Source: Rhizophagus irregularis
Lineage: Eukaryota
Length of the DNA stretch: 64,000 bases
Assembly: GCF_026210795.1 (NCBI RefSeq)
Contig: NC_089432.1
Location: 2,356,001 to 2,420,000 of the forward strand
Direction: 5' to 3'
Made by a program: the position numbers and the translations under genes. Positions 1 through 64,000 of the stretch are shown here, piece by piece (positions within the stretch are counted from its first letter, which is position 1; every line of letters starts with the position of its first letter). The notes beneath the pieces are model-generated. The model had not been told where the DNA came from, made no database searches, and saw only the letters and a program-made list of their open reading frames with translations.

Positions 1-1176
1 GATAGAAATGGCTGAGGAGGATATTGAGAAAACAGCTTTTATTTGTTCGGCAGGATTGTATGAATATAATGTCATGCCATTTGGATTGACAAATGCACCT
101 GCAAGCTTTCAAAGATTAATGGATAAAGTACTGAAGGAATACCTGAATGATTTTGTGATAGTATATATTGATGATATAATGATATATTCAGAAAATTTTG
201 AAGACCATCTGAAACACATAAAGTTAGTGTTGGAAAAATTAAAGGAAGTAAGCTTAATATTAAAATTAAAGAAATGTATATTCGGAAAAACAGAAATAGA
301 ATTTTTAGGATATGTAGTTGGTAAAAATGGATTAAAACCGAGTCCAGGAAAGGTTGAAAAGATACAAAAATTAACAGCACCAACAAATATAAAAGGTGTA
401 AGGTCAATATTAGGATTATGTACGTATTATAGAAAATTTATTAAAGATTTTTCAAAAATAGTAAAACCAATAACATCTTTATTGAGAAAAGATGAAAAAT
501 TTGAATGGGGTATCAAACAACATGAAGCATTGGAAATATTAAAAAGGAAATTAACTGAAGAACCAGTGTTAAGACAACCAAATTGGCTAAGGAAATTCAT
601 ATTGATTACAGATGCTTCAGGAATAGGATTAGGGGCAGTACTAGCTCAAAAAAATGATAAAGGTCGAGAATATGTAAGGGCTGTGACATATATTACCTCA
701 TATCATTTTATTATAGGTGTGTACAGGTAAGATATCTGATCACGTGAATGTCAATCATTTTCCTTTTATAGATCTAGAATTATAAAAAGGGCTGAAATTT
801 TTTTTTTAAAAAAAAAAATGTTCGAATTTTGTTTTTTTTTTCATCGGCTTATTAGCACTCACTCCAAACAAAATACACTAAATAAAAATGATAGATAAAA
901 AATTTCATTGTATAGTAGTTTATTTTGTATTCAAAGATATATTTATTGATTCTCGAGCATTAAAAAATTCCATCCAAAAAAATTATGCCAACATTTTTAA
1001 TATGACGATCATGCATATTGCTGCGTATTGCTGCGGGGAGGGAAGATATCTCGCTAGTTGCTACAAAAAAGAAATTTGAATTGCTGCGGAGTTCATGACA
1101 CATTCAACTTTCAAGATTTGATTTTAAAAACTTTTAATATAACAAACGCATCAATAATTTTATTTCCAGTGCTAAA

Positions 1177-3457
1177 ATGAGTCATCAAACCTTCTTTCTT
1201 AGCCCTAAATTTAATAAGAAATCAATCTTTCATTCACCAACAAATAAGTCCCAAGAGTTTGTTAACGCTTATGTATATAGTATTATGGTTAAGAATGGGA
1301 ACGGAATTCCCAACCGTGCTGATATTTGTAGTGAAGCAGCAAAAGAGTGGAACAAAATTAAAATCAAGAGTAGACTGGAAATTGATGACATGATTAGAAT
1401 TATCTGGCCACGCCACATAATCTATGTAATATGCAAACAATAAGGCCATTACCTTCTGCACCTAGAGAAGATTCACATCCTCCTCTTCCTACTCTTCCTG
1501 CAATTCGTTCAGCAGATCCTATACTGGAAATTTCTGTCAATGCATCAGCACAAAGAAAAGTGGTAAATGAGATAAAAATAGCCGAAAAAAAGATTAGTGA
1601 ATTCGAGCAGATCTACAATATTTCAACAGATTATCAATTTCGACATGATACATACTTGAAAATAGGAAGTCATCAAGCTGAAATTGAATCTAACAGGAAA
1701 AGAATTATTAAATTAAAAAGGAATGCTGATTATGCTCAAAAATGCAAAGAAAAAAAAAGAAAAATACTTCACGAAGACCAGATGGTAATACTATATGATA
1801 AGCCTGGTCGGCCCCCATTTCTTTTTGAACATCCGAATTTGCATGATCATATCCACGATTTGATCGAGTTTGGAGCAGCTGATAAAAAACGACGAAAGGA
1901 AGTGATTAAAGTGTGAACTATCGAACATTTGCGCAAAAATCTTGAAGAAAATTATGATGTTTATATGGCGAGAACAATATTGAACAATTACCTGCTGCCT
2001 TGCCAATCCAATTCTATAGCCGCAAATAAAAGCACATCATCATCCAGCGTGGGTCTCAGTAGCGGGAGTTTCGCATACTGAAACACGCGACCATTCTGAT
2101 GGTCATTATTGTCTTGCATCTACTAAATATGCAAGGCAATTTGCTACCGCCTTTGCCGATAATTCCGTTGTTATTTCACAAGATGACAAGGTGAAGATAG
2201 GTCTTGGAGTACCTGCTGTAGGTTGAACATTTCATTCGTTGCAGTCAGTTAATGAACCTGTTAGTGTAGCCGACCATGATTTTCCTTTAGGAAATGCGCA
2301 GAAGTTGGTTCTGTCGGTTTACCTTATAACAAAACCAAACGAGTCAAATGATGAATTACAAACAGAACAACTTGCCATTTTTGTACGCCATCAATGGTCT
2401 CTTGGTACGTCTTCACTCACACACATGCAAGATCTTGAAAGCCTTGTCCTGGATCCTCAATATGATGATGTATTGAAAACCGGTGGAGAAATTCGACCGA
2501 TCTGGGTATTACTGGTAGATGAAAGGCCGGACGAGAATCCAAGACATCTAAAGAACATTAAAATATACTGTCAACTTTTTCAAAAGTTTGATTTAGATTA
2601 CTTGACTGTTCGAACACATGCCCCAGGATAATCTAAGTATAATCCTGTTAAAAGAGGCATGGCTACACTATCTGGAAAATTGGCAGATATTATACTACCG
2701 ATTGATCACTTTGGATCGCACCTAAATACACAAGGTAAAGTGATTGTTCCAGAATTGGCCCTGTGAAACTTCTGATATGCTGGAGAAACACTTTGCGATA
2801 TTTGGCGTCGAGATTTGATTTTTGGGAAAAAAGTTAATGCACGGTATGTTGAAGAGCTATCTAATCCATTCGAAAATTTAGAGTTTGAAGGTACAGACAA
2901 AGAAAAAGCAGAAGAACAAAAACAACAAAAAAGAAAACAAAAAAAGGAGATGACTCACCAGAATGTTTTGTGCCATGGTCATGGATCGAAAATCACTGTA
3001 ATTTATGCCAGTATTCTCTTGATATTAAACATTGTACGAATACAAGCTGCTGTGGACCACCTCGTGCAAAAGAAGCCATGGATTTTCTTTTTTCGAATAA
3101 TGGCTTTTTGCCTCCAGTTACGAAAGCTAAAGACGGACATTTCACAAATGCCATACATCTCCTTGAATATTTTGATCTCATGAAAATTCCTGAGTACGAT
3201 TTTCACTGCCCGTCCCTTGATCAGACAGCCTATTCGCGTCTTTGTTGCTCCGCGTGCAATAAGTATTTTCCAACACTTACTTATTTAACGAACAACAAAA
3301 AAACATTGCATCCTATCAGCCGTAGATGACCTAAAGGGAAATCTAGAGAACAAAATTTGAGAGTCCTTGACGATTTCTCTCTTCTTCCATCACAGCAAAA
3401 GCAACCTCTCTTTGACGAAACATATTTAAGGGATTGCATGTCAGATAAAGAATGATA
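1177..3457 (+). pseudogene. Degenerate Zator-like transposase
   Basis: Fragments across frames: ISQDDKVKIGLG, VADHDF, LLVDERPDENP, HAPG*SKYNPVKR and a C-terminal CxxC; several frameshifts and TGA stops. Confidence 0.8.
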
Positions 3458-3465
3458 GTTGTATA

Positions 3466-4033
3466 TAGGGATGGCAACGGTCGGTCATGGTCGGTCATCG
3501 GTCAGTCATAACCGGTCAAGAACCTTTGACCGACCGACCGACCATTTGACCGACCGTTTGACCGACCGTTTGACCGATCATTTTTTTTATATTTTCTCAG
3601 CGTTTTTATTAAGGAAATTGAAAAAACGTGCGAAAACATTTTTTTTTATTAAATTATTAATAAAAAACATGCGAAAACGTTTTTTTTTATTAAATTATTA
3701 ATAAAAAACGTTTTCGCAACATTTCTATTAAAATAATTAAAAAAACGTTGCGAAAACGTTTTATTTTAATTAAATTACTAATAAAAACGTTTTCGCAACG
3801 TTTTTTGTTAAAATAATTAAAACCGTTTGCGAAAAACGTTTTTTAAAATTAAATTATTAATAAAAAACATTTTCGCGACGTTTTTTATTAAATTTTTCAT
3901 AAAAAAATTTGGTCGGTCAAACGGTCGGTCAAACGGTCAGTCAAACAGTCGGTCAGAAGTCTTGACCGACCGATATCGGTCACGGTCATGACCGGTCATA
4001 ATCGGTTAATGACCGTGACTGTTGCCATCCCTA
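3466..4033. mobile_element. hAT-family MITE
   Basis: TIR TAGGGATGGCAAC; perfect 8-bp TSD GTTGTATA (3458-3465, 4034-4041); internal GACC/GGTC repeats; related copy at 51779-52163. Confidence 0.93.
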
Positions 4034-4471
4034 GTTGTATATACTGAAAATTTTTTTAATAAAGCATGTATAAAATCTAAGCCACTAATATCACGTGATT
4101 TATAATAAACTGTGTAACCTAAGATTCCCTGCCACCCACCCACCCCCTAAAATATTAGGTAATATATGTCCTGGCCCTAATAGAATACGCTAGTAAAAGT
4201 TTAAACAGAACAGAACAAAGGTGGCCAATAACTGAACAGGAATGTTATGCAATCATATGGGGAATACAACACTTCCATAAATATTTGATTAATAAAAAAT
4301 TTGAAGTGGTAACAGATCATGCAGCCTTGAAAGGATTAATGACTGCAAAGGTACCAAAAGGAAAAAGATCAAGATGGGTCATGGAATTAGAACAGTATGA
4401 TTTTGAAATAACTCACAGACCTGGAAAAGAAAATAAAAATGCAGATGCATTATCAAGGATAATATAAATAG

Positions 4472-4783
4472 ATGAGTAAAAGGACTAGGATTCAAAATAT
4501 ATATATTAATAAAATATATAATAAGAACAACATGATAGAACCACCTATGGATTGGGTCCTTACTGGTCAAATAAAAGTACGTGAAATAACTGAAGTGATG
4601 ATAAAAGAAGGAAAGGATAGGACAATCATCCATTTAGAAGTAGAGGATAGAATAGACAGGATACTCGTAAATGTAGATATCATAATGAGTTATAAGGAGA
4701 GAAAGATAAAATTAATAATGGACGATGGGGAAGACATAGTAATACAAGAAGGACCAATAGAAAAAGGATTAGGATGGATATGA
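4472..4783 (+). CDS. Uncharacterised small ORF inside the Gypsy element
   Basis: 103-aa ORF starting 4 nt after the RNase H stop, with the same A-rich strand bias; no recognisable motif. Confidence 0.4.
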   Translation: MSKRTRIQNIYINKIYNKNNMIEPPMDWVLTGQIKVREITEVMIKEGKDRTIIHLEVEDRIDRILVNVDIIMSYKERKIKLIMDDGEDIVIQEGPIEKGLGWI

Positions 4784-4849
4784 TATAAATTAGTTATAGG
4801 AAATGAAATATATATATATAGGTAGAAATACCCCAGATCAAAAATAAAA

Positions 4850-5089
4850 ATGGAACAAGTGGTGAAAAATACAAATTATAAAATAAAGGATATAATCAAA
4901 AATTTAGAAGATATAACAAAAGAATTAAACAGGATAAATTATAACTATAAATATAAAGCTGAAAATTTTGAAGATAGTAAAGAAAGACCATCAATATTAG
5001 AAACCCAAGAGGAAATATTACAAATAGAAGTAATATTGAGCAGGATAAATCGATTAAAACTATCAGAGCTATGTAAAAATGGGACCTAA
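4850..5089 (+). CDS. Uncharacterised small coiled-coil-like ORF inside the Gypsy element
   Basis: 79-aa ORF overlapping the start of the next ORF; no recognisable motif. Confidence 0.35.
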   Translation: MEQVVKNTNYKIKDIIKNLEDITKELNRINYNYKYKAENFEDSKERPSILETQEEILQIEVILSRINRLKLSELCKNGT

Positions 5090-5633
5090 AATAATAATTA
5101 TATGTGGAGTCAATGGTACAGGAGAAACATTTATCGTAAATAAACTCATAAAAGAATTTGAAAAAGCAGGACAAAGTGTAAGATTTAATACCTTTAAAAG
5201 GAGAAGGGAAGATAATGATAAATATAAAATACCAAAAAAGGGTATAGAATGGGAATTTAGGAAGGAAGTGGTTGAACAAATCAACAGGAGAATGGAAGAA
5301 CATGAAAATGAGGATTGGTTAATATTAGATAAAAGTCCCTATAGTGAATACTTTTATCAACAAACACCATCATTTGATAGAGGATATATATCAAAATATG
5401 AGAATCACTTACTAGAAAAGGAGATATTCAGAAACAAAAGGATAATTGATGGATCAATAGTGATATTTCTAGAAAATGACAAATGTTGGGAGAATTACAG
5501 AGGTAGAGAATACTCAAAAAAGGATCAAGGACACAAAACATCATACCCATTATTAAATGAAGAAAGATATATGGAGATGGTGAAATCATTTAAAGAATGT
5601 CAGGATATTTTACGAAGGAGAAAAATATGCTAA
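5079..5633 (+). pseudogene. Thymidylate/dNMP-kinase-like P-loop domain, frameshifted from the downstream integrase
   Basis: IIIICGVNGTGET (Walker A with K>E), WLILDKSPYSEYFYQ (DR-motif equivalent), IVIFLE strand. Confidence 0.7.
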
Positions 5634-5670
5634 TATTAAGATATCAAATAATGATACTGATTGGGAAAAA

Positions 5671-6843
5671 GTGTATAATAAAATAATAGAGTTAAACGGT
5701 AATAAATCATCGATAGAAATTAAAAGTGTCGAAATCAAAGAAAATACCAAAGTAATTGATGGTAAAAAGTACATTAAGAAGAATGGTGAAAATGTCAGAA
5801 TAATAGAAAACTTTGAAAAGATGGGAGCATTATATTTGGCTCACAGTCATGAATTATCAGCACATATGGGAATTAAAAGTACTTATGATAATTTAAAAAA
5901 TAAATATTATTGGAAAAATATGTTAAATGACGTCGAAAGATATGTAAGGACATGTGACGAATGTCAAAGAAGAGGAAAACCACAAGGGAAAAATGAATTA
6001 CACCCAATTAAAGTAGTAGAACCATGGTATCAAATTGGGATTGACTTCGTTGGACCATTGAACACGACAACAAATGGTAATAAATATATTATAGTAGCAA
6101 TGGATTACTTTACAAAATGGCCAGAAGCTAAGGCAGTAAAAGAAGCAACTGCTAAGGAAGTATCAAAATTTATTTATGAAGACATTATCTGTAGACATGG
6201 ATGTCTAATGAAGATATTGAGTGATAGGGGGAGTCATTTTAACAATGAAATGATTAAGGAATTAATGGAAAAATTTAAAATTAAATGGAATTTTTTCACA
6301 AGTTATCATCCAGAGACAAATGGATTTGTTGAAAGATTCAACTGAACATTAGGTCAAACATTAGCAAAATTATCAACCAAAGATGATTGGGATCAAAAGA
6401 TAGTACCCATATATACTATTTGCTTATAGAAATAAAAAGCATAGTTCAACAAGAATTTGACCATTTTATTTAACATATGGAAGGAATGTATGGACAATAA
6501 TGGATGAAGATATCAAAGAAATCAACCTAAGTGATAGAATAGTTGGATTATTAGAAGAACTACCAAAAATCTGACATGAAGCTAAAGAACAAATATTAAA
6601 ATCTCAAATAAAACAAAAAGAATATCATGACAGAAAAATAACTAAAGAACATATCTTTGGAATTGGAGATAAGATATTACTTTATGATAAAGCCAAAGCT
6701 CAACAATTATCTGGAAAATTAGAATCAAAATGGTTGGGACCATTTTACATCCATGAAATATTACCAAATGGAGCTTACAAAATTAAAAACATTAAAGGTG
6801 TAATCAAGAAAACACCTGTAAATGGGGAATTATTGAAGACATA
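5671..6843 (+). pseudogene. Gypsy integrase with premature stops and a frameshift
   Basis: HHCC finger (HSHELSAH...CDEC), IGIDFVGP, SDRGSHF, NGFVERFN*, then KWLGPFYIHE...VNGELLK. Confidence 0.92.
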
Positions 6844-7169
6844 ACATACACCCATGAGTAGATGATAAATACCATCAAATGATTTTAAAATCACATGAAT
6901 TGAGATCATATGATTTAAAACAATTCTGAGAAAAATAGGAAAAATTAATGAAAATTTCCAAAGAAAGACCTAAGTGAAATCTGGTACAAGAAAACTGTGA
7001 AATTTAAAGAACACATGACAAACCACAGAAACAGCCACAGGACGCAGCTAAGTCAAGTAATGATACATGCTTGGTTTAGTGGTATAATTCGCATCTACCA
7101 CTTTGAGACACGAGTTTGATTCTTAAAATAAATTTAATGTGGGCATTAAATTTTCATGCGGGGGATAGT

Positions 7170-7945
7170 TGTAATGCCATAATATACATAGTAAATTTAT
7201 TAATTGTGGGCGCAGTATTATATTTAATCTTAGTATATAAAATTTTAATTTATTTTTAGTTGTATTTATAATTGGTCCGAAATGACATTAAACTATTGGT
7301 TACAAAATTAGAGATAATAATTGGACTGAGAAGACATTCAACTATTGATCATTTGATTTAAGGATAAGTATTGATCCGAAAGGTATAGGATTAAGTAGAT
7401 CATTACATAAAAGGTATTACAAATCATAATTAAGGAGTTAATGATGATCCTATGAAAAATAGGAAATCATAAATATTTTGTGGAAATACTTTAAAAACAA
7501 TGGAAACACTTTTAAAGTAATGGGATCACTTTGAAAATCTGAATCCAGAAAGGTGAATTAAGAAATTGGCGAATCATAAACAAGTGTAATTTCTTTTAAA
7601 TAAACGTAATATTTTGGCTTCCTGAAAAAGAGGAAGGATTTCGAACTCTAAGAAATAAAAATGGTTAAGTATTATAAATTTACCTTAATATTGATAATAA
7701 TAATAAAACGAATCTTTTAGCATTTTTCTTATGATGAAAAATTGCCACATTAAGTAAATTAATGGAATTAAAGGTTACTAATATGGGGAAATTATCGCAC
7801 TTTGAAAAGTTAATATAATTAACTTATTTATCATTTAACAGCATTAAACCAAGCATATTATTGTATTTATTTATATTATTAATAAAGAGTTATTTTGTTA
7901 ATACTTATGGTGGCAACGTGATTTATCACGGGCATAGATATTACA
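7170..7945 (+). repeat. 3' LTR of the Gypsy element
   Basis: Starts TGTAAT directly after the polypurine tract and ends ATTACA; partner LTR not in window. Confidence 0.8.
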
Positions 7946-7964
7946 ATATAAAGAGATTATTATA

Positions 7965-8416
7965 GCTCAACCCACCTCGGCCGCGGCCTCGCAGTACCTA
8001 CATCCCCCCTCCGTGGGGTAGGGAATCCCCTATATCTGTCACCATCTGTCATTAACATCTGTCATATAATAATATACTAAAAAAGAATGAAATAAGGGAA
8101 AAGAGAGGAAAATACGATAGAATCAGAGGGGTATGACAGATATGACGGATATGACAGATGTTTCAGAAAAATCGGGAGAGGATACTCCCAGAAAAAAGTT
8201 TTGATTTTACCCCCCCAGATCTGTCATTCTGTCATAGATCTGTCATATGATCAGGATTCAGTCTATTCATCTGTCGGAAGCAGTGAGATAGCAAACCGAG
8301 TAAACAGGTAGGTTAATAGCCCCTAGAAGGTCTGTAAAGCCACAGAGAGATAACCGGGTAGAAGCGCGGATCTTTGGAAAAAATATATTCGGCAATTGAA
8401 GATTAGGTAACTATAA
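7965..8416 (+). repeat. Left terminal inverted repeat of the Maverick-like element
   Basis: Reverse complement of 30724-31175; only one mismatch noticed by eye (gatag vs gaaag). Confidence 0.96.
8394..8404 (+). promoter_or_regulatory. Putative element-specific promoter motif AATTGAAGATT (representative copy)
   Basis: Same core upstream of ORFs starting at 8427, 15888, 24978, 25558, 28082 and 30694. Confidence 0.6.
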
Positions 8417-8426
8417 GTAACATACA

Positions 8427-8942
8427 ATGATAAACTTACACGCCGCCACTTCTCTTGCCGAAGATCTTGGTCTCGATCTTGTAGACATCTATGGAATCCG
8501 TAAATGGATCCAAATGCAGGCTTCGCCCTTCAACGACCCGGACATAGTAAGAGAGATGGTCAGAAACCTTCCGATCAAAGAATTCGGAAAACATCTCAAG
8601 ATAAACAGACTCTGGTACAACGGTTGTAAAGCCGAGTTGTGGAAGCGATATAAAGAAGCTGAGGAGGTATACAAACAGGCAGTAGACTACTACAGGGAGG
8701 CCATTGGCAATTTCAATGAAGCCGATCAGAAAAAATACACTAGGTTCGCAGGAATGGTGGCAGTAGAAAGAGCTCTTCTCAGATGTGGCTTTATAACGCA
8801 AGAGTCCGACTGGGAGAAATGGACTCAAATAACGTACAACATCCAATTGCTTAAGGAAGGCCGCACTCTTGATGACTCGGACGATGAATCAGATGATGGA
8901 GAGGTATCTCTCGATGACTCGGATGATGAGGAATACTTTTAG
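8427..8942 (+). CDS. Hypothetical protein with acidic tail (Maverick-like element)
   Basis: 171-aa ORF beginning just inside the TIR, downstream of the shared motif. Confidence 0.7.
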   Translation: MINLHAATSLAEDLGLDLVDIYGIRKWIQMQASPFNDPDIVREMVRNLPIKEFGKHLKINRLWYNGCKAELWKRYKEAEEVYKQAVDYYREAIGNFNEADQKKYTRFAGMVAVERALLRCGFITQESDWEKWTQITYNIQLLKEGRTLDDSDDESDDGEVSLDDSDDEEYF

Positions 8943-8951
8943 AAGGCGGTA

Positions 8952-9272
8952 CTAATCTGTCTTTCTCTTTTTTGCTTCCTTAAGGCATTTATCAATACAC
9001 TGTTTACACGCGTCATCAGACTCTAAAATTTTTTGCCCAAGTTTTTTGCATTGCCTATTATACGCCGTCTGATGTCTTTTAGCCGCGGTTTCTTTTTTCT
9101 TCTCCTTGGTTTTCTTTTTGATAACCCAGTCTATCCCAGTAAAAGTATTCTTATGCATCCCACAAACTACACAGTCACCATGTAAACGATAGCGGCCATT
9201 TGTGGTCATATCTTGTATTTCACTAGCAGTCTCGGTTTCCTTCTTACACTTTAGGCAGTAAAATCGTGTCAT
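8952..9272 (-). CDS. Small basic zinc-ribbon protein (DUF5679-like), possibly DNA-binding
   Basis: MTRFYCLKCKK...TTNGRYRLHGDCVVCG with a Lys-rich C-terminus; ATG at 9272 is divergent from the integrase ATG. Confidence 0.7.
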   Translation of the reverse strand: MTRFYCLKCKKETETASEIQDMTTNGRYRLHGDCVVCGMHKNTFTGIDWVIKKKTKEKKKETAAKRHQTAYNRQCKKLGQKILESDDACKQCIDKCLKEAKKRKTD

Positions 9273-9316
9273 CTTAAGATTTGAAGTCCGAAATCTTTCC
9301 TTTAATTTGTCGTAAT

Positions 9317-10407
9317 ATGTCGCATTTAGAGAATTATTACAAATACTACAATCTCTCCGGAGTACCGGCACGAATTCTAAAAGGTGAGGAGCACTACAAC
9401 CTATATAAAAAGCCCTAAAGGAGAAGTCATCAGAGCGTCCACAAGTAGTTGTATGGAAACCAAATGCAACACATCAGGCAGATCTTGCAGAGATGCCAGT
9501 CGACCCCAAAGGATTCCACTATTTCCTCGTAGTGGTGGAAGTCGCGGGTAAACAAGTCGATGCAGAACCCCTAAAGGATAAAACTGCAAATAGGGTTCTA
9601 AACGGGTTTGTCAAAATCTACAGAAGAAATCGTATTAAGCCACCAACACACAGACTGGAGACAGATTCCGGATCAGAATTCACTAACGACCAGGTACGTG
9701 ATTTTTTCCTGAACAGCCTAGGGGTAATGATGAGGTTCGGCGAACCAGGAAGACACAAACAGCAATCATACGCTGAACGAGCCATCCAAGCAATCCAGGA
9801 ACCTCTCCTAAAACGAATGGTGGCACAGGAGTTGAAGACCGGGGTGACATCCGTGGAATGGTCAGAAGATTTCCGTGATGTAGTTAATAAAATAGATGAA
9901 ATCTGGCAGAGAAATCCCCCAGACATTCCGACAGGGTCACCCAAAGTGTCAAAAAAGACAGAACTTCTCTCTGAAGGAACACATGTCCGAGTCAAGTTAG
10001 ACGAACCTATTTCAGTACTCGGGAATAAACTCCATGGAAAATTTCGTACAGGTGACATAAGATGGAATCCCAATATCCGTGTCATCAAAAAAATGATCCT
10101 CTCACCCGAACAGCCTCCTACGTATCTTCTTGATGGACCACACGGGCGTCTAGGTGTATCCAGATGTGCGTACACCCGAAAAGAGTTGCAGATTGTTCCA
10201 GAAAATGAACATCCCCCACCTGACTCCGTGATAAGAGGGCAACCCGAAAGATTTGTACCTGAGCGGATACTCCGGCATCGCATCAGGAAGGGTCAAGACC
10301 AGTATCTAGTCAAGTGGGAACGATACCCAGATACCGAAGCCACTTGGGAACCCGCTGACCGGTTGGAGGAGGATGTCCCTGCCTTAATCCGCAAATTTTG
10401 GGAATAA
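9317..10407 (+). CDS. Retroviral-like (rve) integrase with C-terminal chromodomain; 1-nt frameshift near 9405-9420
   Basis: DDE: HQADL (upstream of the ORF-track start), ETDSGSEF, SYAERAI; chromodomain PERILRHR...YLVKWERYPDTEATWEP. Confidence 0.93.
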
Positions 10408-10421
10408 AAAATAAATATTCC

Positions 10422-11171
10422 CTATTTTTTGTCTCCTCGATTCACATCAGAAACTATCGGGATAAAAACATTCTTCTCATTACAAGTAAGGGCGATATGT
10501 TCACGTGATTCATGGACATCATAATTGTAACGTTTCAGACACGTCCGGCTCAATCCAATCTCCCTATGCTTGTAATCGCTTAAAACCGCGAGATTCTCAG
10601 TGATTACACAATCAGGGGTTAGTTTGATTGACACACCTTTTACCATGCCGAATGTCCTACCAGAACCCGGAGCGCCAGATATGTTATGTGTAATACTCTT
10701 GTCGATATCCAACCCTAATTCTTCAGCGGCTTCCCTCTGAATAAAAGACGCGTTAGCACAAGTGTCTGCTAAACACTGAATTGCTATCCCATTGACCTTC
10801 CCATCCAGCGCTAAAAGATCTTTAGTATTCTCCAAACGAGCTATGTCAATATCCATCGGGTCATCTTCCCTGATATCCTCTTCTTGTTTTTCCTCAACTA
10901 GGTCTTCCGGAATCTCCGTACTTTTACGAGCAGACTTTAATTCTTCCCGAAGAATCTCGCGGAGTAATTTTCTAAAATCTGCAGACCTTAATAAACTTAA
11001 TGAATCATTTTTGGTGACGGCTTTTATAAGTGTGGGCTTACTACTAGTAACCTTCACAGGAATCTTAATAGGAGTCATTTTAACTGATTTTTTTGGAACA
11101 GATTTAAGAAGTTTCGAGATACTTACACCCTTATCCGAGTTTACTTTTTTTTTGTACTTCGAACTGCACAA
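10422..11171 (-). CDS. Retropepsin-like aspartic protease, probably expressed by -1 frameshift from Gag
   Basis: LDGKVNGIAIQCLADTCANASFIQREAAEELGL and IGLSRTCLKRY; overlaps the gag end at A AAA AAG TAA in the -1 frame. Confidence 0.85.
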   Translation of the reverse strand: MCSSKYKKKVNSDKGVSISKLLKSVPKKSVKMTPIKIPVKVTSSKPTLIKAVTKNDSLSLLRSADFRKLLREILREELKSARKSTEIPEDLVEEKQEEDIREDDPMDIDIARLENTKDLLALDGKVNGIAIQCLADTCANASFIQREAAEELGLDIDKSITHNISGAPGSGRTFGMVKGVSIKLTPDCVITENLAVLSDYKHREIGLSRTCLKRYNYDVHESREHIALTCNEKNVFIPIVSDVNRGDKK

Positions 11172-12636
11172 ATCCGAAAACCACCTTCCTCATCGGGAAC
11201 AATTTTCAAGTCATCAAAACTCGCGGTATTAGTATCAATATCCATAGCATCATCATTAAGATCGAGGTTTCTCATTGCTCGGGCTAATTCCAGATCATCG
11301 CGTCTATCTTTAGCCTTCTGAAGTCTCTTTGGAAATCTTTTAGACGTCTCATATCCCATAATAAGATCAATAACATGTTGATCATCCTCACTAGTCCACT
11401 CAGGAGCATCAGGGTCACCAGGGTCATCACCAAAATCATGATCTACATAACCATCATCCCAATCAGGATCCTGATGATCCTGAACAACGCGTGGCCGTGG
11501 CTTTGGCCGAACAGGTTTAATCTGTTGTCTATAGACCGGTGGTTTACGAACTGGCTTAGATGCTTGTAATTGTTTAAATTGTGCCTGGAAATTCTTGGTA
11601 AGTTCCTCGGCCTGCGCCTTGAGCAATTCTTGTAATCGTTCTTGAGTAATAACGTCTGTCGACCTTTGTATTACAGCACCTTCGTGTGGAGTCACGGGAT
11701 GAGTATAGCCAGCCAATTCCTCTTTTTTAGCCTTTTCAATACCCTGGCGCCTTTGTAATCCATAGAACATTTCACCCTTTCGTCGCTCAAGATCACTCAA
11801 TCTATCGATTAATATATTAAGAGGCGCCGCCCCGATTCTGGAAGCTTCAATAACGTTTTCCGGCAAAAGTCCTCTATAGAACTGGTCAGTAACCATAATT
11901 CGATTATATCCTACAATATCCCCAGCCCTCTCAACTCGCTTATAGTAAGATCGAACAGGTTCACCTTGTTCCTGGTAAAGATTACTAAATCGTATCTGAA
12001 GTCTTTCTTCCACGACGGTTGGAAAATTTGTACGCATATGCATAAATGCTTGATCCAGGAGAATCCCCTGTAAGACTATTGGTTGATTCTGGACAGCAGC
12101 ATTAAATGGACCTCCATGATTTCCCAACCCATTAACGGGTTGATGAGTAGGACGTCCGCCCGCACGCCTCCACTGCTCTTCAACTTTAAAATTCGTTCTA
12201 ACGATATCAGCGCGTGATGGGAAAAATGCATCTCCAACGGTTACCGCCGCATTACCTGCAACCCTTGAATATACATCAGCATCAGACCCGGGTAAGTAAG
12301 TACCAACATGTAATCCATTAGCAACCTCAGGAACAGCTAAAGCTCTGAACGCTCGGCGAGTAGCACCGGCTCCACCATTTGCAGCAGCCACTAACCGAAT
12401 ATTCGAGAGTTCCCAATTTTTTCCAGTAAGTTCTGCATCAAACCACCTCGCCGCTTCATCTCTCATACAGCTACGAAGAACCCCATCACTCGCACCCGAC
12501 CAGGAGGCGCACCGGCATCGTCCAATGGATCAATACCAACGGTATTAATATACCCTAAAAAGTTATCAATAAAAAGATTAAGATCTTCATCTTCCCGACC
12601 ATGAAATATGGGGGCAGCTATACCAACGGCAGCCAT
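11141..12636 (-). CDS. gag: Retrotransposon Gag (capsid)-like protein, 1-nt frameshift at the G-run 12481-12484
   Basis: PIFHGREDEDLNLFI, MRDEAARWF, LYQEQGEPVRSYYKRV (MHR-like), QFYRGL. Confidence 0.8.
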
Positions 12637-13322
12637 ATCGTATTTTGTGGATGGTTGAGAGGAGGTGGAGGAAGGTTCAATTGTCTGATCCGAAACCATT
12701 GTACTTGGATACGCAGAGCGGCTATTTGTTGGAAAAGTCGATTCCTAAGACGTCCCAATGTCCGAATTCCAAAAAGAACCCGATTATTGGCATATACAAG
12801 CCGATTTCGTGCCACATCACGCTCGCCTATAGCTCTATTACGTTCACCTATAGCTCTATTACGTTCTCCTCTCATAAGATTATATTGCTGCTGAAGACGA
12901 CGATTAGTCGTCCGCATACCACCAAACTCACGTTCCAATTCAGCCAAATTAGCTTCTAAACTAGTAATAGTATCTTGTACGTTATTTAGCTCATCTTGTG
13001 TAAGACCTAACAAACCCGTTTGAACCTCGAGTTCATCTTGTAATTCATCACGTTCTTTTCGAGATCGATCGCGTTCCGCTTTTAATATATCGCGTTCTTC
13101 GTATGTTTCTCTACAGCGATGAATTAATAAATTAAGAGCATGTTTAAGACGATGGTTTGCATTTTGTACATCTCGATTAACAACCATGCGATCACTGACA
13201 GTTAAAAAATCTGTTAGATCCTTAATTACCGCAACTAATGGTATATTATTCATATCACGCAAATCCCTAGGAGGCGGTCCAGTAGGCTCTGAAGGAGTAT
13301 AAATTGCAATTGGTGTCGACAT
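12618..13322 (-). CDS. Coiled-coil protein, probably the N-terminal part of the Gag polyprotein
   Basis: Heptad-rich with a 21-nt repeat (RNRAIGE); its Pro-rich end overlaps the gag start in another frame. Confidence 0.7.
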   Translation of the reverse strand: MSTPIAIYTPSEPTGPPPRDLRDMNNIPLVAVIKDLTDFLTVSDRMVVNRDVQNANHRLKHALNLLIHRCRETYEERDILKAERDRSRKERDELQDELEVQTGLLGLTQDELNNVQDTITSLEANLAELEREFGGMRTTNRRLQQQYNLMRGERNRAIGERNRAIGERDVARNRLVYANNRVLFGIRTLGRLRNRLFQQIAALRIQVQWFRIRQLNLPPPPLNHPQNTIWLPLV

Positions 13323-13353
13323 CGTATTTAAACTAAGATAGAATAAAATTCAA

Positions 13354-14577
13354 ATGGATCTTTATGTATACAATTTGGACGAGTACACGACCGACTCGAG
13401 ACAGGGTAATGAGTTTGCCCCATCATGGCCTTTCCGTCTTGCCGTAGCAGGAAGTTCTGACTCGGGTAAGACAACTATGATTATTAATTTGTTAATGGGA
13501 GACAAGAAGGCAAAGGAGGATGGCGAAAGGTACATATTATGTGATGCGGTAATTCTAGTTGGCAGATACCTCGATGAACCGAAGTGGGCAGTCGTACGTG
13601 ATTTTTTCAAAGAAGAAGAAATTCCGTTTACCGCAGTATCCCATAGTGAGATTCCAAATGTTAAGGACTTCAACTCCACCCAGGCTACTGTGGTAATCTT
13701 CGAGGATTTGATGGATGCGCCTAAAAAAACCCAGGATCTCATCACTGGATTTTTTACACACGGGCGTCACAAAAATATCTCGTGTATCTATGTGGCCCAA
13801 AGATTCTTTACCATTCCCAAGGCTATTCGTGAAAATGTGAATTATATTTCCCTACATGGAGGTCACGGAAGTTTGACCGATACTAAGAGGATCATCCGCC
13901 AGTATACAGAAGAATCGGAGTCACTAGCTCCAGTAATCGATGACCTTACTCTACAACGCGAATTTATAGTATTTGATCTTAGAAGATCCAAGAGCGATCC
14001 GTTATCTATTCGGGTTAGATGGGATACTAGTCTCAGTTCGATCACCGATCAATCTCAGTTCGATCCTAGTTCGATCTCAGTTCAATCCCCGTTCGATCCG
14101 AGTTTGAACCCAGTTCGATCAAAGTTCAATCCGAGTTTGAACCCAGTTCGATCAAAGTTTAGTTCCTATGGCCAGAAAGCCGTAGCTGAAGCAAAAAAGT
14201 CCTCCCAGCTAATCGAGTTTGCTCGGGAATATCCATCGCCTAAAGAGAGAAAACACCTTCTCGTATCTGGTGTTATAGCTAAGAACGCAGATACCTGGAT
14301 TAAGTACGTCTTTCGGGAAGCCTACGGACTATCTGGTAAAACCCTGGGATCAGACTTCCAAAACTTCTTAGCGAAAGTACGGGATAGGACCACGAAGACT
14401 GAAATTCCAAAACCTGAGACCGTAAAGGAGTTATTCTCCCGATATGAAGTCCTGAAGTCTAGTCACCCTTTGGATAATAAAAAATTAATAGAAGGCATCG
14501 GGGTCCTTTTACAGATCTTTTCTAAGGGTCATATGGACCGTCGAGCATTACGAGTAGGGATCAATAGTATTTTGTAA
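13354..14577 (+). CDS. A32/FtsK-like DNA packaging ATPase with C-terminal extension
   Basis: FRLAVAGSSDSGKTT (Walker A), VVIFEDL (Walker B), FTHGRHKNISCIYVAQ, IPKAIREN. Confidence 0.93.
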   Translation: MDLYVYNLDEYTTDSRQGNEFAPSWPFRLAVAGSSDSGKTTMIINLLMGDKKAKEDGERYILCDAVILVGRYLDEPKWAVVRDFFKEEEIPFTAVSHSEIPNVKDFNSTQATVVIFEDLMDAPKKTQDLITGFFTHGRHKNISCIYVAQRFFTIPKAIRENVNYISLHGGHGSLTDTKRIIRQYTEESESLAPVIDDLTLQREFIVFDLRRSKSDPLSIRVRWDTSLSSITDQSQFDPSSISVQSPFDPSLNPVRSKFNPSLNPVRSKFSSYGQKAVAEAKKSSQLIEFAREYPSPKERKHLLVSGVIAKNADTWIKYVFREAYGLSGKTLGSDFQNFLAKVRDRTTKTEIPKPETVKELFSRYEVLKSSHPLDNKKLIEGIGVLLQIFSKGHMDRRALRVGINSIL

Positions 14578-14590
14578 GAATCTGGTTGCT

Positions 14591-15142
14591 TTAGCAACCC
14601 ATCTCGCGAAGTTTTTCCGCAGAAGCCCTAAGAATCATGGCACTTTTTTTACGTCCTTCGAAGTCAATCCGTAGCATCCTAGCTTTTAATCCAATAGCTC
14701 CTAAGGCTCGAGAAGCAAAGTTCTTAGTCATCGGATTTCTTACATGATTTACATAGTTCTCATAGAATGTAGTAAAGGGTTCATCAATACCATCCGGATA
14801 TGTATTCCGTAAGAACTGATATAAGGCAATTTCCCCACTGTCACATCCAATGGCTATAAGCTGTTCAAGAAGCCACTTCCTAGTATCCTCGTATGAATCT
14901 CCGTCCATAATTTTCATATCTAGTCTTTGTGTGAATAATTGCGTAAAATCCGCATTACTTGCCCGACGGATAATCTGGACCAACTTATCCCTGGCAAGTC
15001 CCAAGGCTTGTAAAGGTTCACTCTCGTCACCAATCTTCTTTATAATCTGTCTATACAACACGCTGGATAATCCTCTATATGCCGCTTTTGCAGAGAATAC
15101 TCCACAGTTCTGACACTGGTTTATTACGATTGATGTTGACAT
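14591..15142 (-). CDS. Hypothetical protein with CxxC and a probable C-terminal winged-helix domain
   Basis: FYENY...PMTKNFASRAL resembles FYRVY...PLSKINASRIL after the helicase domain of 28169-30694; first ATG at 15142. Confidence 0.65.
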   Translation of the reverse strand: MSTSIVINQCQNCGVFSAKAAYRGLSSVLYRQIIKKIGDESEPLQALGLARDKLVQIIRRASNADFTQLFTQRLDMKIMDGDSYEDTRKWLLEQLIAIGCDSGEIALYQFLRNTYPDGIDEPFTTFYENYVNHVRNPMTKNFASRALGAIGLKARMLRIDFEGRKKSAMILRASAEKLREMGC

Positions 15143-15303
15143 GGCTATCTTTCTTTGATTATTCGCTCGCTTAGTATCCTTCACAATCTTTTTTATATAT
15201 TGTTATCTTTAAATACCTGTCATTTGTATAAAAAAAAAATAACTGGCATTAAGGGATCAACCGTTGGAAAGACCGGAAGACCAGAGGACCGGAGGACTCA
15301 CCA

Positions 15304-15888
15304 TTAGGAAGCGCAGTCCTTGCACAACTTGTCCGTTAAGTCACTTGGGCTTACAGGCATGAGACATTCCCTACACAACTCAATATTAAGCTCTGCAAGT
15401 CTCGGGGCATGGTCCTCCAAAGTTCGTGGATGACCGGAAGGACCGGAGGAAGGTGTCCCGTTAGTCGTATTCTGCTGTAAGATAAAATCATCATATTCAT
15501 CTTGGTCAGCTTGAATAGCGGCTCTGATTTGTTGTATATTATTGAAAGTTAACCGCTGGCCATCAAGATTTTCCTCATTATAGCGTGTTTCATTGATGAT
15601 TTCATCTATAAGCTCCTCCTCTTCAGAATGAACAAGGTAGTAGTCCTCAACTACCTCGTAGTCACTCTCAACCAGTCTATGATACGTTCTAGTACCGTGT
15701 TGAATATAGCGTCCTGTATCTGTATTTAAATATACAGGTTGTTCCTGGGGTGGAGGCGGTACGGTTTGTCTACGGACAAGCCTTCCATCGATATAATCAT
15801 GGGATTCCATAACTATTCGATTAAAGGTATCTCCACCAACACGGATTGGACGTCCGGTTATAGGATTAGTTATATAAGGGTATGACAT
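15304..15888 (-). CDS. Protein with two 2-cysteine-adaptor-like repeats and a C-terminal Zn finger
   Basis: NPITGRPIRVGGDTFNRI and NTDTGRYIQHGTRTYHRL; CRECL...CKDC. Confidence 0.7.
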   Translation of the reverse strand: MSYPYITNPITGRPIRVGGDTFNRIVMESHDYIDGRLVRRQTVPPPPQEQPVYLNTDTGRYIQHGTRTYHRLVESDYEVVEDYYLVHSEEEELIDEIINETRYNEENLDGQRLTFNNIQQIRAAIQADQDEYDDFILQQNTTNGTPSSGPSGHPRTLEDHAPRLAELNIELCRECLMPVSPSDLTDKLCKDCAS

Positions 15889-16242
15889 GTCTTTTTTCTG
15901 TACGTGTCTACATACCTAATTGTTATCTTCAATTTACAATAACCAAGTGACATCGTCATCAGTCCTTGTCAAGGCAAATATGGCATAGTAGCCTTTATCT
16001 TTATTAAAATTATTTAACGAACTTACAAAAAAATAAAATAAAATTTTCAAAGTACAAAAAAGAAAAATAAAATTAACTAAAAACAAAACTATATAGTCTC
16101 CAAAACAGTAATAAAGCTATAAAATTAATTCAAAAAGGAAAAAATCGCATAACACTAAAACTATCCTGATCCCCCGCCTAGATATATTCCAACCTAAGAA
16201 GAAGCAACTATGCAAGCAAACTAACGAACAATGCGCCCATTA

Positions 16243-19200
16243 TTAAAATCGACACACCACCCTGCTAAAGCTGTTAGTAAGTTGCACCGTTAGACGACCC
16301 ATAAAACCCGAATAGTGATTAAACCAAGGCAAACCATATTTCATCGAGTTCTTTAAATAATCAACGTCGGAGTCACGTGCGGCGTCGGAAAGGGTCGGAG
16401 GAGGTAAAGTTGAGAAAGGTAAGTACGTAGACTTTGGCAAATTTGAAGGCCGAGAAAGTTTAAGTTTTTGAGTGATGTTCATCGCATTTTCCTATTTAGA
16501 TTTGTCATAGGAACGCGGTAGCCAAATTCGTTTTCTGATCTTTTGGATAAAGTGATTGTGGATGGCAGAGATAACCTTCATCGCAGAATTACGTGGGATA
16601 GAAAGTTCTTCAAAAATTTCAACAAAGGATTTCGGAAGGCAGCCACGGACAAGGCTATATGAAGTCCAATTTGAAGAAGAAAAGGACCAACAAGGAAGAG
16701 ATTTAAATTTGTTAATAAGTAAAGAGGGATCTTTCTTAACGAGATCACCAGCTTCTTGAAGTTTGTTGATAAAATGATGTTGGTAGGAGAGGAGAATCTG
16801 TTCCATAGCAATTCGTCTACATTTGCACATAAAAAGGTGCATGAAATCTTCCTTGGAGTCGAGACATGAACGACATGATAAAATGTCGATATACAAGTCC
16901 GGGCGAATTCTTTTAAGATGTTCCAAAGTAGGCAAATCTTCCAAAAAGAGTTTGAATTTGAAGGTGCGATGAGAGGAAGCATGAGCTCGAGTAAAAGAGG
17001 CATCATGTTGAGGTTCAGAATTGAGCGAAAACCAGGTAAGATCCCAATCAATCACGAAATCTGAAGTAAAAGATAAATCAATGGTGAAATTAAAACGTGA
17101 TAAACGCGTTAGTCTATGCATCCACAGCATTTGCGAATATTGCTTGAATAGGCGTCGTGGGTTGGATTCACATAAAATATCATCATATTTTAATAAGAAA
17201 TCGTGAGGAGATACTTGATCCAAATCAGAAAGAAGAACTGCTGAAGAGGAAGTATGCGCAGAATTGGCCAATGAGTCCGCGTAGTCATTGTAGAAATTAC
17301 CAGAGTGACCTTTCACTTTAACAGCCGTGACAGATAAAGATTTAGAGAAAATGAGACTTTCAATAATAGCCCAAAGTTCAAAATTGGTGGTCTTGTAATA
17401 GAGCCTACTATTGGAATAAGAAAAGGTAGCACATAGACGAAGACCATCTATGGCAGATTGAGAGTCAGTATAAATAGTGACCGTTGAGAAGGGAGGAGTG
17501 ACTGTAAGAGCAGCATGTATAGCGGCAATTTCAGCTCTTGTAGAGGAAGGCCAGTTATGAATAATTCCATGAGCGTAAGCAGCGATAGATTGGAAAAAAC
17601 CAGCGCCATCGAGGACTTGAACCCAAGACCAACCCATAGAAACCTCAGGAGTGCCAAGGTTAATTAAAGAACCATCAGTATAAAAACAATAATGGTTATT
17701 AGGAGGAGTCGCTAACGGTGAGGCAGCAAAAGCAAGAGAAGCAGCCGAGCCCAAAGAGGAAGAAAGAGAAGGAGTAGGGAGAGTAACCATCTCTACTTGT
17801 GAAAAATTAGGTTGAGTGTCCAAACGACCATAATATGATCTTACAGTTTCATCAAGGTCCACCCAAGTGAAAGGAGAAGTAATAGTAGTGGTATCATGTC
17901 TAATACGCTCCTGCGTTGTCGGGAGAATTAAAGATCTAAGAGGAGAAAGTTTTGGGATGATACATAAAGGGGTAACATCTGTAGGATTACTTTTAGTATG
18001 GGTAACCGGTATATGTTTAGAACAACCAGGACAAGGAGTGAGCGTGATAACATCATTAGGTCGAGTCACACAATCAGAAGTCCAATGGACAATCTTGCAA
18101 GAATATTGTTGTTTGCTGAGCTGTTTTCCAAATAAAGGGGAACCATCTTCGTCCAAAGACACGATCCATTTCATGGATTTTCTAGAGGAACCAAAGGCAG
18201 GAACCAAATCAACGCCTGAAGGAACGGCTTCGGAAGAGAATTGATCCAAGAGTAGAGAATTGGAATTTGGAACGGTGACATTTTGATGAATGTCATTGAA
18301 CCACTTATGCGGGAGGACTCGATGACCTTTCCTACTTGATAAGCTGGAAAGATAAACATTCCAAGTGATCATATGGGTTCCTTGAGGCGTGATAAATTGA
18401 GATAGGTAATAGAGTTGCAGACTTCTTAGACGTCGGAAATAAGAGATAAAAATCTTTGGGGTCATTATTTCAAATAAAGGCGTATGACCATCGGATACAG
18501 TAAGGTTAGGCAAAGTTGAAAGTGGAGAACATGACAACTTGAAAGGAGTGGCAGTCAGGAGAGCAATAGTGCAAGCGATATAATCCTGCTTAAAAGCAAA
18601 AAGTTTAGACCATATAGTCCAATCTTTAACTAACAACGGAGAAATAGGAATCAAAAAAGAAAATTGAATTAAACGTAATCTATAGAAAAATAAATTTTTC
18701 ATAAAAGAAGAAGAAGAATTAGCTAATAAAAATAAATTAGTTAAATGTGTTTGTGATTGGTGAAAAAATAAATTAATCAATCCCAAGCCTTGAGATAAAA
18801 ACAAAATAGAATCTGGGAGTACACGTGAAAAATTGGCCTTATGTTTAACCATGGAACGAATACTACTGGTTGCCGAGGCACATTCAGATTCGGAGAGGTG
18901 AGTGACTTGCATGCGATATTCCAATTTTGGGATAAGGACGGTGTTGTGCAAATAGACTACTTGTTTAGCAGATAATTTGGCAGGACGAACGGTAGCAGCG
19001 AAAGAGTTGCATTCTCTAGCAACTTGCTTTTTAACAAAATCGCGAGAACCAGCGACATTGAACCAGACGCCCAGGAAGCGGAAAGAGCTATTCATGGAGA
19101 TGGGCACAATAGAAATGGAAGGAACTTTGTTCAATCCAGATAAATGTAAGTCAAACACGACAGGAGAAGGTGAAGAAACTGAAGTGGAAGGCAACGAATT

Positions 19201-21864
19201 AGTAATTAAAACATATTTGTTGTGATTAGCGGAAGTATTATTAATTTGATAAAATTCTTCCGTAATAGAGAGCATCGATTCCATTCCGGATTTGGATGAT
19301 GAAATTAAAGTGGAATCATCCATAAAGACCAAGTTATTGATACGTAATCCATCAGAATTTGTCATAGCCAAGGGATTAGATAATAAAGAAGCATGAAGCG
19401 TATACGGATCCATCATTTCATTCTTAAGAACAGTTAACAAAGGGTCTATATATATAACCCAAAGTAAGGGAGAGATAACTTCGCCTTGATCTATACCAAT
19501 TCGAACACGGTAAGAAGGAGTAGTTCCATGAGCAGTAAAAACGCGATTGGAGCGATTCATGAAAAGGGATAAAATAAATGTTGTAGCAGAAGCAGGAAGT
19601 TTAATGCGTTCAAGAGCGAAATGCAACATCTTGAGATCAACCGAGTCGAAAGCCTTCGAAATATCTTGCGAAAGGATCCAAAGCGGCGATTTGTTGACAT
19701 GAGCATCATGGATAATAGATTCAAGAACGACAATAGGGTCGCGACAAGAACCACCAGGCAGACCAGCGAAGTTTCCTCCTCTGAGCACTTCATTTGAAGC
19801 CAAAATGGAAGCGAGACGATTGTAAAAAAGTTTAACCAAAGATTTCCTAATTACTTCAAGTAAAGTAATAGGTCTTGTGTTCTTGAGTTGACATTTCCAT
19901 TCGTGAGGTTTAGGGATAGGGAAAACCATAGCTTGACGCCATAAATCAGGAATATCTGCAGTACGAAGACATGATTGGACCAGGATTAAGATCAAAGCGG
20001 AAGTGTTAGGGCCCAGATGCTTAAGCATCTCATAAGTGATCATAGAGGGACCAGGAGCTTTGTCATTAGGCATAGAAGAGACCGTAGACAACCATTCGTC
20101 CAGAGTAGGAGGATCCAATAAAGAATTATAAATGGAGGAATCCACATCGTCCATAGGGCGATAAGCGGAAGACCATCTTTCCGGTAAAGCAGAAATGTTA
20201 ATAGGAGGAGTCGATTTGATAGGTACGGAATTTTGGAAATGGTTGATAACAGCGTTATCAATGTCGAGTGGGTCCGTTAAAAGTTTGGGATGCGTAGGGT
20301 AATCAATAAAGACACGATCCAAAGTGATACAGCGTCGAGTTCTTGAAAGAGCAGAATTAATAAAGGAAGAAATATCAGTTTCAAAATTGTTATCCCGATC
20401 GTCCAATTTGGCACGAATGGAAGAGTCTTGAAAGTCTTTTTCTTTGAGAAGAAGGAAACCATGGAGGGTATTGGAGATAGACTTTAAAGATTCCAATAAA
20501 CATTTAAAATCGTCTTGCCTACATGTGGATAAAGAAGTAGGTAAAATAGGGGGAGAAGGAATAACCTTCTTATAAAGATGAAGAATCTTTTGAAGTCGAA
20601 TGAAATGAGCGGACCAAGTACGTTCATATCTATTATAATATGTGGAAGGATATTTTCGCAATAAACGTATCGAATGCAGAAGACGGCTGAGGAAACGATA
20701 ATGTTGAGTTAAAGCTTCCAAATCCTTAGGCATCGTAGGTGTAAATTGGTTGCCAACCGTGACAGACGGAAGAGAGGCATTAGCAGCTTTCACGATACGG
20801 GAATGTAAATATTCACATTGTTGATTGATGTGCCATGTTGAAAAGGTGGAAGGAGAAACGTTGCATAAGGAGTCAGTACAAGTAGAAAAGGATTCCCATT
20901 GCTGAGTAGTAACGGAATCAAATTTAAAAATGCGACGAGTCTGTCGTTGAAGTTGTTTAGCACGAGCAACCTTGATAGACGCAACCAAGAGTGAATCATC
21001 AAAATACGTGATGATAGGATTGTGGTCCGAAGAGCAGGTGTCTTGGGCGTCAAAGATATAAGAAGTGAGAGCGAAGCCTTTTAGCATTGGGCAAGACCAA
21101 ACATAATCTATACGAGTAACTTGGTCATCACGGTGAAAGGTGCCTAAGGAGTCAGAAGCGTTAACAGGAATAGTTTCTTCATAGCCATGAGATAAAAGAT
21201 GATGTAGCAAACGATATGATCGTTGCGAAGCGGTAGCAGGGCGATTAAAATAAATAGGGTAATAGGTATCTAGGTGCATATTAAAATCACCACAAATGGC
21301 ATGATAAAAATTTTGTTGTTTAGTTTGCACCAAAAGTTGTAAAAGAAGATCAATAGTTTCTGATCGTAATTTAGAATCAGAAATAGGGGGAATATAGATC
21401 ACAAAAATACGAAATTTAACGTTGCCTTTAAAATAAAGGTCAACAGATAAAATTCGTGAGGAATGTGAAACAAAATCTTGTACATGGGAAGCAAGGGATT
21501 TTTCAATGAAAAGGGAAACGCCACCAGTAGAATTGACCTGTTTGGTTTTATCTATATCAGATGAAAAGACAGTATAATTAGGGAGGCGTTTAGATAAGAA
21601 ATGAATTCGTTTAGGGGTTAAATGGGTATCAACGATACCACCAAAGGTAATATGTTTAAGATTAAAAAAGTTTGAGATTTGTTCAAATTTAATTTGACTA
21701 TTATGGCGAAGACCATTAACATTAAAAGATGAAATATTAAAGGAATTAGGGATAGGGGAAGAATTTGGGGTAGTAAATAAAGATTCATGTTCAGAAAAGA
21801 TATAAGTATCTACGGGGTTGGGTGGGTTTCGAACAAATGTATCATAATTAAAATTGTCTGACAT
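16243..21864 (-). CDS. LINE ORF2: APE endonuclease - RT - RNase H - Zn finger; one in-frame TAG at 16492-16494
   Basis: SFNVNGL, GDFN, RIDY, SDHNP; QDISKAFDSV, GIDQGEVISP, FMDD; FYTDGS, RAEI, TDSQ, KVKGHSG; CRSC...HLFMC; frame continues to 16243. Confidence 0.95.
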
Positions 21865-21911
21865 TAGAGCACAATGATAATAAAGTACGGGGAAAAAAGG
21901 TGAGAAGTCAG

Positions 21912-24032
21912 TTATTGCGAAGGAGCTGAAGCTCGATCGGAGGGAGAACCACCAAGAGAAGCAATGAAACCTTGAATGGAACCAGTGAGCGATTGTAAAG
22001 TATCTTTAATCGCTTTTTGATCTTGAATAACTGAGTTCAATTCGTCTTGCGGGGAAGGGTTAGAAGTAGAAGCGGGAGCAGAGTGCAGAGCCTTGTTGGA
22101 AATAGATATAGGGGAAGGGGATTTCATAGAACCAGAAGATGATGAGGGAGCATTGGGATGTTGGATTAAAATGCCAGTGATTTCGGGAGGATCTTCTTCC
22201 ATTCGATCAGGTTCAGAATTAATGATAGGTACAGAGGGAGGACTAATGCCTAAATGAGCTTCTATAGCAGAAAGCCGTTGGTTGTTTAGTTCAAGGGAGG
22301 AAATGCGGGATTCCACACGAGCAACATCTTGTTGAAGGTTCTTTAGAACATTAAGAATGTTAAGAGCGGCCTCAAGGGCACTAGAAGAATTCGAATCAGA
22401 GAGCGGAGCACGAGCATTGGACGAAAAAGAAACAGATCTATCTTTGCCTTTTCGGGTAATCGAAGGTGCGCGTCCATGGGCAGGTGAACCAGAAGAGGGG
22501 GGTTTGTTATTATTATTGTTATTACCATTAGTATTAGAACTATTGGAATTGGAATTAGAACGGTGAGCAGAAGCAGAACGATCCCGAGATTTAGATCGAG
22601 AACGAGAACGTGAATTATTGCGCGGCGTTCTTTGTTGGACGGGCTTTTGGCCAATATTGAAACGTTCTTTAAGAGCAGCCACAGGGTCACGTGTACGTGA
22701 GCGACCACGGCGTTGATTAAGCGGGCAAGAGGTAGGAGCACAACCAAGTTTACCACAACGATGGCAAAGAGCTTTCGAATCATTGGATGAACCCCACCGA
22801 AGAGTACGACCTTGAAAACCAATAGTTTGCTCCATAGCGGCATCCATTGTTTCCTGCGAGTTGAAGGTGACATAAGCCCAAGGTTTAGGTTTATAAGAAT
22901 TCAGGGAAAGGGGAATGTTAATTGCTTTTGCTCCATGTTCTTTAACCAGAGGAGCGAGATGAATATCTTTAGTATTAGCGGGAAGTCCAGAGAGAACAGC
23001 CACGAACGCTCTACGAGCGGCTTTTTGATCTAAGGAGTAGTGGCACGGGGTAACACGCAAGCAGGTAGAAAAGCAGTAAACTGCCCATTGAGTAGTGAAA
23101 CGGGAAATGGCATCGGCATGATCATAGACAATGCGGGCTTGTTGCATCTTAGCACCTTTCCTCGAGTAAAGATGGATGGTAAGGAGGTTGCCAAACTTCT
23201 TGAAATAGGATTGGAGTTGCGGTTTAGTAATGAAGAACGGGATATCTGTTACTTGAATTGCACGGAGGTCTTCATCGGATCGGAGCTGTTTGGGATCGTA
23301 CAGGTGGAATTGAAGGTCCGGAAAGTCGGAATGTGTGCTACCAACACACAAGTCACGAGCTTCCGCAGTATGAAAATGTATGATAAGACGTTTAGCGTCC
23401 CCTGAGCCAGTCATACGTGCACGACCGGTATATGATTCATACGTTTCTAAAAATAAGTTGTTAACGGCTTCTATAATTGCCTTATTGGTTTTAAGTTTCT
23501 CAAGAGTTTGGGGAGCGGAGTTGGGCGCAGCCGCAGCCAGGAAATCTTGACGATTAATGGTAATGGTAGGGGAGGGATCAACAGCCTGATCGGGCGATGT
23601 ACCATCATTAACGTCCATATTAGGGGACGCGTTAGGGGATGGGTTATTTTCTTTGTTTCGAGGTGCATGAATAGACGCGTTAGCTCCAGAAGACGCGTCT
23701 TGGCCAGGCGCAATAGGCGCAGCAGAATTTTTCGGGGTAGAAGCTTGAGTATTTTCTTGGGCAGTGCTGCGGGAATTATTTTGTTGAGGAATAGCGGTCG
23801 AAGTTGAACCAACTAAACCACCGTCAGCCGGCGCGTCGGCAACGAAATCTTCATAGTCTTCATCCATAGAGTCTTTTGTAAGTATACGGGAACGTTTTTG
23901 GGAATTATTATCACTATCGGAACCAGAGTTATCAGAGAGTTGTTTTTTATTATTTTTCTTTTCTTGACGAGCAGCCTTATTACTGTTAGGGTTATAGCTG
24001 CCGCCACCTCTTCTAGCAAGGTTTCTAGACAT
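21912..24032 (-). CDS. LINE ORF1 (RRM-like domains, Zn knuckle, coiled coil)
   Basis: IQVTDIPF...FKKFG, WAYVTF, CHRCGKLGCAPTSC, SR-rich tract. Confidence 0.9.
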   Translation of the reverse strand: MSRNLARRGGGSYNPNSNKAARQEKKNNKKQLSDNSGSDSDNNSQKRSRILTKDSMDEDYEDFVADAPADGGLVGSTSTAIPQQNNSRSTAQENTQASTPKNSAAPIAPGQDASSGANASIHAPRNKENNPSPNASPNMDVNDGTSPDQAVDPSPTITINRQDFLAAAAPNSAPQTLEKLKTNKAIIEAVNNLFLETYESYTGRARMTGSGDAKRLIIHFHTAEARDLCVGSTHSDFPDLQFHLYDPKQLRSDEDLRAIQVTDIPFFITKPQLQSYFKKFGNLLTIHLYSRKGAKMQQARIVYDHADAISRFTTQWAVYCFSTCLRVTPCHYSLDQKAARRAFVAVLSGLPANTKDIHLAPLVKEHGAKAINIPLSLNSYKPKPWAYVTFNSQETMDAAMEQTIGFQGRTLRWGSSNDSKALCHRCGKLGCAPTSCPLNQRRGRSRTRDPVAALKERFNIGQKPVQQRTPRNNSRSRSRSKSRDRSASAHRSNSNSNSSNTNGNNNNNNKPPSSGSPAHGRAPSITRKGKDRSVSFSSNARAPLSDSNSSSALEAALNILNVLKNLQQDVARVESRISSLELNNQRLSAIEAHLGISPPSVPIINSEPDRMEEDPPEITGILIQHPNAPSSSSGSMKSPSPISISNKALHSAPASTSNPSPQDELNSVIQDQKAIKDTLQSLTGSIQGFIASLGGSPSDRASAPSQ

Positions 24033-24615
24033 GTTAGAAGGTATGAGTTGGGTAAAATATAAGAGTTGTTAGTACGAAGATATAAAATTTTCTTTCCGAA
24101 AATTTTTGGTTAATAGATCAGCGGTAAGAGATCTTATCAGTTCTTTCAGTCCTTGTCAAAAAAATGCGAGGATGCCTGATGATGAGGTTACATGGTCATC
24201 AGTCCTTGTCGCAAAACACGAGGATACCTGATGAATAAGTTATTGGATTATTGGCCTAAAAAGCATTCATGGAAAAACTATGGATTATATTACAGAAAAT
24301 GTGAACGGAGTTCATGTCACGTGATACCCTGAACAAATGTGTAGAGTGTCACGTGATTTCATGCGGTACGTAGATCATTTCCTTTTTGGGCGATACCCGT
24401 TCCACAAAAAATCGATTTTGGTAAAAATGCGTTTGGAACCTTGTGTAACATAAATTTCCTTTTTCGGTAATTCGGGATTACGCGGTAATGCCGGCCGGAT
24501 CTAAAAAATATGACTCTGCAGGGTAATTCCTACGAAAGTCAAGTACAAAATGCTTACTCCTGTTGAGTCCATTCATACCACTCCCAGTCCCCAAGGATCG
24601 CCTCCCCATCTTTGT

Positions 24616-24978
24616 TCACTTAATGCATACTCTATGGTTTCCCTCTCTTGGGGGTCCCACGACCATCCCATTCCTAAGCATTTTCTCCATAATATAAAGC
24701 TGATCCTCGGTGAGGCGGTTTATCCATCTTTTATAGAGGTCGTTTACATCTTCAAACGTTATCCAGTCAATTTCCCTCTTTATATAATGCTTTCCGAGAG
24801 CTCGGATTTCACAGTACACATCCCCGATCGTAGTGGCATAATTTTTCCACCTCTTATATGCCTCTCGACGAACTTCCTGCCACCACACTCTATCTACCTT
24901 ACTCGCTGCAATAAGGTCAGTATCCGGGATCTTTGCGACAATGCGTTCGACTATTTCTACTGGTAATCGGTCCAACAT
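24616..24978 (-). CDS. F-box-like protein
   Basis: MLDRLPVEIVERIVAKIPDTDLIAASKVDRVW; possible 1-nt frameshift near 24655 that would extend the ORF to 24573. Confidence 0.8.
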   Translation of the reverse strand: MLDRLPVEIVERIVAKIPDTDLIAASKVDRVWWQEVRREAYKRWKNYATTIGDVYCEIRALGKHYIKREIDWITFEDVNDLYKRWINRLTEDQLYIMEKMLRNGMVVGPPREGNHRVCIK

Positions 24979-25087
24979 GATGTTATGTTACTTATACTAT
25001 AGCTATCTTCAATTACTGTATGCCTATTACACATGGATAAAAAATATAGACTAAATTCGTACGGGATCGTAGGACCACAGGAGCCGC

Positions 25088-25558
25088 TTATGCAAGAAGT
25101 TCTGTTAAGGTTTTCTCAGCCTCGTTTTTAGTAATAGCTCGCTTTGGGGGACCGGTTGATGAGTCCTTAGTCGCATTATAATACAATTCGAAGAGGGCCT
25201 CAAGCTTATCTAGGAGAGCTTGTTTATTCTTGTATGATTCGCGGATTTTTGCTATTTTAGCAGTATATGCCGCATTATCTGGGAAGAGTTTTCTGGCCAC
25301 GAACTTCACATATGATACAGGAGAATTTGCCGTTTGGATTCGCTTGATATACTTCACGTGGTCCTGGACGAGGTAACTGGTTTTGCTAAACCCAGATACT
25401 AATGCGACTACTATAGTATCTTTTAATGCGCGGATAATCTTGGGGACAGTTTCGTCAGAGACAACATTAGGCTGAATGCGCGATGCCTCGTAAATAACCT
25501 CCTCACTAGTGCTGTCAGTGCTGTTAACAATGCTTGCGAATTCGGTATATGTTGACAT
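25088..25558 (-). CDS. Hypothetical protein (Maverick-like element)
   Basis: 156-aa ORF in the co-oriented gene array, with the shared upstream motif. Confidence 0.7.
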   Translation of the reverse strand: MSTYTEFASIVNSTDSTSEEVIYEASRIQPNVVSDETVPKIIRALKDTIVVALVSGFSKTSYLVQDHVKYIKRIQTANSPVSYVKFVARKLFPDNAAYTAKIAKIRESYKNKQALLDKLEALFELYYNATKDSSTGPPKRAITKNEAEKTLTELLA

Positions 25559-25640
25559 GATTCTTTGTACTTTGTAAAAAATATAAATCTTCAGTTACCT
25601 GTTCATTCGAATGAGAAAAAATAAATATGAACCTCAGGGT

Positions 25641-26165
25641 TTACACTTGGGATACTGCAAGACAGTAGAAGCGTCGCTCGGCCTTTTGCATCAATGGAGA
25701 GCCTGGTCTATATAACCAGGGGATAGCGACTTTCTGGATTATCCTAGCCGCTTTATTGTTCCTTCTTTCTATATATCTCCTAAAGGCATTCTGGATCATT
25801 TCAGCATGATGAGTATAATAGTCGAAATTAAATTGCTTTGGACAACTATATAAATGTAGTCGCACCGCTTGATCCATGAAAGCGTCAGCTCCCCATCCGC
25901 GATCAATAAAAGATTTACAGTAGGTACAGTACCACCTATTTGGTAGTCGTGATACTATTCTCCTAATGTGCACAATATAAGCATATACAGCTTGACGAGA
26001 CCTTGGATAAGGTAGCCGCCTATGAAAACCTATTCTACTACAAGTCTCATAATATTGCACAGCATTCTGAATGCGCTTAGCCCACGCGTGGAAACTTTCG
26101 TCGTCTTGTCTACCTAATCCGTCAGTGTTTTGCATTTGGGTATCTCGTAAGATTACATATCCCAT
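25641..26165 (-). CDS. Protein with C2H2-like finger and two IQ-like motifs
   Basis: WYCTYC...HLYSC; AEMIQNAFRRYIERR and AARIIQKVAIPWLYRP; start uncertain. Confidence 0.65.
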   Translation of the reverse strand: MGYVILRDTQMQNTDGLGRQDDESFHAWAKRIQNAVQYYETCSRIGFHRRLPYPRSRQAVYAYIVHIRRIVSRLPNRWYCTYCKSFIDRGWGADAFMDQAVRLHLYSCPKQFNFDYYTHHAEMIQNAFRRYIERRNNKAARIIQKVAIPWLYRPGSPLMQKAERRFYCLAVSQV

Positions 26166-26228
26166 AGGTTTATTCAATTATGCCATCACGATATGTCAGT
26201 AAAAAATATACATACCGGTCCCTAGCAA

Positions 26229-28082
26229 TCATGTCCAGATAACCTTGTTCGCATTTTTCACATGGCAGTATCCCGCGGTTTCAAACTTGAAAGTCTTTAG
26301 AGTCGTATCTGCATTCTCTGAACAAGTGAAAAGCGCGGGGCTATCTGGCTGTTCTTCTAAAATAAATCCGTCTGTATGGATACGTCGTACTTTATCCTTG
26401 TATGGTTGAATTGCCTCAGATGTGATTTTGCGACCACGTGCTAATAAGAATGGGGCGATCCTGGGATACTCACCTTTGAAGGGATTACCCGGGTTTGTAA
26501 ACTGGAATCGCCACTGGTCAGATCCTACTGGTATGATAGAGTCAAGTGTATGGCCCTCTGGAAATGTAAATGGGTCTGTTTGATCTGCGGTGAGTGTCTT
26601 GTAATTACGCTTCCTCTGGCATAATGCTCCCCATAATGTGTTGAGGACTCGCTTTGCCACGTGGCCAGCTACGCCACCCTGGTTTTTAATTTTGAAGAGG
26701 AAGTGTACATACTCACCGAATATTACAGTTCCAGGGATTCTCGCTTCTCTATCATATATCAATGCATTTGGCTTCCCATCCTGTATTAACTGTATATTGA
26801 GACCAAGTTTTTTTGCTCGTTGTAAGTCGATGAATGTATAGATTCCCCTTTTATTCTGTCGGAAGAGAATATTATTCCCACTTATTTTGGCACGGAATAA
26901 TCCATACAAGGCATAACCCCTGTGGTCGACAAAGTCATTAAGTGTCTGGAATTTACCCCGTCTGATTGGAAAGTTCACGTTTGATTGTTGGATACTCGGG
27001 TATAAACTTGTTGCGTCATACTGTCTTCCATAGCCCTTCCACTCGTTATCTGCCCAGATTAATCCTCCCATCATTGCATCACTTAACCACTCCGCTTCTA
27101 TCGGGTCAAGAGGATCATTGGCTGGAATTCCTACACTTAATCGTTCGAATAACCAGAGAGCCGTTCTTTTGTAAGACCAGTTATGGTATGATAAGTCGAT
27201 TCCTAAACCGAACTTCTTTGTCTCCTGTAGAAAGGAATTCCGCTCCTCGTGGATTCTCTGATATGCTTCTTCAAGAGTTTCATATACTCCAGTCTTACGG
27301 TTTTTCTCGACGGGGATGAAAGAACTTTTGGAATTCTTAGTTTTTTGAAACTGCGCAATTGTGCAAGACTTAACTGTTTTGCCGTTGTATATTGTGACTA
27401 CATTATTGGTCCCATCTTCATGGTATACAATGGGTAAATTACGCTTTTTATCTATTTTACTGGGGTGGAGTCTTCCAGGATTTAACGTGAGGGAGTAATG
27501 GCCTTCTGATAGGATGAGAGTCGCACGTCTATCGGACTTACTCTTAGAGATTCGGGTAATGTCCCCCACAATATTAATTGCGAGACTTCCTGCGAGTTGT
27601 TCAACCTTGTCCATGCATGAAACTGGGATGGGAGCATCGCGATTGAGACCTAATGCCTTTTTGATATACTCGGGCTTTTCGATTGACTTTGGCATTTTAG
27701 AGAATGTGCCGTAAATATTTTTTAGGCATTCATACAGGCAATCATTTAGCTCCCCATTGCATCCTCCTGCGGCCGGTGGACTATCTCTTGCATAAATTAT
27801 GAATCGTTCAAAATAATCAGGGTCTGCGTCATCCGGTAGTTGTGCTTCATCATAATGGTCTAATAGTGAAAAGAGGCTGGCTGGTTGGTTTCCTGATGTC
27901 CATCCACCGGGTTTCCAGTTTTCATAGGGAAGTAGGATCTGGAACTTTCTATCTGGAAATCGCGTCTGGAGAGTCTGACCGAGTCTGGCGATAGCTCCTC
28001 TGGAAAAGCGAGCACCGGAATACTGAAGTTCCTTGATGTCAGGTCGTGTTGGTAAAGTGCGGGCAATTCTTGAGTATTGCAT
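26229..28082 (-). CDS. Compact protein-primed-type family B DNA polymerase
   Basis: MMGG, YDATSLYPS (motif A), KRVLNTLWGAL (motif B), IHTDGF (motif C); N-terminal NDCLYECL...EGHY. Confidence 0.88.
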   Translation of the reverse strand: MQYSRIARTLPTRPDIKELQYSGARFSRGAIARLGQTLQTRFPDRKFQILLPYENWKPGGWTSGNQPASLFSLLDHYDEAQLPDDADPDYFERFIIYARDSPPAAGGCNGELNDCLYECLKNIYGTFSKMPKSIEKPEYIKKALGLNRDAPIPVSCMDKVEQLAGSLAINIVGDITRISKSKSDRRATLILSEGHYSLTLNPGRLHPSKIDKKRNLPIVYHEDGTNNVVTIYNGKTVKSCTIAQFQKTKNSKSSFIPVEKNRKTGVYETLEEAYQRIHEERNSFLQETKKFGLGIDLSYHNWSYKRTALWLFERLSVGIPANDPLDPIEAEWLSDAMMGGLIWADNEWKGYGRQYDATSLYPSIQQSNVNFPIRRGKFQTLNDFVDHRGYALYGLFRAKISGNNILFRQNKRGIYTFIDLQRAKKLGLNIQLIQDGKPNALIYDREARIPGTVIFGEYVHFLFKIKNQGGVAGHVAKRVLNTLWGALCQRKRNYKTLTADQTDPFTFPEGHTLDSIIPVGSDQWRFQFTNPGNPFKGEYPRIAPFLLARGRKITSEAIQPYKDKVRRIHTDGFILEEQPDSPALFTCSENADTTLKTFKFETAGYCHVKNANKVIWT

Positions 28083-28168
28083 TTTTATGTATATGATTTG
28101 TCTTCAACTATAAATAATATCTTTCTATATATATACGAAAAAAAAAAAGAAATAATCTCAAATAGCGC

Positions 28169-30694
28169 TTACAATATGTCGTTGATAGCGCCCTCAGTAT
28201 CCTCTTCGTCCCAGTCATCGATGATTCCATTGGCGGCCTCCCATTCACGTTCCATATCAGTTTTTGGACGTTCCTCGGGGATCTCTCGCGCTTTACCCTT
28301 ATCTGCCCTCATAGTTTCATAACCAGAGGGGGTGGGAATAATCTCGGCATTACGATTCTCCTTGTATATTCTTATTAAATCTGCGAGTTCTTTACGGCTA
28401 GGTATTTTAGGTAAGTATCCATTATATTCAATCCAGTCCTTGAAGCGGTCTACTACCTCCATAAGGTAGTACTGGTACTCGTCCTCAATACGCGTTGTGG
28501 GACATTCCTCTATTTCAAACGCGAGTATTTCCCAGTCATATTCGTCTGACGCGTCTTGGTACTTGGCCCATAATTCCTTACCTGTATTGTAGAGATCATT
28601 GAAGACCTGGTCCTTTAAATTTTTAACCCATGGTTTGCGATCCCATCGGTGTCTTTCTTGCCAAGCCCAGTGCGCTCGAGTGCCTTCCTTTGGTTCAGGA
28701 TCCCGGTCAACTTCTGGTTCTGTGTCGGGTTCTGGGATAAATTGCTCTTCAGAAGCCGGTTCTGGGTCAGGCTTAGTGACAGATGCAGAAGATTCTGCGG
28801 GATACTCGGGTTGTTGTTCAGCAGCTGAGTTCACAGTTGTAAAATCTGAGTCTGATAATAAGTCGTCTAAGACGTCGTAGTTATCTGGCTCGGGGGCAGA
28901 CGGTTTTTCAGGAACTGGGTTTGCAGTTGTAGAATCCGAGTCTGATAACAAGTCATCTAAGACGTCGTAGTCATCTAGCTTGGGGGCAGACGGTTTTTCT
29001 TCCCTTAACTCTTGTAAACGTTCTTTTAAGTGGTCAGGCTTGGGTGGAAGCGGTGGAGGAGTTTTGCGAATTACAGGTGCGGGTTTTTCTTCAACGGGTT
29101 CGGGTTTTTCCTCTGTGGGTTCGGGTTTTTTCTCAGCGGATTTTTCCTCAGCGGGTTCGGATTTTTCTTGTACGTCTTGTGAATTGTTAGCTGGATTATA
29201 TATATTTGCCAAGAACTTATCCAAGGCATTGGGGTCTGATGCGGGTTTCTTAGAAGTCTCTATATCAATTCCTTCTATATCTATCTCGTCTGTTTCGTGG
29301 ATCCAGTTTTTGCCGAGGTATTTATTGTAAAGATCCTCCCTGGATATGCTATATACTCGGGTTAACTTTTTATTTATATAAGTCCGATTACTATTTATAC
29401 TCAACTCATTTGATAGGATTCTAGAAGCGTTTATCTTTGATAAGGGTGTAATGCCACGAGTTTCGCAATATGAAGTATATACCCTATAAAATTCTTGAAC
29501 AGGTAGGTCGGTCATATAATTTTTCACTATGAGGTATGTGTCCTTTATAAATTGGAATAGCGGTGGAAGAGTTGAGATGATATGTTCCTGTTTGGATGTT
29601 GTCATGGGTGGCGGATTTCCATTGAAGTCTGAGTAAGTATTCGCAATGGCTCTCAAATAAGCATAGAATGCCTCACTGGCGCCTGGGTATTTCATAGCGT
29701 CACCGAGTTTTTTGAAGTAGTTGAGGTCTCCCTTGCGGGATGGTGACACATCCAAGAACACTGTGCGCCTATCATCATTATCCACTCTGAGAGCATTTTC
29801 GTTGGTTAGGACGATAGTAGACATAAAGTTTTTATAATGTGTTGGTGTCTTGTATTTTTCATGGATTTCCATTATGTCACTCGTTACCTTATCCTTTAAA
29901 GAGCGATACAGATTATTCCACTGGCTTTTTTCCGTGGGCATTTCCTCGAGAAGAAGAAGAATCTTACCCTGTAATTGCCCATTGAAACTTCCACGAATCG
30001 TCTGAGGATCGCTGGTCTTATAAACGAGTTGAGTGCCTAGGACGCTGCGCTGAATGAAATCTGTTATAATGCCTTTGCCCCAACCCTGTCCAGATTTCAG
30101 GTAAAGGATCGAGTACATCTTCCTTCCAGCAGATACACCGGCCAACCACTTGATGATATACTCAGTGAGATTCCAATCACCCGAACACCAGATATCCTGA
30201 ATGTGAGAGAAGATAAATTTAACCGCGAGGTGAATTGTAGACTCAAAGGTGGATATCGGACGCAAGACGTGGAGGAATCCCGGGAAGATATTTAGATAGA
30301 GTTGGCCGGTTAAGGATCTGAAGATTCGCTGTTTATGGGGATCACAGGTTGCATTACATACATCGGTATTCTCGACCATAAACCATTTGTAGATGTTGAA
30401 CTCGGTCTTTTGAGAGGGTCCTTGTTCAGGTTGTGTGTAGAATACCTTCATAATTGGACGGATAAGTTTACCAATATTTTTGTCAATAACGTGTTTCAAA
30501 CTTTTACTATCCGGGTCCCACCAGAAAACCCCATGAGGATCTGCACAGGGAATGAAATAACTGCAAAGATACCTCTTGGCTTGATCGAGGTCACTCATAC
30601 TCTTTGCAGCGACAATAAGCCGTTTAAGCTCATTGATACTAAAGGCTTTCGTTTGTTCACCGAATTTGGGGATAACTTGAGCTTGAGTGGTCAT
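28169..30694 (-). CDS. SF3 (D5-like) helicase with winged-helix and acidic/Pro-rich C-terminal region
   Basis: LKSGQGWGKG (Walker A), LLLLEEM (Walker B), IVLTN (motif C), DDRR; internal duplication EKPSAPxxDxYDVLDDLLSDSD. Confidence 0.9.
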   Translation of the reverse strand: MTTQAQVIPKFGEQTKAFSINELKRLIVAAKSMSDLDQAKRYLCSYFIPCADPHGVFWWDPDSKSLKHVIDKNIGKLIRPIMKVFYTQPEQGPSQKTEFNIYKWFMVENTDVCNATCDPHKQRIFRSLTGQLYLNIFPGFLHVLRPISTFESTIHLAVKFIFSHIQDIWCSGDWNLTEYIIKWLAGVSAGRKMYSILYLKSGQGWGKGIITDFIQRSVLGTQLVYKTSDPQTIRGSFNGQLQGKILLLLEEMPTEKSQWNNLYRSLKDKVTSDIMEIHEKYKTPTHYKNFMSTIVLTNENALRVDNDDRRTVFLDVSPSRKGDLNYFKKLGDAMKYPGASEAFYAYLRAIANTYSDFNGNPPPMTTSKQEHIISTLPPLFQFIKDTYLIVKNYMTDLPVQEFYRVYTSYCETRGITPLSKINASRILSNELSINSNRTYINKKLTRVYSISREDLYNKYLGKNWIHETDEIDIEGIDIETSKKPASDPNALDKFLANIYNPANNSQDVQEKSEPAEEKSAEKKPEPTEEKPEPVEEKPAPVIRKTPPPLPPKPDHLKERLQELREEKPSAPKLDDYDVLDDLLSDSDSTTANPVPEKPSAPEPDNYDVLDDLLSDSDFTTVNSAAEQQPEYPAESSASVTKPDPEPASEEQFIPEPDTEPEVDRDPEPKEGTRAHWAWQERHRWDRKPWVKNLKDQVFNDLYNTGKELWAKYQDASDEYDWEILAFEIEECPTTRIEDEYQYYLMEVVDRFKDWIEYNGYLPKIPSRKELADLIRIYKENRNAEIIPTPSGYETMRADKGKAREIPEERPKTDMEREWEAANGIIDDWDEEDTEGAINDIL

Positions 30695-30723
30695 TTTTTC
30701 GTTCTATTAAATCGAGTACTAAT

Positions 30724-31175
30724 TTATAGTTACCTAATCTTCAATTGCCGAATATATTTTTTCCAAAGATCCGCGCTTCTACCCGGTTATCTCTCTGTGG
30801 CTTTACAGACCTTCTAGGGGCTATTAACCTACCTGTTTACTCGGTTTGCTATCTCACTGCTTCCGACAGATGAATAGACTGAATCCTGATCATATGACAG
30901 ATCTATGACAGAATGACAGATCTGGGGGGGTAAAATCAAAACTTTTTTCTGGGAGTATCCTCTCCCGATTTTTCTGAAACATCTGTCATATCCGTCATAT
31001 CTGTCATACCCCTCTGATTCTTTCGTATTTTCCTCTCTTTTCCCTTATTTCATTCTTTTTTAGTATATTATTATATGACAGATGTTAATGACAGATGGTG
31101 ACAGATATAGGGGATTCCCTACCCCACGGAGGGGGGATGTAGGTACTGCGAGGCCGCGGCCGAGGTGGGTTGAGC
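30724..31175 (-). repeat. Right terminal inverted repeat of the Maverick-like element (tip probably extends to ~31190)
   Basis: Reverse complement of 7965-8416, followed by gtagcgagacacact(ac). Confidence 0.96.
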
Positions 31176-33315
31176 GTAGCGAGACACACTACCAGCCCGA
31201 CGACTTATAGAACCAGTACGGTACGAATGATTATCATAAAAATTGATCAACCGTACCGTACAGGTTTGCAAATTCGTACTGTACTGGATAAATATATATT
31301 CGGTTAAGATTGGCTGGATGAATAAATAAATCACATGCTGATCACTTTGCCAGCCAATCAAATTTGGATTTCAAATATACGAAATTTTGACGTTTTATTT
31401 AGATTAATATTCAAATAAACTTTCATTTAGAGATAACTTTATTAAATGTTACCAAGTACTCTTGGAAGTAAAATTTGCTAAGCGTTCTATGACTTTCAAA
31501 ATTTGCTATAACCTTCTATTACAAATTAATAACCTTAAAGAATTTTCTTGTATTCTAATTGTTCATCCCCAGCTTAGCTGATTAGATAAATATAGATAGA
31601 AATTAGTTAATGGTCCCCATACGAAGGTTTCAGAATCTCGAAATCTGGCAAAACTAGTTTCGTCAGATTTTAGAATCAATTCCTGGTGAAACTCATAGGT
31701 TTCGAATCCAGACAAATATCACCATTGAATAATTCTGTAAAAAATACAATTCATTGACAATTTACTTTTACTTTAATTTACAATCCACTACTAAAGAATT
31801 CATCGTGATAAAAATTTGTTTTGGTTATGAGCAATTGCAAAAAAGATATTATTCGCTTTTATTGTATAAAAACTGACTGAGATAATGAATATTCTTTGAT
31901 TGATATTTTGTAAAGAAATTTTTGTCATAATTAAATATTTAAAACAAATTCGAATATTTTACATTTGTACCTACTACACCAAAAGACTATGTGAAGATTT
32001 ATGTTTAAATGATTATTTTAACTACTTTAATTTTTTTTTTTTTATAGTAAAGTATTTTCCTTTATTGAGTAAATAATAATATAATTTATACAATATGAAA
32101 ATATGAAAATACATTAGACTTAATTAAAGAACGTTTAGTTAAACTATTACTATCATACTCTTTTAAAAGAAAGGGTTAGCTAACTATAAATTAAGATCTA
32201 TCTAATACTAATATCTATTATAGTAATAAACTAAACTAAGTTGGTCTATAGATAACGTGCCATACTATAATAAACCTAAATATGTTGTAACGGTCTAATA
32301 TAGCACTAAAAATCATTCTATTTTGTATTTACTCAATGTCATTATCATCCCTTTCACCCTGAACTATTGCAACTTTCATTAAAAATTGACGTCTCTGTCA
32401 CTATTTCTTTTCCTTTACCTTTAGATCCTTCTGTTTGACCATTAATTTCTTTAACTCTATCGCTAAAAACCTCATTCAGTTTATTAAATCTTCAACTTTG
32501 TCTTTCTCATGAACCGTTGAACTCACTAGAATAGCTGATGCTTCATAAAATTTTTCTTGTTCCGATGCATTGATATTTGTGTTTGCTCTCGATGTTGTCT
32601 TTTGGGTTCATCGTTCATTAAAGTTTCCATTTTTATCTATTAAATTATCATGTTTCTTCACTTGAAATTCTTTTCCTAAATCATCTTTCATTGCTGATTT
32701 ATATATTTCTTTCATCATATCATTTTCATAAATTGGAATGTATTTAATTTCATGAATTCTAATTATTTTTCTGAAAAATCAACCATATTACTCAATGTTT
32801 TCTTTAATAATGGTCATGTTAATCTCGAGTAAAACATTCTGAAAAAATACTAACGCTCATTTTCTTGTAATGGAAATGTTAATGCCACCTCGTTTATATA
32901 CTGTACATCTTTATAAGCTTTGGTGAAATGAAGTGTAGCCGTAATCATAACCCTCTTATATTCATAACATCTTTTGAATCTTAGTTGCTCCACGTATCCT
33001 ACATTTTTGGTCAAATGTTCATATATTACTTCTTTTATTTTTATTTTTATGTTTTAGAAAAACCAAGTTGTAGTACAAATTATAAGGACAACAAATATTT
33101 GAGCCAAAGATAATTCTATCACTATCAACTAAACCGCAAACCTAGCAGACGATGATTTTTGACCTTGAAGAAGAGCGAGAAATGGGAGGGACCCAAGATC
33201 ACACTCAGAACTCACCCGCTGACCTGGAAAGACAACCAAATAAAAGGAAAACTAATTAAATGATCCATATTTTTTTTTTGGCTCTAGGGTCACCACCTGT
33301 AAATACTGTCATACA

Positions 33316-36300
33316 CAGTGTTGTGAAGTGATATTAAATGACACAAATGACATTAGTGACATGTCACGTATCATTATGTCATTTCAGTGAGTAAATGACA
33401 ATATTATGTCATTTGAAATTATGTCATGTGAGCTGTAATGCCGGCCAAAATTATTTAATATAATAAATCTTTATTATAGCGTATTATTTAATAAAAGTAA
33501 AAATTACTTAATCACAAATTCACAATTTATTATTAAAACATATTAACTGGAGCTTCTAAAGTCTCATTAAACAAATCAAGTAACTTCCATTTAGCCAATG
33601 GATTATCTGCTGGATGAATACTTTGTCCACCTATTTCAAATTCATATGTTTCTTCGCCTATAACTTCTGTATTATTTATATTAATTTCTGCATTAACCAT
33701 TTTAATCCAATCTTCAATTATTTTAGTCCATTGTTCAGAATTAATATTATCACTATTATTAGTTTTTTCAAAGGTATCATTAACATTACATTCATCAATA
33801 ACAGAAGTTTCTTCTAGTTCTTCAGTATCACTATCGTTAAAAGCATTAAATGTGAACTCATTATCATTTGTGTCTTCTTCATCTGATTGGTATTCTTGGA
33901 TTGGTTCAGCAATATGTAATCGTTTATATTGTCGTTCAGAAATTTCTATATCATCACGTTTTCTTTTACATAATATATCACTTCGCAATTGAGCCATAGC
34001 CAAAACTTTCTTATGCTACAAAATTAAAAATGTATAATCTTTTGTTAATGTGATTTTGCATAATATAAATTTTGGTAAAATACACTTACATGTAATTTAT
34101 TTCGGCGGGTTGAATGTAAAAAACCCATATTTGACCAAAGACGTTCCACTGAAGCTGCATTAACGCAGATCCCAAAAAGATGTAAAGCTAATTTTGAGAG
34201 TTCAGGTGCCAATCCTTTGGCAGATTCCCAGAAATCAATAATATTTTCTTCAAACTGATTATAAGTTTCAGAATTAAAAGGAAAAAGCTCACGTTGATAT
34301 GATAAATAATCACGAAGGATTCTTTTTGGTGTTTCATTAAACCATGCTTGATAGTAATATATAAGCCATTGTCCAAAATGTGTATAAGAAATATTTTTAG
34401 CAGAAGAATTAAATTTTGAAACTCGATATTTTGGATGAAGAACAATTGAAAGTAATAGTAATGGCTGTTCCCACTGTGCCCAGCGTGATTCTAATCTTGC
34501 TATCATGCAATTACCAAATTCTACGTTTTTGTGAGAAGAAAATATTTTAATTATCCAACCAAAGCAGTGTGCAATTTCATATAGGCGCGCAATATCCTTT
34601 TGTAATTTATTTAATGCGCTGCATATTGGTAATAATAAATTTTGAAGTTCAAATAGTTGGATCCAAAATTCTGGATCATTAATAATTTCAATTATGTCTG
34701 AAGGGAGACATTTGTTTTCATTATTTGAATTAGTTCTATAACGTTGACGAGATACTCCAGCTCGAGAAGTACTTGGAGTTCCAATACGTTCAGGAGAGCA
34801 TTTTGTTATTAAAGTCTAAAAAAATTAATAAAACAGGTATAAAAATTTTATTTATTGATTTATTGAGCAACTTGCCAAAATTATAATTCTCACCTTTAAT
34901 GCTGCTTCTGTTTTTAAAATACTGTGAAAACAAAAGTAGTAACTATTCCAGCGTGTTTCCCCTGGAGTTATCAATGCTATTGTTTGACCATAGCATGAAG
35001 TTTGTTCATTTCTTAACAATCCAGTGAAATAAGGAGAGGAGTGAAAATAACTAACAATACGAACTGCATTTTTTGATACTTGCTTGTATTGAAGTGATTC
35101 TTTAAAAATATCTCCTACAACCAAATTCATCTGATGGGCCATACAAGGTAAAAATACCTTACTTGGATATTCTACTCTTAATTGACGTCTAAAAAAGCAA
35201 AAAATTAAGATTTTATTAATAATATTCTATACCATAAAATATATAATATAAAATTGTACTCACCTTGCTGCAGCATATTCTCCAGCTGAATCAGAAACAA
35301 AACAATTGATTTTTATTTGTTTCAATTCGGCATTATTCATCAAATTTTTAATTAACATTTTAACATCTTCAGTTTTAGATCGTTGATCACTAATATCCTT
35401 AGCTCCCCAAATTAGTGTTTTACCAGATGAAGTAATAAGTACAACCCCAAAAAGATGTTCTTGTTTAACATTTGTCCAGCCGTCAAAAGCTGCAGTAACA
35501 CCAATTGCATCACCTTTTGCCTGCTCTACAATTGATATAGATAGTTGGTTTGCAGATTTAGAAAGAATACGATTACTGATGGCATGACGTCCTGGAAGTT
35601 TCAATGCTGGAGCAATAAATCTAAAAACTTCTTGTGTTTCTTTATTTTCCAGAAATGTAAATGATAAACCATTTGATACCATCATTAGTAATACCAGATT
35701 TTCAAAATGAGGAATGTCTTTCTTAGAAAATGGCCGGGATACATATCCTGATAAGGTTGATTGTTTAATAATTGAATTAGATGGTGCAGCAGTTGTAGAT
35801 TTATCAGTTTCCATCTCACTTTCATTTATTATTGCTTGTGTTTTATTTTTTTTCTCATCTTCAGGTACTTTACGTGATAAAATTTCTTCTCTTTCACTCT
35901 CATGATATTCATGAGCAAAATTTTCACATTTTTTCAGATGATTATGGCATAATAATGCTTTATTAGATACGAAACATTCAGGTTTAGAAATAGCAATAGG
36001 TAAAGTATGTTTTCTTATACAAGAAAAACACACTGCTTTTTTATTTGCTTTAGGATTATCTGGTGTACATAAATAAAAAAATTCACGAAAATTATGCTTT
36101 TCTTTCATTTTAATTTTATACAAACTCGTATATATTGAAATAAGAAATTTGTTATGAAAAATAATGACGAAACGCGAGAATCACAAAAAAGATCGATAAA
36201 TCTTAGATTTAACAAACAAATAATAATAAATTGTTAAATTTCCAGATTAAATAAATATCACACACTTGTCATTCCATTTTTGGATATCATCAATTTTAAG

Positions 36301-36534
36301 TTATGCTTTTTGGAGTTTCGATCAACAAGTTATTATGAAATGTGCCACTAAATAGATTAATCATCATAATGACAATCATAAATGATATTGTCACTTAGAA
36401 ATGACATATGTCATTTTGTCATTTGTCATTTGCAAATGACATTTTTTTTAAATGACATAATTTCTTATATCATTTCAATGTCATTTAAGGTCATTTGAAA
36501 TTTGGTCAAATGACAATGTCATTTAACATCACTG
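33316..36534 (-). mobile_element. hAT DNA transposon, apparently autonomous
   Basis: CAGTG termini, 8-bp TSD GTCATACA (33308-33315, 36535-36542), AATGACA subterminal repeats. Confidence 0.92.
33533..36108 (-). CDS. hAT transposase, 4 exons (36108-35264, 35188-34894, 34815-34090, 34015-33533), ~782 aa
   Basis: BED-like finger, FDGWTN, VSDSAGE, PCMAHQMNL, TRWNS, SVERLWS; GT-AG introns give one continuous frame. Confidence 0.92.
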
Positions 36535-37068
36535 GTCATACACAGGTCGAAGGGGCACCATTGTCCAAAATTCAAAAAATGCAAATTCCACATTTTTCTG
36601 GAAAATGGTGGGAAATTGTGGAAAATGCTGCATTACACTGAGCAATTTTTTGGAATAGCATTGTTACAACATTGTCCGATTTAGCAAATTTTATGAAAAT
36701 TTGGGAAAATGCTACATTATATCTCAAATGTAACATTTCGTAACATTTCGCCCTATAAAAAATATGTATATGGTTTTTATACTGTATATACGTATTTTTG
36801 ATACAGTTTGCATTTTTACATACGGCATATCAGTATAATGTATACTGTTCGCAAAATGTGCTTAGTAAAAAATACAATAAAGTATACGGTAAACATACTG
36901 TGTGATACGGTATATTAAATTCATACGTCTATAACGTATATCATTTCTACTGTATATCAGTATTTTGTATACGGTTCACAAAAATATTGTAAATAAAGGA
37001 TATGGTATACGTATTATTCTACAGTATATTAAAATTCAAACATTTATAACGTATTTTCTACAGATATA

Positions 37069-38640
37069 TACAGGTCAAATAAATAAAAATCAGATTTTTG
37101 CCCTTTTTAATATGGCTGTCTGATTTTTTGGCAATTTTAATATAATATTTCCGATTTTAATAAATATTTCTGATTTTAATATAATATTTCTGATTTTTAA
37201 CATGAAATTGCCGATTTTTGGTTATTTGTAATAGGATTTTTCAATTTTAATATATAACATGTGATTATGTATTACGGTTTAATATTTATTTATTAACTTA
37301 GATTTTTTTTTTATTTCAGTTATAATTATTTTTTTGCCTTAAAAACTTTACTAAAATACTTTTTAAATACTTTATAAAATAGAATTAAAATATTTTTTTT
37401 CTTAAATATAAATACATTTAAATTAAATAACTCATAATTTAAAATATAAACAAATATTATATTTTTTTTACATATATTTCAAAGTATGGTTTGAGCATTT
37501 TGGCTGAAGTAAATCTTATTCTTTTAATTAAAAGTAGTTTAGTAAGTTTAAAACTGTTAAGATCATAAAAGTACAGTTAATATTTTTGGAATTATTTACA
37601 TTTTTTATATTATACAGTAGTATTAAGTTACAAATTTTTTTACCTTCAGAGCGTATTTTGAGATCTTTAGCCAAAGTAAATCAACTTCTTATATTAATTG
37701 TAAGTTGTTCGGCAGGTTAAAATCTACTTGGATATTAATTTTCACGAAGGTACAGTTAATACTTGATGAGTTATTTACAATTTTCACAACAGTATTCATT
37801 CACGACTTTTATTTTTTTCATTTTGTCACTTCAGAGCGTATTTTGAGCACTTTATCCAAAGTAAACCAACTTCTTATATTAATTGAAAGTTGTTTAGCAT
37901 GTCAAAATCTACTTGATTATTAATTTTCACGAAGGTACAGTTAATACTTGATGAGTTATTCACGATTTTCACAATGGTACTCATTTACGAATTTTATTTT
38001 TTTCCGTTTTGTCACTTCAGAGCGTATTTTGAGCACTTTAGTCAAAGTAAATCGACTTCTTTTATTAATTGAAAGTTGTTTAGCATGTCGAAATCTACTT
38101 GAATATTAATTTTCACGAAGGTACAGTTAATACTTGATGAGTTATTCACGATTTTCACAACGGTACTCATTTACGAATTTTATTTTTTCCATTTTGTTAC
38201 TTCAGAGCGTATTTTAAGCACTTTAGCCAAAGTAAATCGATTTCTTTTATTAATTAAAAATTGTTCAGCAGCTTAGAATCTACTTGAATATTTATTTTAA
38301 TGAAAGCACAGTTAATATTTGTGGAGTTATTAATTTTTTATAATTGTGCGTATTACATTAAATTACAAGTAAATTTATATTCTTAATGTATTTTGTTTAA
38401 AATTTAATTATTTAAGATTAGTTTTTTATTTAATATTGCTTAATAAAATATTTTTTAAATTTTAATTCAATATTACAATATAATTTTTTATAAAAATATA
38501 TATTTCATAATGTATATACAATTTTTTTGTATAGTGAAAAAACTGAAAAATGTGGTTAAGAATTGGTAATACGGCTGTAAAAAGTCACAAATCGGATAAA
38601 TATAGCTAAAATCAGCCAATTTTTATTTATTTGACGTGTG
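37069..38640. mobile_element. Non-autonomous TIR element (CAC-type terminus)
   Basis: TACAGGTCAAATAAATAAAAAT / CACACGTCAAATAAATAAAAAT inverted ends, with ATA on both flanks. Confidence 0.75.
37645..38340. repeat. ~185-bp tandem repeat, about 4 copies
   Basis: ttcagagcgtattttgag recurs at ~37645, 37830, 38016 and 38201. Confidence 0.9.
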
Positions 38641-38953
38641 ATAGAGTAAGTTTTTCTACACTTTAAAGCATCAAACAATACTAGTATCTGCTAATATGTA
38701 CTACCCAAAAACTCACTGATGTAAAATCACAATTATTAAAAAATTCACAAGAATTTTTGTTAATACTGTTTAATTTTTAAGTTCAAAGTCCGATTGATAA
38801 TACTAAATTCAAAACTCAATTATAAATCATTTTTATAAATTATAATTTAAAAATTAAGCAGTATTAAGGAAAATTCTCATGAATTTTTCTTAATACTACT
38901 TAATTCTAATTTAACTAATTTAGTATTAAGGTTTTAATTTAAAAATTAAGCAG

Positions 38954-39866
38954 TGTTACCGGTTATGGCGGTAAATAAGAGTCGGATAACTATCAATATT
39001 ATATCGTATAAACACTCAATTATCAACGGGATTCTTACTCAATACTACCTATCTTGGTATTCCGGTATTGTTCGTTAAGAATCGTCAAGATAACAACTAC
39101 AAAATACGATAAAGAATAGTACGCAATAGTTATAACAACAACTGTTATATGACTGTTAGAAACAACATGTAATATTGACCAAAATATAACGATTTTATTA
39201 GTAGATGTAAATTCGGGTCTTTACAACAAGGTGATAAAAGTGACAGAAAGGGATAGGAAATATATCTTAAAGATATTCAGTGACAAGATAACTAAAAAAA
39301 AAATATAGCTATATGGTGACTACTCTATCAAAGAGTTGGCAGAAGGTATATTTATATCTTATTTTATCTAACTGTCATCTCTTTTTCCTGTCATCAAGGC
39401 AAAACCTAATCTATAGATGTCTATTGATGGGCTATTGATTTCCTATTGTCAAAGTTTCATCGTGATATTTCGTAATATATCAATACGATTATACAATACA
39501 ATACAATTATAAGCCACTTTAATAAAGTACAAATGATAATTTTAGACGATTAATTACTATTGAGCTAATTTCCCCACAATAACTTCTAATAAAATCTTAT
39601 ATATATAAACAATACAAATAAAGAAAATAAATAATATAAACAATAATAATATGAATAATATATAATACTACTTATGTAAATATAATAAAATAAAATAAAT
39701 AAAATCAATATTTTCTATTAGGTTAATCCGGTATACACAAACCAACAGTTATATATCGATATAAATCGGCACATAATATCACCAATTGACATGTACACAA
39801 ATGTACCAAATTTCATCGGATCACCATATAATATCGGAAATCACATGTGCAAAAATTCGCGTAACA
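38954..39866. mobile_element. Solo LTR
   Basis: TGTTAC...GTAACA ends, 4-bp TSD GCAG; removal restores the tandem repeat unit. Confidence 0.88.
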
Positions 39867-40092
39867 GCAGTATCAAGGAAAATTCTTGCGAATTTTTCTT
39901 AATACTGCTTAATTCTAATTTAACTAATTTAGTATTAAGGTTTTAATTTAAAAATTAAGCAGTATCAAGGAAAATTCTTGCGAATTTTTCTTAATACTTC
40001 TTAATTCTAATTTAACTAATTTAGTATTAAGGCTTTAATTTAAAAATTAAGCAGTATCAAGGAAAATTCTTGCGAATTTTTCTTAATACTGC

Positions 40093-41197
40093 TTATATCT
40101 GCCAATTCGTGAAATTAGCCAAACATAAAGATTTGCACATTTTAACAAGAATTATGTTTCACAAGCTTAAATTGTATGTGTTACATAATCAGATGATCTA
40201 AATCTATCAAAAAATAAAAAAAAATTTTTTAACGTTTATTCAAAAATAACAATGGCAACTACTTTCTTTTTCAATCACTTTTCAATCACTTTTCAATCAG
40301 ATTTTTGTTAGGTGACTTAGAAAAGTTTATAGGCATATATAGCAGGTTTTTTTTAATCAGTAAGTAAGAAAACAAATATTAATAATTTTTATTAATAAGA
40401 AAAATCTTTTTTCATTTATTTTTAACCTTATTTCCTTCTTTTTTTTAGTAAAAATATATACAAAATAAAAATGTGAGTTATGATTTAGAGTTTTTGAGAT
40501 GTTTTTTTTTGTTTTTTACTATACTAATTTTATTCTACTTGTTAATTACTTTTTAAAATTGATTTTATTAATTTATTCAATTTAAAACAGAAATGGCAAA
40601 TAAAAACTTGTTAAGTAAAGTAAAAAGAGCCCAATATACCTGTAAAGATCATCTTTTGGTAAGAATTATAATTTTAAAAATTTTTGTGTCAGAGTTTTAT
40701 TCAATTAACAAAATCGTTAATATCTCGGCGTACATGTATGCTAAACACATATATTTATATTCATATGAAAGCCCAGAATCTACTCTACCTGAACGAAAAA
40801 AGATTATTCAAATCGAATTACTAGATGTGAAGATATTAACGATCAAAGTCAAAGATTAAAAATAAATATATTGAACGTAATTATTCAGCAACTTGTGATC
40901 TAATTCATGTGATATTTGGTTTATGGATAGCTCTTGATTACCTCTTTCTAATGAATATAAAATCATTCGTCTAGCATACATACACGTTAAGTTATTCAAT
41001 ATTTTATCATGACAATTATATTTAAATTTTTTAATTTTAATGATATTATTAAAAAAATCAAAAAATAATATAATCAAATCAATTTTATTTATATCAGCGG
41101 TGTGAATCTATCATTTTCATGTAAATTGTATTAGCATTTTCTTAATAAAGTTAGTTTTTTGAATATAAAAACTTAATTCCATAAATCAGCCCATATG
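40093..41197. mobile_element. Unclassified ~1.1-kb insertion with imperfect inverted ends
   Basis: Interrupts the 92-bp repeat; ends tatatctgccaattcgtgaaatt / catatgggctgatttatggaatt match only partly; TSD unclear. Confidence 0.5.
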
Positions 41198-44100
41198 TTA
41201 ATTCTAATTTAACTAATTTAGTAGTATTAAGACTTTAATTTAAAAATTAAGCGGTATCAAGGAAAATTCTTGCGAATTTTTCTTAATACTGCTTAATTCT
41301 AATTTAACTAATTTAATATTAAAGCTTTAATTTAAAAATTAAGCAGTATCAAAGAAAATTCTCACAAATTTTTCTTAATTCTAATTTAGCTAATTTAGTA
41401 TTAAGGCTTTAATTTAAAAATTAAGCAGTATTAAGAAAAATTTTTACAAATTTTCTTATTAAAAAAAAGAACTTTTAAATTACTAATTAAACTTTAAAAA
41501 CAATCTGTATGATTTAAATTTTAAAAAAAATACTTCTGCTTTTTAATTTTCGCATTTCTATATTTAACCAATTAAAATTCAGCTGATCGCCGATCACATG
41601 CATTAATAACACGTTATTGTTTATTTTTTGTTTATTTTTTCTTTTCTCTTCTTTTTTTTTAGAAAAAAAAAGACAATAAAAATGAATACCAAAATTATTT
41701 TAACATATAATAATAAAAATCAAACAAAAAACTTATTTTGATAATATATAATATATATATTTGTATCAAACTACTAATTATACAAAAAGTGATATGCATG
41801 TATATCAATTAACAATTACTTTCACTAATATCTCTCTGGAATTGTAATGGTGAATTTTAACAATATTAATTAAACAACTATATGTACACCGTTTTATGTT
41901 TTTATTTTTATATTAATATTATATGTTAACATATATTAATTATATTTTTTTTACTTTTATGTATTTTATTTAATTTTTTTAATATATTACTAACATTACT
42001 ACTATCGTTTTATTACTTTTTTATATCTAACTAATATATTAATAATATTACTAACTTTTTATTATTTCTTTTTTATATTTAAAATAATGATAATATTACT
42101 AATTAAATTTCTTTTTTTTTACTAACCTTTTATTATTCCTTTTTTATATTTAAAATAATGATAATATTACTAATTAAATTTCTTTTTTTTACTACTAACC
42201 TTTTATTATTCCTTTTTTATATTTAAAATAATGATAATATTACTAATTAAATTTCTTTTTTTTTTGTTTATATTTTGCTAATATTATTTTTTTTACAAAT
42301 AGTATATTATTTTATACTAGTTTTTTATTTATATTATTTATAAAAAAATATTTGTATATTTAATATTATTTAATAAAAATTTTATTGATTATAAATGCAT
42401 TTTAAATTCTGTTTGCAAATATAAAATATACGATTTAATTGAATAATATATACTATTTATCAGTACAAAATATGCAGTTTAAACTGAAAAAAAGTACTGT
42501 TTATCAGTATAAAATATACGGTTTATCCTGGAAAAGTATACTGTTCGCAATATAAAATATAAAACAATATACTGTTTATTGGTATAAAACATACGGTTTT
42601 TATACTGTTTACAAGTATAAAACATACGGGTGAAACTGGAAAAATATACTGTATGCAAACCGTATATATGATACGGTGTGCAGAATACCGAATATATACA
42701 GTATGTGAAAATACTGTAATTATATGGTAATAATACTATAAATATACTGTTCGCAAAATATGAAAATACAGTATACTAACCATATATATATTTTTTATAG
42801 GGTCGTAACATTGTTATAACATTGTCATTAAAATCAAATTTTGCTTTTTTTTTGTCAAATGTTCCAATTTTCTTGCAAATGGTGCATTTTTATGAAAATT
42901 CCACATTTTACCTCAAATGTAATAACATTTCATAAAATTGTTATAACATTGTCAATTAAAATCAAATTTTGCTTTTTTTTTGTCAAATGTTCCAATTTTC
43001 TTGCAAATGGTGCATTTTTATGAAAATGCCATATTTTATCTCCAATGTGATGTCATTGTAACAACATTTCATAAAATTGTTATAACATTGTCAATTAAAA
43101 TCAAATTTTGTCAAATATTCTGATTTTCTGGCAAATGGTGCATTTTTTATGAAAATTCTATATTTTTTTGTCAAATGTTGCATATTTTCAGTAAATTTTA
43201 CATTTTTTTGGTCAAATATTTCATTTTCGTCAGAATGTTAAAATATTACAATTTTTTTTTTGGAAAATGCTCAATAATATAGCATTACACTGGAAAATGT
43301 AGCATTTCACCAAATTACACTAAAAAGTATCACAATTATCACATTTTTTGGAAAATTCCACATTACATTAAATTATACTGAGAAATGTGGCACTATACTA
43401 AATTATGTGGAATTGCACTAAAAAATACCACAATTACACTAGACAATGTAGCATTACACTAAAAAAGTACCACAATTATCATATTTTTTAGAAAATTTCG
43501 CGTTATACTGGAAAATGTAACATTATGCTAGAAAATGCGGAATTGCACTAAAAAATGCGGAATTGCGCTAAAAAACACAAAAAAATACTACAATTACACT
43601 GGATAATGTAGCATTACACTTAATTACATTAAAATTGTTATGATAATTTTTATTTATTTGTAAAATTACGGACATTATTACATTTATAATATTTATATTC
43701 TAACGCATTATTTAACATTAAACACATTGTTAATATTAACAATGTATCAACACGATGCATGTGTTGTGATGTTGTTTAATTTAATACTAAACCTTACTAC
43801 TGAAGACTCCCTCTTTTTGTCACTATAAACAGGCGGAGGGAGCAGCAATGGCTCTCCCCCTATAGGTACTTTATGGCCTCTACCTGTTTATAGATGAGGG
43901 GCTTTTCGTAAAGTTATTAGATAGATATATATATATGTATATATATAAGTATATATATACATCTATCATAATTAAATTAAAATTATAAAAAAAAAATAAT
44001 AATTTCGGGGGAAAAAGCCCCTATTTATATAAAATTATGTATCACGTGTATCACGTGATATTACTTAATAATTACCGCAGCTTCAGCTGCGGTATAGCGA

Positions 44101-44395
44101 AAAAAAATTAAGCTTTTTTTAGTAAAAAGCTTAATTTTTTCTCACGATCTTTCAATTTCAACTTCTTTTTCTCCCCTTTCCCATTTCGTTTCCCTCCTTT
44201 CCCTCTTTCGTTCTCCCTTTCCCATTTCGTTCTCCCCTTTCCCATTTCGTTTTCCCCTTTCCCTCTTTCGTTCTCCCCTTTCCCTTTTCTCCCCTTCCCT
44301 TTTCGTTCTCCCTCCGCACTTTTCCCTTCCCTCTTTTTCTCCCTTCCCCCTTCCCTTTCCCCTTCCTGGAATCATCTTTCAGTAAAAACGAAATG

Positions 44396-45008
44396 GTAAG
44401 TTTCGAAGCGAAATGCTTCGAAACTTTTTTAAAATTTTTTTTTGATTTTTTGTTGTAAGGAAACGTTTCTAACATTTCCTTTTTTTTTAGGACTTTTGAC
44501 CTCAGAATTTATAAACGGTTAGTTTCGAAGTTTTTCAAAACTTTTTTTTTTGTTTTTTAGGAAACTTTTCTAACGTTTCCTGTATTTTCTTTTTTTTTGT
44601 AGGTCTTTCGGCTTGTTTCGTTCAATTCGGAATATTGAAATCAGTAAGTTTCGAGGCGTTCACCTCGAAACTTTTTTAAAAAAATTTTTTCTTTTTTTAG
44701 GAAACATTACTAATGTTTCCAATAATTTCTTTTTTTATAGGTCTTTTTGGCGTACTTGACTTAGAAAAATGAAATGGTAAGTTTCGAGACGTTCACCTTG
44801 AAACTTTTTTTTCTAAAATTCTTTTTAGGAAACATACTGACGTTTCCTTTCTTTTTTTTTTGTAGAATTTCAGCGTTTTGACTTTGGAAAACGGGAAACG
44901 AAATGATGGTAAGTTTCGAAGCATTTCACTTTGAAACTTTTAAAATAAATTTTTTTTTTTGCTTGTTATAAGGAATGTTTTTAACGATCCTTTATTTTTT
45001 TTGTGTAG
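44396..45008 (+). other. Micro-exon/intron array A (5 related introns)
   Basis: GTAAGT...CTAAC-like...T-rich TAG units of 85-100 nt separated by 27-43-nt exons. Confidence 0.75.
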
Positions 45009-45399
45009 GTCTTTCGGTATGCTTCTTCATCAAGAAGTTACGGGAAAAATGTTCATTACATGTATATTTTTGCAAATCATTTACATCATAATTTTCATTA
45101 TTTTAAATATACATGTAATATTAAATGTTAATGAACATCATCAATGAGATTTTTATTGTGATGTGCAGCATAAAATAATAAATATTCAATGTACATCACT
45201 TTGCTACAATAAAAATATGATTACTAAATACTAATTCATTTTCTTCTATTTAACTATTATTTTATTTTTACAAAATCTGGGACTACAAGCATACATCAGT
45301 TAGCAGAACAAATTACAAAAATAATACAAAACTAAACTATTGCAAATTCGTCCAACCTCCTAAGCACTGGAAAAGGAGTTGCCCTGGCAATTATTCACA

Positions 45400-46365
45400 A
45401 AGAACCCTAGGCATGACCAGGCTAACTAACACCAGAAAGAGATATAATGAAAAAAAAAAGTGAATAAAAATATCGTGAAATATTGTGGCTATAAAGGTCC
45501 GTTGTTGTTTTTTATTTGATTTGAGAGTAAGTCATGTCCCAGTATAGGCGGGAAAATGATGGTTGCTATGGATTCAGCAGCTGAAACGTAAGATGTGTTG
45601 CTAACTGTAGTGTTGGATTCGTGATCAGAAGGTGGTGTCCTCTGAAAGAATATATTAAGATCATTTATCCTTGTTTGAGATTACATATTGCATGTCAGCT
45701 TTAAGTTGTTTGGTAACAATGTAACATCTTCCACAATGAAAGTGTGTTTCGCTTTGTAATGTTGATAGAGTTTGAAAGTACAGGTATAACCATAGTTATA
45801 TTGAGGTATGAAGCTGATGTCAAAATAGCGTCTAACTTTATAGTTAAAAAGGTTGATATTGTATGTGATTTAATAATATAATCGTCAGTTACCTTTGAAA
45901 TCAGGAGGTAAAGGTGGTAAAAGTTTTGCGTTTGCAAGTTCTACGTATCCAATTTTTCATTAGTTATTTGAATTTAGCATTAGCGTCCCATAAGTATTTG
46001 TAAATTGAAACCTGGGAGCCTGATAATTAATCTTCTCAGGTAGATGTTGAATTTGTTTAAAATGATAGGATCTGGTATCCTAGCCGATGGTTGTTTAATG
46101 ATAAAAGGTTTAATAAATCGGGATTGTTGTTCTTGACTAATAATGCTTCGTGTCAAGCGATTCCATCTTTCTATTTGTTGAGGTGAACGTATAACGTCAA
46201 AACGTAATGAGGAATATTGTTTGTAGTAAGGTCTGTGTATTGTAGAATGAAGAATCTGGTTTTTCTAGAGTACGATTATATTTTTTAATCAACCCGGTAT
46301 ACCCTATCAGCTGTACCAAGACGACTTGTTTGATGTGTTTTTGTTTTCTTTGACAGCATCAATAT
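45400..46365 (-). pseudogene. Degenerate ORF remnant of unknown family
   Basis: Coding-like composition with broken frames, lying antisense between intron arrays A and B. Confidence 0.3.
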
Positions 46366-46656
46366 TTAACTATTATTAACGTTCAGAGTCAAAATATTGA
46401 TCAGTATCACGTGATCAATTTGCCGATCGATCTTTTTTTTTTTTAATTCGATAAAAAAAAAAGTTTTTTTTAAGGTTCACTCCTCTTCTATAAATAAAAA
46501 AAGAGTTTTTTTTTGTTCGTTCACTGCTATGGCGCTCTCCATTATCCAGGTTGTTCCAACGAAGGGTGGGTCTGCCTGTTAGATTTTAGATCTATATACT
46601 TTATATTTAGTTTTCTATAATGTTTTCGTATTCTTTCTACTGTATCTGCCTTCTGA

Positions 46657-48210
46657 AGTAAAAATAAAAATAAAAAAAAAAGTTTTTTAAATTTTTCTCT
46701 TTTTGTAGATATCAGTCCTTTGGCTTTGGACTTCAGACATTAACTTCTCAGACTTTAGTTGGATTTCTCGACGTTAGGGTCTTCTTTTGTAGGTCGGCAT
46801 CTTGGGTAAGTTTTGAAAATTTAAATTTATTTTTATTTTTTTATTATTTTGTTTTTTTTTGATTTTTTTGATTTTTTTTGCAGGTATTGAACTTTCCAAA
46901 TTCTGAACGATATGATTGGTAAGTTTCGAAAGTTTAGTTTACTTTTGAAACTTTTTAATTTATTAAACTTTTTTTTTTCGGTCTTCTCCTTATTAGGTCT
47001 CTTAGGCTCCTTTCTTTACGTTTTCCTTTAGGTATGTGGGTTGGGAGTGTGAGTTTGTTTTGTGTGTGGGTAGCCTTTTTTTTGCAGGTATGGTAGATTG
47101 AGCTTCACAGACTTTATTTTTAAAAAAATTGTTTCTTTTTTCTTTCTTTACTTGATTTATCTTTTTTTTATAGGTATCGGTTGGTTTTGGCTTTGGGTCT
47201 TGGATCTGGTAAGTTTTAAGGCGAAAATTATGTATTTTTAAATATTTTTTTTTGTTTTTTTTTAAATTTTTTCTCTTTTTTTTTTGTAGGTATTAGTTAG
47301 TTCGGTTGTAAATCTTTGATCTGGTAGGTTTCGGGGGTGAAGATTTTTTGAAATTTTTTTTCTTTTTGTTTTCTTATTTTAATTTTTTACTCTTTTTTTT
47401 ACAGGTATCGGTTGATCCAGGTTGGAATTGGATGGTGAAGTTTCGAGATAACTTTATTTAATTATTTTTTTTTTAAACTTTTTATTTTTTCTAATTTCTT
47501 TTTTATTTTTTTTTTTTAGAAATCCAGCTCCTTTGGCAGTGTAATTCGGCAAGGTTCACTTCAAACCTTTGATTTTTAAATTTTTTTTGTAGAAATTAAA
47601 AATACAATCATCCTAGAAAATATTAAATCACCTCTTAATGAAAACGAAAAATTTGGAGAATTTAAATGAGGTAAATGAAGTAATTAATTTTCTTTTAAAA
47701 AAATTTTTTTTTTAATTTTATTTTTTTTGTAGAAATTTGGTTCTTTTGGCCTTAGGATTCGAGGTTGAATTTGGTAAGTTTCAAAGCAAATGCTTTGAAG
47801 CTTATATTTTTTATTTTAATATCTTTTTCTTAATTTTAATTTTCTTACTTTTTTGTAAATATCAGTGTATTAGGATCCAGAATTGAATTTAATTTTGGTA
47901 AGTTTATAGGTGTCATTTCAGGTTGTTTTCGTCATTATTTTTTTAAAAGTGAATTTTTTTGATTATTTTTTAGGTCTAGGTTTTTCAAAAATTCAGGCTG
48001 AACTTTCTGGAGGGTAAGTTTCGAAGTTTATTTCGAAACTTTTTTAAAGTTTTGTTTAATTTTGAAGAAACTAACCATTTCCTTTTTTTCGTTTATTTTG
48101 TAGGAATCGTCTTCAGTTTTTAGGTCAACTTTTTGGGTAAGTTTCAAAATTTTGCTTCGAAACAATTGAATTTTTTTTTAATTAATGTTTCTTGTTTCTT
48201 TTTTTTCAGC
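46657..48210 (+). other. Micro-exon/intron array B (roughly a dozen more diverged introns)
   Basis: Recurrent GTAAGTTT(C/T) donors and poly-T (G)TAG/CAG acceptors about every 110-130 nt. Confidence 0.65.
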
Positions 48211-48868
48211 TTCAGGCATATTCTTCTCTCAGTGGCATGGTAATTCTAGTGGACTTCTAAGAAAACGAAATACAAGGACTTTCTTTTTTCAAGATTATTC
48301 AACTTTGCGTTCAGGGTTCTTTTGTATTTCGATTTGATTTGACTTGGATTTTTTTTGTAGATACTAATTTCAACTTTGATTTTGCATTTATTTGGACTTT
48401 GATTTATCTTGGTTGGAACACAATACCCTTCGATTTTGTTATTTATTTACCTTTCGTTAGATGATGATGTAATTACCCTTTGATTTTGTTGTTTTTACCT
48501 TTGGATGTAATTATCTTTTTTACCTTTACACTTTGGGCATGATTACACTTTGATTTTATTGTTATTTACCTTTATTTTTTAAATATAATGTTTTATATTA
48601 GTTTACTAAGTAACGAAAAAAAAAAATTAATCATATTGTAAGCAATAAATTAATAGATTATAATAAATTTTGCGTAAATAAATCAATTAAAAAATAATGT
48701 ACATCGTTAATGGACATTGAAATTTGTTGATGCACATCAAATGTTGTGACATCAGTAGTACATTGCAGGGTCCGATGTTCAGCATTTCTTTATGATGTAC
48801 ATCAAGTGACCGATGTACATATGATGAACATTTTTCCTGTGACTTCCTGATGTTTGGGACTCGAAATG

Positions 48869-50235
48869 GTAAGTTTCGAAGCATATGCTTCAAAACTTTT
48901 AAACAATTTTTTTTAATATTTTAGGAAACGTTAACTAACGTTTCTTTATTTTACTTTTTGTAGGTTCCGGATGTTAGAATGGTAAAAACGACCCGGTAAG
49001 TTTTGCAATGTTGCATTGCGAAACTTATTTTTTTAATTTTTTTTTTAAAGAAATGATACTAACGTACGTTTCTTTTACTTTTTGTAGGTTAAACACTGAA
49101 GCTATGAGGGGAATTTATAAGGAATTATGTAAGAAATGTTTTACGTGTTTCTTCTGACTTATCAGGGCAAGGGAAAACTGAATGGATTAAAGAGAATAGT
49201 TTCAGTAAAGGGAAATTTATACGCAGCTTTTTAATAAGCGATGGTACCGGACGTTTGGATAATGGAAATAAAATGAACCGGTAAGTTTCGCAACATTGTG
49301 TTGCGAAACTTAATTTTTTATTTTTTTTTATTAAAAGAAACGTTAACTAACGTTTCTTTTTTACTTTTTGTAGGTTCCGGACATTAGAATAATGGAAACG
49401 AACCAGTAAGTTTTGCAATGTTACATTGCGAAACTTAATTTATTAAATTTTTTTTTTAAGAAACGTTAGCTAACGTTTCTTTTTTTTTAGGAACGCCGGA
49501 CAAAATTACGACCCAGACTTTGGGTGAAAGGTAAGTTTTTCATTTTTTTTTTGTATTTATTTATTAAATAACTTTTTTTTACGAAACGTTAATTAACGTT
49601 TCAGTTTTTTTTATAGATCACGGCTTCGCCTCCAGGACAAGATTTTGAAGGTATTACCTTCGAAATCAATTTTATTTTTTTTTTGTTTAAAGAAACGTTA
49701 GTAAACGTTTACTAGCGTTTCATTTATCTTTTTTTTTAGTTCATTTTCCGGTCACCTTCTAGAAGAATTTTGAAGGTAAATATAAAAACCTTTGAAATTC
49801 TTTCATTTTTTATTTTTTTTTATTACAATGAAACGTTTACTAACATTTCAGTTTTCACTTTTTAGGTTCCAGGGCACCATTTCAACATTTTGAAGGTATT
49901 AGAACTTCGAAATTATTGGATTTTTGTTATGTAATGAAACGTTATTTAAAGTTTCATTTATTTTTTGTTTTTTTTGTAGGTTAAAAGAATGGAAAAAATG
50001 AAAAGGAACGGGGAAAATGAAAGGGGAAAAGGAAAACGAAAGGTAAAGGTAAAGACAAAAGGGGAAAGAGAAGATGAAAGGGTTTGAAAGAGAAAATGAA
50101 AAGGGAAAGAGAAAGGGAAAAATGAAATGGAGCGGGAACAAAATGAACATTTCGAAGGTATACTTCGAAATGTTTTTTTATTTTGATTTTTTTTAATGAA
50201 ATGTTTCTAACGTTTCTTTTCTTTTTTTTTTGTAG
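48869..50235 (+). other. Micro-exon/intron array C (9 related introns)
   Basis: Donors near 48869, 48996, 49281, 49406, 49531, 49651, 49776, 49896 and 50158; GAAACGTT..(CT)AACGTTTC around the branch point. Confidence 0.75.
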
Positions 50236-50649
50236 GTTTTCACTGGCTTCTATTTCGGCACTGGACATTTGATACATAAATAAATTAGAGGTGCGGATTA
50301 TCCATGGATGGAACATCAGATATCTGATGAATATAGACCAATATAGATTCTCATCGCTAAATAATAATTGTGTATTTTTTAATAAATAATATAATAAATT
50401 ATAAATTATGTAAAATTATTAAATCAGTGTTTTAAATTGTCACAGTGTTTACACTAAATTGTTTAAAATTATTACTAAATTTCACTCAATTGTCCAAAAT
50501 TATTGCAAAATTGTCTCCGTAAATGTTGCATTTATACCGTTTACACTCAATTGTCCAAAATCGGTAAAAAATTTTTACTCAATTGTCCGAAATTATCCTA
50601 AATTCCACTAAATTATTCAAAAATTTAGCTAATATTTACCGAAAAAATG

Positions 50650-51345
50650 CAAAATTCACCACAATTTGCATTACATTTGCATAACATTGCCGAAAAAGTC
50701 ACCTAAATTTTCAACAATTTACATAACATTACTAAAAATATATTACAATTTACCACAATTTGCATTACGTTTGCATAAAATTACTAAAAATTTACTTAAA
50801 TTCACCACAATTTGCATTACGTTTACATAACATTACTAAAAATTTAACTAAATTCACCACAATTTGCACTTCATTTACATAACATTACTAAAAATTTACT
50901 TAAATTCACCACAATTTGCATTATGTTTACATAACATTACTAAAAATTTGACTAAATTCACCACAATTTGCACTTCGTTTACATAACATTACTAAAAATT
51001 TAACTAAATTTCACTACAATTTGCATTACGTTTGCATAAAATTACTAAAAATTTAACTAAATTCACCACAATTTGCATTACGTTTACATAACATTACTAA
51101 AAATTTAACTAAATTCACCACAATTTGCACTTCATTTACATAACATTACTAAAAATTTAACTAAATTCACCACAATTTGCATTACGTTTGCATAAAATTA
51201 CTAAAAATTTAACTAAATTCACCACAATTTTCATTACGTTTGCATAAAATTACTAAAAATTTACCTAAAATTCACCTCAATTTACATTACGTTTGCATAA
51301 AATTACTAAAAATTTAACTAAATTCATCACAATTTGCAAAGATTT
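50650..51345. repeat. ~52-bp tandem repeat (about 13 copies), subterminal array of the CACTA-like element
   Basis: aaattcaccacaatttgcattacgtttgcataaaattactaaaaatttaact repeated. Confidence 0.92.
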
Positions 51346-51589
51346 GCCTAAAATTTTCCACAATTTAATGATAATTTACTGAAAAATTTCTCAACATTTG
51401 AATTAGGAATTCTGTAGGAATTCCGCCATTTTGACAAAATTTGCCAAATTGTAAGACCTCCATTATCCCAAAATTGTAACACAATTTACCCCAATTTACC
51501 GGGATAATTCTCAATTTGCCAGAAAAATTCCAGGCAAATTTTGCGACAATGACATCTGTTCGACCTGTGATAGGTGGAGTGCTTCACAC

Positions 51590-52680
51590 AAAGTATATCC
51601 TTATTGAGTCCGGTCTGATGATCTTTTTGAGTCCAGTCATGTCAGTTTTTAGCACAGTCATGTGAATTTTGATGCAGACCAAATTTTTACTTTGATCAGA
51701 CTTCGCTACCATCGAACTGAGTTAATTATGCCAAGTCCTGTGATGTTGATCAATCGGACTGAACTAAATTTACATGACTAGGGATGGCAACGGTCGGTTA
51801 TGGTTGGTCATCAGTCAGTCATAACCAGTCAAGAACCTTTGACCGACCGACCGACCGTTTGACCGACCGGTCTGACTGACCAGTTAACCAACTGTTTAAC
51901 CGATCCTGAAAACGTTTGCGAAATGTAATTTAATAAAAAAATATTTGAAATACTTAATAAAAAATGTTTTCGCAATGTTTTCTATTAAAATAATTAAAAA
52001 AACGTTTGCGAAACATTTTTTTATTAAATTACGTTTCGCAAACATTTTCAGAATCGGTCAAACGGTCAGTCAAACGGTCGGTCAGAGGTCTTTGACCAAC
52101 CGATATCGGTCACGGTCATGACCAGTCATAACCAGTTAATGACCATGACCGTTGCCATCCCTATACACGACTGATAGTATTTAATATTATTATAAAATAA
52201 CATTAATATTAATATTAACATGAAAATTTTATAACTAACATTTGGTATTACTATTAGTGAATTAGTTGTAATATTATTTTTATTATTTTCAGTAATGTCA
52301 ATTACATCCATGTTTTTCTTTATAAAATCAAATACATGAAAAATTGAAAGAAATACTTTGCAAATTTCATTTGGAAGGCTTACAAATTTGAAATTATTAA
52401 TTAAAATTATTAATTATATAATATTAATGACATTATAATTATTCATTATGGTATAATATTAATATCTTATTAAATTAAAAAAATTTTTTTTTAATGACTC
52501 ATTATAAAGCGAATGGCAAAAAAAAAGCCCAGCTTTATAATTAATCGGTCCCAAGTGATTTTAAGTGGATCATCGGACCGCATGGTCCAAGGGTCTGGAC
52601 CCAAATCCACATGACTGTACTAAAAATTGACATGACTGGACTCAGAAAGATTATCAGACCGGACATTGTAAGGCATAACT
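51590..52680. mobile_element. Non-autonomous long-TIR element, MULE-like
   Basis: ~70-bp imperfect inverted ends (gtccggtctgatgatc... / ...gattatcagaccggac); GCTTCACAC duplicated at 51581-51589 and 52681-52689. Confidence 0.7.
51779..52163. mobile_element. hAT MITE, same family as 3466-4033
   Basis: TAGGGATGGCAAC TIRs; TSD TACATGAC/TACACGAC. Confidence 0.9.
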
Positions 52681-53183
52681 GCTTCACACGCACTATTCAA
52701 TATATTGTCTGTTAAACAGGGGTATACTATTGATGTAAACTAAATCGGATTATAAATAGCTACAATTAAAAAGTGATTAGACTCATTACAAAGAGAAATC
52801 TATATAAAAAGTGTTCGATAAATCCAAACAACTGGAAACAATTGTTGGGTGGTAATAGTATCTCCTTTGAGATATCAGATCAAACATTAAAGATTAGTAG
52901 TGTGATGAACTATCACAGTCCATATCAGAACTGGATGTACATCAAAGTTTTTATCTATATGTTTAGACTCAAAAAGGCCTAAATTAAAGGTGTTACTGGC
53001 ATTACACTTGTTCGGGCATAATTCAATAATCGTGTTTTCTACTGAAGTGTTATTGATATTTCGATATCATTTTACAGACAGTAAAGGTTTTACGTAGGTG
53101 AGACTAAAATCTTGATATTCTCGATTGAGCTCAGTGATTTGTGTGGGCATTTCACATTCTTTATGATGGTCGAGAATGGAAGT

Positions 53184-53506
53184 TAGTGTTTGGATCTGGA
53201 TAAAAACCGTTATCCAGATAAAATAATTACTCAATCCAGATAAAAACTTTAATTTTGTAAAAGGTGGAATTAAATCCAATTATCAACAAATTTGAGTACT
53301 ATGATCGTATTTGTAACACTAAGAGCTTTCAAACAAGCCATAAATCATAAAGTTCTGATCATTAGTTCATGAAATACAACAGTTTATCCAAAATCTGCAA
53401 TCCGGATAAAATCCGACAAAATCCGGATAAAACCGCAGTTTTTACCCGGATAATCGCACTTTATCCGGATTGACCCGAGTCAAACCGGATTCGGATCCAA
53501 ACACTA
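53184..53506. mobile_element. hAT MITE (second family)
   Basis: TIR TAGTGTTTGGATC; 8-bp TSD ATGGAAGT; CCGGATA repeats. Confidence 0.92.
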
Positions 53507-54336
53507 ATGGAAGTAAGTTTTTCATGGTATAAGTTAACGTAATGCATGAGTTTATTAATGGCGTATCTTCATTCATTTTGAGTATTTGTTGCGATCCGGT
53601 TGCCTGGTATTTCATAGTAAAAGAGATACCTTGACGTCTAGAAAATACTTATTTAACTTTATGTTCCTTCCAAGAATTAAAAAGTTGGTTAGCATAGTAA
53701 GACTTGGAAGAAAGTAAAGGAACTAGTGTTTCTATTGGCTTCTTAGTAAAAGTGTATCTTTCAAGATATTTCTGATGGATGATGTAAGCGCATCTGTCAT
53801 TCAACATTATGAAAGGACTAGGAACATTACACGTAAAGTGATGAATTGAGTGAATGTTTTCAGCCACCAGGTGATTGCAAAGTAAAATCTATAAAGTTTT
53901 ATAACTAAAGTTGAAAAAGGTTTGCGAAGACGTATTGTGACATTGTAGTTCTTGACCACGTGATAAGATTATATCAATTCTATCCAACAATTTTGAACGA
54001 ATGAGTCAACATTGTGCTTACTTGAAATTTGTCATTAGGAAAGCCACTCGTGGAGTTGTAGCTAATCGGGTAGTTTCATATGGTAATCATTTATGTGTAT
54101 CTTAAGATGAATATCATTGGTGCACTCATTTCGATCAAAAAAAGAAACTTTTGGATCTGCGGATTTCGTTGGAACTAGCCCGATTAGGTCTGGTCACATG
54201 AAATTTGTTAAACGAGACAAGGAATGTTTTCTTAATATTTGATAAGGGTTTTTTTTATGAGAAAAAAAAAAGTTGAGTTTTTAAGCACAACTGTCTTAAT
54301 AGCGGTATTAAAGTTCACCCTCATCTCTCTCAAAGG

Positions 54337-55032
54337 TGTTACCACCAATTTATGACGTTTGGTAGGTAGTAACAGAAAGAAAAATAAGGATCGGTTTATT
54401 AATGGTAAGGTAATATAACAATATATAACAATCAATCAGGTAAAAGTGTATATAAAAACAATTTATTATGCGATGTATATGAAAATCAATGATGTATAGT
54501 AAAAATCAACAAATATTAATAAATGATAATATTAGTAAACGATATTAGACGATGATAAACAATAACAATATGTGATAAAACGTGTATAAATAATTCGGAA
54601 GCAAATCGACAGGTTTATTCGTTAATAAAAAGAATACGATATTACTGCCTCAACCGGCGCTCTGTAATATCCCGATATCTATCTTATAACAATAAAACTA
54701 AACGAATTCAAACTGAACTATCTATCTTTCAACACTGGTCCTTTATATAACATTAAATTTTTTTGGACGATTCTGTCCTTCGGACATAATCATCTCCCGG
54801 CCAATATCGTTTCCCGGCCAATTGTGGCGATCTGGGCACATTTGTCTATACAGCCACTTGTATTCAGCCACTTTATATCGCTAAGCTTCCGCTTTTTATC
54901 TAATCTATAAACAACCAAAAACAACTACAAGTAATATAACTAAAAATAACAAAAAAAAATAAAAATAGAAATAAATAAAAATAAAAACAATAAAAATAAA
55001 AAAAATAGAAATAAAAAAAATATCCCGTGACA
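54337..55032. mobile_element. Solo LTR
   Basis: TGTTAC...GTGACA ends with 4-bp TSD AAGG. Confidence 0.82.
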
Positions 55033-55486
55033 AAGGTTCAAAAGTTAAAGAGGAGGTCTTTCCGTAGAGGCCACCAAGTGGTCCTCTCTCTTCAAGGATA
55101 AAAAGTGTTTGTTGGAAAATTAGTTTTTACTGCGGACTACTAACAAAAAAAACGGAAAGGGAAGAGTTTTTTTTTTCATTTTTAGGATTCTTCATATATT
55201 AACGTTATCTCACGTGACTTGCCGGCAAAATTATTCTCCAGGAATTGCTTATCGGTTGTTGTTTTAACCGGAATTTCGGAAATCTTTCCACTTGGATAAT
55301 TTTGTGACAGTTAACTTTGGCGTTCAGTGACATCATATTATTTATAAATAGTTAAATAGTTAAACAAAAAAAAAAATTATTATTTATAAATAGTTAAACA
55401 TAAATAGTGAGACAAAAAATATTTCTATTTTTTTTCAATTTTTAAATTTAAATTCCGCAGTAATAATTTTTTTTTCGTACCCAACA

Positions 55487-57660
55487 ATGTCTAATAGCGA
55501 TGAACATACTAGTAATTCAAACGATTGGAATGAATGGATTGAAGAAGCGATTTCTAAAAAACATATTAAATATTATGAATATGAAAAATTTTATAATATT
55601 CAAGAAATTGGTTCCGGTGGTTTTGGAAAAGTTTATCGTGCAAATTGGAAGAATTCTCATAAGCGTTATGCAATAAAATCTTTTTTTAATATCAATGATG
55701 CTGCAGTTAAAGCAATAGTTCATGAGGTAATTATAATGTCAAACATTTTTCATTATTATTATAAATATTTAAGTTTTTTGATGTAATAATTTATTTATTG
55801 ACTAGATTCAACTTCAACGTGAAGTTGATTTTCATGATAATGTTATTCGTTTTTATGGTGTCACAGCTTCTATTAAAGGTATGATATATTCTAATATTAT
55901 TTATTTCATAAAATACAATAATTAATTGATTAATAAAAATTTTTTTATTTTTTAAAGAAAACCAAAGAAAAGAATATTCGTTGGTGATGGAATATGCTGA
56001 AAATGGTACCCTCCGAAAATATTTGAAAGAAAATTTTGAAAATCTCACTTGGGACGATAAATTTAATTTTGCACTTCAATTGGTTTATGCAGTATCATGT
56101 TTGCATGATGAAGGGATCATGCACCGTGATTTGGTAAATATTTTACAATTTATTATGTGTTTTATTTTAATTATTCTCTTATTTTAACGTTAATATAATA
56201 TTGATAGCACTCCAATAACGTGTTAGTCCATCAGAATACTGTCAAGCTAGCAGATTTTGGCTTATCAAAAAGAATTGAAGAAACATCCAACTCTCAATCA
56301 AAAACATTTGGATTAATTCCTTACGTTGATCCAAAAAGTTTTAACAGAAGTGCAACAGAATTTTATTTATTAAATAAAAAAAGTGATGTTTACAGCGTTG
56401 GTGTATTATTGTGGGAAATATCCAGTTGTCAGCCTCCTTTTCACGGTCAACCATATGATGTTGGTTTGGCTATAAGTATTCTACAAGGCCTTAGAGAGAC
56501 ACCCATTCATGACACGCCTGAAGAATATATAAAAATTTATACTGGTAAATACAATTTAGACTATAACTTATATATTATATTATTTTAATTAATTAAAAAC
56601 GTTCTTTTTTTTTGTAGATTGTTGGAATATTGAACCTGATGATCGTCCAACTATTAATCAAGTAGTTGATGAATTAAAAGTGCTCATAACAAAAGAAAAC
56701 ATAATTATAAAAGATTTTCACTTACATAATGATACTAATAATGTCCAATCATCAAATAACCATCAACTGCCTGATTTAAATATTTCTGAAAGTATTAATT
56801 TATCACATGGAGAATTTTCTCAATTTATTCAAAATTTTGATATGATGAATACAAAAGAAATAGAATCTTCAGTATCATCGATTAACCAATTTGAGGATAA
56901 CTTTAATATAATAGTTAATAATATGTTCAATTTTTTTGATGATGATGATGTAGTTGGAAAACAAAAGGTTTTAAGTTATCTTAATGAACAAAATATAACT
57001 TTGCAAGAGATTAATAATTTATTATTAAATAATCAAAACAACTCAAATTCTATTTACTTACTTGGAAAATTTAATGACTTAGGAATTGGAATTGATGTTG
57101 ATAATGAAAAAGCATTGGAGTTATATCAAAAAGCAGCAGATTTAGGAAATGCATTAGGAATGAAAGATTTAGGATATTGTTATGCATATGAAACTGGAGC
57201 AGGTGTTATTGACAAGAAAAAAGCATTTGAATTGTGTCAAAAGGCAGCAGATTTAGGAAATTCATCTGGTATAAATAATTTAGGAGGTTTTTATTATAAT
57301 GGAATTGGAACTGATATTGATGTGAAGAAAGCATTTGAATTATATCAAAAGGCTGCAGATTTAGGGAATTCACTTGGAATAAATAATTTAGGATATTGTT
57401 ATCAATATGGAATTGGAACTGATATTGATGAGGAGAAAGCATCTGAATTATATCAAAGAGCTGCAGATTTAGGAAATAGTTCAGCTCAATATAATCTTGC
57501 TATTATGTATGAGAATGGAAATGGAATTATTAAAAGTATTGATGTTGCAATTTATTGGTACAAAAAATCGGCTGAGCAAGGAGATCAATTTGCTCAAAAT
57601 AAATTATGTATACTACTTGATAATGAGAAAATAAAGAAAAATTCATGTAAAGTAAATTAA
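55487..57660 (+). CDS. Tyrosine-kinase-like protein kinase with Sel1 repeats, 5 exons (55487-55726, 55806-55878, 55958-56133, 56208-56544, 56618-57660), ~622 aa
   Basis: GSGGFG, AIK, HRDLHSNN, DFG, SDVYSVG, CW..RP; about five Sel1 repeats (KAFELYQKAADLGN); exon phases sum to one open frame. Confidence 0.95.
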
Positions 57661-60600
57661 AAATGTTTTATTTAAAATATTTATTTTATTATTACTATTA
57701 TAGCTATTTTTTCTTACATTTTTAGATTGTTATTACTACTTGCTAATTATTTTATAATAAAATAAATTCATCCTAATAAATTTGTTATTTTTCATTATAA
57801 TTAAATTTTAAAATTGTAAATTGTATTTATTGATCTTTTTTGTATAAAATACTCGCTTGGTAAAAAATTTTTTTTAGTTAATCTTTGAGTTACTTGTACT
57901 TGTTATTAACTAAAATGTCATAGTGGCTGAGTGGCTGGCGGTGAGAATATTACGTTTAATTTATACTATTTAATTATTAGGAAGTAAAAATAAATAGAAA
58001 AATTATATAATAGTAGATAGATATTTTTGTAAAGAATTTTTTAGTTTTTTTTTCCAAAAACTATTTCGAAATAAGTAATAATAAAATTTTAAAAAATAAA
58101 CGACTTTAAAATTGAGCACCATCACGTTATTTTTTTTTTTATAAGTTTAATTTTGATAAATTTAATAAAATAAGTATAAATTTTATTTTATGTAGTTTTT
58201 AGTAATATCTCAAACATAAATTACTTTTGAAAATAAAAATTTCCAGTTTGTGGCTTATTTTACGGGTATGCGCATATTTTATTTTACAGATATAAAAATT
58301 TGCAAAAAAGACAAGTATCGTACTACGTAGTATAGAATATTTGTACGACAATATTGAACTTGAAAAAAAGTTTAACATTAACAATATTTTCTAATATTTA
58401 TTTCTATTTTACATTGAGAGTATATTCCAATAATGTATATGCAAAACTCAAATCTATAAAATATACTGCAAACTTGCTAATCTTTTAACCGTGATACTGT
58501 TATCAGTTATACTGACACTATCAATATCGATATTATAATACTAAAGTAAGTTAAATCACTTTAATTATACAATAAAAAGAAAAAAAAAGAAGTAAATGTT
58601 TTAACCAATATAAGAATTAATCACGCACAATGATTTCAAGAAAATTGCACCTCTTGACTATGGTCGTCTATATTTGCACATTATAAAATTAACTCAAACC
58701 GCTCTATTGAATAAGCGTAAAATAGCTGGAGATTCGTATGGTATGCGGTAAGCTTTACCTGGCAGTAAAATGGGCAGAACATCAACGATTATAAAATCTA
58801 GATTACCGTATACAGTAAATTTCAATAAGTATATTTTTTGGTAATAACTTTATAATTAAATTTTGTGAACATTAATTAATGGAATTTAAAACAAAGAAAA
58901 ATATTCTTTCGTCCTATTTAAAATATTACGTGAGTGTTCTTTCTTAATATGTCGTAATTTTTAGTTTTCTACAAAAAAAACATTTTTTTAATCAAAATAA
59001 GAAAATTATCTTTTTCATGCTTTTGAAAAATACATTAGATTAACGTCAAATAATGTGTCACGACTGTCATGACATGTAATCTTATGTAAAACACTGTTAT
59101 CTATTAAAATATAATACATACATTTGCGTTCAATAAATGTTACATAAATTTGGAATGTCCGTTTAATTATACCTTTATTTTAAATTTAGTCATGTAATTA
59201 ACTATTTTCTAGTAAAATAAAACGCTAGAAGGAAAATTAGCAAAGCACATAGAATTAATTGTTCTAGTTTATAGAAATTTATGATTATAAGCATATTACA
59301 GTATTATTCAAATATCTAATACATTATATGATTATAAAATTTTAATATTTCAATTATTTCATGCATTTAATCCTAAAAATTATTTTAGTTTGTTAAGAAT
59401 TGTCTAGCATTGTAATCATTTATCGTTCAAAATGTCGTCAACCAGCAGTAAAGTTACTAAATTTGGAAAGGCTACTAGATTAATAAAAATAGATAAAATT
59501 TGACAGGAGCAACAAAAGGCATTACAACTTCGACATCAATGATAATTTCGTAAGCCCATCACGTGTCAATGATATACCAAAAATGAGAAGAGAACGAGAC
59601 TAAAGTTTCATTTAGATAAATTTGGCTACGTGACAAAATTGCGTATAAAAAATAATTTCAATACCAATCGGAATGGCTGACATTAGACTAACTCCGACAG
59701 TTTCGTTTATTGGTTTTCTGACTCGATGAAACTTTTACAAGTCCGGAAAAGATATGCTTGGCAACTTACCAACGAAATAAAGAAATTAATTTTATTATTG
59801 TATATGTTAAAAAAATATAAAAGTTTTTTGGCAAAATTATTAGGATTTAATAATAAGGATAAACAAATTTTAATTATATATTTTAAAAATGATGTATCCA
59901 TTGGAAAAGAATGAAAGAATTTTTGATGGCCTACAAGTAAAATCTCCAGATGAACTTTTTTTGATAAGGAAGGTATTATAATTTTTTTAAAAAAAATCAA
60001 ATTTCAAGGTTTCACTAACAAACGTACTATCTTTCAAGTTCTAAGGACAGTAGGGTTATTTCATCAAAAAAGGATATAGATACAAGTCTGAACCAAGGTA
60101 TGAGGGAAGACATTTTTGTTAATAATACTGGGAGTTGTTTCAGCGTCTTTGGACATGGGCACGAAGGAATGTGAGAAGAAAGGGAAATAGGTTTGAAGAT
60201 GCTTTTGCGTGTTTAAAAAGGATATAATGATGGAATAATTAAAATAGCAATACTATTTTTAGTTATATGAATCATTAGGGTGTACCATCAAATAATTAAA
60301 CCAAAATATACGAAATTATTTTTTCTAGAAAAATACTCGTCAAATAATAGGTCTGCTGCTCTAACTCGCTCTGCATCAAATTGTCTGGCATCTTGTGAAA
60401 TTATATTTGTATTATTTTTCAAATCTAACCCCTACAATGGTTGTTTTCTTAGTTTTGATTGTTGTAATTTCTTGATTCATATTTGGAATGCATTTTCCCA
60501 TGAAAAAATCAGAAATCTCGGAAACTCGATAAATCATGTATTATTGATTTTTATGCAATACCAAAAGACTAAAAAAATACACAATAACTTAAAGAATAAC

Positions 60601-60777
60601 GCAATACCTCGATTTGTTTTAAAAAACAAGTAAAGAAAAAAGTTTTATTATTAAGGATTAACTAAGAAGGCTGGTTCTGAGCGCGGATGACCTTCTTTGA
60701 AAAAAACAAAGATGTTACACAAAAAAGACAGCTATTTTGGATATTCTTGGAGAATTTGAAACGTAAATAGTGGGAAT

Positions 60778-63700
60778 CCCTATAAAAAAATCGGATACGT
60801 TTTTTATAAAGTTTTTATACGATTTTTTTTCCTTAGAAATAACGTATCATGAAAGGATACGGGAAAATGCACAATTCCGTATCACAATAAATATGGTTTG
60901 GATACGGAATTTACACGGGATTCGTATGGAATTTACATGATTTGATCACTGAGTTTATCATGAAATTTATACGATTTGTTACTGAATTTACCATTATATT
61001 ACAGTTTATTATAGTTGTATTTACATAAATTTAATTCTACTTTATTAAATTAAATATAAATTAAAAATTAAACAAATACAAATATATTAAATACATTATT
61101 AAAATTCCCTTCCTTATCAAAACCACCTATTGCAACCCAAATTATCTATAATATGTTCAGGTTCATTCAGAGTCAAAAAACCTAAAAAGAAAAAAGAAAC
61201 ATGAGAATGTTTAACTTAACCGGAAACCAAAACACCCTCATATAGTATCTGCAATCGTCCAAGTCACCAAGGGTTAGTATTCCTACAAAAAAGAAAAAGA
61301 ACTCCAAAATGTCTGACCTACATAAAAGAAAAGAATCATAAAACGTCTGATGAAAAGAAACCAAAACAACTTACAAGAAAAAAATCCAGAATCTGAACCA
61401 AACTTACAAAGAAAAAAGAAAATTTGAACTGACCTAAAAAAGAAAAAAAAATCCTGTACCATCCTACAAAAAGAAAAGGACTCCCAAACTAATTTACAAA
61501 AAAAGAAAAAAAGAAACTTTCAAAAAAAATCTGTTGGCCTATGAAAAAAAAGAGATAATATAAATAAAAAAGAAAGGGTAGTGAGTAGGGAATAAAAGAA
61601 CAAATCAAAAAAATATTTTTCTTTAAAAAGAGGGGTGACGAAGTTAGGAAAGTTAAAAAAAGGGAGGATGTCAAAGTTAGAAAAATAAAAAATTTTTTAT
61701 AAAGAATAGAAAGAAAATTTTTTTTTTTAAAAAAAAAGGAAAGAGTGGTGAGTGGGGAATAAAAAATAAAGTCAAAAAAAAAATTTTTTTAAAGGAGTGA
61801 CGAAAAAAAATTTTTTTTTTAAAGGAGAGTGATGAAAAAAAATTTTTTAAAGGAGTTGATGAAAAAAAAAATCTCTTTTTAAAGGGAGGTGACGAAGAAA
61901 GAAGAAAGAAAAATTTTTTAAAATAAAAAAAAAAAAAACAAAATAACAAAAGACAAAAGAAAGGAAAGACAAAAAGGAAGATCAAAGTAATTGTTAAGGG
62001 TTTATATAAAAAACAAAAAAACGTATTATAACAAAACAATAAACAATCACGTGATCACGTGTTATGATACGGGATGATTGTAAAATTATTTTCTAAAATA
62101 TTATCGCCATTTTCAAAATTATGCGATTTTCAAAATAATCAAAAAAAAAAATTCGAATTTGAATTTTGTGTAACATTGTGATCTTATGCATCAAATTTAA
62201 AGATTAAAAATATATCGCGTAAAAAATTTTATAGCGTCACGTAAAAATGTCTTCTATTTCACCAAGAAACTACCAAATTGGAGTTTGTTTTACATGCCAA
62301 TTGTGTATGTATTGTGGTTTAGACTTAACATCAAATAACTGTAATTGTGATAAATCCATCAAACCAACCAAAAAAAATCGTACTAAAGAAGTAGCAAATT
62401 TTCGAAACTTAACTTACAAGCCAGCCATAGTACATGAAAAAATAAAAAACACTTTATCAAATAGCAATCAAAAATATGGATATAAGCTGGATATAGAACT
62501 GCCGTATAACTGTACACTTTGTTCAGCATGTAATAGTCAAATTAACAGAAATGTTAAAGCAGCTGACAAAGAAAAAAAAAATATTATAGTTATTCCTTCT
62601 TCACCAACGGATGGTACTTCTCTACCTTCTACACCATTACAAATGGAATTTAAATTGCGCATGTCTATCAAACAAAATAAACAAGTGTTGCCTTTCGTAA
62701 TAATTAGTTTTACTTTAGATAATCCAAATTTTATTAATTTTAGAGACAAACTTGAATCATATATTTGTGAACAAGTTGGACTAGTTTATAGAAATGAATA
62801 TACTTTAGCATATAAATCACATTCAGAAAGTGGAGCTGGAACACTTTTAGGTAATGAAGAAGCATTTGATGAATTTCTAAAGGATTATCAAAGTATAGTA
62901 GCGGGAAATAAGAAAGTAGTAATTATTGTTATACTTAGAGAATTATCAAAAAAACGTTCACATGAGGTATTTATTTTGAAAATAATTATTTGTATATATT
63001 AATTATTCAATTAAATTTTTAATAATATTATAGAATGAAGTTTCAGAACAGGAATCTAATGATGAATCAGAAAATGAAGCTTATCAAAATACCAAATCTA
63101 AAAAACAATTAAAAAAACATATCAAAAAACGTATACCTAAAGAAGCTACTTTAAATGAAAATGAAGCATTAGTTGGATCATATGTGATGAAATTAAATGA
63201 TAAGTATATTTGTGAGATTCAGAATCACAAACGTTGTTTTATTAAAGAAGATCGTCATTTATCTTTAACAAATTTTGCAATTAGTTTATGGGCCAAAGAA
63301 ATTGTGTGTATTTAGTATTGGAATTATCATTATAAATACATTTTTAATAACATTAAATTCGTTTATTATAGGTAAACAAAAATGCAGATTTGGATACTCC
63401 TCCTAATCATGCTATATTTAGTATGATGCATTCAGTAAAGGTAACTAGAAAAGATTCTTCTAATATTGATAATTATCCTCAATCAATGACAGCATATCCT
63501 CAATATTCTCAACAAATGTATTTTCTGTCGCCATTTTCATATAATTATCCTGATTGTGATTATAATATTCAAAGCAGAACTTCAATTTCGCAAATATCAG
63601 ATCATAGCACATCAGTTAATTCACAAATATCAGATCATAGTTCAATAAAAAAAATAGTGCCGAATATGGAAGATTTTCTACAAAATTTGGATCAAGAATT

Positions 63701-64000
63701 TGGTGATGGTAAATTTACTTGTTATCTATCTATTTTTGAAGAACAAGAAATTCTTGTTAATCAACTTGCAAGATTATCAGATTCTGAATATATTTTAATG
63801 GATGTAACAATTATTGGACGTAGGCAAATTTTACGTGATGAAGCAAAAAAATATGAATGATTTTTTGTATATATTTTGTTATAAACTTATAATATAATTT
63901 GATTAATTTCTAATAAATAAAGTTAGCAATATTATAAATAATATATTCTTAATATTTTAATTTGTAATTCTAATAATTATAAACATTATTTACAAAAAAT
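60778..64000. mobile_element. Probable left part of another CCC-terminated EnSpm-like element
   Basis: Starts CCCTATAAAAAA like 36751, followed by ATACG subterminal repeats; other end not in window. Confidence 0.5.
62247..63860 (+). CDS. Cys-rich protein with C-terminal SAM-like domain, 3 exons (62247-62966, 63034-63303, 63372-63860), ~492 aa; probable transposon accessory gene
   Basis: CFTCQLCMYC...CNC, CTLCSAC; FLQNL...YLSIFEEQEI...LARLSDSEY...IGRR; phase-0 GT-AG introns keep the frame. Confidence 0.78.

What the first reader, a model, noticed from the sequence alone, without database searches (positions are those of the whole stretch)
8394..30746. Shared virus-like promoter motif (TGAAGA) upstream of the element's genes
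Seen, on the coding strand 24-49 nt before the ATG: AATTGAAGATT (ORFs 8427 and 30694, both supplied by the TIR), AATTGAAGATA (15888, 24978), AACTGAAGATT (25558) and AGTTGAAGACA (28082). Variants occur before 15142 (ATTTAAAGATA) and the integrase (ATTTGAAGTC), and three copies are preceded by ACAG(G)TA. The leaders of 8427 and 24978 also share TATAAGTAACATA. Known: yeast cytoplasmic linear plasmids use an ATNTGA upstream sequence and mimivirus early genes use AAAATTGA. Inference: a dedicated regulon, possibly read by a helper-virus polymerase since no RNA polymerase is encoded here.
Basis: partly seen in the sequence, partly recalled or inferred. Interest (0 to 1): 0.78.

Follow-up and report, generated by a model that had tools for sequence, protein, structure and literature searches.

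The report
Fungal Maverick with giant-virus transcription signals
A 23-kb Maverick transposon, likely from the mycorrhizal fungus Rhizophagus irregularis, carries conserved sequence signals before and after most of its replication genes that look like the early start and stop signals of pox- and asfar-type giant viruses, so a helper virus's polymerase, not the fungus's own, likely switches it on.

Summary
Its conserved core is A-W-Y-T-G-A-A, not TGAAGA. TGAAGA occurs in 5 of 11 window leaders but 0 of 23 leaders from distant relatives, whereas AWYTGAA occurs in 18 of 32 held-out leaders (shuffles 1.3). Three further signals go with it: TA at fixed +14 or +18 after the motif (27 of 38, null 10); a TATTTTTT tract after stop codons (28 of 54, null 1.9); and T-runs depleted from the sense strand of replication and accessory genes (12 vs 52 expected), but not from the LINE, host ORFs or the ATPase-Gag module. 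Together these match the early-gene grammar of vaccinia and African swine fever virus (upstream element, initiator, poly-T stop). The element (D5 helicase, pPolB, A32, rve-chromo integrase, Gag-protease; no RNA polymerase, no jelly-roll capsid) therefore most likely borrows a Nucleocytoviricota polymerase, as virophages and transpovirons do. The helper is not shown: literal AAAATTGA is absent, my test on the published Rhizophagus asfa-like endogenous virus did not replicate, and no start sites are mapped. Verdict: new variant of a known kind.

The parts
7965..8416 (.). Left terminal inverted repeat, 452 nt; supplies the promoter of ORF 8427
   Evidence: 100% complementary to 30724-31175
8394..8419 (+). 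Upstream element AATTGAA with TA at +14 and +18 (predicted initiator), ORF171
8427..8942 (+). ORF171, unknown; T6 tract at 8968-8973
   Evidence: no significant Pfam
8952..9272 (-). DUF5679 protein; A-variant AATTAAA at 9297-9307
   Evidence: Pfam E 4.8e-18
9279..9289 (+). ATTTGAA element 38 nt before the integrase ATG
9317..10407 (+). rve integrase with chromodomain; frameshifted near 9415 in this copy; T6 at 10425-10430
   Evidence: Chromo E 7e-18, rve E 4e-6; frames
10422..11140 (-). Retropepsin-type aspartic protease, open in the -1 frame behind an A9G-stop run at the Gag end; TTTATTTTTTA after its stop (T6 10406-10411)
   Evidence: Asp_protease_2 E 2.9e-8; same run in L008
11141..12633 (-). 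Gag-like protein with a retroviral capsid C-terminal fold; frameshifted near 12480 in this copy
12618..13322 (-). Coiled-coil ORF overlapping the Gag start; ATTTGAA at 13345-13355 (absent in L008)
13354..14577 (+). A32-like packaging ATPase; A-variant only at 13326-13336
   Evidence: Pox_A32 E 1.3e-10
14591..15142 (-). ORF183, unknown; ATTTAAAGATA at 15204-15214
15304..15888 (-). ORF194 (weak 2C_adapt); element at 15924-15934; T10 at 15230-15239
16492..24032 (-). Inserted LINE (ORF1 with RRM; ORF2 endonuclease-RT-RNase H); used as a control presumed to be read by host Pol II; ends not mapped
24616..24978 (-). F-box-like ORF120; element at 25004-25014
   Evidence: weak F-box E 0.006
25088..25558 (-). 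ORF156, unknown; element at 25586-25596; T6 at 25039-25044
25641..26135 (-). ORF174 (second ATG preferred, as in L004); AATTGAATA at 26169-26179; T6 at 25616-25621
26229..28082 (-). [quoted passage not shown]
   Evidence: DNA_pol_B_2 above cut-off; motifs at 355, 477, 568
28169..30694 (-). D5-like superfamily 3 helicase; T11 at 28138-28148
   Evidence: DUF5906 E 1.4e-17, Pox_D5 E 1e-5
30724..31175 (.). Right terminal inverted repeat with the element at 30736-30746 (-) serving D5

Best explanation
AWYTGAA is likely the upstream half of a Nucleocytoviricota-type early promoter, which a helper virus's early transcription factor and RNA polymerase would read because this Maverick encodes no RNA polymerase. 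Shown in sequence: the element sits on the coding strand 26-55 nt before the ATG, is followed at fixed distance by TA-NN-TA, genes end in TATTTTTT, and their coding strands avoid T-runs. Inferred: transcription starts at the A at +15 or +19, stops at the T tract, and gives one mRNA per gene for helicase, polymerase and accessory genes when a pox/asfar-like virus infects the fungus. The ATPase-Gag-protease module lacks the T-run avoidance and would be a second, later or host-read class. The integrase then returns copies to the chromosome. The best candidate helper is the Asfarviridae-related lineage found endogenised in R. irregularis; this is not shown.
For: Held-out enrichment: AWYTGAA 18 of 32 leaders (shuffles 1.3, opposite strand 0), 9 of 23 in distant relatives; 25 of 43 leaders vs 3.8% of 879 AT-matched flank windows. 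In 9 of 9 distinct pPolB leaders the motif or its A-variant starts at -26 to -30, and no G-type copy lies nearer than -27. TA at +14 or +18 in 27 of 38 (null 10.3; P 0.0002 allowing for offset choice), 22 of 29 without pPolB, 11 of 12 in distant non-pPolB leaders; best count when aligned on the ATG is 12 of 38. Vaccinia's element (15 nt, TGA at 6-8, start site a median 12 nt on; PMC6211774) puts the start at about +18/+19 by my arithmetic; A is at +19 in 30 of 36. The ASFV early initiator is TA(+1)NA at a fixed distance from its early motif and its terminators are poly-T without structure (PMC7163114). TATTTTTT follows 28 of 54 stops (null 1.9, opposite strand 1); AATAAA is not enriched (5 vs 7.0); 3 of 38 tracts have a hairpin at z below -2. 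Sense-strand T5 runs: window 0 vs 3.5 expected; relatives 12 vs 52.5, T5NT 1 vs 12.3; LINE 22 vs 17.9, host ORFs 14 vs 13.6. Pacmanvirus has AAAATTGA and a WWTTTATTTTTTAWW 3' motif, and its transpoviron uses the early motif (PMC11788076). IMG/VR relatives of the pPolB also carry rve integrase and A32 or a virophage minor capsid.
Against: The 5' A-tract of known early promoters is missing (AAAATTGA 0 of 44). In the published asfa-like endogenous virus of strain 4401, AAAATTGA (64+77) and AATTGAA (142+164) are not over-represented against composition-matched controls. A by-eye link of AAATTGAAT to an ATG 20-25 nt on (8 of 15, control 3 of 20) fell to 2 of 11 in held-out rows. Chloroviruses lack an RNA polymerase yet have an upstream motif and TTTTTNT (PMC5294985, PMC7019647), so such signals do not prove a viral enzyme. 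The A-variant is not diagnostic (4 of 8 flank ORF leaders). Leaders are partly orthologous, so the counts overstate independence. The host control is only the window's flanks. Maverick copies expanded recently in several strains while the endogenous virus is in one of five.
Confidence: 0.68

Rival explanations
1. The motif and the downstream TA are a compact nuclear Pol II promoter, read with a host factor or a small DNA-binding protein of the element (DUF5679, ORF183); the T tracts are U-rich 3'-processing signals.
For: Chloroviruses use host transcription with their own motif and TTTTTNT. The element resides in the nucleus and many copies are young and hypomethylated (PMC8647823). The A-tract is missing and the helper match failed.
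Against: The LINE and host ORFs show no T-run avoidance. The motif is rare in flank DNA (3.8%). Spacing agrees with the poxvirus early start.
Confidence: 0.2
2. The helper is a cytoplasmic linear virus-like element of the pGKL2 type, with its own reduced RNA polymerase.
For: The UCS lies 20-40 nt before the ATG and has the same spacing to the start site; many relatives have ATTTGAA, which fits ATNTGA; U-tracts occur at VLE 3' ends.
Against: ATNTGA as such is not enriched (7 of 32 vs 4.4); AATTGAA, the commonest form, breaks it. VLEs end at stem-loops, and these tracts lack them. I found no report of such an element in Glomeromycota, but did not search for one specifically.
Confidence: 0.06
3. 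The signals are relics of a former helper-dependent life, or copies of one leader spread by recombination, and no longer act as promoters.
For: Leaders of 8427 and 24978 share 13 nt; this copy has two frameshifts and a LINE.
Against: The shared 13 nt sit at the same distance from the motif in both, which is the predicted initiator. Core and spacing persist across unrelated genes and pPolB at 55-65% identity while the spacer diverges. T-run avoidance needs selection on synonymous sites.
Confidence: 0.06

Closest known systems
Vaccinia early promoter (UCE) and TTTTTNT; ASFV early promoter motif, TA(+1)NA initiator and poly-T terminator (PMC6211774, PMC7163114, PMC5294985)
   Same: TGAA core in AT-rich DNA, fixed distance to a TA-type start, T-tract after genes.
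   Different: No AAAA in front of the core; the base after TGAA was never A in 37 aligned copies; found in a transposon with no polymerase.
Helper-dependent PLV Gezel-14T/PgVV (bioRxiv 2022.07.28.501842), pacmanvirus transpoviron (PMC11788076), mavirus and EMALEs (PMC8547959)
   Same: Small TIR-flanked elements without RNA polymerase that carry a helper-type promoter; PgVV and the transpoviron use the early motif before replication genes.
   Different: There the motif was matched to an isolated helper; here none is matched. The host is a fungus, and a Gag-protease module stands where virophages have jelly-roll capsid genes.
Glomerales Mavericks/Polintons (reported in Glomus intraradices; PMC11952901, PMC11296320, PMC8502044, bioRxiv 2026.06.19.733378)
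   Same: This element very likely belongs to them: pPolB, rve integrase, A32, D5 helicase, TIRs, many R. irregularis copies.
   Different: The passages I read describe no promoter, terminator or helper dependence. The Fig. 5 legend of PMC8502044 already labels an element with Gag, retropepsin and D5-like helicase; the figure is not held, so I could not see if it is this one.
Yeast pGKL virus-like elements, UCS ATNTGA (PMC6211774)
   Same: Similar hexamer, similar distance to the ATG.
   Different: They encode their own polymerase, stay cytoplasmic and end at stem-loops; ATNTGA is not enriched here.

Membership tests
Maverick/Polinton | Protein-primed PolB | tested here: met
   DNA_pol_B_2 26.6 bits, cut-off 25.8; motifs A, B, C present, C as HTDG
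Maverick/Polinton | Retroviral-type integrase | tested here: met
   rve E 4e-6 on the ORF after the frameshift (below cut-off) plus chromodomain; 365-aa ortholog in L008
Maverick/Polinton | Long terminal inverted repeats | tested here: met
   452 nt, 100%
Maverick/Polinton | 5-6 bp target-site duplication | tested here: inconclusive
   None at the TIR ends; TTATAG at 7960-7965 recurs at 31205-31210, 29 nt beyond the right TIR
Polintovirus / virophage (virion-forming) | Double jelly-roll major capsid, penton and cysteine protease | tested here: not met
   Every ORF over 250 aa is assigned otherwise; the only candidate folds as a retroviral capsid; L008 has the same gene set over 11 kb
Nucleocytoviricota early promoter | TGA core in AT-rich DNA on the coding strand shortly before the gene | tested here: met
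Nucleocytoviricota early promoter | Fixed spacing to an initiator-like site | tested here: met
   TA at +14/+18, sequence level only
Nucleocytoviricota early promoter | A-tract before the core (AAAATTGA, AAAANTGAAAA) | tested here: not met
   AAAATTGA 0 of 44 leaders
Nucleocytoviricota early promoter | Mapped start site; read by viral early factor and polymerase | not testable with these tools
   Only contigs were available, no raw RNA reads
Helper-dependent PLV / transpoviron | No RNA polymerase of its own | tested here: met
Helper-dependent PLV / transpoviron | Promoter shared with an identified helper | tested here: inconclusive
   Counts and by-eye rows in the strain 4401 endogenous virus
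Yeast virus-like element promoter | ATNTGA before each ORF and stem-loop termination | tested here: not met

The most novel reading that the evidence does not exclude
Glomerales Mavericks are capsid-swapped satellites of a still-circulating asfar/pox-like giant virus of mycorrhizal fungi. The helper's early machinery fires their replication genes, and a retrotransposon Gag-protease replaces the jelly-roll virion. Their recent expansion would then record repeated, unseen giant-virus infections of the most widely used crop symbiont.
Probability: 0.35. Interest if true: 0.85.

Novelty: new variant of a known kind. Interest (0 to 1): 0.66.

Why it matters
Helper-type promoters are known for protist and algal virophages, PLVs and transpovirons. 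My ten paper searches showed no such account for fungal Mavericks; most subscription papers, the original Maverick papers and the 2024 polinton review were not held. If right, a transposon family that recently expanded in Glomerales depends on infection by a giant virus known there only as an endogenous relic. The result gives base-level predictions (starts at +15/+19, ends at TATTTTTT) and a three-part signature for telling helper-dependent from host-read Polintons and for finding the helper. It also suggests that T-run avoidance can sort genes of such elements into expression classes from sequence alone.

Tried and rejected
No whole genome was held, so the host control is the window's flanks only. 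IMG/VR had no close relatives; an alignment query gave 3 distant loci. Run search: no RNA holder listed. Laid contigs of six coded runs cover the element but cannot show starts or levels, and their tables were too truncated to test conservation at motif bases or fix the termini. First Gag fold failed (pLDDT 37, spliced gene model), and that alignment found nothing in the PDB. Gag does not resemble the 438-aa L039 protein. Atlas search of ORF183 gave leads under 0.9 only. A 20-nt TIR-end pattern hit one cyanobacterial contig, about what chance gives; two 12-nt TIR-end words are absent from the endogenous virus. TAATTGAAT there lies largely in a repeat. TATTTTTT is frequent there (510+468), but T-runs are common in AT-rich DNA, so I did not count it. 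Pol III was rejected on general knowledge: genes up to 2.5 kb that must be translated. General homopolymer avoidance was rejected as the main cause: A5 runs 200 vs 220 expected, against T5 12 vs 52, though A6 is also somewhat low (57 vs 74). Four look-ups in earlier findings returned nothing.
Full report
What the region is. Positions 7965-31175 are bounded by 452-nt inverted repeats that are 100% complementary, and GC is about 36-46% against mostly 17-35% in the flanks. Pfam on 26 ORFs gives a D5-like helicase, a 617-aa protein-primed polymerase, an A32 ATPase, an rve integrase with chromodomain, DUF5679, an aspartic protease and an inserted LINE. None of the element's 16 main ORFs matches an RNA polymerase or capping enzyme. 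The polymerase has 162 homologs, the nearest named as Rhizophagus irregularis at up to 97%, so the host is inferred to be that fungus or a close relative. Mavericks are known there and expanded recently in Glomerales (passages of PMC11952901 and PMC8647823). This copy has frameshifts in the integrase and the Gag-like gene.

The observation. Every quoted copy is at its stated place on the coding strand. Counting the TIR copy once, TGAAGA is in 5 of 13 leaders against 0.43 in shuffles, and the best shared 6- or 7-mer stays significant after allowing for motif choice (P 0.012, 0.008).

The real motif. One metagenome scan gave 37 related loci. From these I took 45 leaders of genes whose starts looked complete and added 12 from the window; 13 near-duplicates were dropped, leaving 44, of which 32 are held out. 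In the -60 to -13 window, AWYTGAA is in 18 of 32 held-out leaders (shuffle mean 1.3, opposite strand 0). Among the 23 from elements with pPolB at 65% identity or less it is in 9, and TGAAGA in 0. An A-variant (AWYTAAA) fills most of the rest (26 of 32 for both forms; shuffles 5.5), but it is also in 4 of 8 flank ORF leaders and is not diagnostic. All 9 distinct pPolB leaders have the motif or its variant at -26 to -30, and no G-type copy is nearer than -27. Against 879 AT-matched flank windows before any ATG, AWYTGAA is 3.8% versus 25 of 43. AAAATTGA is in 0 of 44 leaders and ATNTGA is not enriched.

A second element at fixed distance. Aligned on the motif, TA appears at +14 in 20 of 38 leaders and at +18 in 20 of 38; 27 have either (null 10.3; P 0.0002 allowing for the choice of offsets). 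It holds without pPolB (22 of 29), in distant non-pPolB leaders (11 of 12) and in the window alone (7 of 11; P 0.004-0.01), but not in the pPolB set alone (5 of 9). Aligned on the ATG the best count is 12 of 38, so the signal is tied to the motif. In vaccinia the 15-nt early element has TGA at positions 6-8 and the start site a median 12 nt further on; yeast VLEs give 11 nt (passages of PMC6211774). By my arithmetic that is +18/+19 from the end of TGAA, where 30 of 36 leaders have A. ASFV early genes start at TA(+1)NA a fixed distance from their early motif (section 11 of PMC7163114; the logo is a figure and was not seen).

Stop signals. TATTTTTT lies within 70 nt after the stop in 28 of 54 non-redundant 3' regions (shuffles 1.9, opposite strand 1); AATAAA is in 5 (shuffles 7.0). 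For 38 T6 or longer tracts the median distance is 24 nt, 28 are preceded by TA, and 3 have an upstream hairpin at z below -2. ASFV ends transcripts at unstructured poly-T, vaccinia early genes at TTTTTNT, and pacmanvirus has WWTTTATTTTTTAWW after 221 ORFs; 1 of my 54 regions matches that last pattern exactly. If T-runs stop the polymerase they should be missing inside genes. Against synonymous-codon shuffles, sense-strand T5 runs are 0 vs 3.5 in nine window genes (P 0.013) and 12 vs 52.5 in 50 ORFs of relatives (T5NT 1 vs 12.3; T6 0 vs 8.6; 11 loci left out as duplicates, distant or host-embedded, except one D5 ORF of L007). They are not depleted in the LINE (22 vs 17.9), ten flank ORFs (14 vs 13.6), the integrase, or the ATPase-Gag-protease module (6 vs 4.7; 5 vs 6.3 in L008). 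A5 runs are only slightly low (200 vs 220). The ORFs are related, so the P values are optimistic.

The helper. Zhao et al. 2023 (PMC10640383; passages, part 2 of the text and the supplement) describe a 1.5-Mb Asfarviridae-related endogenous region with two polymerase subunits, capping enzyme and VLTF3 in one of five strains. I could search its DNA only as text. AAAATTGA (64 and 77 on the two strands) and AATTGAA (142, 164) are no commoner than controls (71-162; 120-261). By eye, AAATTGAAT had an ATG 20-25 nt further on in 8 of 15 readable rows against 3 of 20 control rows (P 0.03), but in 2 of 11 held-out rows, several from the AT-rich end. The test is inconclusive, and that virus is eroded. 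Three IMG/VR contigs with the same polymerase family carry rve integrase, A32 or helicase genes, and one has a Sputnik-type minor capsid; the family has 1951 clusters.

The structural module. No jelly-roll capsid gene is present. A Gag-like protein matches Retrotrans_gag in 11 of 16 homologs (best E 1.7e-6) and PEG10 (E 5.6e-4). A model of a full-length homolog (mean pLDDT 67) matches the PEG10 capsid C-terminal domain (Foldseek probability 1.0, E 1.5e-3, rmsd 2.0), and the top 36 VIA-align rows are all retroviral or retrotransposon-derived capsids (best Z 8.9). The module is syntenic in L008 with the same A9G-stop junction to the protease. The Fig. 5 legend of PMC8502044 already names Gag, retropepsin and D5-like helicase on a related element, so I do not claim the module as new.

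Mechanism. Shown: four linked sequence signals on the replication and accessory genes, and no polymerase. Inferred (0.68): a pox/asfar-type early factor binds AWYTGAA, the helper's polymerase starts at +15 or +19 and stops at the T tract, so helicase and polymerase are made only during co-infection; the integrase keeps copies in the chromosome between infections. How an integrated copy reaches the helper's machinery is unknown; co-packaging as for transpovirons is one route. The main rival (0.2) is a compact Pol II promoter, since chloroviruses have a motif and TTTTTNT without their own polymerase.

Comparison and verdict. It works like PgVV and the pacmanvirus transpoviron, which use the helper's early motif, and like EMALEs in carrying type-specific motifs. 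It is a Maverick by polymerase, integrase and TIRs, but not a virion-forming polintovirus or virophage by capsid. The papers I read, as passages, sections or listings, give no promoter analysis for fungal Mavericks; bioRxiv supplements, figures and subscription papers could not be seen and may bear on this. New variant of a known kind; interest 0.66.

Noticed in passing
window 10422-13322 (-); L008 5995-9423 (+): Coiled-coil, Gag-like and aspartic protease genes lie between A32 and the integrase in both elements (pPolB 59% identical). The Gag C-terminal domain folds like PEG10 and retroviral capsid. An A9G-stop run with the protease in the -1 frame, and an overlap of the coiled-coil stop with the Gag ATG, are conserved. 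Probably the element labelled in Fig. 5 of PMC8502044 (figure not seen).
   Followed up: yes
L034, L035, L038-L040: Distant pPolB relatives, some virophage-like, carry (A/G)CTTAAA about 15-45 nt before several replication genes, seldom before structural genes. It aligns with AWTTRAA; seen by eye, not tested statistically.
   Followed up: partly
window 7960-7965 and 31176-31210: The right end has 29 nt beyond the TIR before a TTATAG that matches the left flank: possibly a target-site duplication with a truncated left end.
   Followed up: partly
window about 16000-24500: Full-length LINE with RNase H inserted in the element, both ORFs open; GACAAGGACTGATGAC occurs near both ends. It recalls the retrotransposons nested in EMALEs.
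   Followed up: partly
L006 2286-2891; L030 822-1304: A stand-alone ORF with capsid C-terminal-like repeats (Retrotrans_gag E about 1e-4) follows pPolB in two relatives.
   Followed up: no
window 44300-50300: Repeated units with GTAAGTTTCG...CGAAAC and GAAACGTT-CTAAC-GTTTC...TAG that look like structured short introns of a host gene.
   Followed up: no
window 8-6345, 33533-36108, 50578-51411, 56842-57660: LTR retrotransposon remnants, hAT transposase pieces, a 52-nt tandem array and a Sel1-repeat gene in the flanks.
   Followed up: no

Follow-up and report, generated by a model that had tools for sequence, protein, structure and literature searches.

A probable gag-pro recoding site on a bare run of nine adenines in a Maverick-like DNA element of Rhizophagus irregularis

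In a Maverick-like DNA element of the root-symbiotic fungus Rhizophagus irregularis, a Gag-like open reading frame (ORF) and a retropepsin-like protease meet at a run of nine adenines (A9), and comparison with relatives indicates that this stimulator-free, length-based gag-pro frameshift in a DNA element is a real, conserved recoding junction. We analysed a stretch of 64,000 nucleotides (the window; contig NC_089432.1, positions 2,356,001 to 2,420,000), whose minus strand at 11153-11141 consists of A9-G-TAA, read as ACA AAA AAA AAG TAA, and closes the Gag-like ORF. The protease lies in the -1 frame relative to Gag; its frame is open from 11189 to 10422 and overlaps Gag by 46 nt. A sequence-only reading of the window had proposed this arrangement, in which a protease follows the Gag ORF in the -1 frame and the overlap lacks an ATG, and we found it in the window and throughout the 23 junctions compared (the window and 22 relatives), none of which has an ATG in the overlap. 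It is very probable that the junction is a functional recoding site that acts by some slippage mechanism. The features of the junction and of the element are collected in Table 1.

Table 1. Features of the Gag-protease junction and of the element that carries it (positions are those of the window).
Feature	Position	Strand	Basis or remark
Left terminal inverted repeat, 452 nt	7965..8416		100% complementary to 30724-31175
rve-chromodomain integrase, converging on the protease; 5' part lost to a frame break near 9410	9493..10407	+	same arrangement in 11 of 26 loci
Retropepsin-like aspartic protease, from the PMDID motif	10422..10856	-	Pfam Asp_protease_2, E 3e-8, above cut-off
Protease active site DTCA (motif LADTCA)	10766-10755	-	motif census
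Transframe linker, ~95 codons, only the -1 frame open	10857..11143	-	constraint over 18 loci
Gag stop TAA, directly 3' of the run	11141..11143	-	stop at most one codon from the run in 21/23 junctions
G after the A9 run	11144	-	sequence
A9 run, probable recoding site	11145..11153	-	gap-free in contigs of three runs; 9-11 A's in 22/22 spanning relatives
In-frame heptamers in the A9 run region	A_AAA_AAA 11153-11147; A_AAA_AAG 11150-11144	-	overlapping
Gag, predicted two-lobed retroviral-type capsid with helical acidic tail, without zinc knuckle; interrupted near 12480 by the loss of one base	11141..12636	-	start, break and fold analyses
Coiled-coil ORF	12618..13322	-	overlaps Gag start
A32-type (FtsK/HerA) packaging ATPase	13354..14577	+	Pfam Pox_A32, E 1e-10; upstream in L008 and L014
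Nested non-LTR retrotransposon, separate insertion, ends approximate	15970..24145	-	ORF1 with RRM; APE-RT-RNase H
Protein-primed-type family B DNA polymerase	26229..28082	-	Pfam DNA_pol_B_2, 26.6 bits, cut-off 25.8
D5-like primase-helicase	28169..30694	-	Pfam DUF5906 and Pox_D5; PHROGs primase
Right terminal inverted repeat, 452 nt	30724..31175		perfect partner of the left repeat

Each of the runs X1, X15 and X7, which come from three studies, has a single contig that crosses the junction (about 10810-11279) with one substitution and no gaps, and no indel at 11145-11153 is listed for any of the four runs compared. At 12480, where the window Gag is broken, the same runs show a single additional base, so that one-base homopolymer differences are detectable by this comparison of run contigs. 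The sequence-only reading had raised the concern that a homopolymer error might hide a continuous Gag-Pro frame; the gap-free contigs of three runs and the -1 relation in 22/22 relatives dispose of it, and the window junction is confirmed as real and not an assembly error. The joints listed in run contigs, at 10993-11104 (X2) and 10985-11093 (X2 and X15), do not span the A run. Among X17-X20, the A run is covered by X17 alone; X18 contigs end at 11135 and restart at 11218. The contig-level data of X17, which is RNA only by guess, show +1 at 42.8 of 897.7 depth, and -1 at 43.6 and -2 at 87.1 of 955.7. Similar deletions occur at other short runs in X17, so these indels look like read error, and no splice joint is listed for this run.

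Sister copies were drawn from run contigs, protein databases and metagenomes. A metagenome scan with the protease alignment returned 26 loci, 22 of which span the junction; two were not counted because they start within the protease (L023 and L024), and two because their upstream DNA has neither a Gag match nor an A9 run (L025 and L026). Relative to the window, the 22 spanning loci are 40-97% identical in protease and, in the 16 with a tblastn match, 27-82% identical in Gag. For the six without a tblastn match to the window Gag (L004, L007, L013, L017, L020 and L021), the Gag frame was taken from the open frame and from tail similarity; L004 and L021 were scored +1 by script, and their phase was reset by hand to -1 from the alignment. 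In L021 an in-frame TGA immediately precedes the run; this locus looks like a decayed copy, as do L005, L016, L018 and L020.

All 22 spanning loci have an A-run at the end of Gag (17 A9, four A10 and one A11), with the protease at -1 in every one. Conservation of the stop and of the run across copies, a check named in the sequence-only reading, was borne out, with the stop at most one codon from the run in 21/23 junctions. At 70% identity over the 150 nt 3' of the run, the window and the 22 loci fall into 15 lineages. Runs of at least nine A's number zero in the 32,141 nt flanking the junctions, compared with 23/23 at the junctions themselves, an excess over chance. More distant Gags (24-59% identical), of which 21 were chosen out of 117 matches as those reaching the C-terminus, have KK(K/R) within the last six residues in all 21 aligned. 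Near-identical proteins occur in Rhizophagus irregularis and relatives in R. clarus, Paraglomus occultum and Entrophospora candida. Our scans found no relatives among viral contigs. As judged from these alignments, the Gag-protease junction is kept by selection.

The sequence below the run is under coding constraint. In 18 loci, 82-117 open codons of linker precede the protease core, compared with stops in other frames at 9.2% per codon (one per ~11 codons), and dN/dS over seven pairs is 0.40 for the linker and 0.12 for the protease core. Upstream of the run, the -1 frame is closed after 5-20 codons, and downstream it is open for 225-263 codons in intact loci. From this constraint we infer that translation of the downstream frame sets in at the run.

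Because the active site reads DTCA rather than DTGA, the sequence-only reading had considered the activity of the protease uncertain. The motif itself stands, but it does not appear to be a sign of decay: D(T/S)CA is found in 107 of 111 further relatives, so that the Gly of D(T/S)G is replaced by Cys family-wide, and together with the low dN/dS of the core this argues that the protease is not decayed and largely removes the doubt. A comparison of the protease with the PDB by sequence gave no match at E 0.01. A DD(A/P)MDID-like motif occurs twice on the minus strand, at approximately 11243-11229 in the Gag tail and 10862-10845, 30 residues before the catalytic Asp. These motifs, present in many relatives, flank the transframe linker and are candidate protease cleavage sites.

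The sequence-only reading had assigned the slip to A_AAA_AAG. This heptamer is indeed present and in frame in the window, but it does not hold up as the conserved signal, since it occurs in 13/23 junctions and in-frame A_AAA_AAA in 23/23. The other junctions end in AAA AAA AGR-stop (seven) or AAA AAA AAA-stop (one), or have the stop several codons on (two). AAA is invariant at both core Lys codons, although it accounts for 173 of the 281 Lys codons of Gag upstream; across the ORFs of the element, in-frame slippery heptamers amount to 21 in 4,180 codons. A9 runs are found in two registers, NCA AAA AAA AAG (13 junctions) and CAA AAA AAA AGR (five junctions), the second of which needs three changes on the protease tree. 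As AGR makes up 59% of the Arg codons in these Gags, the register change is suggestive but not proof. On the alignments, the conserved signal is a run of at least nine A's that holds A_AAA_AAA, and not A_AAA_AAG. A_AAA_AAG has been described as the favoured site in E. coli, and A_AAA_AAC as among the best for mammalian ribosomes (PMC5009743).

A stimulator downstream of the run, the other element that the sequence-only reading had looked to, was not found by folding. Local 3' structure in the window gave z-scores from +0.54 to -0.35, and over the 23 junctions the mean z was +0.22, with one of the 23 below -2. There were no compensatory base pairs 3' of the run in the six close relatives compared for covariation, and a pseudoknot scan of the window, made without a null model, returned weak stems of 4-6 bp only. 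A 'shifty stop' as a general stimulator was ruled out for the seven AGR-stop junctions, in which the last tRNA would be unable to re-pair at -1; the adjacent stop is thus probably not a general stimulator. Measured against canonical eukaryotic -1 programmed ribosomal frameshifting, the junction has the overlapping startless -1 ORF and the in-frame X_XXY_YYZ but not the 3' structure; measured against a programmed transcriptional slippage site, it has a homopolymer of at least nine A/T that is kept by selection. With no stimulator found, the site is not a canonical heptamer-plus-structure signal, and polymerase slippage seriously rivals slippage on the ribosome.

We lean towards the ribosome as the main slipping machine. 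A small share of ribosomes would slip back one base on A9, by a tandem slip or by sliding of two Lys-tRNAs on AAA AAA, and the extra A's would supply more than one register and in this way replace an RNA stimulator. At a slip rate of presumably a few percent at most, the products would be a majority of Gag and a minority of Gag-linker-protease fusion. The fusion could then co-assemble into Gag shells, where the protease would dimerise and trim Gag, with the two MDID-like motifs as candidate sites. More speculatively, the Gag shell might enclose the linear DNA of the element, in place of the jelly-roll capsid of other Mavericks. Sliding of ribosomes along consecutive AAA codons has been documented (PMC4363877, PMC4552401). 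However, measurable A-track effects in human cells start at about 11 A's in 12 (PMC4552401), which counts against ribosomal slip on A9. It also counts against it that a tandem slip needs seven A's, yet at least nine are present in 23/23 junctions, and that the register changed while the run stayed at nine, which polymerase slippage fits at least as well. A basic C-terminal tail selected at the protein level could explain part of the run.

Programmed transcriptional slippage is possible, although we hold it to be rather unlikely as the main mechanism. RNA polymerase II (Pol II) would add one A on A9, and the resulting A10 mRNAs would be translated normally into the Gag-protease fusion. This would account for a floor of exactly nine A's in both codon registers and for a site at which no RNA stimulator was found and the adjacent stop probably does not act as a general one. 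Nine is close to the 9-10 bp of the RNA:DNA hybrid and to the threshold of nine A/T of bacterial polymerase (PMC5009743), but that threshold is bacterial, whereas the host polymerase here is fungal Pol II. Indels made by Pol II in yeast become exponentially more frequent as the tract lengthens, with insertions exceeding deletions (PMC5650487). On the other hand, transcriptional slippage would need neither the in-frame heptamer that is present in all 23 junctions nor a stop within one codon of the run. Ribosomal and Pol II slippage would yield the same protein, and they may act together.

The remaining explanations are, even when taken together, unlikely. Splicing, by which public gene models join Gag to the protease, is highly improbable. 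Such models skip the junction residues in 125 of 126 annotated R. irregularis proteins that contain the Gag end and the protease, which implies predicted introns, and in the window a GTAAGT lies 27 nt from the start of the run. However, near-identical copies received many different joints in these models, which is how gene finders behave where the frame changes; there is no conserved donor, any match being present in 6/23 junctions and at differing places; and the linker that would be skipped is under coding constraint, while the A run would need no keeping.

Equally improbable is a protease made alone from the PMDID methionine, by way of a short transcript or an internal start, with the overlap as a relic. 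Every locus whose active site could be parsed does have a Met ~30-35 residues ahead of the catalytic Asp, but the 82-117 codons above this Met are open in -1 up to the run (chance ~1e-4 per locus) and constrained at a dN/dS of 0.40, and a nearer ATG at 11078 is not conserved. Slightly less probable still is switching at the DNA level, in which replication slippage would generate some in-frame A10 copies that supply protease in trans in a multinucleate fungus with many copies of the element. The element is indeed multi-copy and one protein, P0101, reads straight through, but in-frame DNA junctions were found in 0/23, including the five with A10-A11, and P0101 is one read-through in 126 proteins and may be an assembly error. 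Finally, a homopolymer error or inactivating mutation limited to the window copy was a reasonable worry because one base breaks the frame of this copy at two other places, both in short homopolymers (Gag near 12480 and integrase near 9410, each either assembly error or decay), but at the junction it is refuted by the contigs and relatives described above, and its probability is negligible.

The suggestion in the sequence-only reading that Gag is a structural protein agrees with predicted models, which have a retroviral capsid fold. The window Gag itself has no Pfam match, and 15 of 44 Gag relatives match Pfam Retrotrans_gag. The best PDB match of the Gag profile is the C-lobe of the PEG10 capsid (CA), with E 0.0027. 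For the model of relative P0156 (49% identical, pLDDT 91), CA domains of retroviruses or retrotransposons fill the 37 top rows of 50 listed chains; the best has Z 9.7 and an rmsd of 5.5 over 170 aligned residues covering both lobes, and the first unrelated chain has Z 4.7. The model of the near-identical P0138 has capsid domains in the top 16 rows. Foldseek supports the CA fold weakly, with E 0.013, and a first model gave CA matches at E over 4. No zinc knuckle is present in Gag. The CA N-lobe has an insertion of ~120 residues (window ~12200-12440, minus strand), which consists of strands and short helices in a high-confidence model and would, if the model is right, face the surface or the lumen of the shell. 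More distant relatives (P0220, P0243 and P0177) combine coiled coil, Gag and protease in one annotated chain, and P0220 and P0243 carry a DTGS motif; relatives of this type may mark the donor lineage.

The element measures 23.2 kb, or ~15 kb without the nested LINE. Its family B polymerase and rve integrase, together with long terminal inverted repeats (TIRs) and a packaging ATPase, are those of a Maverick/Polinton. The rve match (27.4 bits) stays below the cut-off of 32.6 on a truncated ORF, while the chromodomain has E 7e-18. An LTR retrotransposon or retrovirus does not fit, as the protease ends at 10422 facing a convergent integrase and the ends of the element are inverted repeats; the 26 loci gave no RT match. 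We call it Maverick-like because no 6-bp target-site duplication is evident at the window copy, whose flanks are ATTATA and GTAGCG, and because neither a jelly-roll capsid nor an adenovirus-type cysteine protease was matched in Pfam or PHROGs (leftover ORFs are <200 aa and were searched by sequence alone).

Several further features of the region were observed. The coiled-coil ORF, relative to which Gag is at -1, overlaps the Gag ATG (12618-12636, minus strand) and ends exactly six codons later. The six-codon overlap is present in all four loci that hold both ORFs (the window, L008, L014 and L018) and contains no slippery run; it possibly reflects termination-reinitiation coupling, or else a by-product of Gag codons. 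An 11-nt tandem repeat in nine copies (14035-14155) lies within the A32 ATPase ORF. The nested LINE (~8 kb) is apparently intact, with a 706-aa ORF1, a 1790-aa APE-RT-RNase H and a flanking duplication of 14-16 nt. Outside the element lie an integrase fragment with an H2C2 finger and a P-loop ORF (5058-6345), pieces of a hAT transposase (34045-36180) and a Sel1-repeat gene (56593-57660).

The junction resembles retroviral gag-pro of the MMTV type and PEG10 in its CA-fold Gag, its aspartic protease at -1, its short overlap without an ATG and its in-frame A-rich heptamer; both MMTV gag-pro and PEG10 use -1 shifts (PMC5009743). Those systems have a pseudoknot stimulator, whereas none was found for the Rhizophagus element. 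It further differs from them in that its signal is 9-11 A's, in that the fusion ends after the protease, in the lack of RT and zinc knuckle, and in being carried by DNA. The Thermus thermophilus dnaX gene, in which transcriptional slippage on a stimulator-free run of nine gives two products from one gene (PMC5009743), is a second likeness; it is a cellular gene read by a bacterial polymerase, in contrast to the Rhizophagus site, which lies in a fungal nuclear element and includes an in-frame ribosomal heptamer.

Mavericks are known from Glomerales, in which they are expanded (PMC11952901; see also PMC8647823). The element is like the Maverick/Polinton of Rhizophagus irregularis (Glomus intraradices), whose published consensus was compared by description only, in its TIRs, rve-chromodomain integrase, protein-primed polymerase, A32 ATPase and length of ~15 kb. 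Unlike an expected Maverick, it has a retroviral-type Gag and a retropepsin in place of a jelly-roll capsid and an adenoviral cysteine protease. For the G. intraradices Polinton, a major capsid protein was reported as not found (PMC7805220), and the accessible parts of PMC5751038 and PMC11296320 contained no Gag information. In Fig. 5 of PMC8502044, a MELD-related element labelled Matrix/Capsid/NC/Pro stands among elements with adintovirus-like PolB; the legend mentions similarity to retroviral Gag and retropepsin as well as a D5-like helicase, and the text names a Rhizophagus PolB. Compared by legend and text, that element may belong to the same family, and the Gag-protease content of such elements may have been noticed there before. 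The available text of that paper describes no gag-pro recoding; its sole 'frameshift' concerns a degraded human relic. In the literature searched, which did not extend to the original Maverick papers and most subscription journals, we found no description of a gag-pro recoding site in a Maverick.

A tentative picture is that Glomeromycotan Mavericks are chimeric: a linear dsDNA element with a protein-primed polymerase would be housed in a shell of retroviral-type Gag, a captured retropepsin would mature this shell, and a bare A9 run would set the ratio of Gag to protease. That run could be the first programmed Pol II slippage site of a eukaryotic nuclear element. For recoding without a stimulator in a eukaryote, the site offers a small, naturally occurring system in which ribosome and Pol II can be tested against each other. 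Public R. irregularis gene models that bridge the junction, 125 of the 126 examined, are probably wrong there. The main weight of the finding lies in what it implies for the capsid. A presumably dose-setting recoding site has been kept in ~15 lineages, and because such ratios matter for particle-building proteins, it provides good indirect evidence for a working retroviral-type capsid module in a dsDNA Maverick-like element. If this capsid works, a dsDNA replication and packaging module would have been joined to a retroviral shell.

Follow-up and report, generated by a model that had tools for sequence, protein, structure and literature searches.

Three arrays of short, related GT–AG introns separated by micro-exons, embedded in a 64,000-nt stretch of the genome of the arbuscular mycorrhizal fungus Rhizophagus irregularis (contig NC_089432.1; hereafter, the window), very probably form a genuinely spliced, non-coding cassette, as judged from the order and spacing of their predicted splice signals. 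That this tandemly amplified cassette makes non-autonomous transposons resemble host genes and evade silencing is our best explanation, plausible while short of probable. An earlier note had quoted the coordinates and example sequences correctly, and its three clusters of roughly 25 units correspond to 27 candidate units in our count. Array A (44396..45008, plus strand) comprises five units of 85–100 nt interspersed with exons of 27, 41, 36 and 43 nt; a hairpin is found at the donor in four of the five and at the branch point likewise in four. Array C (48869..50235, plus strand) contains nine units of 78–95 nt, most with a branch-point hairpin, whose internal exons comprise six of 30–40 nt along with a long pair of 193 and 178 nt. 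Array B (46658..48209, plus strand; 13 candidate units) is more decayed than the other two: the branch-point hairpin is mostly absent, three units measure only 44–62 nt, and single cases of a GC donor, of a donor carrying an additional base and of a non-AG acceptor were noted.

In arrays A and C, donor, branch point, poly-T stretch and AG occupy a fixed geometry. The signals follow the order expected of U2 introns, namely a GT donor, a branch point ~25 nt from the AG, a pyrimidine tract and a terminal YAG, on one strand throughout. Among 121 array introns from the window and related loci, 110 possess a YTAAC-type branch motif (median distance to the intron end, 25 nt) and 77 the exact U1-type donor GTAAGT, compared to one of nine coding-gene introns in the window. 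A test independent of the intron caller took 98 non-redundant palindromes of the branch type, with T content as the sole guide to their orientation. The first AG within 30 nt was a YAG for 86 of them (shuffles: mean 41, maximum 53), a strong donor lay upstream of 72 (shuffles: mean 10, maximum 19), and the palindrome loop completed a CTAAC in 55 cases on the T-oriented strand vs. four on the opposite strand. Units devoid of hairpins (L008 and L009, two metagenome loci) still retain their splice signals, which we count in favor of the spliced-cassette reading. Minor introns do occur in R. irregularis. U12 introns have the donor consensus RTATCCTT; when donor hexamers were tallied for 132 units, none was of this kind, and a U12 assignment was discarded.

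The earlier proposal that the arrays travel on a DNA transposon with CACTA-like ends proved sound. The outer element extends from a left terminal inverted repeat (36541..36572, plus strand), starting with CACAG and directly preceded by ATA, to a right one (51538..51569, minus strand), ending in CTGTG and directly followed by ATA; the ends match at 23 of 32 nt and ATA constitutes a 3-bp target duplication. Together with subterminal tandem repeats (50718..51338; 11.9 copies of a 52-bp unit), these features are those of a non-autonomous CACTA/CMC element. Inside it, upstream of the arrays, resides a nested CCCTA…TAGGG transposon (36751..42802) with a 3-bp TCG target duplication. A further inserted element (45028..48852) has 40-nt terminal inverted repeats that are 85% complementary and lacks a clear target duplication. 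Array B sits within this separate insertion, which appears to have split one original A+C array; in metagenome locus L013, A-type units run straight into C-type units without the inserted element. The copy in the window is both decayed and interrupted by an insertion, a point against the best explanation.

A pair of CACGTG motifs (44043..44057, plus strand) upstream of array A and a single one (46408..46413, plus strand) upstream of array B are promoter-like, their function being putative; a homologous promoter region plus array start was recovered in locus L030. The predicted first exon (44130..44395, plus strand; start position tentative) is a pyrimidine-rich repeat whose first ATG would, once spliced, open an ORF of three codons. 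The predicted last exon (50236..50400, plus strand) is devoid of an ORF and contains AATAAA at 50279, 50381 and 50393, a weak signal in AT-rich DNA. Elsewhere in the window, CACGTG also occurs upstream of coding genes at 55211 and 62048.

The two-hairpin motif of the arrays matched three times in the window vs. not once in 100 shuffles, and one motif scan of metagenomes returned 29 loci, 24 of them with such arrays; the remaining five (L002, L003, L012, L025 and L028) were discarded as chance single matches. As loci were picked by that very motif, hairpin frequency in this collection is inflated. Control scans yielded one phage contig among viral contigs and two single matches in 596 Gb of prokaryote genomes, and a second motif had no match in viral contigs. 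Arrays lie beside CCCTA-type ends in L010 and L017, the end type of the nested 36751..42802 element, and beside TAGTG-type ends in L008, L026 and L027; the CACAG outer-end motif was found in none of the fetched metagenome loci. Growth in tandem is supported by a 110-nt repeat, with units C1–C2 matching C3–C4 at 86%.

Under the best explanation, RNA polymerase II would start at the CACGTG promoter and transcribe the array as far as an AATAAA signal, with the units being removed by the spliceosome. Arrays would expand by tandem duplication of exon-plus-intron units and be transferred between non-autonomous elements. Dense co-transcriptional splicing may sustain transcription of a copy, limit its CG methylation and hinder nuclear RNAi, such that the copy would remain open to transposase supplied in trans. 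The hairpins could be fold-back copies of donor and branch-point sequence, probably generated by template switching, and their retention may reflect slower U1/U2 engagement or the confinement of splice-site pairing to nearby sequence. Expressed transposable elements in R. irregularis are reported to carry lower mCG (PMC8647823), and introns to impede the nuclear RNAi of both worms and plants (PMC5554785). The ratio of observed to expected CpG is high in arrays A (1.9) and C (1.8) relative to a hAT element (0.65) and a kinase gene (0.60) of the window, which we likewise count in favor of an anti-silencing cassette. However, an unspliced hAT-like MITE in the window, with similar CpG palindromes at equal density, reaches 2.8, and high CpG therefore does not require splicing. 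Further points count against the best explanation: protein searches with spliced gene models gave one and two matches, all of them unspliced read-through ORFs; the stems show no G·U excess (see below); and the CpG ratio of array B is 0.9. Reports from Cryptococcus, where unspliced introns trigger silencing, also speak against an anti-silencing role (PMC6643885, PMC5554785). An extended version, in which several DNA-transposon superfamilies of mycorrhizal fungi share a portable splicing cassette of tandem introns with hairpin-gated U1/U2 sites, amplified solely so that it engages the spliceosome and steers self/non-self silencing, is conceivable and rather doubtful.

The earlier statement that many units are hairpinned applies to arrays A and C and not to B: perfect hairpins number ~5 per kb in the former, 1.3 in the latter and zero in their shuffles. 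Donor or branch A, the two places where snRNPs bind, was covered by 85 of 95 perfect hairpins, and a single one lay in an exon. In array C, the donor hairpin starts at +3 in C1–C4, whereas the donor itself sits in the loop or stem in C6–C9. An alternative hairpin with the donor in its loop, seen in 55 of 121 introns, was commoner than in base-shuffled sequence, yet no commoner than after exon ends had been exchanged among units, and thus reflects a shared consensus rather than unit-specific pairing. Work in yeast leads one to expect hairpins that mask donor and branch A to impede splicing, and this expected hindrance is easier to reconcile with a stall than with efficient splicing. A splicing switch, one option of the earlier note, or a stall may thus far still apply. 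The arrays might act as silencing triggers, with hairpin-masked strong donors and branch points stalling spliceosomes and thereby feeding RdRP/Dicer-dependent siRNA production against the element family and captured genes. Stalled spliceosomes are reported to trigger siRNAs in Cryptococcus (PMC6643885, PMC5554785), and a reported 41% of R. irregularis sRNA loci fall in unannotated DNA.

This copy does hold a captured gene fragment (49089..49245, plus strand), a frameshifted piece of a Glomeromycota AAA/‘E3 ubiquitin ligase’ gene located immediately 3′ of a 3′ splice site, with 60–84% identity to 35 proteins, all named matches being from Glomeromycota. In addition, two of its exons could pair over ~150 nt, as the purine-rich long exon (49980..50157, plus strand) is imperfectly reverse-complementary to the first exon (complement alignment score 85; 200 shuffles: mean 44, maximum 72). 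Their predicted duplex, at –130 kcal/mol vs. –115 ± 6 for shuffles, is however of low complexity and was seen in this copy alone. Array donors are moreover near-optimal, unlike those of weak introns in transposons; the high CpG ratio points to little methylation over the long term; and self-silencing cargo poorly explains spread to several element types. We consider such a trigger unlikely, albeit the least so of the alternatives.

Only slightly behind stands an explanation at the DNA level, in which an ancestral intron–exon unit multiplied in tandem within the element, the palindromes are created and repaired by template switching or act as protein-binding sites, and the RNA is idle. Consistent with the earlier note, stems vary in sequence yet remain paired, and donor stems (8–18 bp, most 8–14) are conserved between copies, with five changes in 194 positions vs. 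83 in 875 for exons. Conservation of branch stems between copies was non-significant (14 of 167 changed, ten of these in a single pair that includes a hairpin deletion). In a compensatory-change test on 15 related sequences, nine of 19 pairs changed on both sides with 93% of cells paired. Stem changes were few events and came as blocks (the 19 inner stems that pair fall into four inner-arm types), as predicted by template switching in a published account (PMC8794818). G·U pairs were not in excess: G·T and A·C mismatches were balanced (16:27, p = 0.13; 18:16, p = 0.86), and the pooled 34 vs. 43 would look symmetric in decayed copies too. The earlier claim of maintained pairing stands as far as stems stay paired, while its RNA-level upkeep is unsupported by this balance. 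Similar palindromes with A/T spacers also occur in the unspliced MITE and in other subterminal repeats. A purely DNA-level origin nevertheless struggles with the strict one-strand splice geometry kept across array families with unrelated exons, and with exons that lack palindromes. Splice positions differ at three of 234 sites compared to 83 of 875 in exons, a contrast partly biased by the intron caller. Furthermore, three different donor-hairpin geometries, as well as another branch hairpin, in L018, whose stem is entirely different, still land on splice signals. Overall, we regard this explanation as improbable.

Far less probable is that the arrays are what is left, or the UTR, of a transposon gene with many exons encoding a TnpA-like or low-complexity protein. 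CACTA-type elements do produce many-exon transcripts, and L023 has, near its arrays, an ORF resembling a zinc knuckle as well as a Tet_JBP gene. Yet the array exons (median 34 nt) are without a reading frame, and their lengths show no phase bias (29, 25 and 29 of 83 exons in the three classes modulo 3). Stops occurred at shuffle-like frequency in 17 of 17 spliced chains, and an ORF longer than 63 aa was missing from the 500 nt past all 21 array ends. A six-frame Pfam scan of 45300–46400 gave nothing significant. Splicing array A leaves stops in all three frames, as the earlier note had stated; over the internal exons they number six, two and one. The note's description of the transcript as non-coding agrees with these results.

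Equally hard to credit is a host of intron-derived small RNAs (snoRNAs, mirtrons, agotrons or stable intron decoys), which the earlier note had suggested. The architecture does recall non-coding snoRNA host genes such as GAS5/UHG, with many short introns, tiny and poorly conserved exons and no ORF. Unlike these, the arrays are transposon-borne and miss C/D and H/ACA features: a C box was found in none of 121 array introns, an H box plus ACA in two and end-to-end pairing in four, while Rfam returned two weak miRNA-model matches, far below gathering scores and outside the arrays. A mirtron was rejected, too, as a single hairpin with ~22-nt arms is absent and donor stems, at 18 bp or less, are too short for a pre-miRNA. 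In size (78–91 nt) and structure the introns resemble agotrons as described in PMC4869172, but they are U-rich (24% GC) rather than GC-rich and their ends are unpaired. Least credible is an introner-like family inserting into new sites, another suggestion of the earlier note, because, despite sharing with fungal ILEs and Hypoxylaceae sister (stw)introns the many related U2 copies with predicted stable structure (PMC3609843, PMC8469720), the units are tandem and carry their own exon, none of the window's nine coding-gene introns looks like them, terminal symmetry is absent, and none of 212 junctions had a precise intron-less form (15 raw matches were all repeated-acceptor artefacts).

The proposed spliced non-coding cassette departs from known systems. 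Like non-autonomous CACTA/CMC-EnSpm and Pack-type elements, its carrier has CACA/G-type ends, a 3-bp duplication, subterminal repeats, a captured gene piece and no transposase; unlike them, its interior consists of a promoter-like motif together with introns arrayed without any reading frame, and arrays of this sort also neighbor ends of other types. ILEs are single insertions in coding genes that fold end to end (PMC3609843, PMC8469720), whereas here exon-plus-intron repeats fill a non-coding transposon interior and two local hairpins cover donor and branch point. With the intronic RNAi barrier (PMC5554785) and siRNA production from stalled spliceosomes by SCANR (PMC6643885) the arrays would share the proposed principle that splicing state decides transposon silencing; the introns described there are ordinary ones of genes, transgenes and coding transposons, and not a dedicated, amplified non-coding array.

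No description of such arrays was found in the literature searched. They may represent an undescribed portion of the unclassified repeats reported to make up ~24% of the R. irregularis genome (PMC8647823), and could mislead gene finders into calling orphan genes. If the portable-cassette reading were true, they would constitute a novel class of cargo for transposons and a natural reservoir from which introns could arise. If spliced, they would amount to a naturally replicated experiment, with many copies, on whether transposons gain protection from RNAi and methylation through introns or are instead flagged by them; hairpin-bearing and hairpin-less copies coexist.

The three intron clusters described in the earlier note are present in the window as array A (44396–45008), array B (46658–48209) and array C (48869–50235), and the hairpin sequences it quoted match the window exactly. 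Arrays A and C comprise five and nine units, respectively, all GT-AG and 78–100 nt long; array B, with 13 candidate units, is more decayed. At 47032–47410, within array B, several acceptors directly abut a GTAT donor-like word (AG/GT), recalling recursive splice sites. The two-hairpin motif, i.e. predicted folds over donor and branch point, matched three times in the window versus zero in 100 shuffles, and folding z-scores below –2 (base shuffles) were obtained for 11/14 units of A and C and 4/13 of B. None of nine coding-gene introns in the window carried such hairpins, and each held 0–1 CpG, as opposed to a mean of three in array introns.

A metagenome scan with the hairpin motif returned 29 loci, 24 of which read as arrays; five chance matches were dropped. 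Many array loci overlap, representing about ten families as judged by eye. The motif hardly ever occurs in collections of prokaryote or viral sequence. The array loci share sequence with the window's transposons; from this sharing and from composition we infer a fungal origin. One contig (L013) fuses a GC-rich, bacterial-like start (1–290) to fungal-like DNA and is probably chimeric. An intron caller trained on window units yielded 186 array introns (132 non-redundant), of which 11 with an odd donor, a length >105 nt or a non-YAG acceptor were removed, leaving 121 units. The 5′ parts of L011, L015 and L029 contain long tandem acceptor-plus-exon runs without donors upstream of full intron units, i.e. 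arrays of 3′ splice sites only.

Independently of the caller, branch-type palindromes were located symmetrically and oriented by T content (n = 98, including six from unspliced repeats). YAG was the first downstream AG in 86/98, mostly 13–21 nt away (shuffle maximum 53), a strong donor lay upstream in 72/98 (shuffle maximum 19), and the loop completed CTAAC in 55 cases on the T-oriented strand versus four on the opposite strand. Splice signals were also kept in units lacking hairpins. Together, this provides strong sequence evidence that the array units are U2 introns. The exons (83 non-redundant; 19–56 nt, median 34) show lengths modulo 3 of 29/25/29, and in all 17 spliced chains best-frame stops were no fewer than shuffles allow (lowest P 0.21). 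No ORF >63 aa was found downstream of 21 array ends, nor any >60 aa in the spliced A+C model, and protein matches to the arrays are unspliced read-throughs.

Adjacent units are related, one two-unit block is duplicated at 86% identity, and no precise intron-less form occurred among 212 junctions; growth by tandem duplication of exon plus intron, rather than by intron insertion, would thus fit. One array C exon contains a host gene piece captured directly after the acceptor; the array C fragment matches 35 proteins, all organism-named matches being from Glomeromycota, which points to an arbuscular mycorrhizal fungus as the probable source. Another exon repeats the first exon imperfectly in inverted orientation. 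A ~60-nt coding-like piece, possibly a second captured fragment, recurs in L015, L016, L018 and L020, where it occupies late exons belonging to two array families.

In the window, the arrays reside in an outer element (36541–51569) with CACAG/CTGTG ends, ATA flanking each side and subterminal repeats, within which no transposase ORF was seen. A hAT transposase element (33316–36534) adjoins its left end, its own 8-bp target duplication overlapping that end. Nested inside the outer element is a CCCTA-type element, which likewise has a target duplication. Array B lies in an inserted piece (45028–48852) bracketed by a 40-nt inverted repeat, for which no clear target duplication was found; this piece appears to have split a formerly single A+C array, since L013 passes from A-type to C-type units. 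Elsewhere, with one end visible per contig, arrays are found next to CCCTA-type ends (L010, L017) or TAGTG hAT-like ends (L008, L026, L027). The arrays are real and recurrent, and apparently undescribed: no earlier description was found in the literature searched, where most subscription papers are absent, and the word 'intron' is missing from the main text of PMC8647823. Curated TE libraries in supplements may already include these elements as unclassified repeats. Judged from sequence, the putative non-autonomous DNA transposon variant with non-coding intron-array cargo would be new.

The reading favoured here, short of an even chance, is gene mimicry by the intron-array cargo, each functional step of which we infer. 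A non-autonomous element would benefit from remaining open to a transposase. CACGTG occurs upstream of A and of B, as it does upstream of two coding genes in the window, and AATAAA follows array C. An (AT)n run (43921–43959) shortly precedes the promoter-like CACGTG upstream of A; in early-diverging fungi, active promoters are marked by methylation at ApT. The CpG richness of A and C is as expected of long-unmethylated DNA; an unspliced hAT-like MITE is CpG-rich as well, and B is not. Published work reports lower CG methylation in expressed TEs of R. irregularis (PMC8647823) and hindrance of nuclear RNAi by introns in worms and plants (PMC5554785).

The hairpins suit a stalled spliceosome, which we consider unlikely, at least as well as gene mimicry. 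Donor hairpins occurred in 64/121 units (shuffle mean 0.9) and branch hairpins in 73/121 (shuffle mean 2.3), both upper estimates because a hairpin motif was used to select the loci. Among 95 perfect hairpins in 87 exon-plus-intron units, 85 lay over donor or branch A, nine elsewhere in the intron and one in an exon; the branch A sat at position two of the 3′ arm in 53/73 branch hairpins. The stem of the L018 branch hairpin is entirely unlike the others, and donor hairpins show three geometries; several origins thus converged on the same two sites.

A DNA-level repeat, judged about as unlikely as the stalled spliceosome, accounts for symmetric G·T/A·C mismatches. Inner donor stems were paired in 19/34 distinct segments versus 21% in permutations, and both sides changed at 9/19 pairs across 15 aligned units (one row misaligned). 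When copies were compared, using a single pair from each family, donor stems differed at 5/194 sites versus 83/875 in exons (p = 0.0008), and branch stems did not differ significantly from exons. The covariation proposed as a check in the earlier note therefore holds at most weakly: paired changes are present, but G·T mismatches are about as common as A·C mismatches, stem changes cluster in a few blocks and similar palindromes occur in the unspliced MITE (3466–4033), each counting against an RNA-level reading. Template switching could produce such block changes in one step (PMC8794818). Both MITE copies (3466–4033 and 51780–52163) consist internally of tandem CpG palindromes between A/T tracts, with words similar to the intron hairpins and no splice signals.

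Other window content includes a Sel1-repeat kinase gene, the hAT transposase, and a Polinton/Adinto-like element (7965–31175; 452-nt inverted ends, 99.8%) encoding DNA polymerase B, a D5-type primase-helicase, an A32 ATPase and an integrase-chromo protein; a LINE carrying RT and RNase H has split this element. In L023 (708–2189, minus strand; 10877–11797, plus strand), a Tet_JBP dioxygenase gene (E 1.7e-09) follows one array and a zinc-knuckle-like ORF is found past a divergent intron run on the opposite strand; either may be unrelated to the arrays. In L022 and L023, a shared hairpin with a T-rich loop, possibly an element end, lies downstream of each array's predicted poly(A) region.
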